DNA of 64,000 nucleotides. It comes from a virus (Duplodnaviria; Caudoviricetes). The notes below the pieces were generated by a model. It was not told the DNA's origin, ran no database searches, and worked only from the letters and a program-made list of their open reading frames with translations. The stretch lies in IMG/VR virus record IMGVR_UViG_3300032327_000792; one strand, written 5' to 3'. A program made the position numbers and the translations under genes. Positions 1 through 64,000 of the stretch are shown here, in pieces. Each line of letters starts with the position of its first letter. Positions within the stretch are counted from its first letter, which is position 1.

Positions 1-198
1 GACATCGCCAAACACATCGTCCCAATCATTGGCATACTGTTCAATGTCAATTTTGTTTTGTTTGAAGTATTCGTAAGTAGCACGATCCACCTTGCCGGCA
101 TAGGATTCGCCACCGTAGCCACCAATGTAGATTGTGTAGGTTCGTGGTGTAAATTTAAGAGTTTGAATCAACTCTTCATGCTGTTTTTTAGTTGCCAT
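1..198 (-). CDS. Hypothetical phage protein, runs off the left edge (MATKKQHEELIQTLKFTPRTYTIYIGGYGGE...)
   Basis: Hand-translated open frame from ATG at 198 to base 1 (66 codons, no stop), purine-rich AAGGAAAG upstream; not in ORF track. Confidence 0.7.
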   Translation of the reverse strand, partial: MATKKQHEELIQTLKFTPRTYTIYIGGYGGESYAGKVDRATYEYFKQNKIDIEQYANDWDDVFGDV

Positions 199-316
199 CA
201 ATGCTTTCCTTGTAAATCTGCCCAACTTGGGCAATGTCATCAACCTACATATTTGCTCTTTTTAAATAGCTGTTTGATCCGCCACTTGATATAGTGTAGC
301 CATTCTTTTCTATGAA

Positions 317-418
317 TCATTTATCTTCTCCAAACCGATCTATAAAACAATCTACAATTTTGTCTATAATTAATACACCAACTATGGCCGCTAGTATCAA
401 TATAATGTATGCTAACAT
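317..418 (-). CDS. Putative 33-aa single-TM microprotein (MLAYIILILAAIVGVLIIDKIVDCFIDRFGEDK)
   Basis: Hand translation; hydrophobic N-half; stop overlaps the ATG of a 26-aa ORF (240..320) in an ATGA junction. Confidence 0.4.
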   Translation of the reverse strand: MLAYIILILAAIVGVLIIDKIVDCFIDRFGEDK

Positions 419-438
419 AAATTCAATATCCTGTCAAA

Positions 439-1845
439 TTAAATTTTGTCACCGGCTTCAAAATCTCTAAAGCGTAAAAATCTTGGAAACCTTAGCGAGT
501 ATGATCCGTCTTGGTTTTGCGTAACTGCATCAGCTTGGACTTCAACCAAGTGACCAACAATGGAATCCCGACCGGACCAGAAAACATCCCTATTGCTATC
601 AGACAAACCACTGCCCACATTAACATGAATGTGTCGTTCATTATCAACTCCTTCACAAATTAGTGCGCCTAAACGTCCGGCATTACGACCTGTACCTTCT
701 TCCATACCAATCACCGTTAGGTCTACACTGATGGTTGGTTTCCACTTCATCCAAAAACTACTGCGTCTACATTCATATGGCGCATCCAAGTCCTTGATCA
801 TGATTCCTTCAAATCCATCTGCCACAGCATCATCTGCAAACCTACGCATTTGATCATGTCCCTCGGCAGTGTCCAAATCAACTTCAAATCCAGGCATAAC
901 TTGTAGGCCAGTTTCGGTTTCAATCTTACTACGATTGTTCATTAACCATGCCGTACGCTTGTGTTGTTGTGCGTTCCAATATCCACGTTCAAAATCCTCA
1001 AATGGCATGGCATCGAAGATACAGTAAGTCATACCTTCAGTTTCAACATCACTTTTACGCTGTGCTTGGCGCATCAAGGCTTGAAAACTTTCACCGATGA
1101 TCTCACCATCCAACACAATCCGACCACCATAGGTTGGTGTAAGATGTTTGGCCACACGTCGAATTGATTCCTGAATCTGCGGAAAGTTATCAAAGGGTTT
1201 GCCGTTGCGGCTGTACAAGTTTACTGCGGTACCATGAATAATTGCCAGTACACGCACTCCGTCCAGTTTCTTCTCAATCAGCTTGCGTCCCTTGAGCTTG
1301 CTTTGATGATCATTGGAATCTGTAGCCAACTGGCATGAGAACACAGGAATCTTCCATTCTGTTTTGCCCAACACCTTGTTTAGAGTCTTTTCCGAAATAC
1401 CACAGCGTAGATCTTTGATCAGGACTCTACGAGCAAGTCCGTTCCACTCCTCAGAGTCAAACTGTTGTGCTATGTCTTGAATAGCATCTCTAGCATTGTG
1501 TCCTGTGACACTACGAGTTCTCAGTGATTCAAGCAAGCCCCAGAATCGAGGCCATGGGTTTGCGGCATTCTTGATATCTTGGGTTTCCAATACTTGTTTG
1601 ACGCCAAACACATAATAGGGGTTGTAGGCCTGGTAGCAGTTGAACAAAAAGGATTGAGCATTGAGACTGCCCAACTTCGAGGCCATTAATGCTTTCTCGA
1701 TCACTTTCTCTTTGTGTAATCTGCTGTCGCTTGATTCTAGGTCTCTGATCCAGTCCGCGGCCAACTTTAGTCCTTTGCATTCATGTACTCGTGTTTGAAA
1801 TGAGTCATTCATATATTTACTACCAGCTTGAATTATAAAATACAC
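439..1845 (-). CDS. lig: ATP-dependent DNA ligase
   Basis: Motif I KKLDGVR, motif III LDGE, motif IV EGIMIK, motif V KWKP, C-terminal OB fold with SLRFPRF; real start may be MNDSF (~1812). Confidence 0.95.
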   Translation of the reverse strand: MYFIIQAGSKYMNDSFQTRVHECKGLKLAADWIRDLESSDSRLHKEKVIEKALMASKLGSLNAQSFLFNCYQAYNPYYVFGVKQVLETQDIKNAANPWPRFWGLLESLRTRSVTGHNARDAIQDIAQQFDSEEWNGLARRVLIKDLRCGISEKTLNKVLGKTEWKIPVFSCQLATDSNDHQSKLKGRKLIEKKLDGVRVLAIIHGTAVNLYSRNGKPFDNFPQIQESIRRVAKHLTPTYGGRIVLDGEIIGESFQALMRQAQRKSDVETEGMTYCIFDAMPFEDFERGYWNAQQHKRTAWLMNNRSKIETETGLQVMPGFEVDLDTAEGHDQMRRFADDAVADGFEGIMIKDLDAPYECRRSSFWMKWKPTISVDLTVIGMEEGTGRNAGRLGALICEGVDNERHIHVNVGSGLSDSNRDVFWSGRDSIVGHLVEVQADAVTQNQDGSYSLRFPRFLRFRDFEAGDKI

Positions 1846-2230
1846 GCAGTCCTAAAAACAGTTCTGCACGAGCTTGTCGGACGAATTCTAAATCTTGGGT
1901 ACGATAGTAATCGTCGGCACCTTCACCAAAGAAGAATCCCGAAGTTCTTGGGAAATCTCCATTGACCACCGCCGACTCCAGGCGTTCCAACATATCCCAA
2001 TCGATTTCCAACTGGTCACCGTTGAAGTCACCAGTGTTGCCTTGGTCTAGCCATTCCTTGTGGAACCATCCGTGTAAATTTGGATGCTTTCGCCAGTATG
2101 CTAGTTCTTTGGGTTTGGTTACTGTTGCACTAACAAATTCTTTTGAATCTTTGTCAAGCTCGCAGGAGTCCCAATATTCTCCATACTGTTTCTCGCTGGC
2201 GGCTGCATAAGCATACATGTCCAGACCCAT
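1820..2230 (-). CDS. Conserved phage hypothetical protein (MGLDMY...YWRKHP)
   Basis: ORF; GLDMY and YWRK motifs typical of small phage proteins. Confidence 0.7.
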   Translation of the reverse strand: MGLDMYAYAAASEKQYGEYWDSCELDKDSKEFVSATVTKPKELAYWRKHPNLHGWFHKEWLDQGNTGDFNGDQLEIDWDMLERLESAVVNGDFPRTSGFFFGEGADDYYRTQDLEFVRQARAELFLGLRVFYNSSW

Positions 2231-2231
2231 A

Positions 2232-2420
2232 TTATTGCTCCATCACAGCTTTGAGAACTTCTTGAACTTGTGGGAAGCCTTTGCGTTCTTCACGACGTAC
2301 CAGTTCTTCGATCATGTCGGCCTGCATGTCATGTAGACCCGACACAAATGTCATGATGTCTTCTCTTTTCATGATATATTTGAGTCCCATGATCTTTTTT
2401 GGTTCTTTGCTGTATTCCAT
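2232..2420 (-). CDS. Hypothetical protein
   Basis: ORF tightly packed between neighbours, GGGGAC RBS-like sequence upstream. Confidence 0.55.
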   Translation of the reverse strand: MEYSKEPKKIMGLKYIMKREDIMTFVSGLHDMQADMIEELVRREERKGFPQVQEVLKAVMEQ

Positions 2421-2429
2421 ATTGTCCCC

Positions 2430-2696
2430 TTAGTCCCAACTCTTTTTGTCGCCGTGCAATTCATTCCATTCGTAGCCAGCTAGGTACTCAGCTACTTCGT
2501 CTGCTGTCAAATTGACCACTGCTGTGCCGTTGTAGCTACCTGTCGGATGCCAATGCGGTGCAGGTGGTCGACTGTAATAACTGTCTGCTGATCCGCGATC
2601 AAACAACCCACCGTGACGTTTACGATCAAACTGTGGACCACGCAAAGCTCTGACCACTGCTTGTTGTTCTTTTTCATCCAATATCTGCAAGTACAT
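2430..2696 (-). CDS. Hypothetical early protein
   Basis: ORF with AGGAG RBS directly downstream of a sigma70 promoter. Confidence 0.75.
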   Translation of the reverse strand: MYLQILDEKEQQAVVRALRGPQFDRKRHGGLFDRGSADSYYSRPPAPHWHPTGSYNGTAVVNLTADEVAEYLAGYEWNELHGDKKSWD

Positions 2697-2726
2697 ATTT
2701 GCTCCTAAATTCTAACTATATGTAAT

Positions 2727-2755
2727 ATTATACTGTTTTGGGTATTTCTGGTCAA
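2727..2755 (-). promoter_or_regulatory. sigma70-type early promoter TTGACC-17-TATAAT
   Basis: Minus strand GGTTGACCAGAAATACCCAAAACAGTATAAT, followed by AGGAG and ATG at 2696. Confidence 0.9.
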
Positions 2756-2919
2756 CCGCCTGCTAAGTCATTGATTTTGATGGCGAAATTCACGCTTTAA
2801 CCAGTATTTGAACTTGTTAAAATATTCCTGTTGGCTAAGTGGTTGCTCATTGAACGCATCACGCTCGCGACAGTTTTCCTGCCAAAGTTGGCGCAACCAA
2901 GATCTAAATTCAGTGTTTT

Positions 2920-3174
2920 TCATACCGCACCCAGATATGGTGAGTAAACTTCTTCAGGAGCCTCAACAAAATCAAAAGCATATTTGCCTGTGTCGCCAAT
3001 AGCAGTAACTTGCACTGTACCTACTCCCAATGATTGACTGAGTCTGTGAAACACTGTGCGAGCTTGACCTTCGTTGATAGGACTCACGAACAAACATCCG
3101 TTGTAGAACTCAGTTCGGACTGATTCATTTGTAAGGGCAGTTTTAACTATTTGACTTACACAAGTTTCAAACAT
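2920..3174 (-). CDS. Hypothetical early protein
   Basis: ORF with AGGAG RBS downstream of a sigma70 promoter. Confidence 0.75.
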   Translation of the reverse strand: MFETCVSQIVKTALTNESVRTEFYNGCLFVSPINEGQARTVFHRLSQSLGVGTVQVTAIGDTGKYAFDFVEAPEEVYSPYLGAV

Positions 3175-3205
3175 AACTTCTCCTGATGTTTAACTTTATA
3201 ACAAT

Positions 3206-3234
3206 ATTATAGCAAAACGGGTATTTCTGGTCAA
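3206..3234 (-). promoter_or_regulatory. sigma70-type early promoter TTGACC-17-TATAAT
   Basis: Shares an exact 18-bp segment (GGGTATTTCTGGTCAACC, 3219-3236) with the promoter at 2740-2757. Confidence 0.9.
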
Positions 3235-3239
3235 CCATG

Positions 3240-3262
3240 AAAAACCCCTAGTAATAGGGGTT
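3240..3262 (-). terminator. Rho-independent terminator
   Basis: Perfect 8-bp stem AACCCCTA/TAGGGGTT, 4-nt loop, U-tract on the minus strand. Confidence 0.85.
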
Positions 3263-3288
3263 GTAAGTTGTTGATTTGTAACAGTTTT

Positions 3289-3513
3289 TTATTGTACGGG
3301 ACCTGTAGTGTCTATTGGATGTACCCGATCACGTCTACTGACCACATCGTCAACAATTTGTTTGTACTCTTCAGGATCCAGTACTGTTTTGTAGATACGC
3401 ATTCCCATGACCATCAATACCGCGGCCAACGCTAGAGAATCGTGTTCTTCCAACAATGTAGCAGTGACTCTGCCCACTACATCATACACATCTGCAACCT
3501 TGTCGTCGTTCAT
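3289..3513 (-). CDS. Hypothetical protein
   Basis: ORF overlapping upstream stop (ATGA), ends before terminator. Confidence 0.7.
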   Translation of the reverse strand: MNDDKVADVYDVVGRVTATLLEEHDSLALAAVLMVMGMRIYKTVLDPEEYKQIVDDVVSRRDRVHPIDTTGPVQ

Positions 3514-3662
3514 TTCTTAAGATCCTTATCGAACAAACTGTTTATAACGCTGGTCCAATAACGTAACCAAAGTTTGGTTTGTTGTTCTTGATACTGAACC
3601 CAAGGACTCCATGGGTTTGCCGGAGGTTGCTGCTTTGGTTGATTATTGTTTTGTTCTGACAT
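3510..3662 (-). CDS. Small hypothetical protein (MSEQNNNQPKQQ...)
   Basis: Start moved to 3662, downstream of the consensus promoter and AGAAAG RBS. Confidence 0.6.
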   Translation of the reverse strand: MSEQNNNQPKQQPPANPWSPWVQYQEQQTKLWLRYWTSVINSLFDKDLKK

Positions 3663-3689
3663 AAGGTTCTTTCTAAATTCTATATTGTG

Positions 3690-3718
3690 ATTATAGCAAG
3701 AAAAATTCAATTTGTCAA
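3690..3718 (-). promoter_or_regulatory. Consensus sigma70 promoter TTGACA-17-TATAAT
   Basis: Minus strand TTGACAAATTGAATTTTTCTTGCTATAAT. Confidence 0.9.
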
Positions 3719-4710
3719 ATAATTTTTTGACTAGTTGCTTGTGCTACTGTATATTGACCGGTTCCTAAATCAGCCTGTGGTTCGGCAACTTCGTCACTGA
3801 CAATGATATCAGTGGTAATACCTGCGGCACTTAATCTGTTTTGATTTCTGGCTTCTCGCATGGTACTGATTATTGCTTGCCCGCCTTGTGTGTTGGTTGC
3901 CAAACTTTGCATGATATAAGCAGCTCCGCCTTCTGTGGTATCAAGGCCATTACTAGCCAAACCAGTTACCAAACCCATTGGTGTCATACCAACAACCAAA
4001 TCTGCCAGTACTACGTCGGCCAAAGCAAGATTGGTGATTTCGAGAGCAATCTGCGCAGACATGTTGTTAAAATCAGTTGTGGTCTGTGCTACATTGGCAC
4101 TGTTGCTTGATATAATAGGTGCCACTGCTGACAACATCGCTGGTGTTAGCCCATTATCAAATGCCAACTGTATAGATGCAGATGCACTATTAGCAGTGTA
4201 AGTTCCGGCGCCGGGCAAGCCACCTGGAATGGTAGTGGTACAACTAAGCACTGGAGGAGGTCCTGGATCTACTTCCGAACATACTGTATATGCGCCAGAA
4301 GCAGTTGTTGCCATCACAGTATACACCCCTGTGGTTGAATTGGTTAATGTAGAGAATGCTCCAGCCGTGGTCATGGCAGTTAAGACAGCAGTGGTGTTGG
4401 CCAATGCTTCGTTGTGTACCCATCCTGTGGGAGTACCAATAAAATCTGTCAGCAAAAACAATCCATCCTCACCAGTGCCAGTGGAGAAGGTAGTAGTAAA
4501 ATATGCTAGCACGTTGGCCGGCAATGGCTCTGTCAATGCGTTAATTAAGTCTAGACCTACATTGGATTCTAATCTTGCAGTTGCTTTGGCAACCAATGGC
4601 AACGAACTATCAAAAATTGTTTTGATTTGTTCAAAAGCAGCTTGCAATGCTTTGTTAGACAATGCCTGATCTGCAGGAATAATCTGTCGTAACTGACTGT
4701 AGGTGCTCAT
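3715..4710 (-). CDS. Putative virion (tail/baseplate) protein
   Basis: Ala/Thr/Gly-rich, translationally coupled in a run with the PAAR gene. Confidence 0.5.
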   Translation of the reverse strand: MSTYSQLRQIIPADQALSNKALQAAFEQIKTIFDSSLPLVAKATARLESNVGLDLINALTEPLPANVLAYFTTTFSTGTGEDGLFLLTDFIGTPTGWVHNEALANTTAVLTAMTTAGAFSTLTNSTTGVYTVMATTASGAYTVCSEVDPGPPPVLSCTTTIPGGLPGAGTYTANSASASIQLAFDNGLTPAMLSAVAPIISSNSANVAQTTTDFNNMSAQIALEITNLALADVVLADLVVGMTPMGLVTGLASNGLDTTEGGAAYIMQSLATNTQGGQAIISTMREARNQNRLSAAGITTDIIVSDEVAEPQADLGTGQYTVAQATSQKII

Positions 4711-5681
4711 AATGCGTTGTTTCCTTGATTCTGCAAAGGATTGCCTTGCAACGGAGCCAATACACTGGCTGGCAACGATGTTGCCAAATTTGAATTTACT
4801 GATCCGGCTGTGTCTATATAGATGCCTCGTAGACCGTTGGCGGTAGGAGCTGTCAATGTTATGTAACTGCGAGGAAATATCTTGTAGGGATTCAACAGGT
4901 CAGCCATAGTGGCGATACCAGCAGTGGTCACTCTCAACAACTTTAAAATCTGTGCAAGATCTGTTCCGGTCACTGTGGTCATGGCCTGATAAATTAGTTT
5001 TTGTTCAGCCGGAGTAAAGGTTGTGGTACCAATGTTGTCAATGGCATCTTGGCTTATTCCCACACCCAATAAAGCTGTTGTTAGGCCCGGAGTCGGATAG
5101 CTCAATGTTGCTACTTGTTCCAACAATGCTGCTGGACTACCTAAATTATTCAAGTTGTTCAAATCAATCAGCACACCCAGTTGTGCTACATCCGCACTGA
5201 ACGCTGCAAAGGCCTGAGTAACATCACTGAACCCACCAGTGATGGTGTTGTCCTGACTGGTAAATCCTGTGACCACATTTGGATCGTTGGCGTTAATTGT
5301 ACTTTTAATAAGTTGATTGGCCTGCGCCTGGTATCCACTGGCAGAGTTAAATATTTGTTCAAACTGACCTAGATCCCCGTTGCCCAAGATGTTACCAGAC
5401 TGCGTGTTGATTTTTCCAGTCATTGTGCCCGTTCCCAAAGAACCTTGATAGGCAGTGGGAATGGCGTTGGTCAATGCAGGAAAGGTATTGGCCACAACGT
5501 TGACAGAAATGTATCCAGTGCCGGCGATGGCGGCAAATTGACTTACTACGGGAACACTAGTATAGGCACTGATGTTGCTGGTAAGCTGAGCATTGGCTTG
5601 AATGGCAACTCCGCCAATGTTGCCCAGTATGCCGGCACCCGCAATAAGATTAACAGAACTTAATGTTCCAAGAATAGTCAT
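4707..5681 (-). CDS. Putative virion (tail/baseplate) protein
   Basis: Ala/Thr/Gly/Asn-rich, start overlaps PAAR stop. Confidence 0.5.
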   Translation of the reverse strand: MTILGTLSSVNLIAGAGILGNIGGVAIQANAQLTSNISAYTSVPVVSQFAAIAGTGYISVNVVANTFPALTNAIPTAYQGSLGTGTMTGKINTQSGNILGNGDLGQFEQIFNSASGYQAQANQLIKSTINANDPNVVTGFTSQDNTITGGFSDVTQAFAAFSADVAQLGVLIDLNNLNNLGSPAALLEQVATLSYPTPGLTTALLGVGISQDAIDNIGTTTFTPAEQKLIYQAMTTVTGTDLAQILKLLRVTTAGIATMADLLNPYKIFPRSYITLTAPTANGLRGIYIDTAGSVNSNLATSLPASVLAPLQGNPLQNQGNNAL

Positions 5682-5968
5682 TAACCAACCCTGACATTTC
5701 TGCTGCCACTGCTACTTCTTCCGTGTGCGCAGGTATCTTTATCACCGCCGGTCAACAATGGTTTACCATTGACCAACACACTTCGACTACCCCCACGAGT
5801 ACTAGCCGCACAATGTTGTGGAGCTTTTTTACTACATGGAGGATGTGGAGTAACAGAACTTCCGGGAGATGCTGCCGGACGACCGTTAATCAAAACAGAA
5901 CTATCGCCGGATTTAATAAGTCCGCCGCCCTGATTTGGATCGCCTTTTCTCTGTGCTCCACCTGCCAT
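5681..5968 (-). CDS. PAAR-repeat spike tip protein (T4 gp5.4-like)
   Basis: SVLINGRPAA and SVLVNGKP repeats, His/Cys zinc ligands (HPPC, HC, TCAH), ends NVRVG. Confidence 0.9.
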   Translation of the reverse strand: MAGGAQRKGDPNQGGGLIKSGDSSVLINGRPAASPGSSVTPHPPCSKKAPQHCAASTRGGSRSVLVNGKPLLTGGDKDTCAHGRSSSGSRNVRVG

Positions 5969-5971
5969 TGA

Positions 5972-6274
5972 TTATCCCATTAAAATTTTACTGCTCACAG
6001 GCTTGATACCTGTGGTTGCTTCAATGTAGCTGTCACGTACTTCATCACGTGCTAGAGCAACCATTGAACATGCTGTTTTATTTAGTGTCATGGTTTTGTC
6101 AGGATTTGCTGTGAACAAGCTCATGATCATTTGAATGCCTTGTGGTCCGGGTACCACTGTCAGTGGCTTGTTGATCAAAAAGTTGCCTTGTTCGTCAACG
6201 TCAATTACTTTGGTTACAATTTCGTCACCATTAGAAATTTTGATTGTGTAAATTAGTTCTTTTTCGAGTTGCAT
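5972..6274 (-). CDS. Conserved T4-like hypothetical protein (small beta-rich fold)
   Basis: IKISNGDEIVTKV N-terminus common in T4-like phage small proteins. Confidence 0.65.
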   Translation of the reverse strand: MQLEKELIYTIKISNGDEIVTKVIDVDEQGNFLINKPLTVVPGPQGIQMIMSLFTANPDKTMTLNKTACSMVALARDEVRDSYIEATTGIKPVSSKILMG

Positions 6275-6275
6275 A

Positions 6276-6500
6276 CTATCCTTGTAAATGTTTTTGAAGT
6301 TCTATAAATCCGCCAATTAATTCGTTATCTAAGAAAATTTGCGGAACTGTTCGTGCTGTGGGTACTGCTTCTAATAAATCTTCTCGAGTAAATTCGTGTC
6401 CAATCCGTTTTTCTTCAAACTCAATACCTTTTAATTTGAGCAGATTTTTGGCCTGATCGCAGAAAGGACAGGAGTCTTTTGACCATACTATTGCTTTCAT
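6276..6500 (-). CDS. nrdC: Glutaredoxin (RNR electron donor)
   Basis: CPFC active site, TVPQIF and IGGF motifs; start moved to MKAIVWSK with AGGAG RBS. Confidence 0.95.
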   Translation of the reverse strand: MKAIVWSKDSCPFCDQAKNLLKLKGIEFEEKRIGHEFTREDLLEAVPTARTVPQIFLDNELIGGFIELQKHLQG

Positions 6501-6519
6501 ATTTTTCTCCTGTGCGCTA

Positions 6520-7620
6520 TTATAAACTGGGCAATGCGTTGTAGTCAAGTGTATCGGACATTATTCCGATTACATAATTGGTTGACTCATTTTCCTGCAA
6601 TGCAGTTTGTTTGTTTGAAGTATTGACGTGTTTGTTGAACCACGGGATTGGTGTTGACTTTGGCGCCGGTGTTTGATACTTGATGCCAATTTCTTTGAGT
6701 GCGCCCACTGCTGTGTAGTCCACAAAGTCCTTGAGAATAGCGGCGTTGAGGCCAATCACAGGGCCTCGGTTGAACAAATAGTCTGCCCATGATTTTTCTT
6801 CGCGAATCACATCTGCATACATGGCATAGACTTCTGCTTCACACTCCGCTTTGGCTGCCAAGAAGCGTGGATCCTCTTTGACCACCTGATTGATCAAGAA
6901 TGCTGTCCAATCTTTGTGTAAAATTTCGTCTTGTAGAATCAAGCTGATGATGTTGCCGTTGCCGATAAAAATACGATTCTCTACCATGGCCAAACTGGTG
7001 GCAAACGATACCATAAAGCGGAATGCTTCCAGTCCGTAGCTGGCATTGAGCGCCAACCAAATTGCTCTAATGTGTTCGCGCTCGTCGATTGTTTCCCCAG
7101 CTTCTTTTCTACAGTTAATCACGTGTAGGTCGTCGTAGTAGCGACCAATACTGGAAGCCATGTTGATAATTTCTTGGGTGTCGTGAATTGTGTTGAACAC
7201 ATCTTTTGGCACATTGTAAACGTTACGAATAATGTGACTGTATGAACGACTGTGAATATTGGTTTCAAAGAATGTCCAGTTGTAGACCAACGCTTCTAGT
7301 TCTGGCAAACTGATCACAGGTGTAAAAATTTGGCTTGGACCACGACCTTGTAAACTGTCCAGTGCTGTTTGACGCAACAGGTTTGATGTAAAAATATGAC
7401 GCACTGTTTCAGATGCATCTTTGAAATCTGCTGCATCCTTGGTCAATGATACTTCTTCGGGTACCCAAAAGAAACCACGGGCCTCTTGTTCAAATTTTAC
7501 AATCTTGTTGTACTTGACTTCTTCAAAGCGTTGAATGGTCACAGGACCGGCGGGATCCAGGAACATCTTGCGTTGCAGATAATCTGTTTTTGTTGTTAGG
7601 TTATATTGTTGTTTGCTCAT
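6520..7620 (-). CDS. nrdB: Ribonucleotide reductase class Ia beta subunit
   Basis: FWVPEEV, LDSLQGR, ETNIHSRSY (radical Tyr), LEAFRF and QDEILH di-iron ligands. Confidence 0.97.
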   Translation of the reverse strand: MSKQQYNLTTKTDYLQRKMFLDPAGPVTIQRFEEVKYNKIVKFEQEARGFFWVPEEVSLTKDAADFKDASETVRHIFTSNLLRQTALDSLQGRGPSQIFTPVISLPELEALVYNWTFFETNIHSRSYSHIIRNVYNVPKDVFNTIHDTQEIINMASSIGRYYDDLHVINCRKEAGETIDEREHIRAIWLALNASYGLEAFRFMVSFATSLAMVENRIFIGNGNIISLILQDEILHKDWTAFLINQVVKEDPRFLAAKAECEAEVYAMYADVIREEKSWADYLFNRGPVIGLNAAILKDFVDYTAVGALKEIGIKYQTPAPKSTPIPWFNKHVNTSNKQTALQENESTNYVIGIMSDTLDYNALPSL

Positions 7621-8762
7621 AATTTTTCTTCGATTAAATTAGATAAGTTAGTGCCACGAATATTATCCAGTGTTAACAAATATTCGTCTCTTTGATTTTT
7701 CAATACTGGATCAAACTTGTATTTTTTTAACTCTTGTATTGTTTGGTCTACTATGTGTTGATTGGTTGTAGAAGCTATCTGCAACAATTCATTCATAAAG
7801 TTATTGACAATATCTGGTTCAATACTATTTATTGTGAGATAATCAGGATTGGTTAACACTGTACTGCCTATAGACAGTTGATGTTTGTCGCACCATTGTA
7901 TCACTGGTATCAACGTCTTTACACTAAAACATTGCAACACATAATTAATATTAAAATACACATTTGGCAAGGCACTTAACCTCAATGCATTGGACTCGAC
8001 CGCGTTCCAAGATGAAAGAAATCTAATTTCATTGTTATCACTGCCAATGCCATCTAGGCTTACGCTTATCCAGGCCTGTTTGAATTTTTCAAGTGTGTTT
8101 AAAAATTCAGTATTGAGTTTGGTAGCATTGGTAGTTATGCTTATTGTTACCAACTCAGGATTTGGTATTTCGTTCAACAAATTTATCACATATGGAATCA
8201 TAGTAGGTTCGCCGCCGGTGAATTTGATCCATCGTGCTTGTGATTTAAATTTGTCAAGAAAATTTTTAAATTCTTCAGAATCTGGCCAATTATAATTTGC
8301 GTCGGTATTTGGAATATTGTAGTAATCTAGATTTTTAAATGTATCAAGATGAATTTTGTATTCGGACATTAATTGGCTTGACGAATGACCGTTACACATT
8401 ACGCATTTTAAATTGCACAAATTACCTAATTTAAAATCAAATGTAGTTACAGTATCATCAACTATCCAATCTTTATTTAATTTTGAAAAATCAAAATATT
8501 TTGAAAACTCAGCATTGTAAATCTTTCGTAAACTTTTTTTCCCATTGTCTTCATCATTCCAACATTGAGAACAAGATTTTATTTTAGTTCCATTGTGCAA
8601 ATCCTTGCGAACTTCTTGCATCTCGACTGAATTAATCCAGTTATCAAATTGAGTAAAATAATACTCATCGGAACCCTTCCACACACAGCATGGCGTTAAT
8701 TTACCAGTCGGAGTCACGCAGGTATGTGTCCAGGGAGCAATACAAAAAGTTTTAGAGTTCAC
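7617..8762 (-). CDS. Radical SAM protein with N-terminal auxiliary Fe-S (twitch/SPASM-like) motif
   Basis: CNLKCVMC, GGEP, N-terminal CIAPW...PCC...CSQC. Confidence 0.9.
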   Translation of the reverse strand: MNSKTFCIAPWTHTCVTPTGKLTPCCVWKGSDEYYFTQFDNWINSVEMQEVRKDLHNGTKIKSCSQCWNDEDNGKKSLRKIYNAEFSKYFDFSKLNKDWIVDDTVTTFDFKLGNLCNLKCVMCNGHSSSQLMSEYKIHLDTFKNLDYYNIPNTDANYNWPDSEEFKNFLDKFKSQARWIKFTGGEPTMIPYVINLLNEIPNPELVTISITTNATKLNTEFLNTLEKFKQAWISVSLDGIGSDNNEIRFLSSWNAVESNALRLSALPNVYFNINYVLQCFSVKTLIPVIQWCDKHQLSIGSTVLTNPDYLTINSIEPDIVNNFMNELLQIASTTNQHIVDQTIQELKKYKFDPVLKNQRDEYLLTLDNIRGTNLSNLIEEKL

Positions 8763-8837
8763 AAATAATTAGTCCGATTGTAATGGTTAAGATATAAAAT
8801 AATAAAGCATACCAGCAATCTGTCTGCTTTGATTGCT

Positions 8838-8867
8838 ATTATAGCATGTTTTCAGACTAGTTGCCAA
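8838..8867 (-). promoter_or_regulatory. sigma70-type promoter with extended -10 (TTGGCA-18-TGcTATAAT)
   Basis: In the intergenic gap upstream of the radical SAM gene and nrdB. Confidence 0.65.
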
Positions 8868-8878
8868 CTATGTTTAGT

Positions 8879-9379
8879 TTATTTTCTTACTTCTTTGGTC
8901 GCGTCCGGCCACCATTCTGGATCAGGATCCAGCTTGTTTTTGTACAGTTGTTTGATACGGCGTTCGTATTCTTCTTTGGAGCCTTTGATTCTTTCTGAAA
9001 CCACATCCAACACATAGTTCAATGTTACAGCGTTGGCGCTGAGTGTGGCGCATCTTGCAGTGACTTCATTTTTCAACAAATCCAACAGGATGCTTTCTGA
9101 TGATTCTGCCAGTACACGTACAAAACGTTTGGGCACATGCAGATCTATTGTGCTGTACACATAGTCATAGTGAGGTGCCGGACAACAGTGCAAAATATAT
9201 TCATCTTTGACTTCGATGCGTTTGAATCCATCCTTGTCGTACCACACTGCACGATTGTCGGTGAGTTCGGCTGGTACGCCCAGTTTTTTTGTCAGACTTT
9301 TTACAAGCTCTACAGGCTCTTCGTTGCGCCAGGCCGCAGTGGTGTTTTTTGATTCTAAAAGTATGTCTGATATTTTCAT
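8879..9379 (-). CDS. Hypothetical late protein with capsid-targeting-like N-terminus (MKISDILLES)
   Basis: Start moved to 9379, 4 nt downstream of a TAAATA motif. Confidence 0.6.
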   Translation of the reverse strand: MKISDILLESKNTTAAWRNEEPVELVKSLTKKLGVPAELTDNRAVWYDKDGFKRIEVKDEYILHCCPAPHYDYVYSTIDLHVPKRFVRVLAESSESILLDLLKNEVTARCATLSANAVTLNYVLDVVSERIKGSKEEYERRIKQLYKNKLDPDPEWWPDATKEVRK

Positions 9380-9389
9380 GATGTATTTA

Positions 9390-9992
9390 TTATTGCTGAA
9401 CCCAAAAGCCCAGACGATCGCCTCCGGGACTTGCATACCATGTGGTATTTGGGGGTTGTTCAGTGGGCTGATCTTGCCAAACTGGATATATGACGTTGCC
9501 GTTGTGATTGCTAAAATCGTCGTTCCACCGCAGATGCACTTCTATAACCTTGCCATCTACATATTCCACATTGACCCAGGGTGCCATCTTCCATAAATCT
9601 TCCAGTACTGCGGGAAACGGATATTGATCTGAGATTCGTTCCCAGCGACAGAATCTATCCAATCGGTCACTGTTTCTAAATCCTTCTACTGCTAATTCTT
9701 GTATGCCATAATGGAAATCCACTGATGTGTGGCGACCTTCAAAACATTCTGTCCAGAAAAAACCATCCGGTACAGAATCTGTGTCTGCAGGAGTCAACCA
9801 AACTTTTTGGGCACCTCGGCTCATCATGCGAATGTTGGTTATGGGACGCACAATATACCAGTCTGCTCGAGGAACTGCAATGCCTGCTGGTGCTGCTAGG
9901 TGGCCCATTTTGCGTGCCAGTATCAGTTTGTCGTAGATCCACAAGTAATCCACAGGACACTGCGACCACACATCCTTGTCATCTATAAACAT
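9390..9992 (-). CDS. Hypothetical protein, possibly ATP-grasp-like
   Basis: YIVRP...GA...ECFEG.H.SVD spacing resembles ATP-grasp motifs; weak. Confidence 0.35.
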   Translation of the reverse strand: MFIDDKDVWSQCPVDYLWIYDKLILARKMGHLAAPAGIAVPRADWYIVRPITNIRMMSRGAQKVWLTPADTDSVPDGFFWTECFEGRHTSVDFHYGIQELAVEGFRNSDRLDRFCRWERISDQYPFPAVLEDLWKMAPWVNVEYVDGKVIEVHLRWNDDFSNHNGNVIYPVWQDQPTEQPPNTTWYASPGGDRLGFWVQQ

Positions 9993-9993
9993 G

Positions 9994-10629
9994 TCAGTAC
10001 TTGTTGCTGGCCAACACTATCCGGCAAATGTGTTCCAATCGTTCTATGTGTTCATAGGCACGCCATGGACTAGTGTCAATAGCAACTACTCCGTGTCCTT
10101 TGATGCCCACAATATCATAGCCAATGTTGCCTTCGCGATCCAACTTTAGATTTTCATGACAACGATCCGCAAGTTCTTGACTGATTGGAGGCACATCTCC
10201 CACATTAGGTGCTACTCTGGTATAACGATTGAGTTCTGGAAATGCCGCACTCACAGTACTCAAATCAATCCCGGCATGCATAGCTGCAATACAGTAGGTG
10301 GGGTGAACGTGTACTACCACTCTCACTTCGTTTGAGTGTTGTCCCATTCTTTTTTGCAACCCAAAATGCAAAGGTATTTCTCCACTGGGTCGTAATCTGG
10401 CACTGATATCAGTGTATGGCAATTCTACCCAGTCGATGTCCTGATCTGGACGTGTGGTTATACCAATCTTTTTAAACTGATCTGGTTGCAGAGTTTGCTT
10501 ACGCACACCACTGGGAGTGATGTAGAAATGATCACGGTCGTGATGACGGATACTTACATTGCCATCACGACTGGTAATCCAATTGCGTTTGTACGCATCC
10601 AACATTACATCACATATAGTTTCTAACAT
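9994..10629 (-). CDS. Class II aldolase/adducin family protein (FucA/MtnB/DrdA fold)
   Basis: DGNVSIR, ITPSG, PSGEIPLH, VVHVHPTY, GHG metal-binding motifs. Confidence 0.9.
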   Translation of the reverse strand: MLETICDVMLDAYKRNWITSRDGNVSIRHHDRDHFYITPSGVRKQTLQPDQFKKIGITTRPDQDIDWVELPYTDISARLRPSGEIPLHFGLQKRMGQHSNEVRVVVHVHPTYCIAAMHAGIDLSTVSAAFPELNRYTRVAPNVGDVPPISQELADRCHENLKLDREGNIGYDIVGIKGHGVVAIDTSPWRAYEHIERLEHICRIVLASNKY

Positions 10630-11747
10630 TATTGGAAAGACCCAATCGGAATTGCAATAATACCTTTAGGCCCGTGATCCTTGTGTCCGCCCTTGCCGGG
10701 TACACCATGAGGTTTGTTGTGTGCCCGCATATCAGCTGACCCTAGGGCTTGGTCATAGTTGACTTCCCCTCTGAAACAGCCAATGGCATATGGAAATTCA
10801 CGGTTCAAGTGATAGTGATAGATATTCTGTATCTTGCCGTCCCACATAACTGGATGAGTGTGTCCATGACATTCATCTAATTGTTTGTTGGTAACCATCT
10901 TACCATCATCGCCTCGTGGGCCATAGATACCGAATCCATCCAGTGCATAGCCAAACAGGGGCGAATGTCCTTCGGTTCCTTGATTGGGGAAACATTTCCA
11001 GCTGTAACCATGCAGGTGATACTGTTGAGCATAAGGATGTCCCCAGCACTGATCAACGGGCAAGATTGAAGCTGGCGGATACCAAGCTGTGGCACTGGCG
11101 TTGGCAATCTCAGCGTGCCATACTGTGCCTGTGAGTGTGACGCCAATTGGCAATGCCGCAATGGGATTTGGCTTGGCACTTAGCTTTGGGATTTTGGGTA
11201 GTTGAATATTCAACTCGTAAGGACTAATGCCAATGGCCGCGGCACTTGAATAGTCATGACCGGGAAAGCCTGTTCTAAAGTCATGGCCGCCCGGAGCTTC
11301 TTGGTAAAACTTGTAGGCAGGAGTTCCGGGTTGCACAGGAAAGTTGCCCATGGCAGTGTTTGGCAATCCATTGCCCACAAAATAACGATACCGGTCATCT
11401 TCGGTTATAGCAAACACACTGCCTTCTTTGGCATAGTCTTTGGCATATTTGGTACCACTCACATATGGCATCTTTGAGATAACCACAGTATTGTTTGTGG
11501 TATCCATCCAGGGCTGGGTGCTCAGTTCGAATCGTGTGTTGCCAGGTACTGCCGCAAGAAAATCTGCAGCCATGAATAGTCCGTTGCGTTGAGCCTGATA
11601 AGGACTTATGGTTCCAGAGCTTAGTAATGTTGTTGGTGCATTAGCATCTTCTGTGACAGCGGTAGTTGTTGTAGTTGCTGTTGTAGAGGTGTCTTTAGAA
11701 CAACCTACCATAACAAGCAACAACATCATTGATACAAAGTATTTCAT
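10629..11747 (-). CDS. YHYH-domain lipoprotein
   Basis: Lipobox-type signal (LVMVG-C), Thr-rich linker, YHLH, GYALDGFGIYG, LDECHGH, YHYH. Confidence 0.85.
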   Translation of the reverse strand: MKYFVSMMLLLVMVGCSKDTSTTATTTTTAVTEDANAPTTLLSSGTISPYQAQRNGLFMAADFLAAVPGNTRFELSTQPWMDTTNNTVVISKMPYVSGTKYAKDYAKEGSVFAITEDDRYRYFVGNGLPNTAMGNFPVQPGTPAYKFYQEAPGGHDFRTGFPGHDYSSAAAIGISPYELNIQLPKIPKLSAKPNPIAALPIGVTLTGTVWHAEIANASATAWYPPASILPVDQCWGHPYAQQYHLHGYSWKCFPNQGTEGHSPLFGYALDGFGIYGPRGDDGKMVTNKQLDECHGHTHPVMWDGKIQNIYHYHLNREFPYAIGCFRGEVNYDQALGSADMRAHNKPHGVPGKGGHKDHGPKGIIAIPIGSFQ

Positions 11748-11759
11748 TTCTTTTCTTCC

Positions 11760-14087
11760 TTAGAGTTTACAGCTTTCACAATCTTCCTCATCATCAAAGT
11801 TGATTGGTTCCAACGCTTGAACATTGTTGGGTTGAGTGTTGTTGGATTTACTGCCGGCCTTGTTGATTAGACTGTAGTAAAATGTTTTTAATCCCCAGTG
11901 ATGTGCCTTCATCAAATTTGTAGCAATCAGTGTGGTTGGCACTTTACGATCTGCCCAATGTGCAGGATTGTAAAAAGTGTTGGTACTTATTGATTGATCA
12001 ACATAGGCAGCAATAACAGCCGCAGTTTTTAGATAACCGTCGCAGTCTCTTTGTTCCCACATCAGTTGGTACCGGTTCTTGAGTTTGTGATACTCTGGTA
12101 CAACCTGTGTCAATGATCCAGCTTTTGATTCTTTGACAGTGATCAAACTCATGGGCATTTCAATACCATTGGTTGAGTTGATAACCACCGAGCTAGATTC
12201 CACAGGAGCCACTGCCATTTGTGTGGCATTACGAACGCCGTAGTGTTTCATGTTGATTCGTAGTGTTTCCCAATCCAGTTCTGGTGCAAAGTTTGCCAAC
12301 TCGTTGACTCCACGAGCACGCAGTTCCCACGGGAATGTACCTTGTCCGTAGCGGGTTTTTTCGCTGTGTAAACATGCACCGCGTTCCTTGGCCAACTCCA
12401 CTGACGCTTCAGTCAAGTAATATGCTTGATGTTCCATCCAGCTCTTGAGCTCCTGTAGTGCGTCCTTATCACCATAACGTAGGCCGCGCTTGGCATGCCA
12501 GTAGGCCAAGTTTGTGATGCCAATGCCCAAGGGACGAATTTCGTCATTGCTTAATTTTGATTGAATACTCAAAAAATCTTGATAATCCAATATGTTGTTC
12601 AAACTGCGATGCAAAATACGGCAGGCACGGCGCATGTCTTCAGGATTACGGAACGCACCAAAGTTGATTGAGCCCAAGGTACATAGTGCGATACGACCTT
12701 GGTCATCATCCAATCTTTTGAATGATTTGGTTGGCAACAAGATTTCACAACACAGGTTTGACTGATAGATTGTGTGGAATTCAGGATCAAATGATCCTTG
12801 CTTGGCCACGTTGTCAATATACACAAGATAGATACGTCCTGTGTCTGTGCGCTCTTTTAAGATGCCACCTTTGAACACGTCTTCTGCGGCCATGGTTTTC
12901 TTGCGTAGGTCTGTGCGCTTTTCATATTGGACATACAGTTCTTCAAACAACTCTGTGTTGGCATAGAATGCTTGGTAAAGATCCGGAACTTCGTTGGGAT
13001 CAAAGAATGTTATTTGTTCTTTGTTTTTGAATCGTCTCCAAAAGAACGCAGACAGAACCACACCGTAGTCCATGTGTCTGACTCTGGTTTCTTCTGTGCC
13101 TTGATTGTTCTTCAGCACAATAAGATCATCAAACTGTAGATGCCAAATTGGATAGAACACAGTGGCTGATGCATTTCTAATGCCGCCCTGACTGCAACTA
13201 CGCAAATCGCCAAACCATTTCTTCAAGAATGGAATCATACCCGTGTGCATGATTTCACCACCACGGATGGGACTGCCTAATGATCTCAGTCTACCAATCT
13301 CTAACCCTATGCCAGCACGCTTGCTGGCATACTTGGCCATCATTTCTCCCGAAGCAAAAATACTGTCAAGATCATCGTCACTGCGTATAAGCACACAACT
13401 TGAGAACTGCTTAGTGGGGGTACCGAGGCCAGCCAACACAGGAGTAGCCAAAGTAAAAAGGCCGTCACTAGCCGCGTTGTAATATTCTTTGATGTAGCGC
13501 ATTCTAGCGGCGTTAGGTTCCTCGCGATGGAACACAGTGGCTGCTGCAATGATGTAACGAATTTGTGGTGTTTCATAAATTTCCTTTGTGGCTCGATTTT
13601 TGACCAGGTACTTTTCAATCAACTGTTCAATGGCCGCATAACTGTAACCTTCATCTTTGTCATGATCCAGGATGTCGTTCATGCGATTCCAGTCATCCTC
13701 TGTGTACCATTCTAGCAGTTCGGGTGTGTAAAGACCCGTGGCCACATTGGTCTTGACAATTTCGTAAAGATGTGGCGGAGTGTAGGTGCCATAGACATTT
13801 TTACGCAACATGCTGAGTCGTTGTTTGCCGGCCACGTATTGATAATTTGTGTGTCCCACATCAGGATTCTGTTCTACATCAATTAGATCAACAATAGCAC
13901 GTAGAGTAATACCGTCAATTTCTTCTGTGGTGATGCCATCGTAAAAATGCAACTGTGCTTTGATCTCAATCATGGATTGTGAGACATCTGCTATACCTTT
14001 ACAGACTTTTGCTACCTGGGCTTGCCACTTTTCAATGTGCAATGGCTCTTTGGCCCCGCTTCTTTTAACTACTGTAATCTGCGTCAT
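11760..14087 (-). CDS. nrdA: Ribonucleotide reductase class Ia alpha subunit with ATP-cone
   Basis: N-terminal VVKRSG ATP-cone, FSSCVL, SNLCCEI thiyl-radical motif, KTFYY, C-terminal CESC. Confidence 0.98.
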   Translation of the reverse strand: MTQITVVKRSGAKEPLHIEKWQAQVAKVCKGIADVSQSMIEIKAQLHFYDGITTEEIDGITLRAIVDLIDVEQNPDVGHTNYQYVAGKQRLSMLRKNVYGTYTPPHLYEIVKTNVATGLYTPELLEWYTEDDWNRMNDILDHDKDEGYSYAAIEQLIEKYLVKNRATKEIYETPQIRYIIAAATVFHREEPNAARMRYIKEYYNAASDGLFTLATPVLAGLGTPTKQFSSCVLIRSDDDLDSIFASGEMMAKYASKRAGIGLEIGRLRSLGSPIRGGEIMHTGMIPFLKKWFGDLRSCSQGGIRNASATVFYPIWHLQFDDLIVLKNNQGTEETRVRHMDYGVVLSAFFWRRFKNKEQITFFDPNEVPDLYQAFYANTELFEELYVQYEKRTDLRKKTMAAEDVFKGGILKERTDTGRIYLVYIDNVAKQGSFDPEFHTIYQSNLCCEILLPTKSFKRLDDDQGRIALCTLGSINFGAFRNPEDMRRACRILHRSLNNILDYQDFLSIQSKLSNDEIRPLGIGITNLAYWHAKRGLRYGDKDALQELKSWMEHQAYYLTEASVELAKERGACLHSEKTRYGQGTFPWELRARGVNELANFAPELDWETLRINMKHYGVRNATQMAVAPVESSSVVINSTNGIEMPMSLITVKESKAGSLTQVVPEYHKLKNRYQLMWEQRDCDGYLKTAAVIAAYVDQSISTNTFYNPAHWADRKVPTTLIATNLMKAHHWGLKTFYYSLINKAGSKSNNTQPNNVQALEPINFDDEEDCESCKL

Positions 14088-14104
14088 TTAACTTCCGTAT
14101 GTGT

Positions 14105-14533
14105 TTATAGGTACTGCTGTTTTACTGCTGACTGCGTCAACTGCCGTTTGATGTTCATTGCTTGGATGGTATTTACGATTGTGTCTTGGTCCCAATTAAG
14201 TATATATTTTGATTTTGCCACCTGTACTAAATTATCTCCGGAATCCGTCAAAACCAGTGCGGCATCATCTAAATCTTCACGGTCCAGCAAAGTTATAGTA
14301 TACAGGATTCCTAACCCTCTTGCAAGATCACAGTAGTGATTGTCGCTCAAAAGTTGCCAAGGATCGGGCCAATTTGCCTGATCATCCCAGTGCAGATAGT
14401 ATGGACGCCAAGGTACTGCAAACCACCATAAGTTGATGTCTTCCAATGCTTTTTCTAGAGGTAATAGTTGGCAGGTATCGCGGAGATGGTTCCACGACTC
14501 TAGCCGTTGGGCAAAATTAACGGGCCACATCAA
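14105..14533 (-). CDS. Hypothetical protein
   Basis: ORF abutting tail-fibre gene and nrdA. Confidence 0.7.
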   Translation of the reverse strand: MMWPVNFAQRLESWNHLRDTCQLLPLEKALEDINLWWFAVPWRPYYLHWDDQANWPDPWQLLSDNHYCDLARGLGILYTITLLDREDLDDAALVLTDSGDNLVQVAKSKYILNWDQDTIVNTIQAMNIKRQLTQSAVKQQYL

Positions 14534-16114
14534 TTACAGTGTTGAGTAAATTGAATAGATAAATGTACCGTTGGCACCTGCTGTTGCAGTATACTTGACG
14601 TCTGCGGTACCGGCATTGTTGACCACTGTTATTACCACACCAGTGGCAGCTGTTTGGTTGAAATCATCAGTGTATATCACATTGCCCACTAGATCATTGG
14701 CCACAGTAATTATGCCAGTACGTTTGTTTGTGCCACGTACAACGCTATAGTTTACGCTAAATGCGGGTAAATTAGATGATACAATTGTGGCAGCACTTAC
14801 AGTATTACCAATCACTACTTCTGTAAGTCCACTTTCGCGACGGAAAGCACCAAGTTGAATTTCTTTGCCATTGGTTGTGGCAATGACTTGTCGGCTGTTG
14901 ATATTGATTCGAGGATACGTGTCTACATAGTCGTCGCCGCGCTCAAACATATCCCCAAAGCAAACATTGTTGTTGCCATCAATATCAATGATTGTGGTCG
15001 CGGGTTGTAACACACCATCAAAATGATTGCCCACATCATAAAAAATATTGTGTCCTGTTCCGTTGAGACTGATTGCACCCATTTCAATGCCCTGAGCATA
15101 AATGTTGTCAAACAAGTTGTGTATGATCCTGGTGCCAGTTGGGCCGCCATTGACTGGAGTTGCGACACCTAGTACAATGCCTTTGAACAAGGTGTCAAAC
15201 TTTGAATTTGACACTGTGACGCCATTGGTCTGTTGTTCTGTGGCAATACCATAACTTGTGCCTGAAAACACACAGCGGTCAATTGTGACTGTGTTGCATA
15301 CCAAACTTGCGGTACTGGCAAAGCGTATACCAGCTGTGTTATCAACCTCGGTGTCAAGATCTGCAGTAGTCAACGGGCCAGTAAATGTTACACCTGTGAA
15401 ACTACAGTTGTTGATATCTTCAATCAAAAACACATCAACGTCAGGATCCAAACTTTGAAATCCCATATTGGCTATGGTGACAAATTGTGGAACAATAGCT
15501 CCGTTGGAGCCTATGTTTACACCAGTTTGCTGTAGACTATCACCTGTGCGAGCAACATAGGCTCTGAAAGCTGAGTCGTCGCTGGATGTCATCTGAATAA
15601 CACTGTTGTCTGCACCTTCGCCACACAGTGTAGCAAATGGCGGAATTATAATTGATTGTGTGACCTTGTAAACTCCAGCCGGGAAAAACAATCCACGACG
15701 TATTTGAGGATTTACTTCTCTACAATAGATTTGATACAGAGCACGATTGATAGCTGCTGTGTCATCAGCAACACCATCACCTACTGCACCAAAGTCTTTG
15801 ACTGTGGCAAATTGATCCAGCCAGTTTTGCAAACTTTGACTGATTGGTGAACCAGCTGTGGGGCCTGTTTGAACGGCATAACCAGTGGCAGTTTGTCCAC
15901 TGTAGGTGTAATTGGTTTGAAAAGCCAAAATATCAGAAAACTCTGTAAGAACTTCTGTGTTACCGATTACCGGAGCGCCTTCTTGCAGTGTGCCATTGCC
16001 AATGAACAATCTACGTTCATCAATTGACCAGCCAAATTCAGCACCAGCTAGTTGTGGTAAGTTTTCCTGTAGCCCTTTGCGTTGGGTAATTCGCGATATT
16101 TGTACAATAGCCAT
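14534..16114 (-). CDS. Tail fibre/spike protein with pectate-lyase-like beta-helix
   Basis: ISRITQRKG...GEFGWSIDERRLFIGNG N-terminus, TVKDFGAVGDGVADDTAAI motif, beta-helix repeats; TAAATA at 16134-16139 upstream. Confidence 0.8.
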   Translation of the reverse strand: MAIVQISRITQRKGLQENLPQLAGAEFGWSIDERRLFIGNGTLQEGAPVIGNTEVLTEFSDILAFQTNYTYSGQTATGYAVQTGPTAGSPISQSLQNWLDQFATVKDFGAVGDGVADDTAAINRALYQIYCREVNPQIRRGLFFPAGVYKVTQSIIIPPFATLCGEGADNSVIQMTSSDDSAFRAYVARTGDSLQQTGVNIGSNGAIVPQFVTIANMGFQSLDPDVDVFLIEDINNCSFTGVTFTGPLTTADLDTEVDNTAGIRFASTASLVCNTVTIDRCVFSGTSYGIATEQQTNGVTVSNSKFDTLFKGIVLGVATPVNGGPTGTRIIHNLFDNIYAQGIEMGAISLNGTGHNIFYDVGNHFDGVLQPATTIIDIDGNNNVCFGDMFERGDDYVDTYPRININSRQVIATTNGKEIQLGAFRRESGLTEVVIGNTVSAATIVSSNLPAFSVNYSVVRGTNKRTGIITVANDLVGNVIYTDDFNQTAATGVVITVVNNAGTADVKYTATAGANGTFIYSIYSTL

Positions 16115-16128
16115 CTATAGTTCTCCGA

Positions 16129-16851
16129 TCACGTATTTAGCACATAAAACTGCTCTACACGTTTCCACCACTGACTACGATAATGTTCAAATTCAGCACC
16201 TTCCAAAACAAATTCCTGATACTGTGGCTCTGTTAGTACATTGCCCATGTCATCTACTTCGGGCTTGACACACATCAAAATCACACCTTTTTTGATGTCA
16301 GTGCCGTGTAATTCATTATGTGCTTCTGCGTAGGCACAGAGTTGTAGGAAATAATCCTCGATCCACTCAATCTTTTTGGGCTTGTTGGTTTGCTTGTAGT
16401 CCAAAATAGCCGGTTCATTTAGATGCATTCCAGCGGCATCTGTGGTGCCTGCGTATATGCCGGGAAAATACAGCGGAACTTCGTAGCCCCAGAACTCATT
16501 GACTCGATCAGTTACCCCTTGATCAATCACTGTTTGTGCCATGGCATGACTGGCCCACCCAAAAGGATTGGTTCCTCTATCTTTTAGTTCACCATGTTTG
16601 ACATAGTGTTCCAAGTAGGTATGCATACGTGTTCCACGGTTGGCAGCTTCTGTGGTGATCTGCTGTGCTTTGGCTTCGCCCACACGTTGGCGCCATTGTT
16701 GCAACGCCTGTATTTTTTCTGCTGGTTTGGTTCGATCCAAGATAGTTGTAACTGAAGGCAACTTGTTGCCGTCGGGTGTAGCATAAAAACGTTTGCCATT
16801 GACTTCTACTCTAGGAACTGGTGCATATTCAAATCGAGGATTGAACATCAA
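16129..16851 (-). CDS. PD-(D/E)xK exonuclease
   Basis: LPSVTTIL, E-x-x-L, GTTD, DYK and QLCAY motifs; no four-Cys cluster. Confidence 0.85.
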   Translation of the reverse strand: MMFNPRFEYAPVPRVEVNGKRFYATPDGNKLPSVTTILDRTKPAEKIQALQQWRQRVGEAKAQQITTEAANRGTRMHTYLEHYVKHGELKDRGTNPFGWASHAMAQTVIDQGVTDRVNEFWGYEVPLYFPGIYAGTTDAAGMHLNEPAILDYKQTNKPKKIEWIEDYFLQLCAYAEAHNELHGTDIKKGVILMCVKPEVDDMGNVLTEPQYQEFVLEGAEFEHYRSQWWKRVEQFYVLNT

Positions 16852-17168
16852 ATTCTAAAACTTTCTCCGCAACCACAGCGGTCTTTTTCTGCATCGTTGA
16901 TAAATTGAAATCCTTCGTTGAGTCCTTGTCGTACATAGTCCACAGTGAGATTTTTGAAATAAGGTTGATCTTTGCGATTGATCACCACACTGAATCCATC
17001 ATGTAGTTCTGCGTCATCGCCAGGTTGTAGAGTGTCCACATACTCCAGCACATAAGCCAGCCCACTACATCCGGTGGTTCTAACACCTATGCGTATGCCC
17101 ATGCCACCACCACGTCGATCTAGGTTGCGTGCTATTTTACTGGCAGCTGCCGGAGTAACTGCAATCAT
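16848..17168 (-). CDS. iscA: A-type Fe-S carrier, IscA-like
   Basis: TTGCSGLAY and CGCGESF; start moved to MIAVTPAAA (ATGA overlap with upstream stop). Confidence 0.92.
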
Positions 17169-17476
17169 GCCGAGAAGCTTGATCCACAACCGCAGGTTGT
17201 TTGGGCGTTAGGATTCGTGATTGAAAAGCTACTGCCATTGACATCGTCTTTGAAGTCAATCACTGCACCAGCAAGATATTGCATGCTCATGGCATCTACC
17301 AGCACGCCGCTGACTTCAAAGTCATCTTCGCCGGTTACTTCATCCAGTGTAAATCCATATTGAAATCCTGAGCATCCGCCGCCTTGCACAAATGCACGAA
17401 CCTTTAGATTGGCGTTGTTTTCTTCGGCCAAAATGTCGGCAATTTTTGCCTGTGCTGTTTCAGTTATTGTTATCAT
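17165..17476 (-). CDS. erpA: A-type Fe-S carrier, ErpA-like
   Basis: [13 protein letters not shown] and [14 protein letters not shown]. Confidence 0.9.
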
Positions 17477-17856
17477 ACTGTTCCTTGTTTGTTTCGGTAA
17501 TCTTGGATGGCGGCTTTGATTGCGTCTTCGGCCAAGATGCTACAGTGTATTTTCACAGGCGGCAACGCAAGTTCTTCGGCAATTTGACTGTTCTTGATTG
17601 AGCCTGCTTCGTCGAGACTTTTGCCTTTGACCCATTCGGTAACCAGCGAGGAGCTCGCAATCGCCGATCCACAGCCGTAAGTTTTGAACTTGGCGTCTGT
17701 GATTACTCCATCTTCCACTCGGATTTGTAAACGCATCACATCTCCGCAGGCAGGAGCACCCACTGTTCCTGAACCCACTGAAGGGTCAGTGGCATCCATT
17801 TTGCCCACGTTGCGTGGATTTTCATAGTGTTCAATTACTTTTTCTGAATAGGCCAT
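17473..17856 (-). CDS. iscU: Fe-S cluster scaffold IscU
   Basis: [46 protein letters not shown]. Confidence 0.97.
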
Positions 17857-17876
17857 GTTGGTATCTCCTTAAGGAT

Positions 17877-17905
17877 AGTATAACATATTGCTAGAGTATT
17901 TACAA
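17877..17905 (-). promoter_or_regulatory. sigma70-type promoter TTGTAA-17-TATACT with an overlapping late TAAATA (17897-17902)
   Basis: Directly upstream of AAGGAG RBS and iscU ATG. Confidence 0.7.
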
Positions 17906-17914
17906 CCGTTTTGG

Positions 17915-18253
17915 TTACTTCATTCGGCGCTTGAGCGCGGCCTTGGCATTGGAATCCACTGTGGCTCTGGCTTGGTCCACTGTCATACCTGTGTCAGTTT
18001 CCAGTTCACCTTTGAATCTAACTACCCCTGAATTTGGATCCAGAGGCTCTAGCACATTTTTGAGAGGAACCTGAGAAATAAGTTCGCCCAGGTTTTCTTT
18101 GGTAACGTTTACATCAAGACTTTTGGCAGCTTTGATAAATGCATCTTGACTGATTTGTCCGCGGGCATTTTCATCTTTTGCTCGATCTGCTAACCATGTG
18201 GTCAATGCCAACAATCTTGTGTTGTTGTCATCTGCAAACTCACGCAGTCTCAT
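17915..18253 (-). CDS. Hypothetical late protein (MRLREF N-terminus)
   Basis: ORF coupled to upstream gene by TAATG overlap. Confidence 0.7.
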   Translation of the reverse strand: MRLREFADDNNTRLLALTTWLADRAKDENARGQISQDAFIKAAKSLDVNVTKENLGELISQVPLKNVLEPLDPNSGVVRFKGELETDTGMTVDQARATVDSNAKAALKRRMK

Positions 18254-19119
18254 TATCTCTTGCCGCGGCCCAAACTGACTTCTAGGTCAGAAACTTCTTC
18301 TTCGGGCTCAGGTGCTGGTAATTCTTCTGTGCCCATGTCAGGCATTTCTGCAGGAGCCATGTCAGCACCAGGAACAGCAGGAGCTTGGCCAGTGACCACA
18401 CCCAATGCTATTTCTAGCTGACCTTTGGATCCTTGCAAGTTCTGTGTCAAACCTGCTAGAGCTGCTGTGGCATCTGCATTGAATTGTTGAGCCTGGTCAA
18501 CGCCAACTTCATTCTTTATTGAATCAACCAGGGCTGGCAAATCTTTGAACTGCATTGAAGTAACTTGTTCAATCATTTTTTGTACTTGGTCAACCATGTC
18601 TTGTGACGCCAATACAACTTGAGCCTGTTGAACTTCTGATTCTTTTAAACGACGACGCAGACTGTGAGCTTCCATGGTAGGCATGGGTTTGTTCAATTCT
18701 GCTTTTTCTTTGTTTAACTCAGCCATTTGAGTATCAATTTCTTTGCGACGATCGTCGCGTTGTTTTTTTGCCTTGGCCATTTCGGCGGATTTCATTGCAG
18801 CGGCTTGCTGTGGAGTTTGTCCAGCTGGTGCAGTTGTTGTTTGTCCTACCATAGGGGCTACATCTTGCTCACTGATACGACTGGCCAAAGCCTGTTCCAT
18901 CATGACCAATTTTAAATAAGCAGGATTTTTCTCACTGCTGTGAAATTCAGGTTGGCGACGATGTTCGCTGATCAGGCCACGCACACGGTTCAACATCTCA
19001 TGTGCTTGGCGCTTTGAAATTGATTCAAAGCTAACAGCAGTACCAAAGTGACTTTCCATCACTTTAGCGACTTGTTTGGTTTTTTGTGGTGCGGCCAGAT
19101 CTTGCAGTTTCATTATCAA
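18253..19119 (-). CDS. Putative prohead core/scaffold-like protein
   Basis: Coiled-coil, Ala/Gln/Glu-rich, internal I/L-x-E sites (RISE, LKES), TAAATA at 19137-19142. Confidence 0.5.
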   Translation of the reverse strand: MIMKLQDLAAPQKTKQVAKVMESHFGTAVSFESISKRQAHEMLNRVRGLISEHRRQPEFHSSEKNPAYLKLVMMEQALASRISEQDVAPMVGQTTTAPAGQTPQQAAAMKSAEMAKAKKQRDDRRKEIDTQMAELNKEKAELNKPMPTMEAHSLRRRLKESEVQQAQVVLASQDMVDQVQKMIEQVTSMQFKDLPALVDSIKNEVGVDQAQQFNADATAALAGLTQNLQGSKGQLEIALGVVTGQAPAVPGADMAPAEMPDMGTEELPAPEPEEEVSDLEVSLGRGKR

Positions 19120-19558
19120 ATCCTTTTTGTTGTAAATATTTAGCTGAATTAATGTATTTGGTCAATTGATTTTCCAGTTCTTTTCGGCGAATTATTTTGG
19201 TTTCTAATTTTGTGTCAATTGATTCTCGAAAATCAGGACTTTTGCTTCGATTGGCAACCCCCATTCTAACAAATATATCATTGGCAGCATGGGTCAAACG
19301 ATTGTCTGTGTGCAATATATCACGTGCCAAATTGTAATTACAATACTTGTCTGCCACACACCAACTCACTGCTGATCTAGTGGAACTGAATTCACCCACG
19401 GCATCTGCTGCACAATACACAGTGTATCCGGGACGATTGGATGTTATTCTATATTTTCCAAACAACTCATAGTCACCGTGATCATTGCGCCAAATAATGT
19501 TGGGCATCACGGTGCGTAATTCTTTTGACACCCAGGCTTCTAGTTCTTGGTCTTTCAT
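19064..19558 (-). CDS. Hypothetical protein
   Basis: ORF abutting upstream gene. Confidence 0.7.
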   Translation of the reverse strand: MKDQELEAWVSKELRTVMPNIIWRNDHGDYELFGKYRITSNRPGYTVYCAADAVGEFSSTRSAVSWCVADKYCNYNLARDILHTDNRLTHAANDIFVRMGVANRSKSPDFRESIDTKLETKIIRRKELENQLTKYINSAKYLQQKGFDNETARSGRTTKNQTSR

Positions 19559-19840
19559 TTATTTAAAAACGTAGGAAGCCATTAGCCAACCAATTGCGCC
19601 AATCAACATGCCAATCACACCCACACCCCAGGCAATCAATCTATCGTTGTGTTTTTCCACGTGATCAGCCAACATTTCTCGGATGTCAGCAACACATTGT
19701 TCTACCTTGTTGACTTGGTCGGCAAGATTGTCCAATCGCATATCTAGACTGCTGTAACGTTCTGCACACAGTTCAACGTGTGCTTCTAGACTCTTTTTTT
19801 CAATTTCAGTGGTTTCAGACATGGTTAGTTTTCCTATCAT
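19559..19840 (-). CDS. Coiled-coil protein with C-terminal transmembrane helix
   Basis: Heptad-like N-half, LIAWGVGVIGMLIGAIGWLMASYVF hydrophobic C-terminus. Confidence 0.7.
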   Translation of the reverse strand: MIGKLTMSETTEIEKKSLEAHVELCAERYSSLDMRLDNLADQVNKVEQCVADIREMLADHVEKHNDRLIAWGVGVIGMLIGAIGWLMASYVFK

Positions 19841-20250
19841 GTATTTATTTCTGTTGCTTCAAACCATATGTTTGTGTTCACTGCCAAAACTGTGCCATTG
19901 ACCAATGATTCATTTAATCCTGTCAGCATGGGCACGCCCTCACAGTCTGCTTTCAACACTGCCAGACTGTCTGTGCCATCTGTAAAAAGATTTTGATTTT
20001 CCACTTCAAATTCAAAACACCAACAATCCTGGTTTTTCACAGGATCTTGTAAATTATCAACCTGTGTACGCAAACTGATCAACTGAGTGACAGTTTCCCA
20101 ATTGCGTTGTTGATTTCTAGATCTATTCCATTGTGCAACGTCAGTTATCTTGGACCCAGCCTGATCTTGAAAAGGCATACGATTGTGTTTGACATGTCCT
20201 GTGGTACCTGTGGCAGTGATATCAAAAAGAGTTTGACATTGAATTTTCAT
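19837..20250 (-). CDS. Hypothetical late protein
   Basis: ORF with TAAATA at 20260-20265. Confidence 0.7.
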   Translation of the reverse strand: MKIQCQTLFDITATGTTGHVKHNRMPFQDQAGSKITDVAQWNRSRNQQRNWETVTQLISLRTQVDNLQDPVKNQDCWCFEFEVENQNLFTDGTDSLAVLKADCEGVPMLTGLNESLVNGTVLAVNTNIWFEATEINT

Positions 20251-20271
20251 TGGCAGACATATTTAATGGCC

Positions 20272-20305
20272 AAAAAGAAACCCCAGTAATAACTGAGGTT
20301 CTTTT
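20272..20305 (-). terminator. Rho-independent terminator after 20327..20743
   Basis: Stem with a G-U pair that forms only on the minus strand, followed by a U-tract. Confidence 0.75.
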
Positions 20306-20326
20306 GTTACAACGGTTAATACGAAA

Positions 20327-20743
20327 TTAAACTGTTGTGAATGATGCTGTTGTTGATACGTTTGCAGTTGGGATACCAATTGCAGAGTTGGCTGTTTGAG
20401 CAGCTGCTACCAATGTTGCTGTTGTGTAAGCACCAGTTGGGTAGATAGCGATACTCAATGTTACGCCGTCAGCAGCAACTTGATACATTGCAACTGTACC
20501 ACCTGCACCAGTGACTGGACCACCGTTTTGGATAGCTTGCAATACGTTACCTACGTAACCGTTTACACCGCCCTGTAGAGAGATGTTGCCGTTAGCTACC
20601 AAACTGAAAAAGTCTAGTTTTGGACCTTGTGGTTGAACTGGACCAGCAATGTTCAAAGCTGCACCTTGAGCTGGTGAACCGTTGCGAACGTCCAAGTTAA
20701 ATACTGGTTGTGTTGAACCATTTGTTTTTGCGAATATTGCCAT
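20327..20743 (-). CDS. Abundant small virion protein (capsid decoration-like)
   Basis: Ala/Gly/Thr/Val-rich; monocistronic with full TATAAATA, AGGAG RBS and its own terminator. Confidence 0.55.
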   Translation of the reverse strand: MAIFAKTNGSTQPVFNLDVRNGSPAQGAALNIAGPVQPQGPKLDFFSLVANGNISLQGGVNGYVGNVLQAIQNGGPVTGAGGTVAMYQVAADGVTLSIAIYPTGAYTTATLVAAAQTANSAIGIPTANVSTTASFTTV

Positions 20744-20781
20744 TTTAAATCTCCTAAGTATGTGGGTTTTGACCCTACACT

Positions 20782-20789
20782 TATTTATA
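20782..20789 (-). promoter_or_regulatory. T4-type late promoter TATAAATA
   Basis: Exact T4 gp55 consensus on the minus strand upstream of 20743. Confidence 0.85.
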
Positions 20790-20810
20790 CCGTTTGGTAA
20801 AAATTAGAGT

Positions 20811-22691
20811 TTACTCGCCCAAATTGGGATTGTTTAAAATTCTGTTGCCTGCCGAGAAACCAAAGCGATTGACCAGTTTGGCGCGACCTGCGTCAGACGC
20901 AATGACCCATCCTTCTTGGCCGGGTTGTTGACGATCTAGCTGAGCCAACATGTCTGTTTTGATTTCATGTAGTAACAAGAAGGCAGTAAAGGCAGCTGAA
21001 ATACCATCCAGGTTTGATCTTGGACTCTGTAGGTATTCCACAATGTTGTTGTACTTGCGCGGTGTCACTGACTGTTGCAACCATGGGCCAAAGTCTGCCA
21101 GCAAGTTGGAGTAGTCTGTGTCAATTCTCGAATTGATATAACGCTTGCATAGCTGTGGCAAATCTGTGATGCCTGCGGCCCGCAAATCAGCAGGATTAAA
21201 CAGCGAATCAATTGCGGCGCCATTTTGTGCTACCACACTACGTAATTCACGTTCTAGCTTTCTGTTGGGTGTGACATTTTTGATGTCTTTTTGTGTGGGC
21301 TCAATCAACAACAGGCCCGGATGCGGGTTAAATTCAATGCGTCGGATTGGTTCTGCTGGCGCGGCAGGATCAGCATAACGTGTGTGTACAGCAATGCCCA
21401 CTTCAGAGTTGCCAATAGCTTCGCCTAACGTACTGGCAACAGGAATACGATATTCAACAAAATTGGGTTTGAACACATAAGCACCTGCTTGCTCAGGAGG
21501 AGTTTCAGTATAAAGTAAATCACCCTGTACATAGCCTTTAAAATTGCTCGGAGTAGCGGCCTCCAACATGGGCCATAGTTTTGCGTAAATGCCAATTAAT
21601 TCACCACGTTCACCGCTACGCATGTTCTGTATGCGTGCCAACTGATCAGGACTGGTTGCTAATCCATCATAGCCCTTGGCCAAAAATCCTGATTTATCTG
21701 TCAGCACAAAACGACCGTCGGGTTTGCGGCCCCAAATGATTGCTGGTTTTCCGTCCCATTTGACTGTGGTTGTTTCTGCTGTGTTTGTGGCGGCTGCTTG
21801 AATAATGGCCAGAGCTTCTCGTATGCCACGGGTGCCTTTTTCAAACACCAGATCTTCAAGATGTTCAATTCTGGCAGCAGCTTCCGTCAACTGTTGACGT
21901 TCAAATATAGGAGTCATGCCTTGATTAACAATTCTATCTCGTAGACGTGCCAAAAAGTTTACTTCTGTGTATCCGGTAGGTGGCGGTAATTGCATGCCTT
22001 CCATAAAAGGCACACCTTCGCGAGCAAAATGCTCACGTGCATCTTTTAATTTTGCATCCTTTTTGGGATCTGTCGCCAAGGCTGCTATAATGGATTCTAC
22101 ACTGAGTAAGTCTTCTTTTGTAGCGGATTTATTTAAAAGAATTTTTGCAATGGCATCAGGATCATTGGAAATGATTTTGTTTGTGGCACGATCCTGTAGT
22201 CCCGCTGTTTGATTTAATTTATAGCCCATTGATTTGGCCATTGAATTCATCAACACATTACGATCCTGTCCGCGATATGCACTGTCAGAGGAAGCCGATA
22301 ACATGAATTTTGAAAATGGCACATCTTTTAAAAACATAAAGTCTGTTTGTACATAGCCTTGATCAGGACGTCCATTGATGGGTGTTTTAAAATGCACTGA
22401 GATACCGCTTTTGCGAACGTATTCTTCGGGCTTTAGTTTGTTTGTTTGTGCCCATTGTGTTAGCTGTGCAACCATTTGTTCTTTGGTGAATTCATTGGCA
22501 TCCACTGCTAGATCTAGGTCACCAGATGTGGGCTTGCGTCCTGTTGAACCCAAGGTGGCATCCTGCAGGTCCATGCCTGTGAGTTGTTCTAGCCAAGCTA
22601 TGGTGCTTCGAACATCTGTTTGATTGATACGCTGTGTTAATGCTCGGTTGGAAGCATCTTTGAAGATGTTGCCGCCCTCAGTTATGTGCAT
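20811..22691 (-). CDS. Fusion of Pol-beta-superfamily nucleotidyltransferase and ligase-type (KxDG) nucleotidyltransferase
   Basis: N-domain LGSTGRKPTSGDLDLAVD plus QTDF; C-domain TVKWDGKP, VQGDLLY, EGWV, AKLV; start moved to MHITEGG (TAATG overlap). Confidence 0.7.
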   Translation of the reverse strand: MHITEGGNIFKDASNRALTQRINQTDVRSTIAWLEQLTGMDLQDATLGSTGRKPTSGDLDLAVDANEFTKEQMVAQLTQWAQTNKLKPEEYVRKSGISVHFKTPINGRPDQGYVQTDFMFLKDVPFSKFMLSASSDSAYRGQDRNVLMNSMAKSMGYKLNQTAGLQDRATNKIISNDPDAIAKILLNKSATKEDLLSVESIIAALATDPKKDAKLKDAREHFAREGVPFMEGMQLPPPTGYTEVNFLARLRDRIVNQGMTPIFERQQLTEAAARIEHLEDLVFEKGTRGIREALAIIQAAATNTAETTTVKWDGKPAIIWGRKPDGRFVLTDKSGFLAKGYDGLATSPDQLARIQNMRSGERGELIGIYAKLWPMLEAATPSNFKGYVQGDLLYTETPPEQAGAYVFKPNFVEYRIPVASTLGEAIGNSEVGIAVHTRYADPAAPAEPIRRIEFNPHPGLLLIEPTQKDIKNVTPNRKLERELRSVVAQNGAAIDSLFNPADLRAAGITDLPQLCKRYINSRIDTDYSNLLADFGPWLQQSVTPRKYNNIVEYLQSPRSNLDGISAAFTAFLLLHEIKTDMLAQLDRQQPGQEGWVIASDAGRAKLVNRFGFSAGNRILNNPNLGE

Positions 22692-23305
22692 TATACTTTG
22701 GCCAATTCTTGATCTAAAAATTTTGTGAACGCTTGGTCTGGAACTGTGCCTGTCTGATCTGCCCACACTCCTTGATCATTGATAGTGTATGTTTTGTTTC
22801 TAAATTGTAGTACAGCAGGATTGACACTGATTACCTTGACTGCTAGGCCACCACCACTGGCGGAAATGTCTGGTGCAGATAGGCCAGCCTGTTGAACTAA
22901 TTTGGAAAATAATTGTGCCACTTGATTTGGGTCTGCTTCCGCCGCAGTGATCTGATCAATCAATTGATTGAGTTCTTGACGATTCACAGCGTTATTGATT
23001 GATTGTCCAGCCAATAAATTCTTTTGTACAAATGCTTGCAATGTTTGTTTGTACAGTGTGGCATATCTAGCAGGATCAGGATTGGCTGCTTTTAATTGTC
23101 TAGCATACTGTAACCAAGCAGGAACAGCTTTGTCAATTACTGTTTGCATTTTTTTTGCACTGGCACGGTCAGTTTTGGCATTTATGCTAGCAGCGGTGAC
23201 ATTGCCGCGTTGCTTGGTCAATGCGCCAACAGCACCAGCAGCAGCGTTTTTAATACCTTGCAGTATACCAGCTTCATTTAGCTGTGTGATTTCATGAATT
23301 TGCAT
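22691..23305 (-). CDS. Hypothetical late protein (MQIHEITQLNE N-terminus)
   Basis: ORF coupled to the NTase-ligase fusion gene. Confidence 0.7.
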   Translation of the reverse strand: MQIHEITQLNEAGILQGIKNAAAGAVGALTKQRGNVTAASINAKTDRASAKKMQTVIDKAVPAWLQYARQLKAANPDPARYATLYKQTLQAFVQKNLLAGQSINNAVNRQELNQLIDQITAAEADPNQVAQLFSKLVQQAGLSAPDISASGGGLAVKVISVNPAVLQFRNKTYTINDQGVWADQTGTVPDQAFTKFLDQELAKV

Positions 23306-23540
23306 CTGTTTTTCTCACTGTGCGGGTAAACTTACCAGGGTCACGAAGCTTGATGGCATTCAACAATTTGCGTGTGAGATTTTCAGCTTGCTCTGGTGTG
23401 TATGATTGGTCAATGGATTCCAGCAAACGTATAGCCGACGCAATAACGTTGGACGCACGACTTTCAATTACATGGCGTTGATCACGCTCGATGTACATTG
23501 AATCCAATTCTTCTAATAAGCTACGAGTTTTCTTTTGCAT
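23292..23540 (-). CDS. Conserved hypothetical late protein
   Basis: ORF with TAAATA at 23560-23565. Confidence 0.7.
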   Translation of the reverse strand: MQKKTRSLLEELDSMYIERDQRHVIESRASNVIASAIRLLESIDQSYTPEQAENLTRKLLNAIKLRDPGKFTRTVRKTDANS

Positions 23541-23575
23541 ATGGCCGGAACCTTTTTATTATTTATCGGTTAAGT

Positions 23576-24583
23576 TTAATTAGTGGTTCCACATACATCA
23601 TTACAAATAACCAAACGACCTTGCTCAAATGTAGGAATAGTCCAGGTTTTTTCTACTTCGGTAAACCATTCTATGCATTCTTTTAAAGAATATTCTAACG
23701 CATTGTTTTTTTTCATAATGGGTTTCAATTGAGCGTTTGCAGCTTGGTGATATTGGCCAGCGCCATAAGTGTGTGGGTAAAATCCGGTGTGACAACAGGG
23801 ACTAACATCACCATTGGCAGCAATATAAACACTGCGTTGTTTTTTGACGGCACATTCTATTTGTCTGGGTATTCTGTCAGCAACAATATCTTCCAACAAC
23901 ACTGTGTCTGTGATTTTTTTATGAAACAACACGGTAAATTCTTTTTCTCCGGTGTAGTTACCCATGACATGGGTCAGCTTGCCTTGTTTGTCAAATACTG
24001 GCGCTGTGTTTCTACCCTGATTCACCCGGTGAAAATTTTTAAATCCCAGAGTTTGACTTAATTTTTCACATTGATCAATTTGATGAAGATTGTGATCAAA
24101 TTCAATCATTTTCCATGTGGCATGTCCTCCAGCTTGAATAAAAGTTTGGGCATTTTTAATCACAGTGGACCATGACGTATTTTGTCTGTACAAGTGATGC
24201 GTGTCTTCAAGTCCGTCTAATGCAAATGTCACATGAACTTGAGCTTGCGCCAATCTCTTCCAAAAATCACCGTTTCTAGCTGATCCATTGGTACTGATCT
24301 CAATTGTTAAATCTTTGTTGTGCTGTCGAAAGTACTCAACAATGTCAGGAGTTTCTGGATTCATCACAGCATCTCCATAGTTGCCATTGATCATGATGAC
24401 CGTTAATTGAGATAAAAATTCAGGTGTAAAGATATGTTGAGCATAGTCCACTGTGAAATTCAATTCAGGATAGCCGCCGTTGTATGGGTATCCCCAAAAT
24501 GTTCTTGGACACCATGGACAACTGGCATTGCACAGTGTGGATATTTCTAAATGGACATGGCGTATTTCATCAACAGAATACAT
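23576..24583 (-). CDS. Radical SAM protein with C-terminal twitch/SPASM-like Cys motif
   Basis: CNASCPWC, ISTNG, C-terminal GDVSPCC...CNDVC. Confidence 0.9.
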   Translation of the reverse strand: MYSVDEIRHVHLEISTLCNASCPWCPRTFWGYPYNGGYPELNFTVDYAQHIFTPEFLSQLTVIMINGNYGDAVMNPETPDIVEYFRQHNKDLTIEISTNGSARNGDFWKRLAQAQVHVTFALDGLEDTHHLYRQNTSWSTVIKNAQTFIQAGGHATWKMIEFDHNLHQIDQCEKLSQTLGFKNFHRVNQGRNTAPVFDKQGKLTHVMGNYTGEKEFTVLFHKKITDTVLLEDIVADRIPRQIECAVKKQRSVYIAANGDVSPCCHTGFYPHTYGAGQYHQAANAQLKPIMKKNNALEYSLKECIEWFTEVEKTWTIPTFEQGRLVICNDVCGTTN

Positions 24584-25983
24584 TAGAAATTCGCCTTTAT
24601 TGAACCCAACAGTTGCTTCAATTTGGCACTCTGTACATCTGCCACCGGTGACACAGTTTCCTCATCACCGGCATCCTGTATTCCCACTCTGCTGGATGCT
24701 TTGATTTGATCCATCACGTTGGGTCGTTTGACAAATCCTGAACTCTGTTGCTGATCTTCGGCCAAGTCTGTGATACGCATGGTTTCAATGTTGTATTCCA
24801 AATCTACCTTTTGTCCAACACCTGTTGAACTACGCGATTTCATACACTGAATTTGATAGCGTCCACGCTCTTTCATGGCGCGACTTGTAAAAATACCAAA
24901 CACGTTGTCAGCAGTGTTAATTTTAGAGATACCACCCGAAATATGACTGTGGTCAAATTCTACTTCTTCCACTGCTCCGCGATTCAACTGTGAAGCTGTG
25001 ACCAACAATACATTTAATTCTTTGGCTAGATTACGTAATTCTTCCGAAACGTATTTGTCTTTTACAAACAAATCATTGGGACTTACTTTGGCACTCACGG
25101 GCATCAGCAAGTCCAAATAGTCAACCATCACAAAGTCCACCTTTATTCCCGTTTGTACCTGTACCTCTTTAAGATATGCTCTGACATCATTGATATTGCT
25201 CTGTGCCGGCAATGCTTTGATTCTATATTGCCCGGCCTTTTTGCTGTACAGTTTGACCTTTAATTCTGTGGTGTCTATGTCGCGGCGGATGTCTTTGGTG
25301 CTCATTCCTGCCAACATAGCATCTGTACGCAAAGCACACAGTTCTTCCGACAGTTCCAAACTCACATACACGCCACTGAGTCCTTGTTGCAACCAACTCA
25401 ATGCAATGTTCATCATCACAAGCGATTTACCCGATCCGGATCCGCCGGCGAAAATGTTTAATTCGCCGCGGCTGAATCCACCATACAGCAATTTGTCCAC
25501 TGAGGGCCATCCTGTGGACACCTGCCCACCCGAATTGAAATACTTTTCCAGACGCATTTTGGGATCATCAAAATAGTCTGTGCCCATGTCCTTGGTCAAT
25601 GATATCTGTACAGCATCTTTGATCAGTTTTTCCACAGGATCAAATTCACCCTTTTCCAACAAGTCTGCTGACTTTAAAATTGCACGTTCTAGTTCTTGAC
25701 GCTTGGTAAATGATTCGAACTGTTCCATAAACCAGTTGAAATGATCTTCGTTCAAATCTGGAATATGATTGAGTTTGATACCAGTTGATGCTGCAATTTG
25801 TTCTGTAACTGGCATGGTTTTGAATTCATTTACGTGCTGAGCAATAAACTCTGCTGCTGGACGCAATGATCTATCAAAGTTTTCAGCATTGTAGATGTTT
25901 TGTACCCGCACATAACTGCCAGCATCCTGGAGCATCATTTCCAAGAACAATCTTTGTACTTCAGTTCCGTAGTCTTTTAACAA
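24583..25983 (-). CDS. gp41: Replicative DNA helicase (T4 gp41/DnaB family)
   Basis: Walker A AGGSGSGKS, VDYLD, TASQLNR, KSR arginine finger. Confidence 0.95.
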   Translation of the reverse strand: MLKDYGTEVQRLFLEMMLQDAGSYVRVQNIYNAENFDRSLRPAAEFIAQHVNEFKTMPVTEQIAASTGIKLNHIPDLNEDHFNWFMEQFESFTKRQELERAILKSADLLEKGEFDPVEKLIKDAVQISLTKDMGTDYFDDPKMRLEKYFNSGGQVSTGWPSVDKLLYGGFSRGELNIFAGGSGSGKSLVMMNIALSWLQQGLSGVYVSLELSEELCALRTDAMLAGMSTKDIRRDIDTTELKVKLYSKKAGQYRIKALPAQSNINDVRAYLKEVQVQTGIKVDFVMVDYLDLLMPVSAKVSPNDLFVKDKYVSEELRNLAKELNVLLVTASQLNRGAVEEVEFDHSHISGGISKINTADNVFGIFTSRAMKERGRYQIQCMKSRSSTGVGQKVDLEYNIETMRITDLAEDQQQSSGFVKRPNVMDQIKASSRVGIQDAGDEETVSPVADVQSAKLKQLLGSIKANF

Positions 25984-26917
25984 TTTGCTTTTTCCTTAAT
26001 TCAATCTTTATCTTACTGTGTTCTCGTGCTTGCATTATAATTAGCAATGCTCCTAGTCTGCCATACTCAATCACTGCATCGTTTACATCTTTTATTTCAT
26101 CTCCCCACTGGGGCATGCTCACTGACCACCCTAGTTCAATGGCACGATCCACCAGTTTCATTCCTGCTGCATCTTGATCGGGTACCACAACAACTTCTCT
26201 ACCCAGACTTCTGATCACCCGTACTTGCGCATCGTTAATTTCGGCATGTAGCACTGCCAGTCCTCCAATGCTGAGAGCATCAAATACACCTTCCATGACC
26301 AACACTGATTGCCATGCGTTGCGTTGTAGGTCAGTACCAAACACATACCCGGGTTGCATGTCATTTAGATATTTGGGGGTACGATCGTCTAGAAATCTGG
26401 TACAATTTCCCACCACTTGATTGTCATGCGTGAATGGAATAACAATGCCTGGACGTGGTGTTGCCTTGAACAAAAATGGATAGTCCAAACTGATACTTCT
26501 ACGGTTCAAATATTCTATTGCTTGTGCTGACAACTCTTCAGTGTCTGCAGGTAAATCACGTTCTTCAAATTCGATATCCACTGGCTTTTCAACTAGCTGT
26601 CTAGATTCTAAAATACCATTAATTGATTTGTGTCGTAGACTTTCTAAGTTAATACGTTCTATTTCTTCCTGGGGAACCATTAACCATGACAAAAACTTGC
26701 GTGCTTTGAATGTTAAATTACGCCCCAACACAAAGCTGGCAGTATATCCACAGTTAAAACAATGATAGCTCCATCCTTCCTCGCCGAGCTTCAATCCGCC
26801 ACGCGATCTTCGATCTTGGTTTTCACCATTGTGTACACAACAAGGTGCATTGAAACTTATCCAGCCCGAACTTGATGTCTTACGTCGAGCAGGTAGATAA
26901 GCGAGAATGTCTAGCAT
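25961..26917 (-). CDS. gp61: DNA primase (T4 gp61-like)
   Basis: Zn finger CCVH...HCFNC, TOPRIM EGVFDA and PDQD, adjacent to helicase. Confidence 0.9.
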   Translation of the reverse strand: MLDILAYLPARRKTSSSGWISFNAPCCVHNGENQDRRSRGGLKLGEEGWSYHCFNCGYTASFVLGRNLTFKARKFLSWLMVPQEEIERINLESLRHKSINGILESRQLVEKPVDIEFEERDLPADTEELSAQAIEYLNRRSISLDYPFLFKATPRPGIVIPFTHDNQVVGNCTRFLDDRTPKYLNDMQPGYVFGTDLQRNAWQSVLVMEGVFDALSIGGLAVLHAEINDAQVRVIRSLGREVVVVPDQDAAGMKLVDRAIELGWSVSMPQWGDEIKDVNDAVIEYGRLGALLIIMQAREHSKIKIELRKKQIVKRLRN

Positions 26918-27651
26918 TCATACATTGTACAGGAATCTATTTGGGAAATCAAGCGATCGCGGACAATTTGATGTCCAAGTTCGTTGGGGTGGCCGCCAGG
27001 CATGATCAGTTGTCGTTTTTGGTTGTCCACACGGTCTCTAAAATGCATGGTCCAAGAAAAATCAGGTTCTATAATGGTGTCCAAATTCACAGTCATTGGG
27101 GGAGGCATAATATGAAATTGCATAGTGGGTATTTTTCTTTTGTGGCTCACACTGTCAAACAATAGCACTGCCTGTTGATAGTTCAATGCCGACAATTCTC
27201 TTGAATCAGTCAATACCAAATAGCGTTTGATCATGTCAGTGAATTCGGGTCCAATTACACTGCTGCCAAAATGTATCCATGTGCTGTGTACAAACTTGTT
27301 CCAAGGAGGGTCGTTTGAATAATGCGTATGATTGGGATTGTAGAAACTGGTTCGATCTGCTTCAGTCAATGCTACCAACACCAGACATTGATCCGGGTTG
27401 GGCTCATGTTCCAGCCACCAGAGATAAGTCCAAATAGTGCTTTGTAAACTGCCTCCGGGGATACCAAAATTTTCAGTGGGTACATTGTAATGTTGGCCCA
27501 ACAACCCTAAAAAGCAATGCTGTTCTCTATAGGGTACATTTTGTACCCAACAAGAGTGTGCATCTTTTTCAGTTGCAACCAACACAGGATCCAACAATTC
27601 GTCGCCGTACATCCAGGAGTCGCCAAACCCAACAATCTTTTTGAATTTCAT
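26911..27651 (-). CDS. SGNH/GDSL hydrolase-like protein
   Basis: Block I GFGDSWMYG and block V GGHPNELGH. Confidence 0.7.
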   Translation of the reverse strand: MKFKKIVGFGDSWMYGDELLDPVLVATEKDAHSCWVQNVPYREQHCFLGLLGQHYNVPTENFGIPGGSLQSTIWTYLWWLEHEPNPDQCLVLVALTEADRTSFYNPNHTHYSNDPPWNKFVHSTWIHFGSSVIGPEFTDMIKRYLVLTDSRELSALNYQQAVLLFDSVSHKRKIPTMQFHIMPPPMTVNLDTIIEPDFSWTMHFRDRVDNQKRQLIMPGGHPNELGHQIVRDRLISQIDSCTMYEC

Positions 27652-27669
27652 CTAGTAATTATCGATGAA

Positions 27670-28782
27670 TTATCTGTACTTTAAATTAACCACGTGTCCG
27701 GTTGAAATAATGACTTGTGCAGCAGTCATTGTGGGCGGTACTGGTCTATAGCCCGATCCGCCTGTGACCACAGAGATACTGGCAATTTGTCCATTGGACA
27801 CAGTAGACACTGCTGACGCTCCTGCTCCTTCGCCCACGATTTGAATCAATGGCGGAGCTTGGTATCCTTGACCTGCGTTCACAATGCTGATGCCTGTAAC
27901 CACACCATCTGCAACTGTGGCAGTGGCCTGTCCAGCATAGCCCATGCTCAGGTTGCCGCTTTCACCAGTGGTGTAGATTGAGTTGTTGAAACACAATCTA
28001 ATCAAAGGATGCCAGCCCACAATGGTCATTGACACTGTGCCAGTACGGTTCAAATACTGTGTGGATTCTGTGATATTGTAAAATATGCTTTGATATGTTT
28101 CGGCTGCTTGTGCCTTGATAGTACCTGTATATCCAATCAAATCAAACTGAACAGTGGTAATGGCGCTGCGGGGTTCAATGAAACTTGAGTAAAATTCAGT
28201 GGATTGATACGGGGTGTAGTTGTTGATGGGTGACCCGCCCTGCAATGCCCAATCTGGATAGTTGCTGGAACTGGACCCACCATAGCTGTCTCGGGCTGTT
28301 AGATCTGTTGTGGGTATTGTGAGCTCTGCACTGGGCACAAATTCAGGATATATTGAGTCCACAATGTCCACTGGAGCTGCAGCGCCTGCCTGTGCATCAG
28401 TGAACACTGCTTCTGTCAAGTTGCCCGAAGTTCTGCTGATACTGTAGTTTGCTGGTTGTGCTTCAATATAGTTCAGTGCATCTGCTGTCAGTGTGACTTT
28501 GGCACGTCCTGCTGTGGCATTGATAATCACCATTTGGGTGGCCGTCATCAGCTCTACACCGTCTTGACTGATCAAGCGAAATATCAGGCTACTACCCGAA
28601 ATATTTACAGGCTTTTGATCTTGGTTGATGAACTCAAATAGTATGACATTATCAACACCTTTGTTTATGGTTAGTTTTTTTGCGTACACAGGGTCGTACC
28701 TCATAGTAAAGTAAGCACCACTGGTGTCTACTGCCAATACTCTGGTTTTTTGTTGATATAGATACGCCGTGGTTGAATACAT
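27670..28782 (-). CDS. Baseplate/tail structural protein
   Basis: N-terminal beta-sandwich, C-terminal VTGISIVNAGQGYQAPP / ISVVTGGSGY repeats; TAAATA at 28789-28794. Confidence 0.65.
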   Translation of the reverse strand: MYSTTAYLYQQKTRVLAVDTSGAYFTMRYDPVYAKKLTINKGVDNVILFEFINQDQKPVNISGSSLIFRLISQDGVELMTATQMVIINATAGRAKVTLTADALNYIEAQPANYSISRTSGNLTEAVFTDAQAGAAAPVDIVDSIYPEFVPSAELTIPTTDLTARDSYGGSSSSNYPDWALQGGSPINNYTPYQSTEFYSSFIEPRSAITTVQFDLIGYTGTIKAQAAETYQSIFYNITESTQYLNRTGTVSMTIVGWHPLIRLCFNNSIYTTGESGNLSMGYAGQATATVADGVVTGISIVNAGQGYQAPPLIQIVGEGAGASAVSTVSNGQIASISVVTGGSGYRPVPPTMTAAQVIISTGHVVNLKYR

Positions 28783-28825
28783 AGTTATTATTTAGCGATT
28801 TTAGAATTGGTAAATATCTCTGCTT

Positions 28826-29203
28826 ATGGGCAATGACATCTTTACCAAACTTGCAGACAAATATCCTTTTATAACTTTGTGTATCTACGCCACCACAGAA
28901 TATGTGGGAATTATACAAAACAAAGACGACACTATCACCACGATTTACGATTTTGGCAGCATACAAGATCCGGATTTGAAACGAGAATTTTTGGAATTGG
29001 CCAATGTATGGTGGTGGGAAAGCAACAGATCAATTCCTATCAATATTTTCCTAAAATCTGAGTGGGATCCATTCCGAGCCTATCTCAAAACATTTGTAAA
29101 CAAGGATTTGGAAGTGGTCCACGGACCTGTGTGCAGTCTTGTTGATATGGCTCGTAAAAAGAGCAAACGCAAGAGTATTACACTGGTTCGGCGGGTTGAC
29201 TGA
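28826..29203 (+). CDS. Conserved hypothetical late protein
   Basis: Plus-strand ORF with TAAATA at 28811-28816. Confidence 0.75.
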   Translation: MGNDIFTKLADKYPFITLCIYATTEYVGIIQNKDDTITTIYDFGSIQDPDLKREFLELANVWWWESNRSIPINIFLKSEWDPFRAYLKTFVNKDLEVVHGPVCSLVDMARKKSKRKSITLVRRVD

Positions 29204-29756
29204 GCAAGTTCATATGCAAAGTCACCAGCATTGCATATCCCAGGCTGTGAGCTTTTTTAAACACAAATCCTCGACTGGCATCGCCATCCCAAACTGATTC
29301 AAATACTTCGCTCCAGGGTCGACCTTGCAAATGAGCCTTGCCCGGCCTAATGATTGAGATAAATGCTGCCATTCTAGGTATCGAATCTGGCTTCATTTGT
29401 TTCAGTAATTCTGCGTAATTGCCCACGTGAACCAGTTGTTTGACCCACTCTATATCTGTCCACAAGCGTGCCCAATTGGGTTCTTTGTTCAACATAGTTT
29501 GATAATGCTCGGGACTCTTGACCAGATTGTACACACTCATATTGAGCAAGTCTATTTTGAAGTAGCCACGTTGTTCAGCTGTTTCATAGTCTATGGCCGC
29601 ACACTGATTCACTGGATCGTAGGGTATGCCTGTGACATAAACACCTGAGTTATGACGGCGTACTTGCCCTTGATGCATTTGTCTGGCCGGAATAGCCTGT
29701 ATCAACTTTAACAGTTGATCTCTATCGGCCAAGTCCAAATCAATATCTGCACTCAT
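29178..29756 (-). CDS. Minimal DNA polymerase III alpha (DnaE)-like catalytic protein
   Basis: DIDLD, YFKIDLL, IIRPG and FKKAHSLGY motifs in DnaE order within 192 aa. Confidence 0.8.
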   Translation of the reverse strand: MSADIDLDLADRDQLLKLIQAIPARQMHQGQVRRHNSGVYVTGIPYDPVNQCAAIDYETAEQRGYFKIDLLNMSVYNLVKSPEHYQTMLNKEPNWARLWTDIEWVKQLVHVGNYAELLKQMKPDSIPRMAAFISIIRPGKAHLQGRPWSEVFESVWDGDASRGFVFKKAHSLGYAMLVTLHMNLLSQPAEPV

Positions 29757-30427
29757 TACCAGCCTGCTTTCTTTAGTATATCTCTAGCGTATTCACGATC
29801 TGCCATGTAATCGGAGAACTTTTTGGTCCATACTTCCGAGTCAATATAAGGCCAAACCATGGCAACTTGTGTAGCGTCTAGCTCACTTAGAAATTTCTGA
29901 CCCGACTCTGAATTGTACAAAACCCAAGGGCTGATACGTCCCGACGTTACAGCATAGGCCATGGCATTTGAGTTGCCATATCTCAAACAGTCATGCGCCG
30001 GATGTCCGGATTTTTCGGCCCAGTCCATGCCAAACTCAATGGCACGAGCCAGGGCATCATTGATATTTTCCACTCGCAAATAATCCAACAGGTACTCTGT
30101 GTAGATCGAATCCTTGCACCAATGATCAATTTTTTTGTTTTGACGGATTAGCCACTCAGTGAAACGCATAGGATTGATTGCTCGTATGGCCACACAGTGT
30201 CTGCCAAACTTGACAAATGCACGATAAAAACTTGACTCTGCAAAGTCATCAAACGTTTTTAGTTTGGCCGAACCTTGAGTTATTTCGTAGAACTTTAGAT
30301 ATGCCTGAAGACCCAGTTGCACACCGCGTTCGTTGCATTCTTGATGTCGACGTCGGGGCTCACACACGTGAACCGCTAGTGTACTTTCTTTAAGGAAATC
30401 TTTTTTGCAATATCTACATTGATACAT
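29756..30427 (-). CDS. Hypothetical protein with N-terminal C2H2-like zinc finger
   Basis: YQCRYCKKDFLKESTLAVHVC. Confidence 0.7.
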   Translation of the reverse strand: MYQCRYCKKDFLKESTLAVHVCEPRRRHQECNERGVQLGLQAYLKFYEITQGSAKLKTFDDFAESSFYRAFVKFGRHCVAIRAINPMRFTEWLIRQNKKIDHWCKDSIYTEYLLDYLRVENINDALARAIEFGMDWAEKSGHPAHDCLRYGNSNAMAYAVTSGRISPWVLYNSESGQKFLSELDATQVAMVWPYIDSEVWTKKFSDYMADREYARDILKKAGW

Positions 30428-30876
30428 TATTTGTCGTTGCCGTGTGCCTTGACGTAAGCATCAAGTTCTTTTTTGGTAGTGATGGCCGCTAGCACTGCCA
30501 GCTCATCGGATTTCATGTTGGGGAATAATTCTGCCAATTGTTTCTTCATGGCACTGGCTCCAGCACTAGTTTCTTTCTTTTTGGGTGCAATCCAGTTGTG
30601 TCTGTGAATGCCCATGCCGGGACTGACTGCTGTGGCCATGAGCCACTGTAATTTAGGATGACGACTCAGTGCAAAGAAGTGCTTGTTGAGATAGTGATTG
30701 GTGCTTTGCACATAGTATTCCTGCATCTCACGGGAACCTTGTATGCTGGATCCCCACCGTAGCATCAAGAATGTTGAGAACTTTTTGCGTTCTTCGTCAG
30801 TTAAGCTATCGTAGAATGTTCGATCCTTGCGGTCAAACACACTCATCTCGTTGGCAATGTTTAGTCGATCACTCAT
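30427..30876 (-). CDS. Possible clamp-loader small subunit (T4 gp62-like)
   Basis: Size and FSTFLMLRW / HFFALSRH / WIAPKK pattern resemble gp62; recalled similarity only. Confidence 0.45.
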   Translation of the reverse strand: MSDRLNIANEMSVFDRKDRTFYDSLTDEERKKFSTFLMLRWGSSIQGSREMQEYYVQSTNHYLNKHFFALSRHPKLQWLMATAVSPGMGIHRHNWIAPKKKETSAGASAMKKQLAELFPNMKSDELAVLAAITTKKELDAYVKAHGNDK

Positions 30877-31114
30877 CTTTGCTTAAATTGTATAGCATTA
30901 CGCATTGTTCAAGAGCTGTTTTCAATGCGGAATTGGTCTTTGCGGCTTCGCATATTTTGTGCCAGTCCACTGTGGTTCTATAAGGATCGTAATCTGCACC
31001 GCTTTCATACCCAACAACTCGCCGAGTACTGGGGTCAGCACCATGTTCGCGAGCATAGACTATGCCGCCAGCTCGTTCGTAAATCAATGTTGCTCCGGGT
31101 GTAAGTGTGCCCAT
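30869..31114 (-). CDS. Hypothetical protein
   Basis: ORF packed in operon. Confidence 0.65.
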   Translation of the reverse strand: MGTLTPGATLIYERAGGIVYAREHGADPSTRRVVGYESGADYDPYRTTVDWHKICEAAKTNSALKTALEQCVMLYNLSKDE

Positions 31115-31115
31115 G

Positions 31116-31616
31116 TTACCAAGCCTTGTTGTAGTCTACAATTTCACAGTTACGACTGATGTCTTTGACAAAGTAAACACATTCTGGCCGTTCACTGTCG
31201 TCCAACGGAACACACAGCATCTGTCCGTTTTTTAGTTTGGGAGCATACCAACTGACTTCTTGGTATACGTCTATAATTTCAATGTCTGGAAAGCTGGGTC
31301 TAAAACTGCTGAGTGGATTGAACTGAAATGCTTTGAATCCGCGATCGTTGATTGATGTCAAAGGCAACACTTCTAGATCACCCAAGTCTGGCTCACCAAT
31401 CAAGATTTGCCAGTCTACGGGCATTTTGATTTTCTTGTTGCCAATGCGCAACACCAGTGCAGGAGCATTAAAACTCTCTAAAAATATCAACGGAATGTAG
31501 TGATAATCGGGATCAGCTGGTGTGCTGTTATCTAAGATAGCAAAACGCATGTCATCTACTTCTTCCGGCAAATGATCAAGGTCAAAGCTCTGGTCGTCTA
31601 AGGTTAATATTCTCAT
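31116..31616 (-). CDS. Conserved hypothetical protein
   Basis: ORF directly downstream of a sigma70 promoter. Confidence 0.75.
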   Translation of the reverse strand: MRILTLDDQSFDLDHLPEEVDDMRFAILDNSTPADPDYHYIPLIFLESFNAPALVLRIGNKKIKMPVDWQILIGEPDLGDLEVLPLTSINDRGFKAFQFNPLSSFRPSFPDIEIIDVYQEVSWYAPKLKNGQMLCVPLDDSERPECVYFVKDISRNCEIVDYNKAW

Positions 31617-31622
31617 GTTTAT

Positions 31623-31651
31623 ATAATATAGGATTGTTGATCAAAAGTCAA
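31623..31651 (-). promoter_or_regulatory. sigma70-type promoter TTGACT-17-TATTAT
   Basis: Occupies the gap between uvsW and 31616. Confidence 0.7.
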
Positions 31652-31652
31652 G

Positions 31653-33128
31653 TTATTTTAACTTCATCCACTCAAGTTTTTCTTGTGTAAAAGGGTACTT
31701 GGCTTCTTTGTAAAACTGCTTGCGTTTGGTCAAATGACGTTTGGCAAACTTGCAGGTACTGGTTAAATCCCAGATCTGCACAAAGTCTTTGTCTTCGGCT
31801 TTTCTAATACCTCGTCCTATGCTTTGAATTACCCGAACAAAACTCTTGCCAGGTTCCACCAGCACAAGATTAAATATGCGAGGAATATTGATACCCACAG
31901 CAGCCACTCCGTAGGTGGCCACAATGATTTTATCATTGACGTCTGCCACTTCATCGTATTCTTCCTTTCGGTCCTTGGCCTTGGTAGCACCCGACACAAA
32001 CACAGCACGTTCACCTAGTCTCTTGACCAGCTCTTGCCCAGCGGCCACACGATCTACCAACACCAGAGTATTTCCAGTTTCGTTTACTCGAGCAATCACA
32101 CTGGCCATAGCATCCAATCTGCCAGACTCTTCCAACAGGTATTTTAATTCACTTTGATAGTTTGAGTATTCTACATGATCCTGTAACTGCACAATGTTCA
32201 CGTGACAATTCGATAAGTGGCCCATTTCTTGTAGTTCGCTGGCTGCCAATCTTGAAATTACTGGACCAATACTGACATGTAGGCTTTGGAACTCAAACTG
32301 TTCTTTGGGCACAGTACCGGTCAAGCCCCAACGAATAGGAATACGGCTCATTACACCTGTGAGCAATGACTTAAGAGCATCCGCTTTGGCCATGTGTACT
32401 TCATCTACCATAACACATACCACATCCTCAATAAACTCTGTGATTGTGCAATCTTCTGCGGCAGAACCCTTCTTGGTATTCTTCAGCAACACATTCAAAC
32501 TTTGCCAAGTACAGATGGTATGTGTGCGTCTCCACTCTTTTCTATCACCAAAGTAAACTCCCACATCCAAGCCCATGTTGCGATAGTCATCTTCTGTTTG
32601 GGTTACTAGACTTTTGTTGGGCACAATCACAATGGTACGCCCATAGGGTTCACATCGTTGACTCAAGGCCGCTGTCATAATTGTTTTGCCAGCGCCAGTG
32701 GCAATCTCTTGCAAGCACTGTGGATTTTTTAAAAAGTTGTTGACTATGGCGCATTGGTAGTCACGCATCATTATGGGTTTGCCGGCGGCAGGATGCTTCT
32801 CGGGCCATAACACATGAGCAAAACTGTCTTCGGCCACAGGTTCAAAGTCAAACACAGTCTTGTATTCGCGTTGATCATCTAGCTCAATGTCGTAGTTAAA
32901 CTGTTCTAGTATAGGAATAATCTCGGGCAACAAGTTTACATAAGTGCTACCGCCCAGTTGAAAATAACTGACTTTGCCATCCCACCGTCCCAGTCTCACT
33001 GCCGGAAGATATCTAGCATAAGGTACGTCGTATTTGAATTTGTTAACCAGAGCTTTGCGTGCATCAAGTTCTAGTCCTTCAATCTTGATGTTTACTTCGT
33101 CTCTGATTATAATTGTTGCTGTTCTCAT
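31653..33128 (-). CDS. uvsW: UvsW-like SF2 DNA helicase
   Basis: ATGAGKT, VDEVH, GLTGT, QSIGRGIR. Confidence 0.95.
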   Translation of the reverse strand: MRTATIIIRDEVNIKIEGLELDARKALVNKFKYDVPYARYLPAVRLGRWDGKVSYFQLGGSTYVNLLPEIIPILEQFNYDIELDDQREYKTVFDFEPVAEDSFAHVLWPEKHPAAGKPIMMRDYQCAIVNNFLKNPQCLQEIATGAGKTIMTAALSQRCEPYGRTIVIVPNKSLVTQTEDDYRNMGLDVGVYFGDRKEWRRTHTICTWQSLNVLLKNTKKGSAAEDCTITEFIEDVVCVMVDEVHMAKADALKSLLTGVMSRIPIRWGLTGTVPKEQFEFQSLHVSIGPVISRLAASELQEMGHLSNCHVNIVQLQDHVEYSNYQSELKYLLEESGRLDAMASVIARVNETGNTLVLVDRVAAGQELVKRLGERAVFVSGATKAKDRKEEYDEVADVNDKIIVATYGVAAVGINIPRIFNLVLVEPGKSFVRVIQSIGRGIRKAEDKDFVQIWDLTSTCKFAKRHLTKRKQFYKEAKYPFTQEKLEWMKLK

Positions 33129-33949
33129 TGAGTTAGTCGGTTAGGGTAGTTGTTATTTTTAAATCTTTGCTGTAACTCGTCGAAGTTCAGTATGCGCCCA
33201 ATGGGTATTTTAGCACTCATTTCATCGGGATGCCAATCAGTTATTCCCCAATGTTGGCACCATTGGTCCTTATACAAAGCAAACCATTGTATAAAATCAT
33301 CAGGAATAGGTTTAGGACTTGTGGGTTGCATTGCTATGTTTAATGTAGGAATAAGATTTATCCAGGGCTTACAGACCTTGCACATAAAATCAATGTCATT
33401 GGGTTCTTGATCAAAATAGTACGTCAATGGATTCTTTCCTAGCTCTTGTTCGGTTAAAAAGCAAGTGCCCGGGATAACTGAGTGTACTGCGTATTGTAAA
33501 TAAGATCTATCAAACTTTTTGTAAAGCAATCCGGCATCGTTACGATAGTTAAACAAGATCACTGATGGTTTATTTCTGTGCTGGTTGTGTGTTTCTAATA
33601 GATGTATTGTGTCGTGGGCATAGGTCCACTTGGTATAATGTTTACGATCCTGCGTGTTACACTGTTGAAAATAGATGTCGTGTAAATAGTTTAGATAAGT
33701 TTGATTGTGTAGTTGATTAATGTCAACATCGATACCCAATTCAGTGAGCTGTGCTTGTAGTAATTGTTGAGATTGTTCAATATCATTGTTCAATGGATGG
33801 TAAGGTGTTTCTCGCGGACCAAACAATAAATCCAGTTTCTGAAGTCTACGTATGCAAGAATAATAAAAATCTGCCACTGGATTATTGGCTAACTCTAAGT
33901 CAACTGTTGTGCCATCTGTCCATTTTATTTTTAATAGTTTTGCTGTCAT
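33125..33949 (-). CDS. Hypothetical protein (AT-rich insert upstream of uvsW)
   Basis: 274-aa ORF with own promoter, ATGA overlap with uvsW. Confidence 0.7.
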   Translation of the reverse strand: MTAKLLKIKWTDGTTVDLELANNPVADFYYSCIRRLQKLDLLFGPRETPYHPLNNDIEQSQQLLQAQLTELGIDVDINQLHNQTYLNYLHDIYFQQCNTQDRKHYTKWTYAHDTIHLLETHNQHRNKPSVILFNYRNDAGLLYKKFDRSYLQYAVHSVIPGTCFLTEQELGKNPLTYYFDQEPNDIDFMCKVCKPWINLIPTLNIAMQPTSPKPIPDDFIQWFALYKDQWCQHWGITDWHPDEMSAKIPIGRILNFDELQQRFKNNNYPNRLTQ

Positions 33950-33955
33950 TGATTA

Positions 33956-33984
33956 AGTATATACTTATCTAATACAAAAGTCAA
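33956..33984 (-). promoter_or_regulatory. sigma70-type promoter TTGACT-17-TATACT
   Basis: -35 overlaps the U-tract of the upstream terminator. Confidence 0.8.
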
Positions 33985-34014
33985 AAAAACCGGCACCTTT
34001 TTAGGGGCACCGGT
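33983..34014 (-). terminator. Rho-independent terminator after the AAA ATPase
   Basis: Minus-strand 9-bp stem ACCGGTGCC/GGTGCCGGT with G-U pairs, then a U-tract. Confidence 0.75.
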
Positions 34015-34054
34015 ATAAAATGAGCAGTATCTCTACTGCTCTGGAGCTAACCAA

Positions 34055-35083
34055 TTATGTTGCTTTCATACAAGTTACGCGAGCCATGTCTCTCCAACGA
34101 AGTGCAAAGCTCTTGCGTAATTGTGCTATCTTGATTGCCATACGTAGCGACACTTCACGCAATGAGTTCTTGTGCTCTTCCAAAAACTCAATCACTTCTG
34201 TCTCTGCTTCTTTGTCTAAGTCCATGTTTTCAAACAATGCACCGTCAGAAGCAATTTGTTTGATACGCAAGATCTTGTCACGCATGGTGTCCAGAGTCAA
34301 ATCCAAATAGTGACAACGACTTTGTAATGCATCCAGGTGATCCTTGAGCTTTTGGCTTTTCATCTTGTCAAACTTCAAGTTTGTGATAAAGATGATTGAA
34401 CCGTTGAAGTTAAACGAATCCGGAATTCCTTCACGACGCAAACTGCTGGATTCTGATAACCATGAAATCTTACGCTTGGAACCAGAGTCCAACGCACCTT
34501 TCAACAAGTTAAGAGCCACGTCATCTACCAAGATTGAGTCGCAATCATCAAACACCAACATACAGTTCTTGTCAGAATACTTGTACAATGTTTGATACAG
34601 GCCAATAGGTGTGGCACTACCTTTTACAACTTCTGCTCGCAATCGCTTGCCTGACAACTTGTCAAACAAACAGGCCTGTTCCACAATCTTTTCTACACCA
34701 TAACTTTTTCCCACGCCCGGGGGTCCTGACACAATCATGGCACGGATGTCGCCTGTGGTTGCTGCCTTGGTCATTTCGTCCAAGATTTGAAAACGGGTAC
34801 GAATGCGTTCAATGGCTTGCTCATCGGTTTCTTGTACAACTTCTGTATGAGCCATTGGTGCTACAAATTCACCTACAGGAACTGATTCGGCAGTAAATTC
34901 AACGTCTTCAATTGAGTCTACTTTGACACGCACTTCATCAAATTCTGGCCCAAAGTAGCCATCTGATTTAACTGTGACAAAGTTGCCCTTGGCTCCAGTT
35001 TGAAAACCTTTTACCAATTGAAAACTTACATTGGCCACAGGCTTGTTCCTATAACTGCCTGATTTAATTGTAATTGTTGACAT
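34055..35083 (-). CDS. AAA+ family ATPase
   Basis: Walker A GPPGVGKS, Walker B VFDDCD, sensor FITN, ALQSR; start moved to MSTITIKSG (AGGAG RBS, promoter). Confidence 0.85.
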   Translation of the reverse strand: MSTITIKSGSYRNKPVANVSFQLVKGFQTGAKGNFVTVKSDGYFGPEFDEVRVKVDSIEDVEFTAESVPVGEFVAPMAHTEVVQETDEQAIERIRTRFQILDEMTKAATTGDIRAMIVSGPPGVGKSYGVEKIVEQACLFDKLSGKRLRAEVVKGSATPIGLYQTLYKYSDKNCMLVFDDCDSILVDDVALNLLKGALDSGSKRKISWLSESSSLRREGIPDSFNFNGSIIFITNLKFDKMKSQKLKDHLDALQSRCHYLDLTLDTMRDKILRIKQIASDGALFENMDLDKEAETEVIEFLEEHKNSLREVSLRMAIKIAQLRKSFALRWRDMARVTCMKAT

Positions 35084-35116
35084 CTTTTTAGCTCCTACTT
35101 TAGTTAATATACTAGT

Positions 35117-35145
35117 ATTGTAACGCTGATGCCGTTTCTGGTCAA
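35117..35145 (-). promoter_or_regulatory. sigma70-type early promoter TTGACC-17-TACAAT
   Basis: GGTTGACCAGAAA identical to the promoters at 2755 and 3234. Confidence 0.85.
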
Positions 35146-35231
35146 CCAGAGTTGTCCATAGATCGCGCCTTAGTTTATAGCTGCGTAAGTGCTTGATTTT
35201 TAAGCGTTTTTTTATTGTTCTTTTGTTGCAG

Positions 35232-35567
35232 TTACGCAACACCGTAATACATCGCATCTAATTCTGCCATTGCTTCTGCTTGCTCACGCTCGCGTTCTTG
35301 GGACAACCACTGAGCTTGTTGGGCTAATTCTGGGTTGGGTTCTTCGATGATCCAACCTTGCTCACGCAATTGCTCACGACCTTCAAATGTCTGTTTGAGC
35401 TGGTCCATTTGATCGTGTAAAAGATTGATTTGAATCACTAGATATTGTTTACTGTTCCACTCAGTGGCGGATGCAAATCTTGGACGGAAGCCGTTGAAAT
35501 CTTTGTGTAAATCACTATAGTAACCCTGTAATTCTTCTACTGAAAAATCTTTAAATTCACGTACCAT
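35232..35567 (-). CDS. Hypothetical early protein
   Basis: Start moved to MVREF (GGAG RBS, promoter upstream). Confidence 0.75.
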   Translation of the reverse strand: MVREFKDFSVEELQGYYSDLHKDFNGFRPRFASATEWNSKQYLVIQINLLHDQMDQLKQTFEGREQLREQGWIIEEPNPELAQQAQWLSQEREREQAEAMAELDAMYYGVA

Positions 35568-35597
35568 TGTTAGCTCCAAAATCTAATTTATAACAAC

Positions 35598-35626
35598 ATT
35601 GTAACAAAAAGTCTGTTTTTGGTCAA
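35598..35626 (-). promoter_or_regulatory. sigma70-type early promoter TTGACC-17-TACAAT
   Basis: Immediately downstream of the terminator hairpin. Confidence 0.85.
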
Positions 35627-35630
35627 CCAT

Positions 35631-35658
35631 AAAAAAACCCTTGTAAAAACAAGGGTTT
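35631..35658 (-). terminator. Rho-independent terminator
   Basis: 10-bp stem AAACCCTTGT/ACAAGGGTTT, 4-nt loop, U-tract on the minus strand. Confidence 0.85.
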
Positions 35659-35679
35659 GTGATGTAATATTTTGTAGTA

Positions 35680-36396
35680 TTACGGAAGTGGTACGCCTGG
35701 CGCAATTTGAAGAGTAGCCGAAAATACATCCCCAGCTGACAATTCCCACCACCATGGTCCATTCAAATTTCCTGTACGATCAATGGGTTGGGCAACACCG
35801 TTGATAGTAGCATTGGCCCAAGTGTTACTCACTGAATCAACAAAATCGGGTAATGCTCCAAAGCCGTCGGGCCCCGAACTCAACTGGTTAATCACTGCGT
35901 TGTGAGCATTGATTATAGCCTGAACATCTGCTGGATACGGAAAACTAGTAATTGCTTGTATCTGTGCTATTTCTTCAGCGGAAAACGGAGGATTTGCAAT
36001 GTCAATTGTTACTTGTTGTTTTTGGGCAACTGTTGAATTTGGATCTGTAACAATGGCCTGTTGTGCTGGGGTCAATGCTGGGTTAAAATGCGGATCTAAA
36101 ACATAGTTTGAAATAACTGAGCCGAACCATAATGGGCCACCCGATGCCTGAATGGTTAAAGTTGCAGTACCATTATACTCAACTGGCTCGCTGATGCTGA
36201 ACAATGCTGTTTTTGATGATTCTAACTGTTGTTGTAACACGCTACGTGCATCCACGGAAACGTTTGTAACACTGATGTTTTGGTCGATTGTAGGAATTGT
36301 ACCATTGTGTACAACATTTCCGTTCAATGTAGCCACTACTGATACAGGTGTTGGGTTGTATCCTTGTCCGATTATATATATGGTTCTATTAGTCAT
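35680..36396 (-). CDS. Putative structural/late protein
   Basis: GGAGG RBS, TAAATA at 36414-36419, own terminator. Confidence 0.6.
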   Translation of the reverse strand: MTNRTIYIIGQGYNPTPVSVVATLNGNVVHNGTIPTIDQNISVTNVSVDARSVLQQQLESSKTALFSISEPVEYNGTATLTIQASGGPLWFGSVISNYVLDPHFNPALTPAQQAIVTDPNSTVAQKQQVTIDIANPPFSAEEIAQIQAITSFPYPADVQAIINAHNAVINQLSSGPDGFGALPDFVDSVSNTWANATINGVAQPIDRTGNLNGPWWWELSAGDVFSATLQIAPGVPLP

Positions 36397-36453
36397 GGTC
36401 TTTCCTCCATGTTTATTTATGCTGCAGATTTATTTTTGCAATCAATTGCAACA

Positions 36454-37260
36454 TTATTTCCAATTTTTTATTACCACCAAATCCTGTGTTTGATCTGGTT
36501 TGGGATCCCCGTGAAATACCAATATAGCTGTACTGTCATTGATGTTGGTGCCCGACCCTGGAGATTTCCACATTCTACGCTTGAAATCATATCCGCCATC
36601 CAAGCACTGCCAGCGCCAGCTTTTTACCAGATCTGTGTTGAAATATCTACGTTGTTGCTCCGTAATTACAGAATTAATGTAATCTTGATCTCCGTGAAAT
36701 CGTTTTATTGTTTGTGCTAGATCTAACTCTTGAAAATTACGCCATACCCAGTCAAACTGTGTGGTATCCCACCACATTATACTGGAATTAATTGATTGAT
36801 ACATTGGACGCCAAATATGCTTGAAGTCTTTGACCGCCCAAAAATGTCGGAGTTTTAATTGCCAGATCCAGTCTATGTTTTTTGTGATGACCACGTCTAA
36901 ATCAAAATATAGCAACGAGCCACGATGGTGCTCAGTGTTAAACAATTGTACTTTGTACCACCATGCTTGTTTGGGTTCAGTGATGTTCCAATCAGTTAAT
37001 TCGTGCTTGATATAAGGTGTCGGAACTGTTCTATTGCTTTCTGTGTAAACATGTAGACGCACCGGGCGAGACAGGTTTCGAGATAACATGTTATACAAAG
37101 TATCGACATATTGCCAATGATATTTGTTGCCATGGATTACACAAGCACAGTCAATAGGAGTAGTAACAGTTGGAGTTTCCAAACACGTGGGTGCAACAAC
37201 TACAGGACCATCTTTGCTGTGTCCTTTTAATTGGCGTTTTTGTTCTTTGCTTAGTGTCAA
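36454..37260 (-). CDS. GT-A fold glycosyltransferase (GT8-like)
   Basis: YFDLD DxD, NSSIMWW, GDQDYI, VFHGDPKP; start probably TTG 37260 or ATG 37290 rather than 37530. Confidence 0.75.
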   Translation of the reverse strand: MTLSKEQKRQLKGHSKDGPVVVAPTCLETPTVTTPIDCACVIHGNKYHWQYVDTLYNMLSRNLSRPVRLHVYTESNRTVPTPYIKHELTDWNITEPKQAWWYKVQLFNTEHHRGSLLYFDLDVVITKNIDWIWQLKLRHFWAVKDFKHIWRPMYQSINSSIMWWDTTQFDWVWRNFQELDLAQTIKRFHGDQDYINSVITEQQRRYFNTDLVKSWRWQCLDGGYDFKRRMWKSPGSGTNINDSTAILVFHGDPKPDQTQDLVVIKNWK

Positions 37261-37300
37261 GATTCTATATTTACCGTTATATACGCACATAAATATCTTT

Positions 37301-38065
37301 ATGAAAAAAATTGTATTGGTAACAGGTGGGTTTGACCCAGTCCATAGCGGACACATAGCGTATTTTAAATCTGCACGATCAATGGGCGATATGCTGATTG
37401 TGGGCTTAAACAGTGATGAATGGTTGGAACGCAAAAAAGGTCGAGCATTCATGCCCTGGAACGAACGTTTGTGTATTGTCAATAACTTGGCCATGGTCGA
37501 TGAAGTGTACACATTTGATGATGAAGACAACAGTGCCCGACATTTTATTCAACAGGTGCGAGCACACTACCCTGCGTCAGAGTTAATTTTTGCCAATGGC
37601 GGTGACCGAACTCAAGACAACATACCAGAAATGGATGTAGTAGATTCAAATTTGACTTTTGCGTTTGGAGTTGGCGGATTCAATAAAGCTAATTCTAGTT
37701 CGTGGATCCTTGAAGAATGGAAAGCACCCAAGACAGAAAGACAATGGGGATACTATCGAGTGTTACACGAAACTGCTGGTATGAAGGTAAAAGAACTCAC
37801 TGTGAATCCTGGATGCAGTTTAAGTATGCAACGACACTGGAAACGTGCTGAGTATTGGATTGTGAGTGAAGGTAGTTGCGTAGTCAACATGCGGATGGAT
37901 GGCGGCTATCAGTTGCCCAGTGTTCAATTGAACAAACACCACAGCCACAAAATACATGTTGCTGAATGGCATCAGCTGACCAATCCTGGTGATGTACCGT
38001 GTAGAATTGTAGAAGTGCAATATGGTGAAAACTGCCGTGAAGAAGACATTGAAAGACAAGCATGA
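37301..38065 (+). CDS. Cytidylyltransferase-family (HxGH) nucleotidyltransferase fused to a mannose-6-P isomerase-type cupin
   Basis: VTGGFDPVHSGH, GLNSDEWL, NGGDR, NSSS; C-terminal WGYY...SMQRH...EYW...HQL cupin; start moved to MKKIVL. Confidence 0.88.
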   Translation: MKKIVLVTGGFDPVHSGHIAYFKSARSMGDMLIVGLNSDEWLERKKGRAFMPWNERLCIVNNLAMVDEVYTFDDEDNSARHFIQQVRAHYPASELIFANGGDRTQDNIPEMDVVDSNLTFAFGVGGFNKANSSSWILEEWKAPKTERQWGYYRVLHETAGMKVKELTVNPGCSLSMQRHWKRAEYWIVSEGSCVVNMRMDGGYQLPSVQLNKHHSHKIHVAEWHQLTNPGDVPCRIVEVQYGENCREEDIERQA

Positions 38066-38748
38066 TCCCTATTCCAATCTTTGTTGGATATGATCCGAGA
38101 GAAGCTGTGGCCTATCATACCTGCGCTAACTCAATTATTAGACAGGCCAGTCAACCTGTGGCCATTGTGCCTTTGGCATTGAATTTGTTCACGGACTACA
38201 ACGAAACACACACAGATGGTAGCAATCAGTTTATCTACAGTAGATTTTTAGTTCCGCATTTAATGGGCTACTCGGGCTGGGCTATCTTTATAGATGGTGA
38301 CATGATTGTGCGTGACGACATTGTCAAACTTTGGAACTTACAGAAAAGCCACGTTGACGTTATGGTGGTCAAGCATGATTACAAAACACGAATGACTGAA
38401 AAATATCTTGGTTCCAAGAATGAAGACTATCCACGTAAAAATTGGTCGAGTGTGATACTGTGGAACTGTGCCAATCATCCCAACAGAAAGCTAACTCCAG
38501 AATTTGTCCAACAAGCCACTGGAGCATACCTACATCGGTTTAGTTGGATTGACGACAACCGTATTGGAGAACTACCTCCGGAATGGAACTGGTTGCCCGA
38601 CGAATACGGTGCCAACCCCGATGCCAAACTGCTACACTACACACTGGGTGCACCATGCTTTCACGAGTTTGCCACAACACCACAAGGTGACGAGTGGCAT
38701 CGCGAACACATGTTGGCTGACTATTGTTTGCAACGATCTACAGATTAA
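38062..38748 (+). CDS. GT-A fold glycosyltransferase (GT8-like)
   Basis: FIDGD DxD, NWSSVILWN, EWNWL, LLHYTLG. Confidence 0.8.
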   Translation: MIPIPIFVGYDPREAVAYHTCANSIIRQASQPVAIVPLALNLFTDYNETHTDGSNQFIYSRFLVPHLMGYSGWAIFIDGDMIVRDDIVKLWNLQKSHVDVMVVKHDYKTRMTEKYLGSKNEDYPRKNWSSVILWNCANHPNRKLTPEFVQQATGAYLHRFSWIDDNRIGELPPEWNWLPDEYGANPDAKLLHYTLGAPCFHEFATTPQGDEWHREHMLADYCLQRSTD

Positions 38749-39386
38749 ATCCAGTGAGCCTGGACCAATGAATGATAGCCCATGGTGCTGGGCTTTTGTG
38801 ATACTTTTCTAAACAGCAACATTTTTATCTGACTGAGATCTCTGCGTACATCTTTGTGGCTTGCTATGTGAAACCACTCCGCAGGGCAATGATCAGTGAG
38901 TACAGTGTGTGGAGTGTACTCACTGATGATAGCTTGATCACCATACAAAGGCGGAACGCTATACAATGACTCCCAATGGCTCAGTGGCTTGTTGACGAAT
39001 GTATTCCAGAGATTGCTGTGATCTCCGTGCCAATACATAAATGCACTGGAGTGTATGTTTTTATCTGCTTCAATCCACATCACAAATTGTTTGTGTTGAA
39101 TACGATCAATTATGTCATCAAGGTTGCCACAAATCACAGTGTCTAAATCTAAATACAAGGATGGACCTGTGAGTGCGCCAGGTTTGAACAGTTGCATTTT
39201 TGACCAAAATCCATAATCACCCGATTCAAGTTCAATTCTTTCACAGTTGACCGCACAGTCACTGAAACAAACAAATCGATGTGGTTGGGTTAAATTGCGT
39301 TGAACACCACGTTGTAATTTGTCAACCCATTCAGCTGTGTAACCTACTTTGCCGCCTTGGCGCAACACACATACAACGTTAAGCAT
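38745..39386 (-). CDS. GT-A fold glycosyltransferase
   Basis: WSKMQLF, YLDLD DxD, SSAFMYW, GDQAII. Confidence 0.75.
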   Translation of the reverse strand: MLNVVCVLRQGGKVGYTAEWVDKLQRGVQRNLTQPHRFVCFSDCAVNCERIELESGDYGFWSKMQLFKPGALTGPSLYLDLDTVICGNLDDIIDRIQHKQFVMWIEADKNIHSSAFMYWHGDHSNLWNTFVNKPLSHWESLYSVPPLYGDQAIISEYTPHTVLTDHCPAEWFHIASHKDVRRDLSQIKMLLFRKVSQKPSTMGYHSLVQAHWI

Positions 39387-39918
39387 AGCGTTCTAGTACC
39401 ACTAGTCCAGAGCCCCGATTACAGTGTTCTATGATATGCCATTCATGATTGTAATGCAAAAATGTAATCACGGCCTCAAACACTCCAGGCCACTCGGTGG
39501 GATCGTGAAGCACAATATACTTTTGAGCACGACAAGCATGACGATCTAACTCTGCCAAACAATGTTTTTTGGTATGCACAGTATCAATAAAAAGTAAATC
39601 GCAAGGCTCAATTTCTATTTCCAGACTGTTGGCTATGGCAAATTCAAAGTCAACACCACTGGTATTGGCACAATGTTTTAGTTCATCCAATATAGACAAG
39701 TAGGTGTCTGTGATATCATAACTGCGTAATTTTTTTGGACTGCCAGATAACCAGGCACAGGTACTGAGTCCGGTGTAAACACCAAACTCAACTATGCTGT
39801 CAACTTGGCTGGCATATCGTTGATAGGTATCAAACCGATCTGGACTATCGCCTAGCCAAGCAATGGGTTGAATTTTTAGTTCAATGAAATCTTTTCGAAG
39901 TTCTTGTAAGTTTCTCAT
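39379..39918 (-). CDS. Class I SAM-dependent methyltransferase
   Basis: VEFGVYTGLST motif I, DLLFIDTVH, IVLHD; start approximate. Confidence 0.8.
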   Translation of the reverse strand: MRNLQELRKDFIELKIQPIAWLGDSPDRFDTYQRYASQVDSIVEFGVYTGLSTCAWLSGSPKKLRSYDITDTYLSILDELKHCANTSGVDFEFAIANSLEIEIEPCDLLFIDTVHTKKHCLAELDRHACRAQKYIVLHDPTEWPGVFEAVITFLHYNHEWHIIEHCNRGSGLVVLERYA

Positions 39919-39922
39919 AATT

Positions 39923-40606
39923 TTAACCAGCATATTTGTAAACAGTGTCGTGAACCCACGCAACGTGAATTTCATAATTCCACGATTTTAACAGATTGTT
40001 AATTTTTTCTTGTGACCAGCCATATTCATCACCGCTGCCATTTGTTTCCAACACAATCAATGGCCGTGATTTGGCAATGGTTTCTTTGGCTCCTAGCAAC
40101 GCAAATGCTTCAAATCCTTCTATGTCTAAATGTATTAAATCTGGATCTAGATTCAATGAATCAATTGTGATTTGTTTTATATTGCCGTGCCCTTTTATTT
40201 TTAATGCACCAGTGTTGGTTTCATTCCATCTTGGGTTGGTTTCTAGTTCAATCATTGATTCTATATCACCTAAGGCTGCTTGATACTTTACAACATTTTC
40301 TTCTGGAACATTGCGACACAAACAAGTAAAGTTTCTATGGTCTGGTTCTAGTGTTACAACTGATCGAAACAGTCGACTATACTGTTTGGGATAAAGTCCA
40401 GCATTGCCGCCGGCCTGAACAACTAAGTTTTTACGTTCACACAAGCAGGCAATTTGAACAGGCAAATCCCAATGCCCTATTTTGTTTAACCATTTCCATG
40501 CCCAGATATCTTCGCTAGGCCACAACCATGCTCCAGAATGCCTACGGCTTTCTCTATATTCTAAACCCAGCAATTCATCGGTATCTTGCACCCTGTGTTC
40601 CTTCAC
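39923..40606 (-). CDS. FkbM-family methyltransferase
   Basis: QAGGNAG, LEPD, AALG, TIDSL, LIHLDIEGFE. Confidence 0.85.
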   Translation of the reverse strand: MKEHRVQDTDELLGLEYRESRRHSGAWLWPSEDIWAWKWLNKIGHWDLPVQIACLCERKNLVVQAGGNAGLYPKQYSRLFRSVVTLEPDHRNFTCLCRNVPEENVVKYQAALGDIESMIELETNPRWNETNTGALKIKGHGNIKQITIDSLNLDPDLIHLDIEGFEAFALLGAKETIAKSRPLIVLETNGSGDEYGWSQEKINNLLKSWNYEIHVAWVHDTVYKYAG

Positions 40607-40614
40607 TATAAATA
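40607..40614 (+). promoter_or_regulatory. T4-type late promoter TATAAATA
   Basis: Exact consensus upstream of the GT25 gene; an opposing TAAATA on the minus strand lies at 40627-40632. Confidence 0.75.
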
Positions 40615-40638
40615 AACGACTACTATTATTTATTCACC

Positions 40639-41481
40639 ATGAAAGCCTACATAATTTACCTTCCAGACCGTGAACACAGCGTAACGCACAGTGCGTACAT
40701 GTTGGAGACACTAAAGTCATATGGACTAGACGCTTACTTGCACAAAGGTGTACCCGGTGATCATGCGGTAAAACTTGCTGCCAGATCCAAAAAAACTCTG
40801 TATCCTTACAGCATTAAAAATCGCACCATCAACGACGCAGATCTTAAAAGACTAATTCGTCCTGAATTATACGAAGAATTCAAAAAAAGATATCACTACA
40901 CAATCATTGAACGTCAACTGATTGGCGAAAATCACATAGGCAAACTAAGTCGTCCTGGGGTAGTCGGATGTTTTTACAGTCATTATTCATTGTGGGAAAA
41001 ATGTGTTCAACTCGGCGAACCTATAATGATCTTTGAAGACGATGTTAAGTTTTATCGAGGTTGGAATCCTATATCGTTCACCGGTGTTTTAATATTGAGT
41101 CTTGGAAAATCAAGTTTTTTAACTGAGCCCAACAAAACTTATTTGGAAAATCCCACTGGTGTGCCACGTGCAGTACCATGGAGAAATTTCAGCATGCCCG
41201 GTGCCAGTGGATACGCTCTTACCCCAGACGCAGCTCTGGGCTTGATCAAGTTTTATAGACCTTATTGGTATCCTGCAGACAATGCTATCAATCAGTACAT
41301 TACACCCATGTACATACACAACTATATCATGGGCCGAAACACATTGCCCGAAGAAGGCAATATATCCATGACCAAGTCAAAGGATTGGAATCAAGCAATG
41401 GGGACTGAAATAGTCGACAATGACTACAAAGAACTGGTTATTACTGCATCAACCGATCCCGGCACCGAGATTGATCAATGA
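40639..41481 (+). CDS. Glycosyltransferase family 25-like
   Basis: YIIYL...R, GCFYSHYSLW, MIFEDD, GYALTP. Confidence 0.85.
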   Translation: MKAYIIYLPDREHSVTHSAYMLETLKSYGLDAYLHKGVPGDHAVKLAARSKKTLYPYSIKNRTINDADLKRLIRPELYEEFKKRYHYTIIERQLIGENHIGKLSRPGVVGCFYSHYSLWEKCVQLGEPIMIFEDDVKFYRGWNPISFTGVLILSLGKSSFLTEPNKTYLENPTGVPRAVPWRNFSMPGASGYALTPDAALGLIKFYRPYWYPADNAINQYITPMYIHNYIMGRNTLPEEGNISMTKSKDWNQAMGTEIVDNDYKELVITASTDPGTEIDQ

Positions 41482-42398
41482 AAGTAGGAATATTTTATAA
41501 CTCTATTAGCAATCCGGCTAAGTTTTCAAACAAAGTGATGTTAATGGACAACTTTCAAGCTGGAGTCATAAGTCAAGGCGATGAAGTAGTTGAATATAGA
41601 GAAAATACATTACCAGATCAGCCTCTGGATGCTGGCTTTGTATTGGGCTATACACTTGAAGATAACTTTAGAAAAAAAATTATCAACAGTTTAAAAGCTC
41701 AAAAAACTCCACAGGTGTTTGTGGACAGCAACATTTTACACTATGCAAGAAAAGAACACGAGTGGCATCGTTATAGTTTGAACAGTGTGTATCCCAACGA
41801 TGGTGCATATTTCTTTCAGGCATTAGATCGTTCTAAATGGACAACATACAGCCAATGGCATGGTGTTGAACTGCAACCTTGGAGAACTGGAGCCAACGGA
41901 CAACACATATTGATCCTGTGTCAGCGTCCCAAAGGTTGGAATATGTTTGGCAATGATCAGGATGCCTGGTTGGACAAGATGATAGACAAGATTCGCAAGA
42001 TTGAGCGTAAACGTCCAATTGTGGTTCGCATGCATCCGGGTGATGGTTCAAGATTTAAACAGATTGAAAAATTACAAAAAAGGTATGGTGCCAGTATCAA
42101 AATCTCCAACCAAGATAACATTAGAGAAGATTTGGTCAACTGTTGGTGCACTGTGGGCTACAACTCTACTCCCAATGTGATTGCTGCTATTGAAGGCGTG
42201 CCTGGATATATAGAGGATCCGCAACATAGTTGGGTTGCTGACGTGGCATTCACTGACCTTGCTCACTTACTACAGCCACCCTTGCCTGGGCGCAATGAGT
42301 GGATTCACAAAATTGCCAACATACACTGGAGCAATGAAGAAGTACGCACTGGTCAACTATGGTCGGCTATTAAGACGTATATTTCTGCTTCTCGTTGA
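41478..42398 (+). CDS. KpsC/KpsS-like GT-B glycosyltransferase
   Basis: VVRMHP, YNST, AAIEGVP pattern; paralogue of 43190..44023. Confidence 0.6.
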   Translation: MKVGIFYNSISNPAKFSNKVMLMDNFQAGVISQGDEVVEYRENTLPDQPLDAGFVLGYTLEDNFRKKIINSLKAQKTPQVFVDSNILHYARKEHEWHRYSLNSVYPNDGAYFFQALDRSKWTTYSQWHGVELQPWRTGANGQHILILCQRPKGWNMFGNDQDAWLDKMIDKIRKIERKRPIVVRMHPGDGSRFKQIEKLQKRYGASIKISNQDNIREDLVNCWCTVGYNSTPNVIAAIEGVPGYIEDPQHSWVADVAFTDLAHLLQPPLPGRNEWIHKIANIHWSNEEVRTGQLWSAIKTYISASR

Positions 42399-43167
42399 CA
42401 AAAACTTCTAGATCTTTTCTAGTACCTTTGGCAGTCCAGATATAACTGCTGGGTTGCATGTTCCAGTCAATGTATTCTGTTGGTAAATTTTCCCAACGAT
42501 ATTGCGGTACCAAGTCTGTCAACACGTCTTGATCAATTCCCCAATGTAAATTATCCAGTTCAATGTTGTTTTTTAATACAGCAACATACTGTTTTAAAAA
42601 TGCATAACCTTGGGTGTTGCCGGTTAGATACAAACCCCCGGCCAAAAATCTAGCCTTGCGTCCAGAGATATAGTGTATGTAAAAATCTTTGCTGTTGTCG
42701 AATTCTGGAAAACTTCTGCGCACAACAGCATCAATGTCTATGGCCAGCAATCGAGTGGTGGGTTGAATCAACTGTTGCAATCGAATAAATCTTGCAGAAG
42801 CAAAGTAGGTTCGTTGTATTCGCTGTTGTATGCTGGTATCACGGCCTTTGGTCATTGCAGTCAAAATTCTTTTGCGGCGATCTGCCATCTCTGGATCTGT
42901 AGGTACTGTTGCCCATTTCTCAGACGCTGTTTTAAACAACTCCAAAGGAACCTGCTCGTATGTGATACTGACACGTTGGATTGATCTACAATATGAAATT
43001 TGCTCTGGAGTAGGATTGTACAAGTGTAGATGTACACCAAACTGAGTATTTTTAAGCGCACTGCGGATCAATGCTGGACCGAATTCAGTGAAATAGTCGC
43101 AATCGCAGGCAACATAGATAAAGAATGATGGCTGGTCAAGGTTTCCGAGCAGTGGTGGAATAATCAT
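42370..43167 (-). CDS. GT-A fold nucleotide-diphospho-sugar transferase-like protein
   Basis: ARF, AIDID DxD, AGGLY, DQDVL. Confidence 0.6.
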   Translation of the reverse strand: MIIPPLLGNLDQPSFFIYVACDCDYFTEFGPALIRSALKNTQFGVHLHLYNPTPEQISYCRSIQRVSITYEQVPLELFKTASEKWATVPTDPEMADRRKRILTAMTKGRDTSIQQRIQRTYFASARFIRLQQLIQPTTRLLAIDIDAVVRRSFPEFDNSKDFYIHYISGRKARFLAGGLYLTGNTQGYAFLKQYVAVLKNNIELDNLHWGIDQDVLTDLVPQYRWENLPTEYIDWNMQPSSYIWTAKGTRKDLEVFVNEKQKYTS

Positions 43168-43168
43168 A

Positions 43169-43180
43169 TTAAATATTTAA
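43169..43180. promoter_or_regulatory. Palindromic bidirectional late-promoter motif TTAAATATTTAA
   Basis: 12-bp perfect palindrome in the 22-bp gap between divergent genes, giving TAAATA on both strands. Confidence 0.7.
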
Positions 43181-43189
43181 CTATAAATT

Positions 43190-44023
43190 ATGCGTGTAAG
43201 TATTTTTGATCAGTATGGAGCTTTGAACAGTGCGCCAATCTTTGCCGCTATTCGTGCTGGTCTTGATCACATAGGTATTGAACATACCAGCATGGATAGC
43301 TCAGCCGATGTGGCTGTGATCTGGAGTCTGCTGTGGGCCGGACGAATGAAGCCCAATCAACAGATATGGGAACTGTACCGATCTACTGGGCGTCCTGTGA
43401 TTGTGGCAGAAGTAGGAATGTTGCGACGTGGCTTTACCTGGAAACTGGGCATCAACGGTACAGGGTTGACTGCTGACTATGGTCAAGAATTAATAGCCAA
43501 TCGTGCCAGTGCATTGGGACTCAGTACAAAACCTTGGAGCAACGCAGGATACAACATTGTGATTGCGTGTCAACGCAGTGACAGTGAGCAGTGGGTCGGA
43601 CAACCACCTACGGTTGCATGGTTGACAGAAACTGCACGCAAGATCAGACAATACAGTGACAAGCCCATGGTAATACGTCCGCATCCAAGACAGCGCATTG
43701 CCGACATTCCAGGTTGTGTTATTGAAAGCCCTCAACCTATTCCAGGCACCTACGACAGTTTTAATTATGATCAGTGTCTTAAAACAACATGGGCCGTGAT
43801 CAATCACAACTCAGGGCCTGGAGCTCAGGCCATTTTAAATGGTGTGCCGGCATTTGTTGGAGCCACAAGTTTGGCAGCGCCAGTGGGTAATGCAGACATT
43901 GCTGATATAGAAAATCCACTGCGTCCTGATAGAACACAATGGATTGAACAACTAGCGCACACTGAATGGACTATGCCAGAAATTGAATCTGGTATTCCAT
44001 TGTTGCGTTTATTGAAGCCCTAG
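43190..44023 (+). CDS. KpsC/KpsS-like GT-B glycosyltransferase
   Basis: VIRPHP, HNSG, AILNGVP pattern. Confidence 0.6.
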   Translation: MRVSIFDQYGALNSAPIFAAIRAGLDHIGIEHTSMDSSADVAVIWSLLWAGRMKPNQQIWELYRSTGRPVIVAEVGMLRRGFTWKLGINGTGLTADYGQELIANRASALGLSTKPWSNAGYNIVIACQRSDSEQWVGQPPTVAWLTETARKIRQYSDKPMVIRPHPRQRIADIPGCVIESPQPIPGTYDSFNYDQCLKTTWAVINHNSGPGAQAILNGVPAFVGATSLAAPVGNADIADIENPLRPDRTQWIEQLAHTEWTMPEIESGIPLLRLLKP

Positions 44024-44767
44024 GTGAGACAAGCTCTTGTCGAGCCAAGACACAATCAATTCGTGTTGGCGTAGTTCCCCGTGACGCTGAACACATTCAT
44101 CCGCGGATTCGGGCAACAGTTTTCGATCAGCTAACTCATACCACGTGGTTGTTTTTGGATTCATCGGCATGTGAGAACTTTTGTACACCACTGCACTTAA
44201 CCATGGATTGTTTGACTCTTTTTTAAAAAATCCTGATCTACAATCCCACCCGGCAACCGCCAGCATATGAATCAAACTGACCATGGTGTGATGGTAATAC
44301 ACACCGTTGGGCTGATTGAACACTTGTTGTCTGGCTTGATAATTTGTTGTTTGTGGAACAACAATTGCCAACATGGCGCCATCACTGGCAATATTCCACC
44401 ATTTGCTTAGAGTTCCTATTGGATCTAGAGCATACTGGAAAGAATCATGACACCATAGCACATCAAACAATGTTTTCTGTTTGGGTATGATTGTGGTTTC
44501 AAAGTCCACGGATTGATATGTAATGTTTGAATATTTTTTTGCTATTGTCAACTGAGGGGCTAAATCGACTCCAATACAATCAATATTCAGCGGCTGAGGA
44601 GTGTCTTCTCTTGTGGTGCGAGTAGCCCACCATTCTAAATCTAAGCCAGAGCCACAACCTAGATCTACCAAGGTTCCGATACTGGCCATGAAATCGTCGT
44701 ATTCGTACAACATGTTCAACGTGTTTAAACTATGTGCGTGACTTTCTTCTGCGTTTCGAAATGTCAT
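44009..44767 (-). CDS. Class I SAM-dependent methyltransferase
   Basis: LVDLGCGSG, IGVD, FDVLWCHD; start moved to MTFRNAEES (ATGA overlap with uvsY). Confidence 0.85.
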   Translation of the reverse strand: MTFRNAEESHAHSLNTLNMLYEYDDFMASIGTLVDLGCGSGLDLEWWATRTTREDTPQPLNIDCIGVDLAPQLTIAKKYSNITYQSVDFETTIIPKQKTLFDVLWCHDSFQYALDPIGTLSKWWNIASDGAMLAIVVPQTTNYQARQQVFNQPNGVYYHHTMVSLIHMLAVAGWDCRSGFFKKESNNPWLSAVVYKSSHMPMNPKTTTWYELADRKLLPESADECVQRHGELRQHELIVSWLDKSLSHLGLQ

Positions 44768-45216
44768 ATTGTGATATCCTCCATTCCTGCTGTGCGTAAT
44801 CTCACAATGTGCCCCATTTGCCATTGTTTGGCATCTAACCCTTTGAGTATGCCCAGCCACTTGTTGCGTAACAGTGCTACTTCGTTGATAATGGTTTCAA
44901 AGTCAATGACTTCGTCTTCGCCGTCTACGTACTTTTCAGCATCGCGACTGGTCAGTGCTCTAGCATATGCTTCCAAATATTTTTGAAAGTGTCGACGACG
45001 AATTTTACGTAATTGTATATTGAGAAAGTTAAGCACCGCTTCAATTTCTTGTAACTGATTGAAACGATGCTCAGTGATACCCGGCAACGCAGAGATGTTT
45101 TTCTCTACCAAGCCACCTATTCTACAATCACGCTTGGCATCTCCTAACTCTCGTTCGTAGTGTTGAATAAAATCAGGAATGTTGCCCAACGATGCTACAA
45201 CTTTGCTATACCACAT
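44764..45216 (-). CDS. uvsY: Recombination mediator UvsY-like
   Basis: Helical protein with KYLEAY...LTSRDAEKYVDGE...KGLDAK pattern; near uvsX. Confidence 0.75.
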   Translation of the reverse strand: MWYSKVVASLGNIPDFIQHYERELGDAKRDCRIGGLVEKNISALPGITEHRFNQLQEIEAVLNFLNIQLRKIRRRHFQKYLEAYARALTSRDAEKYVDGEDEVIDFETIINEVALLRNKWLGILKGLDAKQWQMGHIVRLRTAGMEDITI

Positions 45217-46495
45217 AATTATCCATATATTGTTTTTCAATCTCTATAAGCCAAGGAAACAACTCTCGCCAGTTTGTGCCACGGCGTTGATCTTTTTCAT
45301 TTATGTATATTAACATTTTTTTGATTTCTTGCCAATCTCTTTGGTGATTAGCAATGCCCTTTCCTATACCTTCGATGTAGTTACAAATCACCTGATCCTC
45401 GTCAGTATCAATTGGCATGGCAGACACTATCTTTTGAAAATCTTCCTCAAACACACCAGGTCCAAAATGTTTGGGTATAAAATAAGATGGGTCTGGGGAT
45501 ATAGTTCCGCTATATAGACTTACATGACGAACCTGTCTCCACTCTTTTAATTTATGCATAAGTTCGGGCGCAGTTTTAATAGTCAGAGGACTAAAGACTT
45601 GATTCAATGCCAGTTTGATCCATTTTTGATCCAATAGATATCGAAAATTTTTCTCCCAGTGTACCAGGTCCAGTCCATATCTTACATATTCTTGTTGGGG
45701 GCCCCAACAATCAATACTGGCAAGAATTTGTAAACTTTTGAGTTTACGATTGATCAACAATTTCCTAATTTTAACAATGTACTTTTCTAACAATGCCGGC
45801 GGGATCATCAAATTAGAAACTATATTTAATTCACAATCTGCATTAGGAAACTGATCTACATAGTCTAAAATTTTGTCAAATTCTTTTTGAAAAAAAGGTT
45901 CTCCGCCTAGTATGTTCAGGCGGCGCAGATATTTAAACTCTTTTTCAAACCATTGTTGAAATGCAGGTAACAAATCTGTATAGCGAGGCTCCTCGACAAC
46001 CTCAAGAGCTGCGAATTCAATTTCCTGAATTTTAGATTGCCCAAAGCGACGATTTTCGTTGTTGATTGTACTACTCAGATCTGGAGAACAATACAAACAA
46101 CTTAGTTGACAGGTATTGTTTAAAAAAACTTCAACTACCACTGGTTTTATTTCTACAGCAGTAGAATTTTGATCTAATTCCCGAGGATACATATTTGGTA
46201 TGCTTAGATGCCACAATCGATCACTTACGCCACCAGCTGCCTCAATTTCTTTACAGTAATGGCATGTTGCTCCTTGTTTACCGCCGGGCCATTCGCCGGC
46301 TAACATTTTTTTTCTGTCTGCTATTTTTTCTGGAGTATTGTGGAAGTTATGAAAGTTTTCAGGAGTTAATTTACTTTCACTAGAGCGATAACACGACCTA
46401 GTGATACCAGAATTGAGTAGCAAGGTGCTCCAACTCCATTTGAGTTGGCAAGCGGTTTCAGTGTTAATAGGAAAGAATTTTTTTTCAGATGTCAT
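45206..46495 (-). CDS. Radical SAM protein with N-terminal auxiliary Cys motif
   Basis: CQLSCLYC, GGEP, N-terminal CQLKW...SC...CHYC. Confidence 0.9.
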   Translation of the reverse strand: MTSEKKFFPINTETACQLKWSWSTLLLNSGITRSCYRSSESKLTPENFHNFHNTPEKIADRKKMLAGEWPGGKQGATCHYCKEIEAAGGVSDRLWHLSIPNMYPRELDQNSTAVEIKPVVVEVFLNNTCQLSCLYCSPDLSSTINNENRRFGQSKIQEIEFAALEVVEEPRYTDLLPAFQQWFEKEFKYLRRLNILGGEPFFQKEFDKILDYVDQFPNADCELNIVSNLMIPPALLEKYIVKIRKLLINRKLKSLQILASIDCWGPQQEYVRYGLDLVHWEKNFRYLLDQKWIKLALNQVFSPLTIKTAPELMHKLKEWRQVRHVSLYSGTISPDPSYFIPKHFGPGVFEEDFQKIVSAMPIDTDEDQVICNYIEGIGKGIANHQRDWQEIKKMLIYINEKDQRRGTNWRELFPWLIEIEKQYMDNYVV

Positions 46496-47640
46496 TGTGT
46501 TTGATTGACCCAGTCTATAAATGAGGTTGGAAATATCTGTAACGATAAATTTCTTCTTCTTGCAAATTCTTTAATGTAAGTTACAAAATTTAATTTCTGT
46601 TGCTTACTGTATCCACTGTCTAGTGCTGTTTTAATCAACGAATCGTTCCATTGATACTTAGTTAATTTTAGATTGGCAACGGAGTCTGAATCCATTACTC
46701 CAACAGCAAGATAATCAGGATCGTTACAAAACTGTACTGTGTTGTTGTCTTGTCCAAACTGATCTTCGAATTGTTGATATCCAAATAGTGTGAGATTAGT
46801 CAGAGTGACGGAAAATCTATACGGTATACCATGTTGTTTGATAATCTCCATATTTTTCAAAAAGTTCTGATAAGAATTTCCATACCGAACAAACTCATAC
46901 AAATCACCAGTGGATTCCCCGCTGATTACTAAACTTATATTGCTTTTTAATTTGTCAAGAATGGCAGAAAATCTCACTGGGTTAACTCCTAATCCTGTGA
47001 AAATTTCTATCGGACTTGAAAACTTATTTGTTAGTTCTTCTAGCCCGTTATACAAAAAAGGCTCTCCGCCGGTAATAGATATTGACCTTAGATTTTTGAG
47101 TTGCTCAGTTGAATCTAAAATGACTTTGACTACTTGACTGTTTTTAAGCTGTTTCTGCCCAAGAGCTTCAATGATACGATCTTCAATATTGATTGTGTAT
47201 CGTGCATCATTTAGATAAGATCCATTGGTCTGTATGTCTTTGTACCATGCGTTGCTATATTGTTTGCAACAATAAACACAAGTCATATTGCAGGCTGTAC
47301 TCAGTACAATGTTTAATACCTCGGGCTCGGCATAGACTGCATTGTGTGTTTGAACTTGACCATTCATGCTCGTTCGACGACTTACAGCCAACTGATCTTC
47401 TGCGGCCCAACAATTGGCTTCACATGAAGCCACACGAACTCCATTGAGCATATTTTCTCGATCTTGTACTAATTCCGGAGTATTAAATATTTTTTCTGGA
47501 TTTTGTTCAAGCCATTTTGTATTAATTGTGTAAGGACTGGCAGAACAACATGATGAAAGATTTTTACGTTCTAAATTTACAGTCAACCACCAAAATTTTT
47601 GATTACAATAAAAATCTTTAATAATCGTTTTCGTCTTCAT
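46492..47640 (-). CDS. Radical SAM protein with N-terminal auxiliary Cys motif
   Basis: CNMTCVYC, GGEP, N-terminal CNQKF...SCC...CEANC; start approximate. Confidence 0.9.
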   Translation of the reverse strand: MKTKTIIKDFYCNQKFWWLTVNLERKNLSSCCSASPYTINTKWLEQNPEKIFNTPELVQDRENMLNGVRVASCEANCWAAEDQLAVSRRTSMNGQVQTHNAVYAEPEVLNIVLSTACNMTCVYCCKQYSNAWYKDIQTNGSYLNDARYTINIEDRIIEALGQKQLKNSQVVKVILDSTEQLKNLRSISITGGEPFLYNGLEELTNKFSSPIEIFTGLGVNPVRFSAILDKLKSNISLVISGESTGDLYEFVRYGNSYQNFLKNMEIIKQHGIPYRFSVTLTNLTLFGYQQFEDQFGQDNNTVQFCNDPDYLAVGVMDSDSVANLKLTKYQWNDSLIKTALDSGYSKQQKLNFVTYIKEFARRRNLSLQIFPTSFIDWVNQTQ

Positions 47641-47872
47641 CATACTCGTCTTCGTAGTCTTCCTCGTCGTCCTCGTCGGCATGATCATCAAGATACTGTT
47701 TGAGTGCTTGCTTGACTTCGCTGTCGCTTTTAAACGCAGATTTGATTTCTTCGACACTGACGTCGTTGTCAATCAATACACTGACCAATGCTTCGGCAGC
47801 TTCGGCACGATCCATGCCGTTGACGTAACGTTTGATTTCTTGCCAAACTTCATTTGCTAATTCTACTGCCAT
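47618..47872 (-). CDS. Small acidic hypothetical protein
   Basis: D/E-rich C-terminal tail, GGAG RBS. Confidence 0.75.
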   Translation of the reverse strand: MAVELANEVWQEIKRYVNGMDRAEAAEALVSVLIDNDVSVEEIKSAFKSDSEVKQALKQYLDDHADEDDEEDYEDEYDEDENDY

Positions 47873-47873
47873 A

Positions 47874-48938
47874 TTATGCTTCTCCTTCTAAAGTTTCTTC
47901 AGGAGTACTTACCTCAGTGTTTTGATTTTTGAAATCAGCAATAATTTTGTCCAGACAACCATCGTCGTTGGCTTCCCACTTTTTGCGGAATTGTTTGATA
48001 ATTTCGCCATCACTGGTAACAAATACTAGGCTATTGCCTTCTTTCTTGAGTAGACCTTTTTTCTCGGCCAAGTCGGTCATGCCTGAGTATGGACTCATTC
48101 CTGTGGTGTAAGGAATTTTAACTTGTACTCCTTCAAACGGTTTGGCATAACGTGTTTTCATGATCTTACAGGCTGCTCTGATGCCATTGACTTCTGAAAC
48201 TTTGTTGCCATCTTCGTCTTCTTTGAGTTTGAGTTTTTTCATAGCAACCACAATACTTGATGCATAGATAAAACCTTGACCTCCTGAAATCTTGTCATCT
48301 GGATCAAACATGTCCTGACTTGCATATGTATGGTTAGTACATACCATTCCAATATTATAACTGCCAAACATGTTGACACAGTTACGAACCAGGGCAGTAA
48401 GTGCTTTGGGTTTGCGGCCCAAGTCACCTTTCATTTCGCCTGCTTCAAACTGGTTGACATCAGTGGGAGTCAACAACATACCCAATGAGTCAATCACAAA
48501 TAATACCTTTGGACGTTCGCCATCCGGTAACGCTTTGTAATCACTCATGAATGTGGAAATCGTTTTGGCCACATCGTCGATCATGGCCATTGATAGTTTG
48601 AGCAACTTGCCTTCGCTGGTATCTACTCCCAAGGCCTGCAACCATGCTTCGTCTAGGGCATTTTCACTGTCTACCAACACAACAAAGATACCTTGCTCTT
48701 GTGCGTGTTTGACAATGTTGCCACTGCAGATGTAACTCTTGCCTGCACCAGAATCTCCCGCAAACACAGTAACCTTGCCCATTGGAATACCTTTGTTAAA
48801 GTCTCCCGAGATCAAATAGTTCAAGGCAAAATTGCCTGTTGAGATCCAGTCTGTTGGATCGTTAAATCCAATACTAAGACCGTCGATTGATTTTGTAATT
48901 TCCTTGCGGAACTTTGATACGTCAAATGGTTTTGCCAT
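47874..48938 (-). CDS. uvsX: RecA-like recombinase UvsX
   Basis: AGDSGAGKS, DSENA, VIDSLG, NHTY, SGGQG, KTRY; start moved to MAKPFD. Confidence 0.95.
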   Translation of the reverse strand: MAKPFDVSKFRKEITKSIDGLSIGFNDPTDWISTGNFALNYLISGDFNKGIPMGKVTVFAGDSGAGKSYICSGNIVKHAQEQGIFVVLVDSENALDEAWLQALGVDTSEGKLLKLSMAMIDDVAKTISTFMSDYKALPDGERPKVLFVIDSLGMLLTPTDVNQFEAGEMKGDLGRKPKALTALVRNCVNMFGSYNIGMVCTNHTYASQDMFDPDDKISGGQGFIYASSIVVAMKKLKLKEDEDGNKVSEVNGIRAACKIMKTRYAKPFEGVQVKIPYTTGMSPYSGMTDLAEKKGLLKKEGNSLVFVTSDGEIIKQFRKKWEANDDGCLDKIIADFKNQNTEVSTPEETLEGEA

Positions 48939-48939
48939 G

Positions 48940-49872
48940 TTAATTTTCCTTAATAAAATTGTATAACTTTTCTGCATACTGTTGATGTTGCTTGACTCCA
49001 GGATGCAAATTGTCTGTTCCTAAATCTATAAACTTTATAGTATTTCCATTTATAATTAATCCCTGTGTTAAATCTATAAAATTGGGTAAGTCTTTTAATG
49101 CTATGCTGACCCAAGCAAAATCTAAAATATTTGCAATGTATAATTTTACTTTTATTTTTTGACAAAAATTTACAACTTGTAAAATTTCTCTCAATGAAGT
49201 TAATACTTGGGTCTCGCTTTCAAAATAATCAAGTGACCAATATTGATTTTCTTTGTCTACTGTGAAATAATCACTAATAGGTACTGGATTAAAATTCCAA
49301 TTTTTTGATATTGCAACCCTAGAAACGTTAGTTAATCCCCAAACTACTATATCTCCAGATCGTATATCGGATCTCAACAACTGATCAGCAGCCCAAAAAA
49401 TTGAGGATCCTCCTTGTGATAATGTTATCTCGGGTAAATTTAAATAGTTGGCCAGTAAACTTCCCCATCTATCATTGTAATCAACACCGTTGCCATGCGT
49501 TACAGAACACCCAGCAGTCCATAAAACTGGATTGTTATCAGTCCTTGTATTTTTTAAAAAATTAAAATCTTTTTTCCAAGTAAAAAAATTAATCTTACCA
49601 GGGTGTCTTGCAAGTTCGTTAAACAGTCTCCCATATGAAAAACAATTATCATTTGTAATATTAATATCCTCAGTGAGGTTAACCACTACAATTTCACTAG
49701 CATTGCTACATGCCACACTGATGTTTTCACAAGATAGATCTTCTACCGATGTGTGACAATTTACATCGGTGCTGCTAGCAACAATTTTATCTATGTTATG
49801 TCTGTCAAGCAGTATAGAATCGTTACCATTCCAGTCATAATTAACGGTTGAAATATATAATTTATTAATCAT
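48940..49872 (-). CDS. SGNH hydrolase-like protein
   Basis: AGCSVTHG block I variant and DNLHPG block V. Confidence 0.65.
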   Translation of the reverse strand: MINKLYISTVNYDWNGNDSILLDRHNIDKIVASSTDVNCHTSVEDLSCENISVACSNASEIVVVNLTEDINITNDNCFSYGRLFNELARHPGKINFFTWKKDFNFLKNTRTDNNPVLWTAGCSVTHGNGVDYNDRWGSLLANYLNLPEITLSQGGSSIFWAADQLLRSDIRSGDIVVWGLTNVSRVAISKNWNFNPVPISDYFTVDKENQYWSLDYFESETQVLTSLREILQVVNFCQKIKVKLYIANILDFAWVSIALKDLPNFIDLTQGLIINGNTIKFIDLGTDNLHPGVKQHQQYAEKLYNFIKEN

Positions 49873-51014
49873 TTTAATTTGTATAACTCTGTAAAAATCT
49901 TGCTGCTGTCTATTCCACGTCGTTGATCCATTGCGGCTAACTGTTCAAAAGATCCAGCTAAATCTTTTTCAAACGGTTGCTCTATATAACTCAACATATT
50001 TTTGTAGCTGTCCTCGAGCAAATAACCCGGTTGGTCAGTGATTCTTTGTTGTATTTGATACTTTATTGATTGTAACACATGTTCTGGCAAATGTCTAATA
50101 TTTAGGTATTCTGGAGTCAATAATGCACCAATGATAAAACTGTTGTTATGAAACCCTAAATTTTTCAAATAATCCACACAGTCAAACACGGAACGATGAT
50201 TTAACAGGAACCAAAGCATGTTAAAACTAATTTTATGGTTTAGTTGTTTTATCTTTTGCAAATTTTCTAAAAAATCCACCCAACGGCCGCCATATCTGAT
50301 GTATTCAAATGCATCGGTAACAGTTTCCACACTGACGGTCCAATGTACATTGGGAAATTCACAAATTCGATCAAATACCTGTGTGTCTGTTTTACTCAAA
50401 TTGGTGTTGATACGTAGGTTTACATTAGGATTGGTTTTTTGCAACAGTTCCAATAGTTCTAAATTTTCTTTCATCAACAACGGTTCGCCGCCGGCCATGT
50501 ACACATGTTTGAGTGTGGATGCATGATCAAAGATATATTGTTTAAAACTTTCCAGTTGATCAAGGCCAGGGCGCACTATTTCTTCGTTTAATTCGTCGGC
50601 CCAGCGACTGCTAAATTCGGGGCTACAGTACACACAAGAGAAATTGCACAAATTAGTCCACCGCACATCAATGGTATGCAAGTCATGTTGATTGGGTTGG
50701 TACGTATCCAATGGTATTTTTTTAAGTTCTTTTATGTAAAAAATTCTGTCACTGATAATATCAAACCCAGTTTTATTGCCTTCAAGATCATAACAAGTGT
50801 GGCAGTTTTTTCCAGGTTGATTGGTCAGCATGCGTTGTTGAGTATCAAGATTGGTGGTGCCGTGTAGAATTTCTTTGATAGTGTTATCTTTGAGATTACC
50901 TATTGTTCCTGAACTACGAATACAATTTTTTACTTTGCCGTCAACATTGTACATCAGTCCAGTCCATGGCATGGGGCAAAAATTACGATTGGTCAATACG
51001 TCTTTTGGAGTCAT
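49869..51014 (-). CDS. Radical SAM protein with N-terminal auxiliary Cys motif
   Basis: CNFSCVYC, GGEP, N-terminal CPMPW...NC...CHTC. Confidence 0.9.
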   Translation of the reverse strand: MTPKDVLTNRNFCPMPWTGLMYNVDGKVKNCIRSSGTIGNLKDNTIKEILHGTTNLDTQQRMLTNQPGKNCHTCYDLEGNKTGFDIISDRIFYIKELKKIPLDTYQPNQHDLHTIDVRWTNLCNFSCVYCSPEFSSRWADELNEEIVRPGLDQLESFKQYIFDHASTLKHVYMAGGEPLLMKENLELLELLQKTNPNVNLRINTNLSKTDTQVFDRICEFPNVHWTVSVETVTDAFEYIRYGGRWVDFLENLQKIKQLNHKISFNMLWFLLNHRSVFDCVDYLKNLGFHNNSFIIGALLTPEYLNIRHLPEHVLQSIKYQIQQRITDQPGYLLEDSYKNMLSYIEQPFEKDLAGSFEQLAAMDQRRGIDSSKIFTELYKLK

Positions 51015-51016
51015 TG

Positions 51017-51556
51017 TTACAACGGTCCCAGTGATATATCTGGAATTGTTAGCCCATTATTGTTGGCAAGATCCAGCAAGTTTACCAATGTTTTTGCCCA
51101 GTTATTGACATCAGCTGCTGGTGGAACAGTTTTGTCTAAACTGGTAGCTATGTTACCAGGACGAACTATGGTAATTTTTACACCAAGTCGACGGTTTCGT
51201 ATTTGTCTTACCGATTCCTCAAGTGTTACTTTTTGTATTCTATATTGATCCATGTCTAACCCCGGTAGCGTTGATACTGGATCTTGAGTCATCATAGTGC
51301 TGATCACAATGATATGTTTTTTTGTTCCTTGCCAACGTTGAGCCATTTCAAACAACAACTCAGTTTGTGCATATCCAGCTTGTGCATTGTTAACAAAAAT
51401 ATCGCATGGCTCAATTTGATCACAAATCTTGGGTGTATTCCTAATATTATTGCCTTCGCGTTTACTCAAACCAATGATCTCATAACCGTTGAGAGAGTAT
51501 TCTTGTGCAAGAGCTTGTCCTATACCCGCAGTATGTCCAGTGATTGCTATTTTCAC
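51017..51556 (-). CDS. Short-chain dehydrogenase/reductase (compact)
   Basis: ITGHTAGIG Rossmann motif, VNNA, YRIQK (YxxxK). Confidence 0.85.
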   Translation of the reverse strand: MKIAITGHTAGIGQALAQEYSLNGYEIIGLSKREGNNIRNTPKICDQIEPCDIFVNNAQAGYAQTELLFEMAQRWQGTKKHIIVISTMMTQDPVSTLPGLDMDQYRIQKVTLEESVRQIRNRRLGVKITIVRPGNIATSLDKTVPPAADVNNWAKTLVNLLDLANNNGLTIPDISLGPL

Positions 51557-52431
51557 GTGATTCCTCTCAGTTGTTTTTGTTTGCTTATGTATGCCTCTCT
51601 AGCATCGACATTGGCATTATCAACCGACAATTCAAACGGCTGTTTAAGATAAGCGTAACTGTGATCAATACTATGTTCCTTGGCAAATGCCTGTATATTG
51701 GGTAAGTCCGTGACATTCAATATACTAACTGTGGTCCATAAGTTCAACTTAATAGGCATTGTTTTATATGTCATTAAGTTATTGTAAAAAGTATCCCACT
51801 TGATAGGCCAACGCATGAATTCGTGTACTGGGCCAATGCCATCACAACTTACAGTCACAGTGACTTCTATTCCCTTATCGACAATATCTGTTAACTCATT
51901 GAGTACTACATTACAATTAGTGTTGAGCCTGAGAGTCCGCAAATTTGGTGGCAAGTTGGCCAATAATTGTTTGTAATTTTTACTGTAACTTGGCTCACCG
52001 CCGTTGATATCTAAATGTACAATACGGTCTTGCGGTAAATTCCAAAAGCGACTACTGTTGTTTACAATAGGAAAAGTTTTGCCGACAAGGGCCCCGATTC
52101 GTGTACTACATCCAGGATTACACGTTTGACAAGCAGCATTACATATGTTATCTAATACTCCGCCTACTTGTAAATAGTCTTTTTGTGTGGTTTGATTGTT
52201 CAATTGTGTGGCATATCCCCGTATGCTGTCGGGCTCAGTTTCCTGGCATCTTGCACATTCACTGGGCCATTGATCTGCTAGCATTGTTGCTTTGATTTTT
52301 GACAGCCATTCACTTGATTCCATCTGTTCCAGTGATTCAAATTGTGGTGGCGATACCATGTGCCCGCAACGACTCACTGTTCCGTTGGGATTAAATCTTA
52401 CAAAGTGATCAAGTCTTGGGCAATGCATCAA
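51553..52431 (-). CDS. Radical SAM protein with N-terminal auxiliary Cys motif
   Basis: CNAACQTC, GGEP, N-terminal CPRL...RC...CARC. Confidence 0.88.
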   Translation of the reverse strand: MMHCPRLDHFVRFNPNGTVSRCGHMVSPPQFESLEQMESSEWLSKIKATMLADQWPSECARCQETEPDSIRGYATQLNNQTTQKDYLQVGGVLDNICNAACQTCNPGCSTRIGALVGKTFPIVNNSSRFWNLPQDRIVHLDINGGEPSYSKNYKQLLANLPPNLRTLRLNTNCNVVLNELTDIVDKGIEVTVTVSCDGIGPVHEFMRWPIKWDTFYNNLMTYKTMPIKLNLWTTVSILNVTDLPNIQAFAKEHSIDHSYAYLKQPFELSVDNANVDAREAYISKQKQLRGIT

Positions 52432-53080
52432 TGATATGTTGTGTTTTTTTAAAAATTAAATCATACAGATTTGGATGTTTGAGTTGTATGTCGGTTACCA
52501 ACTCATTGACTGTCACTGACTGACCTATTCGGTCAAGCAATAATTGGTCTAGATAAAAATATAAATCAAGTTTCTTCCAGTTAAAATCGTTGATACTTTC
52601 TAAAAATTTACTTGATGGAGGATCAACCTCTGCACGAAAATTCATGTTAGCTAACCCGTCGATATCACTGATTGAACATAACTTTAACTGAGTTTCTGGG
52701 TGTAGATATTTATTGAGATTTAACAACCAAAAGAATTGTGGGCAATAGTGCCGATTCAAAAACAAATAATTATTCACAAACCATAAAATGGTTTTGTGAT
52801 CTAGCTCAGGAAAATCTCTGTTGAGATGCTGTAGATAAGTGTTAACTCCGCTGATAAATCTTTCTTTTGGTGCCCGTAAAAAAACAGTTATGGGCTGACG
52901 TATTTTTGTAATACAATCATTGGTTAAAATTTCCCAGTCAGTTCGATAACCTTTTTGAATTTGTACAAAAAATGAACTACTACCGTTTTTCATTATAGGA
53001 AAAACGTATTGCTGTGAGGAACCCAAATAGATCACCTCACAGCGTTCTGGAAAGATAGTGTTATCTATCTCACTAAACAT
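52409..53080 (-). CDS. Sulfotransferase-like protein
   Basis: IMKNGSSS (5'-PSB-like), LRAPKERFISG (3'-PB-like), HYCPQ. Confidence 0.6.
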   Translation of the reverse strand: MFSEIDNTIFPERCEVIYLGSSQQYVFPIMKNGSSSFFVQIQKGYRTDWEILTNDCITKIRQPITVFLRAPKERFISGVNTYLQHLNRDFPELDHKTILWFVNNYLFLNRHYCPQFFWLLNLNKYLHPETQLKLCSISDIDGLANMNFRAEVDPPSSKFLESINDFNWKKLDLYFYLDQLLLDRIGQSVTVNELVTDIQLKHPNLYDLIFKKTQHIIDALPKT

Positions 53081-53083
53081 TGA

Positions 53084-54070
53084 TTACTTCTGTTGACGTG
53101 CTCTAATCATTGCCAAAATATCTTCGGCTTTGTTGGCACCTGCTGCTGGCGCAGACACCGGAGCAGTCGCTGCCACTGGTTCGTCATCATCAAACGAACT
53201 TGTCACTGGTGCGGCTTTGGTCACTGGTGCTGGTGTGTCTTCGTCATGATGAACCACTGAGGCAGTGCCACCTGCGGGTGCTGTAACACCGGCTGGACGG
53301 AAGTACTGACCCCAACGCTCTGTGTCATATGGTTGACCATCCACTGATGCTTCGAACATTTCTTTCATGACCTTGAGCTCAACGTCTGAGGGCTTTTTAG
53401 GTAAGAATGTTGATAGATCAAACAAACCGTGTGCTTCAATGGCTGCTTGTTCTGCTTCAGTCAATGCTGACTCTTTGCGAGCCCACTTTGAAGTTGAATA
53501 GTCTGCGTAGCCACCTTTGGCTGTTTTTGTGATACGGAAGTCTAGACCACGCATTAAGTCTGTTGGTAGTTCTTCCAGTTCTGGATCCATCAATGCTGAC
53601 TTGATAGTGGCAAAAATTTGTGGACCAATGATGAATCTACGAATTGGATTCTCTGGCGTCTTGTCTTCGTTCATTGGGTTTTCACGTACAAAGCCTTGGA
53701 AAATGTATGAACGTTTTTTCCAATACTTACGACCCATTTCTTCTAGTGATTTGTCTTTGAACCAAGTGCGTACTTCTGCTAGGATTGGACAAGCTTCTTG
53801 CCACATTTCAACGCAGGGTACTTGTACCATGACTTGTTTGGAATCCATTTCGCCTTTGATTCCGTTGAATGGCAAACGAATCATTGCTCGTTCTGCCCAG
53901 AAAAATGTGTTCTTTGGATTTGCGTCTGGTAAGAAGCGTAGTGTTGCTGATGAACCTTCTTCCATATTCCAGTGTGCGTAAATTGAATTATCGCCGCCTG
54001 ATGATTGACCGCCTGGTTTATTTGTTTCTGTAGCTGCTAGTCTTGCTCTGATTTCTGCTAATGATGCCAT
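53084..54070 (-). CDS. gp32: Single-stranded DNA-binding protein (T4 gp32-like)
   Basis: LRFLPD, VPC...CPI, DFRITK, YADYSTSKW, acidic tail. Confidence 0.9.
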   Translation of the reverse strand: MASLAEIRARLAATETNKPGGQSSGGDNSIYAHWNMEEGSSATLRFLPDANPKNTFFWAERAMIRLPFNGIKGEMDSKQVMVQVPCVEMWQEACPILAEVRTWFKDKSLEEMGRKYWKKRSYIFQGFVRENPMNEDKTPENPIRRFIIGPQIFATIKSALMDPELEELPTDLMRGLDFRITKTAKGGYADYSTSKWARKESALTEAEQAAIEAHGLFDLSTFLPKKPSDVELKVMKEMFEASVDGQPYDTERWGQYFRPAGVTAPAGGTASVVHHDEDTPAPVTKAAPVTSSFDDDEPVAATAPVSAPAAGANKAEDILAMIRARQQK

Positions 54071-54169
54071 TTTAAGTTGCCTTTCTAAGTTGTATAAAAT
54101 GTATGCCTATCTATTGTATAGATCTTACGTTGCCTGTGACACAATGTAAAAAGCGTATATCACTGTAGT

Positions 54170-54198
54170 AGTATATACGCCTTTTTAGGTAGCGTCAA
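54170..54198 (-). promoter_or_regulatory. sigma70-type promoter TTGACG-17-TATACT upstream of gp32; late TAAATA at 54203-54208
   Basis: Both promoters lie inside inverted repeats. Confidence 0.75.
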
Positions 54199-54233
54199 TA
54201 GATATTTATGACGCTGTTGTTCTAAATGCAGTT

Positions 54234-56303
54234 TTACTTTGCCAATATGCCGGCCAATGATTTCATTCTGGCCAACATTGGATCCACTGACTCACTGCTC
54301 ATATTGCTGGGCTTGGTCATCATAACACCGTCGGTGTCTAAATTTTCCATGTATCCACATTCTTTCAAACCGTGCATTGGACATTGTTCACCTTCGGCAG
54401 TCATGTTGCAACGGCCTTCTTCAAATGAGCTCAAATTGTCAGCTTCCATTGGCTCAGAGCCCTTCATTGCATCGGCACGATTGGCTTGTTGATAACTGGC
54501 CAACTGAGATGCTGGAATAACTTCTGAGCCAGCAATTCGTTGAGCAATGGCTTGTGCTTGTTGTTGGTCTATAGGACCGTATGGTGATTGTCCATCATCA
54601 AACACCACAAAATAACTGCCGCCCATGCCTTCATCAAATTGATTTTCAATTTCATTACCAACGGCACTGCCAACTGCACCAGCTGCTGCTTTTTCAAGTG
54701 CACCTGCGCCTGCGCCTACTACTGCTCTGCCCAACACTGCGCCCAATACCGGAAGAATTTCGGCTAACTGTTGTTCATTGACCTGTTCAGCCAAATTGTC
54801 ATAATCGCCGGCGGCCAACATTTGAGCCGCACGTTTTACATATGCACTGACATCACTGGAGCCAATCTCGTCCACATCACCGATCATTTCAGCAACGTCT
54901 CGAGCTGCTGCCATCACAGCGGCTGGACCATATTGTTCCAACAACTCCAAATGATGGTTCATGATACGACGTATGATTGCTCCTTCAACTGGCAATACTT
55001 GGTTGTCTTCACGAAGTTCATCTGCCGGATCTTCTGTTTCAGCCGGAGTGTCTGTATCAATGTTGAGTTGATTTAGAACTTCAGCAATGCTAGAATCATC
55101 GGATAACTCTACCAACCGATCGTAAACAATCTGACGAGCATCGGCATCGGCATCTTGGTCGGCCAGTGTTTCCAATTGATCAAACAACAGATCGTCGCCC
55201 ACTAGATCATATAGTTGTTCTGTGGCATTGGTAGCATCGGCGCCCACTGGAAACTCTTTTGATAGTAGTTCTACTAACTGAGCTTGTTTTTCAGGGGTGT
55301 CTGGTGTTGCCCATGTTCCTTCTACCAGGCGATTGGCCCAGGCTTCAAATATGTGTGCTTCTTTCATAGCTTGTCCTTGTTGTTGTATTCGAGCCAACAC
55401 CGGCAGTGCTTGCTCAATCCTTGTGTCGATTGTTTCTCGCACAAATAAATTCTTGATGCTTTCAATTACCACATCTTGTTCCGTGATCTCTGCTGGGTTC
55501 CATGATTCAAAATAGTTTGAGTACCCACGATGTGTACTCAACCCTTTGAGCATTTTGTTTAGATTTTCGTAGTAGGCATTGGTTTCTGAAATTAACTCTG
55601 CTGTGTTGCCTTCAAATATCTGACCTTGGTTGGCTCTGCGAAAACGACTCAATACATTGAGTTCTTCTACCACTGACACAATGTGTTGTCCACGTAGATC
55701 ATATGGTCGACCACCATTGCGCACATGTTCTACCATGGCACGTCCACCTGCTAACTTTGTAAATGGCAGTTTGAATCTTTCACCATCTGCAGTTTCAACA
55801 TACAAACTTTCAACATAGCGATAACGGGCATCGCCTTCGCCAATGGGTTTTTTGTGACGGATCATCAAACGCACTGCTTCAGGTCGATCGTTGTAGCTCA
55901 CTGTTCGTGTGCCACGCCATGATTCAAAAAGTCCTTCTTTGATTGCTGCTTGACCTTGCATTGAGTAACGCAATCTGTTCAAATTCTTCAGACCAAAACT
56001 CATTAAGTTTCTGGTGCTGAAATGCTTTAATTGCTCTAGGAAACTGAACCACTCTCGTTTGTCTGCACCTTCCATGCTTTTTCCCACATTGTCGCCAAAG
56101 TAAACTTCAAGGTTGTTGTCGTTGCCGATCATGATGACCACTGTGCCGTAGTCATTGCCAGATTGTGTGGTAAAATCAAAACTGAATACTTCAGTTTCTG
56201 CAGGATCAGCAGCTGGTTTTCCAGCCGAATCCAGCAGCTCAGGGTCAAAGTTTCTGCTGACCAGTAGATCAAATAGTTGTTTTGCGGATGTGTTTTGCGC
56301 CAT
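54234..56303 (-). CDS. Large acidic virion/prohead protein
   Basis: TAAATA at 56311-56316; many I/L-x-E sites (IKEG, LFES, LVEG, LRED, LAE, FEEG). Confidence 0.55.
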   Translation of the reverse strand: MAQNTSAKQLFDLLVSRNFDPELLDSAGKPAADPAETEVFSFDFTTQSGNDYGTVVIMIGNDNNLEVYFGDNVGKSMEGADKREWFSFLEQLKHFSTRNLMSFGLKNLNRLRYSMQGQAAIKEGLFESWRGTRTVSYNDRPEAVRLMIRHKKPIGEGDARYRYVESLYVETADGERFKLPFTKLAGGRAMVEHVRNGGRPYDLRGQHIVSVVEELNVLSRFRRANQGQIFEGNTAELISETNAYYENLNKMLKGLSTHRGYSNYFESWNPAEITEQDVVIESIKNLFVRETIDTRIEQALPVLARIQQQGQAMKEAHIFEAWANRLVEGTWATPDTPEKQAQLVELLSKEFPVGADATNATEQLYDLVGDDLLFDQLETLADQDADADARQIVYDRLVELSDDSSIAEVLNQLNIDTDTPAETEDPADELREDNQVLPVEGAIIRRIMNHHLELLEQYGPAAVMAAARDVAEMIGDVDEIGSSDVSAYVKRAAQMLAAGDYDNLAEQVNEQQLAEILPVLGAVLGRAVVGAGAGALEKAAAGAVGSAVGNEIENQFDEGMGGSYFVVFDDGQSPYGPIDQQQAQAIAQRIAGSEVIPASQLASYQQANRADAMKGSEPMEADNLSSFEEGRCNMTAEGEQCPMHGLKECGYMENLDTDGVMMTKPSNMSSESVDPMLARMKSLAGILAK

Positions 56304-56313
56304 AGTTTAGTAT

Positions 56314-57891
56314 TTAGTTAAAGGAAGCAATGAATGGAAGTGGTTCAACAATGACATCGCCATGATCTTTCATTTGACTGTCTAATTCTCCGTGATAGCT
56401 CTGTAGTTGTTGCATCATGCGTACTGCTAGAATAGTGGCCATGACCAAGTCGTCAGTTTCGCCTATTTTGGCAGCATAGCTGGTGCCATGTGCCACAAAT
56501 GTTTTTAGCTCACTAACCAAGGGCGCACTGTGTATTCGCATGCGTCCAGATTCTATCATGACTTTGAGTTTGTTGCAGGCCGAAAGTTTTGATTTGTTTG
56601 TGGTGTTGAATCCTTTGCGATATCTACGTCCACTGGCAGTGGTCACTGAGTTGTCGCTTAGGAAATAGCCCTTGATGTTTTCTTCACCGTATTCAGCAAT
56701 GGAGATTAGGGCAGCTTCTCCAATGGTGTTGTTTTCTATTGAAAAGTAAATTGAGTTAGTATCTTTCACAATATCATTGATGTATCTACAGATGTCTGCC
56801 AAGATACGTATCTGTTCCGGAATTGTGGTTCTGTTGTGTCGCCATTCACCAATCTGTGTTGTGGTGTTGGCTTCAAATATTTGTATGGCTGCCGGGTCGC
56901 CACCTGTGCCCAAACTTGGGTCCAAGGCTACGGTATAAATCTTACCAGGTTGGGGTTGCTGGTACCAACGCACTTGTCCTGTTCTAAACACAGGTTCTGT
57001 GCCTTTTAAATCCAACAGCTTGGTAGGAGCAATTAGCGTTTCATCGTTGATGATAAACTCACAGCCAATCTCTCTACGAAAACGATCTGAGCCTAACTGT
57101 GCTTCCATGTTCTTGCCCCAGTCCTCGTCACGATCTGGGTGTTCTTGCCAGTAGCTACGATAAGCACGGAATCCGTTGGTACCTACTTCTGTGGGGTTGC
57201 CGTATTCATCTTCTTGTTTGAGGGCCATTTTCCACATCAAAGCAAACTGATCTTCATCTGAGTTGGGTGTTGACGTAATAATTGCTTTACCACCAGTGGC
57301 CAAGGTGGGTGAAATTGAAGTCCAAAACTCTTTGGCAATGCCTGGTCGCACAAATGCAAATTCGTCAGCGTATAGCAGTGTAATTGACATACCACGACCA
57401 GTAGTTTCGGTTGTTGTTGCACTTACAATACGACTGCCGTTTTCAAAGTCTATTGACCCTTTGTTGTAACTTGTGACTCCGGCACGAATAAAGTCTGGGC
57501 ATAGCTCATAGGCAAAGCGTATACGTTGCATGATTTCTTGTGCACCTGTGAACTTGTGTGCTGCAATCAAAATGGTTGAGTCGGGAACAAACATGGCGTA
57601 CCACAGCAAATAACCTGCTGCCGATGTTGATTTGCCGGTTTGTCGGGGCATCATTGATATTGAGAAACGATAATTGTGATAGGTGTGAATCAGTCTCTGT
57701 TGATATTCATAGGGATGATACAACATTTTGCCACGTGTTGGATGCTGAATATAGAAGTAGTTGTCCAAAAAGTATGCCGGTCCGGTCACAGGGTCAGCAC
57801 ACAGCATAAACTCTCGTAGTTGGTCTTCGGTGAATACTTGTTTTTTGTGTGCTGGTTTTACCAGTACACCTTCTAGACTTCTTGAACTCAT
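56314..57891 (-). CDS. gp17: Terminase large subunit (T4 gp17-like)
   Basis: RQTGKS Walker A, YADEFAF Walker B, ITSTPN, ALDPS, DDLVMA. Confidence 0.97.
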   Translation of the reverse strand: MSSRSLEGVLVKPAHKKQVFTEDQLREFMLCADPVTGPAYFLDNYFYIQHPTRGKMLYHPYEYQQRLIHTYHNYRFSISMMPRQTGKSTSAAGYLLWYAMFVPDSTILIAAHKFTGAQEIMQRIRFAYELCPDFIRAGVTSYNKGSIDFENGSRIVSATTTETTGRGMSITLLYADEFAFVRPGIAKEFWTSISPTLATGGKAIITSTPNSDEDQFALMWKMALKQEDEYGNPTEVGTNGFRAYRSYWQEHPDRDEDWGKNMEAQLGSDRFRREIGCEFIINDETLIAPTKLLDLKGTEPVFRTGQVRWYQQPQPGKIYTVALDPSLGTGGDPAAIQIFEANTTTQIGEWRHNRTTIPEQIRILADICRYINDIVKDTNSIYFSIENNTIGEAALISIAEYGEENIKGYFLSDNSVTTASGRRYRKGFNTTNKSKLSACNKLKVMIESGRMRIHSAPLVSELKTFVAHGTSYAAKIGETDDLVMATILAVRMMQQLQSYHGELDSQMKDHGDVIVEPLPFIASFN

Positions 57892-57914
57892 ATGTTAATT
57901 TATGAGCTTTTTGC

Positions 57915-58619
57915 TTACTTGAGATTAAAACGCATGCCAGTGGCCTGTTCAACTTCTGTTACTGTGGTTTGATATTTGGGTAAATCTGCTACAGGAAGTG
58001 CGGCATTAGGCATCAAATAGGCCATGGTCTGACCTGATGCTTTTTCGTGGATAACTTTGTAGAGTCGTGTGGGTATGCCTAGGCCGTTGCCGGTGACAGG
58101 ATGTCCTGGATCAAAGATACCACCTGAGATGATGTAAAAGTCTCCACCTTTGGATGCCCAATCACGTTCCCAAGTTTCCAACTGCTTCCAGATACCACGA
58201 TTGTTGTTGGCCACTTGTGCTACCATGTTTGATAAGAAGAAGCTTTCGCTCATGATCTGATCATTAGTAGTGTTGTTGCCAGCTGGAGCCATGTGTCCGC
58301 GGTCGTGTGTGCGACCTACAGTGGCATAGTCAGCCAGTGTGGCACGGCATTGTTCATGCACATCTGGATCTGGTCGGAAATTGTCTCGGCGTTTGGCAGG
58401 ACCCGTCATTGATTGCACTGTTAGGTGTTCAAATACAGCCACAGGTGCTTTTACTGAGCAACGATGTATCACAGCATAGTTTGTTCTACACAGTTCTTGA
58501 TCACCTGGTTGTGCTTGATAAGCTGGAGTACCGTGGCTGGTAAATTGTGGACATTGAGCATTGATTTGTGCCAGGGCCAGAGCAGGCAGGGACAATAGGA
58601 TCAATAGTAGTTTTTTCAT
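57915..58619 (-). CDS. DNA/RNA non-specific endonuclease (NucA/Serratia family) with signal peptide
   Basis: DRGHMAP, FFLSNMVAQ, NRGIWKQLE, IPTRLYK; MKKLLLILLSLPALALA signal. Confidence 0.92.
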   Translation of the reverse strand: MKKLLLILLSLPALALAQINAQCPQFTSHGTPAYQAQPGDQELCRTNYAVIHRCSVKAPVAVFEHLTVQSMTGPAKRRDNFRPDPDVHEQCRATLADYATVGRTHDRGHMAPAGNNTTNDQIMSESFFLSNMVAQVANNNRGIWKQLETWERDWASKGGDFYIISGGIFDPGHPVTGNGLGIPTRLYKVIHEKASGQTMAYLMPNAALPVADLPKYQTTVTEVEQATGMRFNLK

Positions 58620-58630
58620 TTAGTTTTTTC

Positions 58631-61282
58631 CTATGCTGTTGAGAAGATCACAGAGCCAACCAATCTGGTAGTGGCTTTGAGCCTGCTGTGCGTCAATGGA
58701 TCCATTTTGGTGTCCGAAGAACCTTGCCAAAACATGGTCACGGTGTTTCCAGATCCAGGCACAGTGCCAGACACAACATTGGTAGGTGAGTTCATGCCAG
58801 TGTAAAATGATACCGTCAGCGATCCAGTGGTGGCCGCCGTGGTGGCGGATGTAAAGGGCAAGTTGCCCATGATCACATTGCCGTTTGGTGTGGATTGGCT
58901 GGCAATGGTGATGTCAAAAGTACAGAAGGCCATGCCGCCGATCTTTTGAAAATAAGTGTTGTTTATGGTCAAACTATAAGAGCCAGTTTCAGGAACCAGA
59001 GTGGGTGTCCAAGTGCCCGACGTGCTGGCAATGTTGCCCGAACTGATCCAGTTCAAGTTGCCAGCACCATCCGTGCTCAGCAGTTGTCCGGTGCTGCCGC
59101 CGTTGATTTTTACATTGGCATTAGAATTTAGGTTGCTGATGCCAACTATGGTTAGATTGCCACCTGTGATGTTGCCAGTGGCACTGATTAGTCCGCCAGT
59201 TAGAACATTGCCACCGGTGACGTTTCCTGTGGAACTAATCAAACCACCAGTGACAAGATTACCACCTGTGACGTTGCCAGTAGATACTACACGGCCGCCA
59301 GTGACAAGATTACCACCTGTGACATTGCCCGTGGTTACCACTTCGTTGTTGATGGTGGTGTTGGGGGTCTTAAAGTAACCGTCAGTTTGAATATTACCTG
59401 TGGCCACAATACGACCACCTGTTGCAATGTTTCCGCCGGTGATGTTGCCAGTGGCCTGTATGGTAGTGGTTGTTGATACAGCACCAAACTGCACAGTGGC
59501 ATTGGTGGCTACTGATTGGCCAATACTGAACGTTACATTGCCTGTTGCGGCACTGACTGCGACACCGGTACCAGCAATGGCTGCTATTACACCTGTGTTG
59601 GTCAAGGTGATTGAGTTGCCCAGTGCCACTGTTCCAGAACCAGTGAGTCCGATACCTTGACCTGTTGTTAATGTCCAAGCAGGATTGGCCAACTTGCTGT
59701 TGACAATACTGCCTGCACTTAGAGCATTGGTTACATCACCACTGGTCAGAGTGACAGCCCCTGTTCTGGTGTTGAAACTGGCCACGCCAATGGCTGCGGG
59801 TATCTGTTGCCAAACTGCACCACTGTAGATCACAAAGTCGCCAGCAGCAAAAGTGATAGGTCCTGCTCCAAAGTTCACAGTGCCAGCGGCACTGACTGAA
59901 TATTCGTCACCAGCTGAACCCACACCGTTGGTCAATGTAGGAGTATTGTTTGCGGCACTCCAGGAACCTTTGTATATCACAGCACCGGCTGGCAGTTGTG
60001 CAGCAGTAACTTTGCCCGATCCGTCCAAGGTGGCCACACCGTTGGCCGTGCCTCGTTGTGTTAGCGGAATGGCTGCTGTGGTTTGTAGTGTGGCGTCTTT
60101 GAACTTGATGCCCACCATGTCTATTTCCATGTAGCCGGTATTGGTTCCTGCACCCACTATGAGATTGGCTCCAGAATCGGCAGCCAACAAGCTGATGCCA
60201 GTGGTGGTCATCTGCATGTTGCCAATTTGTATTTTTTGTGTGCCGTTGATCAGCAAGGCACCATTGTCAACTGTGAGTTCAGCATTGGTGCCCAATGTCT
60301 GATCTTGCATGTATATGCTGTCAGGACCAATGTACAAACTGTTCCACTTGTTGGTGGCATTGCCCAGCTGATAAAGATTGTTTACTGTGGGTATGAGATT
60401 GCCACCAAGGTCAATGCCTTCAGGTTGGAATGTGGCTGTTATGACCTGTGTGTTGCTGCCATCAGGAGTGGTGTAGATCTGTACTTTACTGCCTTGAGCA
60501 GTGGGGGTTTGATTTTCGGTGGCCACAAAGTCAATCTTGGCAAATCCAAGAGAGGTGAACACCCCGGTGCTGAGATAAGGATTGGCACCCAGACGACTGA
60601 CCACTTGATTGGCCAAAACTGGAGTAGGTGCAGAAGCCAGGCCGTTGTAGCGGCGACCCACATACACAGAATAGTTGTTGATGCCATCGTTGTAAATTCT
60701 ACTGGCTTCGTTGTTCTGTCCAGTGACGTGTAGCATGCCACCCGGATTGCCTGGAGCAACACTTAGGCCACTGGCACTGCCTACAATTTCTACTGCACCA
60801 ACATTGATGTCAGGCGTAGGCACCAACATCTTGACTTGGCCATCATTGGCTATTTGAAATGTGGCAACATTGGCAACGTTGCTGTCGGCATAGACACTGA
60901 CTGGGCCAAATAGTTGAACTATACCAGAGCCAGGTTCATTGACACCAATGGCAAGATCGGTATTGGCCAATATACCAGTTATAGTTGAACTGGTCAGGGT
61001 AATGTTGCCAATCTGCACGGTAACATTGGCAGGATCTACTGTAAAGAATGAGGAGCCACCAAACACACCATTGCCAGCATTGTATTGCACAGTGTTGGCA
61101 ACACCTCCGGGTTGTCCGGCTCCACCACCTAGTGACACTGGAATACCACCCGGGGTATTACCGTTGCTGGAGTAAAATGCGTTGGTTACTGGGTCCCACC
61201 AAAGACGATCTTGTTGACCCACATAAGTGGCGGCGTTGGCGTTGTTATCGCGGCTGGTAAAAAGATTTTGAATGAAGCTCAT
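58631..61282 (-). CDS. Long tail fibre protein
   Basis: Gly/Thr/Asn-rich, VASFNTRTGAVTL motif, TGNVTGGN repeats, C-terminal GTWTP...YFQKIG receptor-binding-type domain. Confidence 0.8.
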   Translation of the reverse strand: MSFIQNLFTSRDNNANAATYVGQQDRLWWDPVTNAFYSSNGNTPGGIPVSLGGGAGQPGGVANTVQYNAGNGVFGGSSFFTVDPANVTVQIGNITLTSSTITGILANTDLAIGVNEPGSGIVQLFGPVSVYADSNVANVATFQIANDGQVKMLVPTPDINVGAVEIVGSASGLSVAPGNPGGMLHVTGQNNEASRIYNDGINNYSVYVGRRYNGLASAPTPVLANQVVSRLGANPYLSTGVFTSLGFAKIDFVATENQTPTAQGSKVQIYTTPDGSNTQVITATFQPEGIDLGGNLIPTVNNLYQLGNATNKWNSLYIGPDSIYMQDQTLGTNAELTVDNGALLINGTQKIQIGNMQMTTTGISLLAADSGANLIVGAGTNTGYMEIDMVGIKFKDATLQTTAAIPLTQRGTANGVATLDGSGKVTAAQLPAGAVIYKGSWSAANNTPTLTNGVGSAGDEYSVSAAGTVNFGAGPITFAAGDFVIYSGAVWQQIPAAIGVASFNTRTGAVTLTSGDVTNALSAGSIVNSKLANPAWTLTTGQGIGLTGSGTVALGNSITLTNTGVIAAIAGTGVAVSAATGNVTFSIGQSVATNATVQFGAVSTTTTIQATGNITGGNIATGGRIVATGNIQTDGYFKTPNTTINNEVVTTGNVTGGNLVTGGRVVSTGNVTGGNLVTGGLISSTGNVTGGNVLTGGLISATGNITGGNLTIVGISNLNSNANVKINGGSTGQLLSTDGAGNLNWISSGNIASTSGTWTPTLVPETGSYSLTINNTYFQKIGGMAFCTFDITIASQSTPNGNVIMGNLPFTSATTAATTGSLTVSFYTGMNSPTNVVSGTVPGSGNTVTMFWQGSSDTKMDPLTHSRLKATTRLVGSVIFSTA
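59160..59450 (-). repeat. In-frame 51-bp (17-aa, TGNVTGGNLVTGGRVVS-like) tandem repeat in tail fibre
   Basis: Exact 23-mer GTGACAAGATTACCACCTGTGAC at 59250 and 59301; about 4-5 degenerate copies. Confidence 0.85.
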
Positions 61283-61293
61283 ATCAGAGCCCC

Positions 61294-61644
61294 TTAGTCG
61301 TCAAACACTTCGTCATTGCTCAATTCTTGAACGACAGCCGCACTGGGAATGCCAGCTGCACGCTTCATACGTTCTAATTCGTCTTCTTCTTCGGCTGTGG
61401 GTAGTTTGGCCTCTGCTTCTTCTTCGGCTCGGGCGACTTGATCTTCGTCATAGATATTTTCAACACCCACTGCTTTTTTCAACAATTCAATTTTCTGTTG
61501 TAGTGGAGGAACAAACAAATCGTCTGGCTCTCGGGCCAACTCTTGTCCTTCAGCATTGTGTTGAACATTGTGCTTGGGCTCTTGAGCTGTTTGGCGGTTG
61601 TTAACAAAGTCTGCTAACTGTTGTAAAATATCATTGACTTTCAT
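61294..61644 (-). CDS. Hypothetical late protein (MKVNDIL N-terminus)
   Basis: ORF coupled by ATGA overlap. Confidence 0.75.
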   Translation of the reverse strand: MKVNDILQQLADFVNNRQTAQEPKHNVQHNAEGQELAREPDDLFVPPLQQKIELLKKAVGVENIYDEDQVARAEEEAEAKLPTAEEEDELERMKRAAGIPSAAVVQELSNDEVFDD

Positions 61645-62027
61645 CTTGGGTATCCTTTGAAACTATTTATGGGACTTTGAGTTAACACTGATTGGGGTTC
61701 TTCACTTTTTGAACTTGACACTAAATGCTTTCCGCCTGAAGTGTTGGTCATTGCCAATGCTTGATCAATCACCTGTTCAATACTACTGTTCATTCCAACC
61801 ACGACACCGTGTTCTCCAAATGCTGTTTCAGGTGTCCACTTGGGCATATCTTTGGTTAACCCGTCGGTACCAGCATCACTTCTTGCTCGAGCCAGGGCCA
61901 CTCCAAAACGATAGTTTTTGTAAGGATCAGCAGCACTTAGTCCTGGAAGTACATAGGTGTAACGCATTGGTTCGGCCAGCTCGGGAGGAAGATTGGCCTG
62001 TTCTGTAATAAATTCTCTAGCTCTCAC
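61641..62027 (-). CDS. Putative internal head protein, paralogue A (MRAREFITE...FKGYPR)
   Basis: N- and C-termini nearly identical to the next ORF. Confidence 0.7.
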   Translation of the reverse strand: MRAREFITEQANLPPELAEPMRYTYVLPGLSAADPYKNYRFGVALARARSDAGTDGLTKDMPKWTPETAFGEHGVVVGMNSSIEQVIDQALAMTNTSGGKHLVSSSKSEEPQSVLTQSPINSFKGYPR

Positions 62028-62407
62028 CTTGGGTATCCTTTGAATCCTTTGACCGGGCTTTGGGTCTGTATTTTGCCAGGTACTTCCTGACTTTGATTAT
62101 CTGGATTTGGGTGCAATACATCATCCCACCTAATACCCAAGTGCTTGTATGCTTTTTTCAACATCTTGAGCTCATGTTCTGTGTACGGAAATGCCAATGT
62201 ATTTTTTCCAGCCCAAGATTCATAGTCTAAGTCCACTTCATTGTCACCATCTGAACTGGCCACATACATCATAATTCTATTTAAATCATACAATCTATCT
62301 GCAGTACCGCCCACTCTATGAGCTCCTGGCATAGCATGATGCGCACTTAGGCGAGGAGTAAACCCATTATGTACTGTATCTTCCGTAATAAATTCCGCAG
62401 CTCTCAT
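62024..62407 (-). CDS. Putative internal head protein, paralogue B (MRAAEFITE...FKGYPR)
   Basis: Tandem paralogue of 61641..62027. Confidence 0.7.
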   Translation of the reverse strand: MRAAEFITEDTVHNGFTPRLSAHHAMPGAHRVGGTADRLYDLNRIMMYVASSDGDNEVDLDYESWAGKNTLAFPYTEHELKMLKKAYKHLGIRWDDVLHPNPDNQSQEVPGKIQTQSPVKGFKGYPR

Positions 62408-62410
62408 CGG

Positions 62411-62707
62411 TTAGTAACTGCCTTGACCAATAACTCCGGCCTGTGCTGAACTGGCTGTGCCTAGTTCTTGTGCTGTGAAGTTTGCTCCGGTTACTGTCAA
62501 ACGATTGCCAACGCCAACATAAATTTCTTGTGTGCTTGACGCAGGAACGCTAACAGCATTTGAGTAGATATTGCCCACAGCTGCTACAGTGCCCAATGCA
62601 GTAGCATATACATTAAACGTAACTGCGGTGTTGCCAGTGCTGATACTGGCTTTGTCTGTGTACCATTGAGCATTTGCTACTGATGTATATACGTTGGCTT
62701 GTGGCAT
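62411..62707 (-). CDS. Small beta-rich virion protein
   Basis: AAGGA RBS, TAAATA at 62738-62743. Confidence 0.6.
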   Translation of the reverse strand: MPQANVYTSVANAQWYTDKASISTGNTAVTFNVYATALGTVAAVGNIYSNAVSVPASSTQEIYVGVGNRLTVTGANFTAQELGTASSAQAGVIGQGSY

Positions 62708-62740
62708 AAATTTATTCCTTTGTTCTCTAATGTTGTTTAT

Positions 62741-63373
62741 TTAGTTGTGTTGGTACGCAAACTTAAAACCTTTGGTACTCTTTTGGCGGCCAGCTAAACA
62801 GTTAGCAATATCTCCCTGCCGTAATCCTAAAATTTTTGATGCTGTTATTTGATCAGTGTAAACTGTGTTAGTAGTCTTTTCAATAATAGTTTTGCGATTT
62901 AGTGCTGGCTTACCCCACATAGGATGTTTTTCTTTTTTTAAACTTTCGCTTATTGCTTTTTTGTGTTCAATAGAATAACTACCACGTTTAGTTCCAAGTA
63001 AACCATTAGATATATTCTCTCTATGTTCTTTAGAAAGTTGTTTACCTTTGTTCCAACCTGGTCTTCCTTTACATGATGGCGGTTTTGCTTCTATTTTAAG
63101 ATTTGTAAGTTTATCAAAATGATCTCTAATGTAGTTTTCTTCAAGACGGTAGGCTTCATTCTCATCTACAATATTTTCATGTAGAAGCATCACACCAGGT
63201 TGTAATCCTTCTGCTTGTATTTTTTTAATTTTATTTTCTGTTGGATTATTTTTACCGTTACCTGACCAATGGCCAAGATGACTTTTCCACCGATCGCCGG
63301 TGCCTTTGCCACAGTAAAAAACTTCGTGATTATTTCGAGGATCGGTTAAGAGATAGACATAGTATGTTTTCAT
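62741..63373 (-). mobile_element. Free-standing GIY-YIG homing endonuclease with NUMOD3/NUMOD1-type DNA-binding repeats
   Basis: YYVYLLTDP...FYCGKG, GWNKGKQLSKEHRENIS, HKKAISES, C-terminal ASKILG...IANCL...KGFKF; AT-rich; own TAAATA 5 nt upstream. Confidence 0.85.
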
Positions 63374-63409
63374 ACTATTATTTAGTCTATTCCAATAACT
63401 TGCTTTAGT

Positions 63410-64000
63410 TTACCAAGCTCTGCAAGACCAATATCTGGCACCTGTACGAGGACCTGGATTGGCACAGTTGTGTCTTGCTCTAAAACTTTTACGTCGTGCA
63501 GGGTTAGACTTTTTGATCTTCATGGTCTTTTGACCAAGTCGTTTGGCTGTTTTGCCACCGTGTCCAAAGTTTACTTTTTTGACATTGCCAGTCTTTGGAT
63601 CTCGAACATAGACCTTGAATTTTTTTTGGTCCCCTCTAGTGGGTTTGTTGAGTGTGACACTACGACCTTGATATTCAGCTTCCATGGTGTCCACTGGAGC
63701 TTCGTCGGCAGCTTTGGCCATGACTTCGCCGGCACCTTGATCTTCATCTAACTCTGCATTGATGTTGTCCCAAAACTCACCGTTCTCTTCACCGTACTTG
63801 TCCACAAATTCATCACGACTCATCTGTTCCGCGTCTTTGTGCATCATGTGTTTTACAGCACCTTCGGTTATTGAATCATCCTCTAGTTCTGCTTCGCACT
63901 GGATACCTTCAGACAGGATGTGTTCAAAGCCCATCCACTGTTCCATCACAGCCCAGGTTTCTTCTGTGGCATCCACCAAAATTTCATCAGCTGACGCTTC
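63410..64000 (-). CDS. Prohead/virion protein, 5'-partial, with basic C-terminal RKSFRARHNC...YWSC domain
   Basis: Frame stays open to base 64000 (EASADEILVDATEE...); acidic region with ILSEG/ITEG sites. Confidence 0.7.
   Translation of the reverse strand, partial: EASADEILVDATEETWAVMEQWMGFEHILSEGIQCEAELEDDSITEGAVKHMMHKDAEQMSRDEFVDKYGEENGEFWDNINAELDEDQGAGEVMAKAADEAPVDTMEAEYQGRSVTLNKPTRGDQKKFKVYVRDPKTGNVKKVNFGHGGKTAKRLGQKTMKIKKSNPARRKSFRARHNCANPGPRTGARYWSCRAW

Follow-up and report, generated by a model that had tools for sequence, protein, structure and literature searches.

The six radical SAM open reading frames (ORFs) in the 64,000-nucleotide stretch of DNA analysed here (the window) are proposed to encode functional enzymes and to be accessory cargo of an uncultured T4-like jumbo phage; to this explanation as a whole, in which the enzymes tailor sugars or glycans, we give an even chance. 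A sequence-only reading had already picked them out as intact CxxxCxxC enzymes, and all six indeed lie on the minus strand with one motif each (CNLKCVMC, CNASCPWC, CQLSCLYC, CNMTCVYC, CNFSCVYC and CNAACQTC; Table 1). No further real gene of the window contains this motif. Rather than being commonly lost among homologues, the motif is retained in 243 of 244 orthologue-like ORFs of the window's radical SAMs; it is present in all 78 found for rSAM5 (60-86% identity) and in all 74 found for rSAM6. None of the six reaches the NCBIfam cut-off of a characterised radical SAM subfamily, and we agree with the earlier view that the chemistry of these phage enzymes is unexplained.

Table 1. Radical SAM genes of the window and the neighbouring genes discussed in the text
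Feature	Coordinates	Strand	Evidence or remark
rSAM1, N-terminal-twitch radical SAM, 381 aa	7617..8762	-	between nrdA and nrdB; NF033640 277.6 bits
class II aldolase / MtnB-like sugar-phosphate enzyme	9994..10629	-	TIGR03328 1.6e-13; this and other aldolase-II models all under their cut-offs
Fe-S assembly operon	16848..17856	-	IscU scaffold 17473-17856; A-type carriers 17165-17476 and 16848-17189
rSAM2, conventional radical SAM, 335 aa	23576..24583	-	core N-terminal, SPASM/twitch-like Cys segment C-terminal; NF033640 43.6 bits, core only
GT8	38062-38748	+	Pfam E 1.8e-6
Methyltransf_24	39379-39975	-	Pfam E 2.1e-5
FkbM methyltransferase	39923-40606	-	Pfam E 5.1e-9
GT25	40639-41481	+	Pfam E 4.1e-15
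class I SAM-dependent methyltransferase, last gene of gp32-to-uvsY run	44009..44860	-	Methyltransf_11/12/23/31
uvsY, core gene	44764..45216	-	phrog_231 1e-13
rSAM3, N-terminal-twitch radical SAM, 429 aa	45206..46495	-	NF033640 209.7 bits
rSAM4, N-terminal-twitch radical SAM, ORF 426 aa	46492..47772	-	NF033640 147.8 bits
uvsX / RecA-like recombinase, core gene	47874..48935	-	Pfam RecA 3e-14
SGNH/GDSL-like ORF, 310 aa, variable cargo	48940..49872	-	conserved GCS.T.G and D..HPG motifs
rSAM5, N-terminal-twitch radical SAM, 381 aa	49869..51014	-	NF033640 258.1 bits
minimal classical SDR, 179 aa	51017..51556	-	Pfam Epimerase 30.3 bits vs 20.9; adh_short 25.8
rSAM6, short N-terminal-twitch radical SAM, 292 aa	51553..52431	-	NF033640 140.8 bits
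sulfotransferase-like ORF, 223 aa, first cassette gene after gp32	52409..53080	-	short motifs
gp32 single-strand DNA-binding protein, core gene	53084..54070	-	phrog_1192 2.3e-68

Five of the six, all but rSAM2, have as their best full-length match the NCBIfam family NF033640 (N_Twi_rSAM, ‘twitch domain-containing radical SAM protein’; cut-off 170 bits). Three of them exceed the cut-off; rSAM4 and rSAM6 remain under it, yet match the profile over positions 2-384 and 12-335. These five proteins, as first noticed from the sequence alone, carry an N-terminal C-x17-20-C-x35-45-CxxC module ahead of the radical SAM core, which the Pfam SPASM model matches in two of them (residues 7-68 and 13-75). A 143-sequence family alignment shows three of the module's Cys without variation and the fourth kept in about 90%; C31, C71, C74, the CxxxCxxC motif and a GG never vary, and C13 and R366 reach at least 90% conservation. 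The five have in common with the family the four-Cys module before the core, CxxxCxxC, GGEP and a C-terminal Arg tail, rSAM6 being distinguished by the lack of about 60-90 C-terminal residues. The tail, D/x-x-x-R-G/N, with an Arg nearly invariant across NF033640, had been recognized in four proteins but is found in all five, rSAM6 ending in KQLRG. The N-terminal auxiliary domain had also been taken for a novelty; it is real, but since a four-Cys twitch before the core defines NF033640, the ‘odd’ architecture was catalogued already. The family itself is catalogued but uncharacterised, and a literature search for NF033640 found no paper on it.

The same reading had seen in these genes a lineage-specific expansion of one enzyme family, which the phylogeny contradicts. 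Pairwise identity among the five paralogues is 20-25%, whereas each shares 45-63% with outside representatives; they fall into five separate clades (SH-aLRT support 98-100), rSAM6 in a long-branch clade together with P0197, and the AU test rejects a single clade (dlnL 1393, p 2.6e-6). Members are also widely found in bacteria, many of which carry tandem arrays, and at 50% identity the family comprises over 6,000 clusters. Judging by these comparisons, the five are ancient separate subfamilies, individually acquired or retained, with no recent duplication burst. Nor do all six make up one system acting in parallel, rSAM2 being a different kind of radical SAM (Radical_SAM match at residues 13-155, phrog_21308; SPASM at residues 244-278 with 21.2 bits, slightly under the 21.5 cut-off).

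Computed base composition agrees with the AT-richness that had been judged by eye: mean GC is 0.371 in the six radical SAM genes against 0.435 +/- 0.029 in 42 genes of 150 aa or longer that do not encode radical SAMs (Mann-Whitney p = 1.8e-5), and this low GC also persists across the lineage. rSAM1 has a GC of 0.328, and the SGNH/GDSL-like ORF the lowest of the window, 0.314. Overlaps join the rSAM1 stop to the start of nrdB (4 nt), the gp41 stop to rSAM2 (1 nt), rSAM4 to rSAM3 (4 nt), rSAM3 to uvsY (11 nt) and rSAM6 to SDR (4 nt), and a 2-nt gap separates SDR from rSAM5. The proposed coupling to replication genes is therefore real as far as the junctions go but nothing special: 41 of 67 same-strand junctions of the window overlap or leave at most 5 nt, so tight coupling is the norm of this genome, and the radical SAM genes are read through with their neighbours like most other genes. 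Upstream of gp32 lies a promoter-like cluster of sigma-70-like sites (54198-54069), which are not more numerous than expected by chance; a terminator-like hairpin lies 3′ of the class I methyltransferase (43945-43913, minus strand), and no T4-type late promoter motif TATAAATA was found near the radical SAM genes.

Within the gp32-uvsX-uvsY run, the core genes are well conserved: uvsX is 83-91% identical in sister contigs, and uvsY is 87-91% identical to 150-aa ORFs of relatives, in an alignment beginning at Met9; its start is probably 45216. The ORF at 51017..51556 is not uvsY but an SDR by its Pfam matches and by TGxxxGIG, NNAQ, Ser and YxxxK motifs conserved in 75 orthologues. For rSAM4, the TTG start at 47772 is probably misassigned: its first 43 codons overlap a conserved 84-aa ORF after uvsX (47618-47872), and translation likely begins at Met44/45, near 47643.

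Sister loci fetched by uvsX (n=57) or gp41 (n=68), an unbiased sampling, did not bear out a stable invasion of replication operons and instead revealed minority carriage of swappable cargo. The gp32-uvsX cassette (sulfotransferase-like ORF, rSAM6, SDR, rSAM5) occurs in 11 of the 57 uvsX-sampled loci, in 9 of them as one block of all four genes, while gp32 directly abuts uvsX in 18. The insertion hot spots between core genes are nrdA-nrdB, gp41 to an 82-aa ORF, gp32-uvsX and uvsX-uvsY; sister phages leave them vacant or fill them with different cargo, often another radical SAM. The slot 3′ of gp41, for instance, contains rSAM2 in 18 of the 68 gp41-sampled loci and a different radical SAM in about 20, and is empty in 16; it can also carry genes other than radical SAMs, and its content varies even between loci with 92-98% helicase identity. 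Among 60 loci fetched by rSAM5, rSAM4 was found in 20 and rSAM3 followed uvsX in only 7. rSAM1 has only two close relatives in IMG/VR, located elsewhere within the nrdA-nrdB gap.

Multi-copy radical SAM genes in T4-like phages have already been published (PMC2853527, PMC5332604, PMC7029224). According to the accessible text of these papers, Campylobacter phages CP220 and CPt10 possess 11 and 12 such genes (PMC2853527), a marine T4-like environmental viral genome an A-type carrier and 12 radical SAM genes, and pelagimyophages radical SAM cassettes. Described there are likewise many radical SAMs per genome, some as interchangeable modules, of uncharacterised function and co-occurring with phage IscU, A-type carriers and glutaredoxin; we found in that text no description of the N-terminal twitch family, its subfamilies or replication-gene cassettes. 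CP220 proteins match NF033640 over the core only (at most 31 bits), and rSAM2 is 28% identical to CP220 gp080. Cultured Vibrio phage KVP40, also T4-like, has three full-length NF033640-like ORFs (KVP40.0260, KVP40.0261 and KVP40.0272; 114-131 bits over profile 2-396, under the family cut-off, about 16% identity) that superimpose on the rSAM5 model with TM 0.62-0.71. They lie near nrdA and nucleotide-metabolism genes, one of them two genes from a GT1, and differ in having QueC-like and nadV neighbours and no sulfotransferase-like/SDR cassette.

Integrity of the genes, their family membership, deep paralogy, behaviour as cargo and neighbourhoods are shown directly. As to the substrate class and the reaction, which we infer, sugar or glycan tailoring is the most likely function, with a probability of nearly one half. 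Counting for it are the cassette SDR together with the sulfotransferase-like and SGNH-like ORFs, and the nearby methyltransferases, GT8 and GT25. The sulfotransferase-like ORF has invariant K31, S35, R69, P71, R74 and S77 in I.KNGSS and R.P..R..SG motifs, with no sequence match in Pfam, NCBIfam or PDB; the SGNH/GDSL-like ORF has no Pfam or PHROG match. Both assignments, which temper the sugar reading, derive from short motifs and language-model atlas leads (for the former, Sulfotransfer_2 in 14% of a neighbouring cluster; for the latter, Lipase_GDSL or DUF6071 in 15% of the members of its cluster). GT8, Methyltransf_24, FkbM and GT25 constitute a glycan-type cluster adjoining the operon end (38062..41481), the cassette itself containing no glycosyltransferase or nucleotidyltransferase. 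In relatives, an aldolase-II-like gene directly adjoins the rSAM1 homologue (L081), and a complete 357-kb genome (G001) has a tandem radical SAM array with DegT, carbamoyltransferase, NDP-sugar epimerase/dehydratase, APS-kinase-like, GT4, GDSL and tail-fibre genes. NF033640 members are paired with NDP-sugar dehydratase/epimerase and DegT genes in other phage contigs, and a bacterial MAG has a triple-module member amid GT1, GT2, PMT_2, DegT and transketolase-type genes. Against this reading, glycosyltransferases are few in bacteria: in 39 bacterial loci the commonest neighbours were other radical SAM genes (33/133), with only 2-4 glycosyltransferases.

The AlphaFold2 model of rSAM5 (pLDDT 96.4), a beta-hairpin plus helix module followed by a partial TIM barrel, leaves substrate classes tied. 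Sugar-nucleoside, nucleotide (MoaA, viperin) and peptide (anSME, CteB, SkfB) enzymes lie within about 1.5 Z of each other, all matching the core only. The best neighbours are BlsE (Z 12.6), MoaA (12.0) and anSME (12.0), over about 216-232 residues of the core barrel at 14-18% identity; their auxiliary domains are C-terminal and their NCBIfam scores far below cut-offs. BlsE, the sugar-nucleoside enzyme cytosylglucuronate decarboxylase, is also a PDB sequence match, and its top rank counts toward the sugar reading despite the near ties. Our mechanistic model is BtrN (2-deoxy-scyllo-inosamine dehydrogenase), the founding twitch-domain radical SAM, which acts on a small-molecule sugar-like substrate and also has one four-Cys auxiliary [4Fe-4S] module; its twitch is C-terminal, there is no sequence-level membership, and it is absent from the listed structural matches of rSAM5. 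Three conserved Arg suggest an anionic substrate, which fits NDP-sugars and nucleotides alike.

Placement in replication and nucleotide-metabolism operons would fit a nucleotide or DNA substrate too. It is conceivable, though unlikely, that the substrates are (d)NTPs, nucleosides or DNA-linked groups and that the enzymes, expressed with the replication machinery, give modified bases, modified nucleotides or chain-terminator-like molecules. The genes lie within the nrdA-nrdB, gp41-primase and gp32-uvsX-uvsY runs, the conserved Arg fit a phosphate-bearing substrate, and KVP40 members stand beside a QueC-like gene, a NAPRTase-like gene, nadV and nrdA; FolE and PTPS 7-deazaguanine-type genes occur within a few kb in related phage contigs. 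Prokaryotic viperin and MoaA, both NTP-using and among the top structural neighbours, are the NCBIfam runners-up after NF033640, but score over the shared core only (41.9 against cut-offs of 180 and 284), and the four conserved Cys of the twitch resemble BtrN rather than the open GTP-binding Fe site of MoaA (PMC9012708). Moreover, the Pfam tally of other window ORFs includes no DNA transglycosylase, hydroxymethylase or DNA glycosyltransferase, the partners (GT8, GT25, FkbM, SGNH-like, sulfotransferase-like) are glycan-type, and the absence of the cassettes from most sister genomes would be unusual for genome-wide DNA modification.

Maturation of a virion protein or small phage peptide is a less probable alternative still; its residues would be cross-linked, epimerised or oxidised, as is done by many enzymes of the SPASM/twitch type. 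Sequence and structure neighbours include SkfB, CteB, SuiB, anSME, EpeE and TigE, and the bacterial tandem arrays often lack recognisable sugar genes. The 82-aa ORF that usually follows rSAM2 in relatives, labelled virion structural protein in PHROGs, also speaks for this reading, but it has no Cys and no repeat, and both it and the 84-aa ORF are kept with or without a neighbouring radical SAM; there was no sign of a RiPP recognition element, a leader peptidase or a transporter gene, and no peptide-maturase NCBIfam model comes near its cut-off. Least probable by a little are separate morons that each boost a host cofactor or anaerobic-type reaction during infection, in no common pathway: scatter over four loci, independent turnover, five different subfamilies, the host-metabolism role proposed for the CP220/CPt10 genes by Timms et al. 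2010 (PMC2853527) and the possibility that phage IscU and carriers serve host Fe-S proteins too (PMC5332604) are outweighed by MoaA, NirJ, AhbC/D, QueE and BioB-type models far under threshold, a four-gene cassette that travels as a unit and tailoring enzymes that repeatedly co-occur with the family in phages.

The phage IscU (NifU_N 178 bits, 1e-52; in four of five relatives' genomes, including all three at least 90% complete) and the two A-type carriers (Fe-S_biosyn 55 and 56 bits) presumably supply two [4Fe-4S] clusters per enzyme. On the sugar or glycan tailoring reading, the 5′-deoxyadenosyl radical would take a hydrogen atom from its substrate, be it a sugar, a nucleotide-sugar or a glycan-bound sugar, and the fully Cys-ligated auxiliary cluster may accept an electron, as proposed for the four-Cys auxiliary cluster of BtrN in a two-electron sugar oxidation (PMC9012708). 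From the keto, ene or rearranged intermediate so formed, the adjacent SDR, sulfotransferase-like, SGNH-like and methyltransferase proteins would make the final product, which glycosyltransferases would attach to a glycan of the virion or cell surface.

The six minus-strand radical SAM ORFs singled out by the sequence-only reading, named here rSAM1 to rSAM6, are real and intact, and their CxxxCxxC motif is absent from every other real gene of the window. In five of them (rSAM1, 3, 4, 5 and 6, hereafter the N-twitch proteins), the core is preceded by a four-cysteine twitch-like module, C-x17-20-C-x35-45-CxxC, in agreement with the auxiliary motif claimed for them. The C-terminal x-x-x-R-G/N tail exists as well, but in five proteins and not in four as first counted; rSAM6 ends in KQLRG. 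The described overlaps with nrdB, gp41 and uvsY and abutments within the gp32-uvsX block are correct, and the identities of the neighbours were checked: nrdB and nrdA, a DnaB/gp41-like helicase with a Toprim primase, UvsX, UvsY (phrog_231) and gp32 (phrog_1192, 2e-68). Such tight coupling is nevertheless no special feature of these genes, as 41 of the 67 same-strand junctions of the window overlap or leave at most 5 nt. The uvsY start is corrected to a probable 45216. That of rSAM4 most likely lies near 47643, because a conserved 84-aa ORF (63-72% identity in relatives) occupies the gap after uvsX.

Radical SAM genes and other features of the window
Feature	Position	Strand	Observation
60-nt repeat, first copy	3195-3254		in a gap between called ORFs
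rSAM1	7617-8762	minus	intact, single CxxxCxxC
Two ORFs without known family	8879-9992		between nrdA and nrdB
Class II aldolase/MtnB-like gene and YHYH-domain gene	9994-11747	minus	nrdA-nrdB gap
Fe-S assembly operon	16848-17856	minus	IscU then two A-type carriers; NifU_N and Fe-S_biosyn above Pfam cut-offs
rSAM2	23576-24583	minus	intact, single CxxxCxxC
60-nt repeat, second copy	35587-35646		82% identical to first copy; in a gap between called ORFs
rSAM3	45206-46495	minus	intact, single CxxxCxxC
rSAM4	46492-47772 as called	minus	intact, single CxxxCxxC
84-aa ORF	47618-47872		conserved
SGNH-like ORF	48940-49872		within the cassette in this window
rSAM5	49869-51014	minus	intact, single CxxxCxxC
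Classical SDR	51017-51556		cassette gene
rSAM6	51553-52431	minus	intact, single CxxxCxxC
Sulfotransferase-like ORF	52409-53080		cassette gene, 223 aa
883-aa ORF	58631-61282	minus	51-nt-period tandem repeat, five copies at 59142-59461
Adjacent paralogous small genes	61641-62407	minus	128 and 127 aa, no family found
GIY-YIG / NUMOD homing-endonuclease-like gene	62741-63373	minus	GC 0.349

The five N-twitch proteins find by far their best match in NF033640 (NCBIfam, N_Twi_rSAM, 'twitch domain-containing radical SAM protein'), a whole-protein HMM of 398 positions with a curated cut-off of 170 bits. Three are above this value, each over profile positions ~1-397: rSAM1 (277.6 bits), rSAM5 (258.1 bits) and rSAM3 (209.7 bits). 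rSAM4 (147.8 bits, positions 2-384) and rSAM6 (140.8 bits, positions 12-335) are below it; both are nested inside the NF033640 family tree and are divergent relatives of the family, not members by its curated threshold. The Pfam SPASM model matches the module at residues 7-68 of rSAM1 and 13-75 of rSAM5, and the module cysteines are conserved across 143 family sequences, a pattern compatible with one fully ligated auxiliary [4Fe-4S] cluster. According to the published norm, SPASM and twitch domains are C-terminal extensions of the core (PMC9012708). The auxiliary domain follows the core in BtrN/MoaA-type twitch enzymes, whereas it precedes the core in five of our six proteins. This placement, first regarded as unusual, is not new, since it already defines NF033640, the best match of the five proteins. 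A literature search on this family, by accession and by short name, turned up no study of it.

rSAM2 does not pass the full-length NF033640 test, scoring 43.6 bits over profile positions 108-274 only, that is the core. Its CxxxCxxC is at residue 18, with the core N-terminal and a SPASM/twitch-like Cys segment C-terminal; rSAM2 is a different kind of radical SAM protein from the other five. The sequence-only reading had opposed to its own proposal the case where each protein belongs to a different characterised subfamily; no such model comes near its cut-off, whether for viperin, MoaA, NirJ, AhbC/D, anSME, QueE or peptide maturases. The best scores are 41.9 bits for prokaryotic viperin NF038283 (rSAM1, core only; cut-off 180 bits) and 41.9 bits for the MoaA GTP 3',8-cyclase TIGR02666 (rSAM5; cut-off 284 bits), and the anaerobic sulfatase maturase TIGR03942 (cut-off 349 bits) is matched by rSAM2 alone, with 16.4 bits. 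The 'AslB' names found on homologues are automatic JGI labels.

Residues C31, C71 and C74, the CxxxCxxC, a GG, S228 and R240 are invariant in the 143-sequence family alignment, and C13, S88, R90, E177, P178, N251 and R366 are conserved in at least 90% of it. With this alignment as input, AlphaFold2 gave a confident model of rSAM5 (pLDDT 96.4, pTM 0.93), in which a beta-hairpin and helix module precedes a partial TIM barrel and the C-terminal region is helical. The model was compared by Foldseek (PDB, Swiss-Prot) and by VIA-align search. Among solved structures and Swiss-Prot models the barrel alone aligns, and the matches are effectively tied: BlsE (Z 12.6), anSME (12.0), MoaA (12.0), PFL-AE, CteB, SkfB, SuiB and viperin. 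These core-barrel matches do not discriminate a substrate class, and BtrN is not among the structural matches listed. Full-length matches are viral proteins only, from uncultured Caudovirales phages (TM 0.7-0.86) and from Vibrio phages KVP40 and phi-pp2 (TM 0.62-0.71).

The five N-twitch paralogues display 20-25% mutual identity, and for each of them a library of 1.8 billion proteins contains representatives at 45-63% identity. In a maximum-likelihood tree of 119 rows they are placed in five separate clades (SH-aLRT 98-100 each), and a tree holding them together is rejected by the AU test (dlnL 1393, p 2.6e-6). This phylogeny does not support the lineage-specific expansion that had been proposed: the N-twitch genes are ancient subfamilies, assembled and not duplicated in place.

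The family is not specific to phages. A profile of the five proteins collects, at E <= 1e-30, 6,100 clusters at 50% identity, among them fused proteins of two and three modules, and a scan of species-representative genomes gives 407 loci, in Bdellovibrionota, Elusimicrobiota, Bacteroidota, Acidobacteriota, Alphaproteobacteria and others; a genome-contig scan seeded with rSAM1 gave no matches. In bacteria as well, family members most often adjoin another radical SAM gene (33 of 133 neighbours), so that arranging paralogues in tandem characterises the family itself. Many family members, P0127 (L153:10001-13612) and P0128 among them, combine two or three complete N-twitch modules in one protein of 800-1,200 aa, which suggests that the paralogues act together or in sequence. 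One 'Elusimicrobia' MAG (contigs CAIRTQ01..., loci L172-L206) has at least 15 separate contigs each with an NF033640 gene, reflecting either an extreme cellular expansion or phage contigs binned into the MAG. Phage contigs with rSAM5-clade members (L237-L239) carry genes for GTP cyclohydrolase I, PTPS/QueD, a Fer4_12-type radical SAM protein, an IMPDH-like protein and a Vut_1 transporter, which looks like a 7-deazaguanine-type set near N-twitch genes.

The junctions between core genes, where these genes reside, are variable in content. Four of the genes found here between gp32 and uvsX, termed the cassette, were present in 46/46 loci fetched by rSAM5 itself, a biased sample that we replaced by one fetched by uvsX (83-91% identity), with 57 loci holding both gp32 and uvsX. 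In 18 of these, gp32 abuts uvsX with nothing between; 18 have a single unrelated ORF, nine the full cassette (the sulfotransferase-like ORF being undetected in one), two the sulfotransferase-like ORF and rSAM6 only, and ten other cargo. Full and partial forms together, the cassette (order gp32 > sulfotransferase-like > rSAM6 > SDR > rSAM5 > uvsX) is present in 11/57. The slot after gp41, scored up to a conserved 82-aa ORF in 68 loci fetched by gp41 (81-98% identity), holds rSAM2 in 18, a different radical SAM gene of N-twitch type in about 20, unknown ORFs in about 14 (an approximate count, ORFs of related loci being called by a simple longest-ORF procedure) and nothing in 16, and it varies even between contigs whose helicase is 92-98% identical to that of the window. 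rSAM1 has only two close relatives, differently placed in the nrdA-nrdB gap, and in the rSAM5-fetched sample rSAM3 follows uvsX in 7/60 loci and rSAM4 in 20/60. Because slot contents vary in this way across the uvsX- and gp41-fetched loci and rSAM1, rSAM3 and rSAM4 are patchy, the junctions between core genes are insertion hot spots, and the radical SAM genes found there are interchangeable cargo.

The base composition of this cargo is distinctive. The six genes have a mean GC of 0.371, against 0.435 +/- 0.029 for 42 other genes (p = 1.8e-5), which bears out the AT-richness judged by eye. In relatives the radical SAM gene is below the neighbouring core gene in 59/59, 57/57 and 55/56 cases, and low GC is thus a persistent property of the cargo and not the sign of a very recent transfer. 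We found no repeats flanking the radical SAM genes, hence nothing that points to a mobility element beside them. The window has two copies of the T4 late-promoter motif TATAAATA, a number not above chance, and both lie away from the radical SAM genes; promoter- and terminator-like sites in 43.8-54.4 kb are as numerous as chance predicts.

Other variable or repeated features accompany these genes. The nrdA-nrdB gap, with its aldolase-like and YHYH-domain genes and two ORFs without known family, is a variable cargo region. The homing-endonuclease-like gene represents another mobile insertion in the same co-directional run. The 60-nt repeat may represent a regulatory cassette common to its two distant sites, either a promoter or a terminator. 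The two adjacent small paralogous genes, with DNA stretches 78-85% identical, indicate a recent tandem duplication. Finally, the 883-aa ORF may be the source of the window's pectate-lyase-like Pfam match; it would then be of fibre- or depolymerase-type and not a polymerase.

The phage possesses a T4-type gene set (gp32, UvsX, UvsY, gp41, primase, NrdAB, T4-type terminase) and no close cultured relative, its helicase sharing 48% identity with the counterparts in PA5oct-like and Atu_ph07-like jumbo phages. Against cultured phages, megablast of 44-53 kb gave zero matches and tblastn of rSAM5 a single weak one, in Ralstonia phage RsoM2USA (22%). A moraphage affiliation was rejected: that lineage is described as devoid of much of the large-phage machinery, which the window has (PMC12619734). 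Related IMG/VR genomes measure 320-357 kb, at a rated completeness of 93-100%. Five related records (183-357 kb) hold 7-12 NF033640 matches each, as a five- or six-gene tandem array plus scattered copies. The window also encodes an Fe-S assembly operon (NifU_N 178 bits, cut-off 22, 1e-52; Fe-S_biosyn 56.1 and 55.1 bits, cut-off 26.3), and IscU is present in 4/5 related genomes, among them each of the three with a completeness of 90% or more. This operon fits a phage that needs to load many two-cluster enzymes. A glutaredoxin also figures in the Pfam tally of the window, at an unmapped position.

What the enzymes act on is suggested mainly by their partner genes. The cassette SDR conserves KIAITG..AGIG (TGxxxGIG), NNAQ, IST (Ser) and Y..QK (YxxxK) in 75 orthologues and matches Pfam Epimerase with 30.3 bits (cut-off 20.9); it is a minimal but complete classical SDR. 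The sulfotransferase-like ORF carries the motifs I.KNGSS and R.P..R..SG with invariant K31, S35, R69, R74 and S77, which we consider similar to the PAPS-binding motifs (5'-PSB and 3'-PB) of sulfotransferases. It has no match in Pfam, NCBIfam or PDB sequences (its profile finds PDB sequences at chance level only), its 320 homologues have no Pfam domain and no name, and a weak atlas lead points to Sulfotransfer_2 on 14% of a cluster. The SGNH-like ORF conserves GCS.T.G and D..HPG; it has no profile match, and the atlas offers a lead in Lipase_GDSL, annotated on 15% of a cluster. Directly past uvsY lie a class I methyltransferase, GT25, an FkbM-type methyltransferase, another methyltransferase and GT8.

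Comparable partners are seen elsewhere. In a relative, the rSAM1 homologue adjoins a class II aldolase-like gene. The tandem array of the complete 357-kb relative G001 (L233/L234, 300-340 kb) neighbours genes for a DegT aminotransferase, a carbamoyltransferase, an NDP-sugar epimerase/dehydratase and an APS-kinase-like P-loop protein (7.8e-7), and is near GT4, GDSL, three DUF6071 and tail-fibre genes; APS kinase would supply PAPS to a sulfotransferase. In other phage contigs family members are paired with NDP-sugar dehydratase/epimerase and DegT genes, in a bacterial MAG a triple-module member stands amid GT1, GT2, PMT_2, DegT and transketolase-type genes, and in KVP40 a GT1 gene is two genes from one of three family-like members.

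Guided by these partners, we propose, tentatively and at little short of an even chance, that the radical SAM enzymes tailor sugars or nucleotide-sugars. An intermediate would arise by radical hydrogen abstraction and oxidation, and the SDR, sulfotransferase-like, SGNH-like and methyltransferase partners would finish it for a glycan of the virion or the cell surface. With four conserved cysteines, the twitch module is like the fully ligated auxiliary cluster of BtrN and unlike the open-site cluster of MoaA, and the BtrN cluster is the proposed electron acceptor when a sugar undergoes two-electron oxidation (PMC9012708).

A nucleotide or DNA substrate seems unlikely, though it accounts for the position of the genes in nucleotide and replication operons, the resemblances to viperin and MoaA, the conserved Arg residues and the QueC-like, nadV and nrdA neighbours in KVP40. 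It agrees poorly with the patchy distribution among sister phages, with the glycan-type partner genes and with the Pfam tally of the other window ORFs, in which DNA-modification enzymes are missing. Maturation of a protein or peptide, an improbable reading, would fit the habits of the superfamily and the arrays seen in bacteria, but the enzymes have no candidate substrate that varies together with them; the small 82-aa and 84-aa ORFs were dropped as substrates because both occur with or without an adjacent radical SAM gene. It is also rather improbable that the cassette, presumably cotranscribed with gp32 and uvsX, is a radical-SAM-based pathway to a new sugar or nucleotide, sulfated or rearranged in another way, which is placed on replicating phage DNA or serves as a nucleotide analogue; the swappable radical SAM cargo would then be a diversifying anti-defence arsenal and not a glycan-tailoring one. 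Least probable are independent host-metabolism genes, a role proposed for those of CP220 (PMC2853527); this leaves the joint travel of the four cassette genes unexplained.

Multiple radical SAM genes in T4-like phages are documented. The report on Campylobacter phages CP220 and CPt10 gives eleven and twelve (PMC2853527); a marine T4-like viral genome is described with an A-type carrier and 12 such genes, phage Fe-S assembly genes being linked to phage Fe-S enzymes (PMC5332604), and radical SAM cassettes are noted in pelagimyophage hypervariable regions (PMC7029224). The CP220 proteins, unlike the five of the window, are not N-twitch members. As such gene sets have been published since 2010, the window refines an open problem and does not raise a new one. 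The window contributes the formal evidence for five ancient subfamilies, the demonstration of swappable-cargo behaviour at core replication-gene junctions, the recurrent four-gene cassette and, with KVP40, a cultured entry point.

Among radical SAM families, NF033640 is very large and without known reaction; a phage of this lineage has 7-12 copies of it, along with Fe-S assembly genes of its own. The compact four-gene cassette can be expressed and assayed as a unit, near-identical phages offer natural presence/absence variants, and the three family-like genes KVP40.0260, KVP40.0261 and KVP40.0272 of the cultured phage KVP40 are open to knock-out. If the substrates are sugars, these genes point to radical carbohydrate chemistry as a hidden layer of the surface interactions between phage and host; with nucleotides or DNA as substrates, they would amount to a new type of phage modification.
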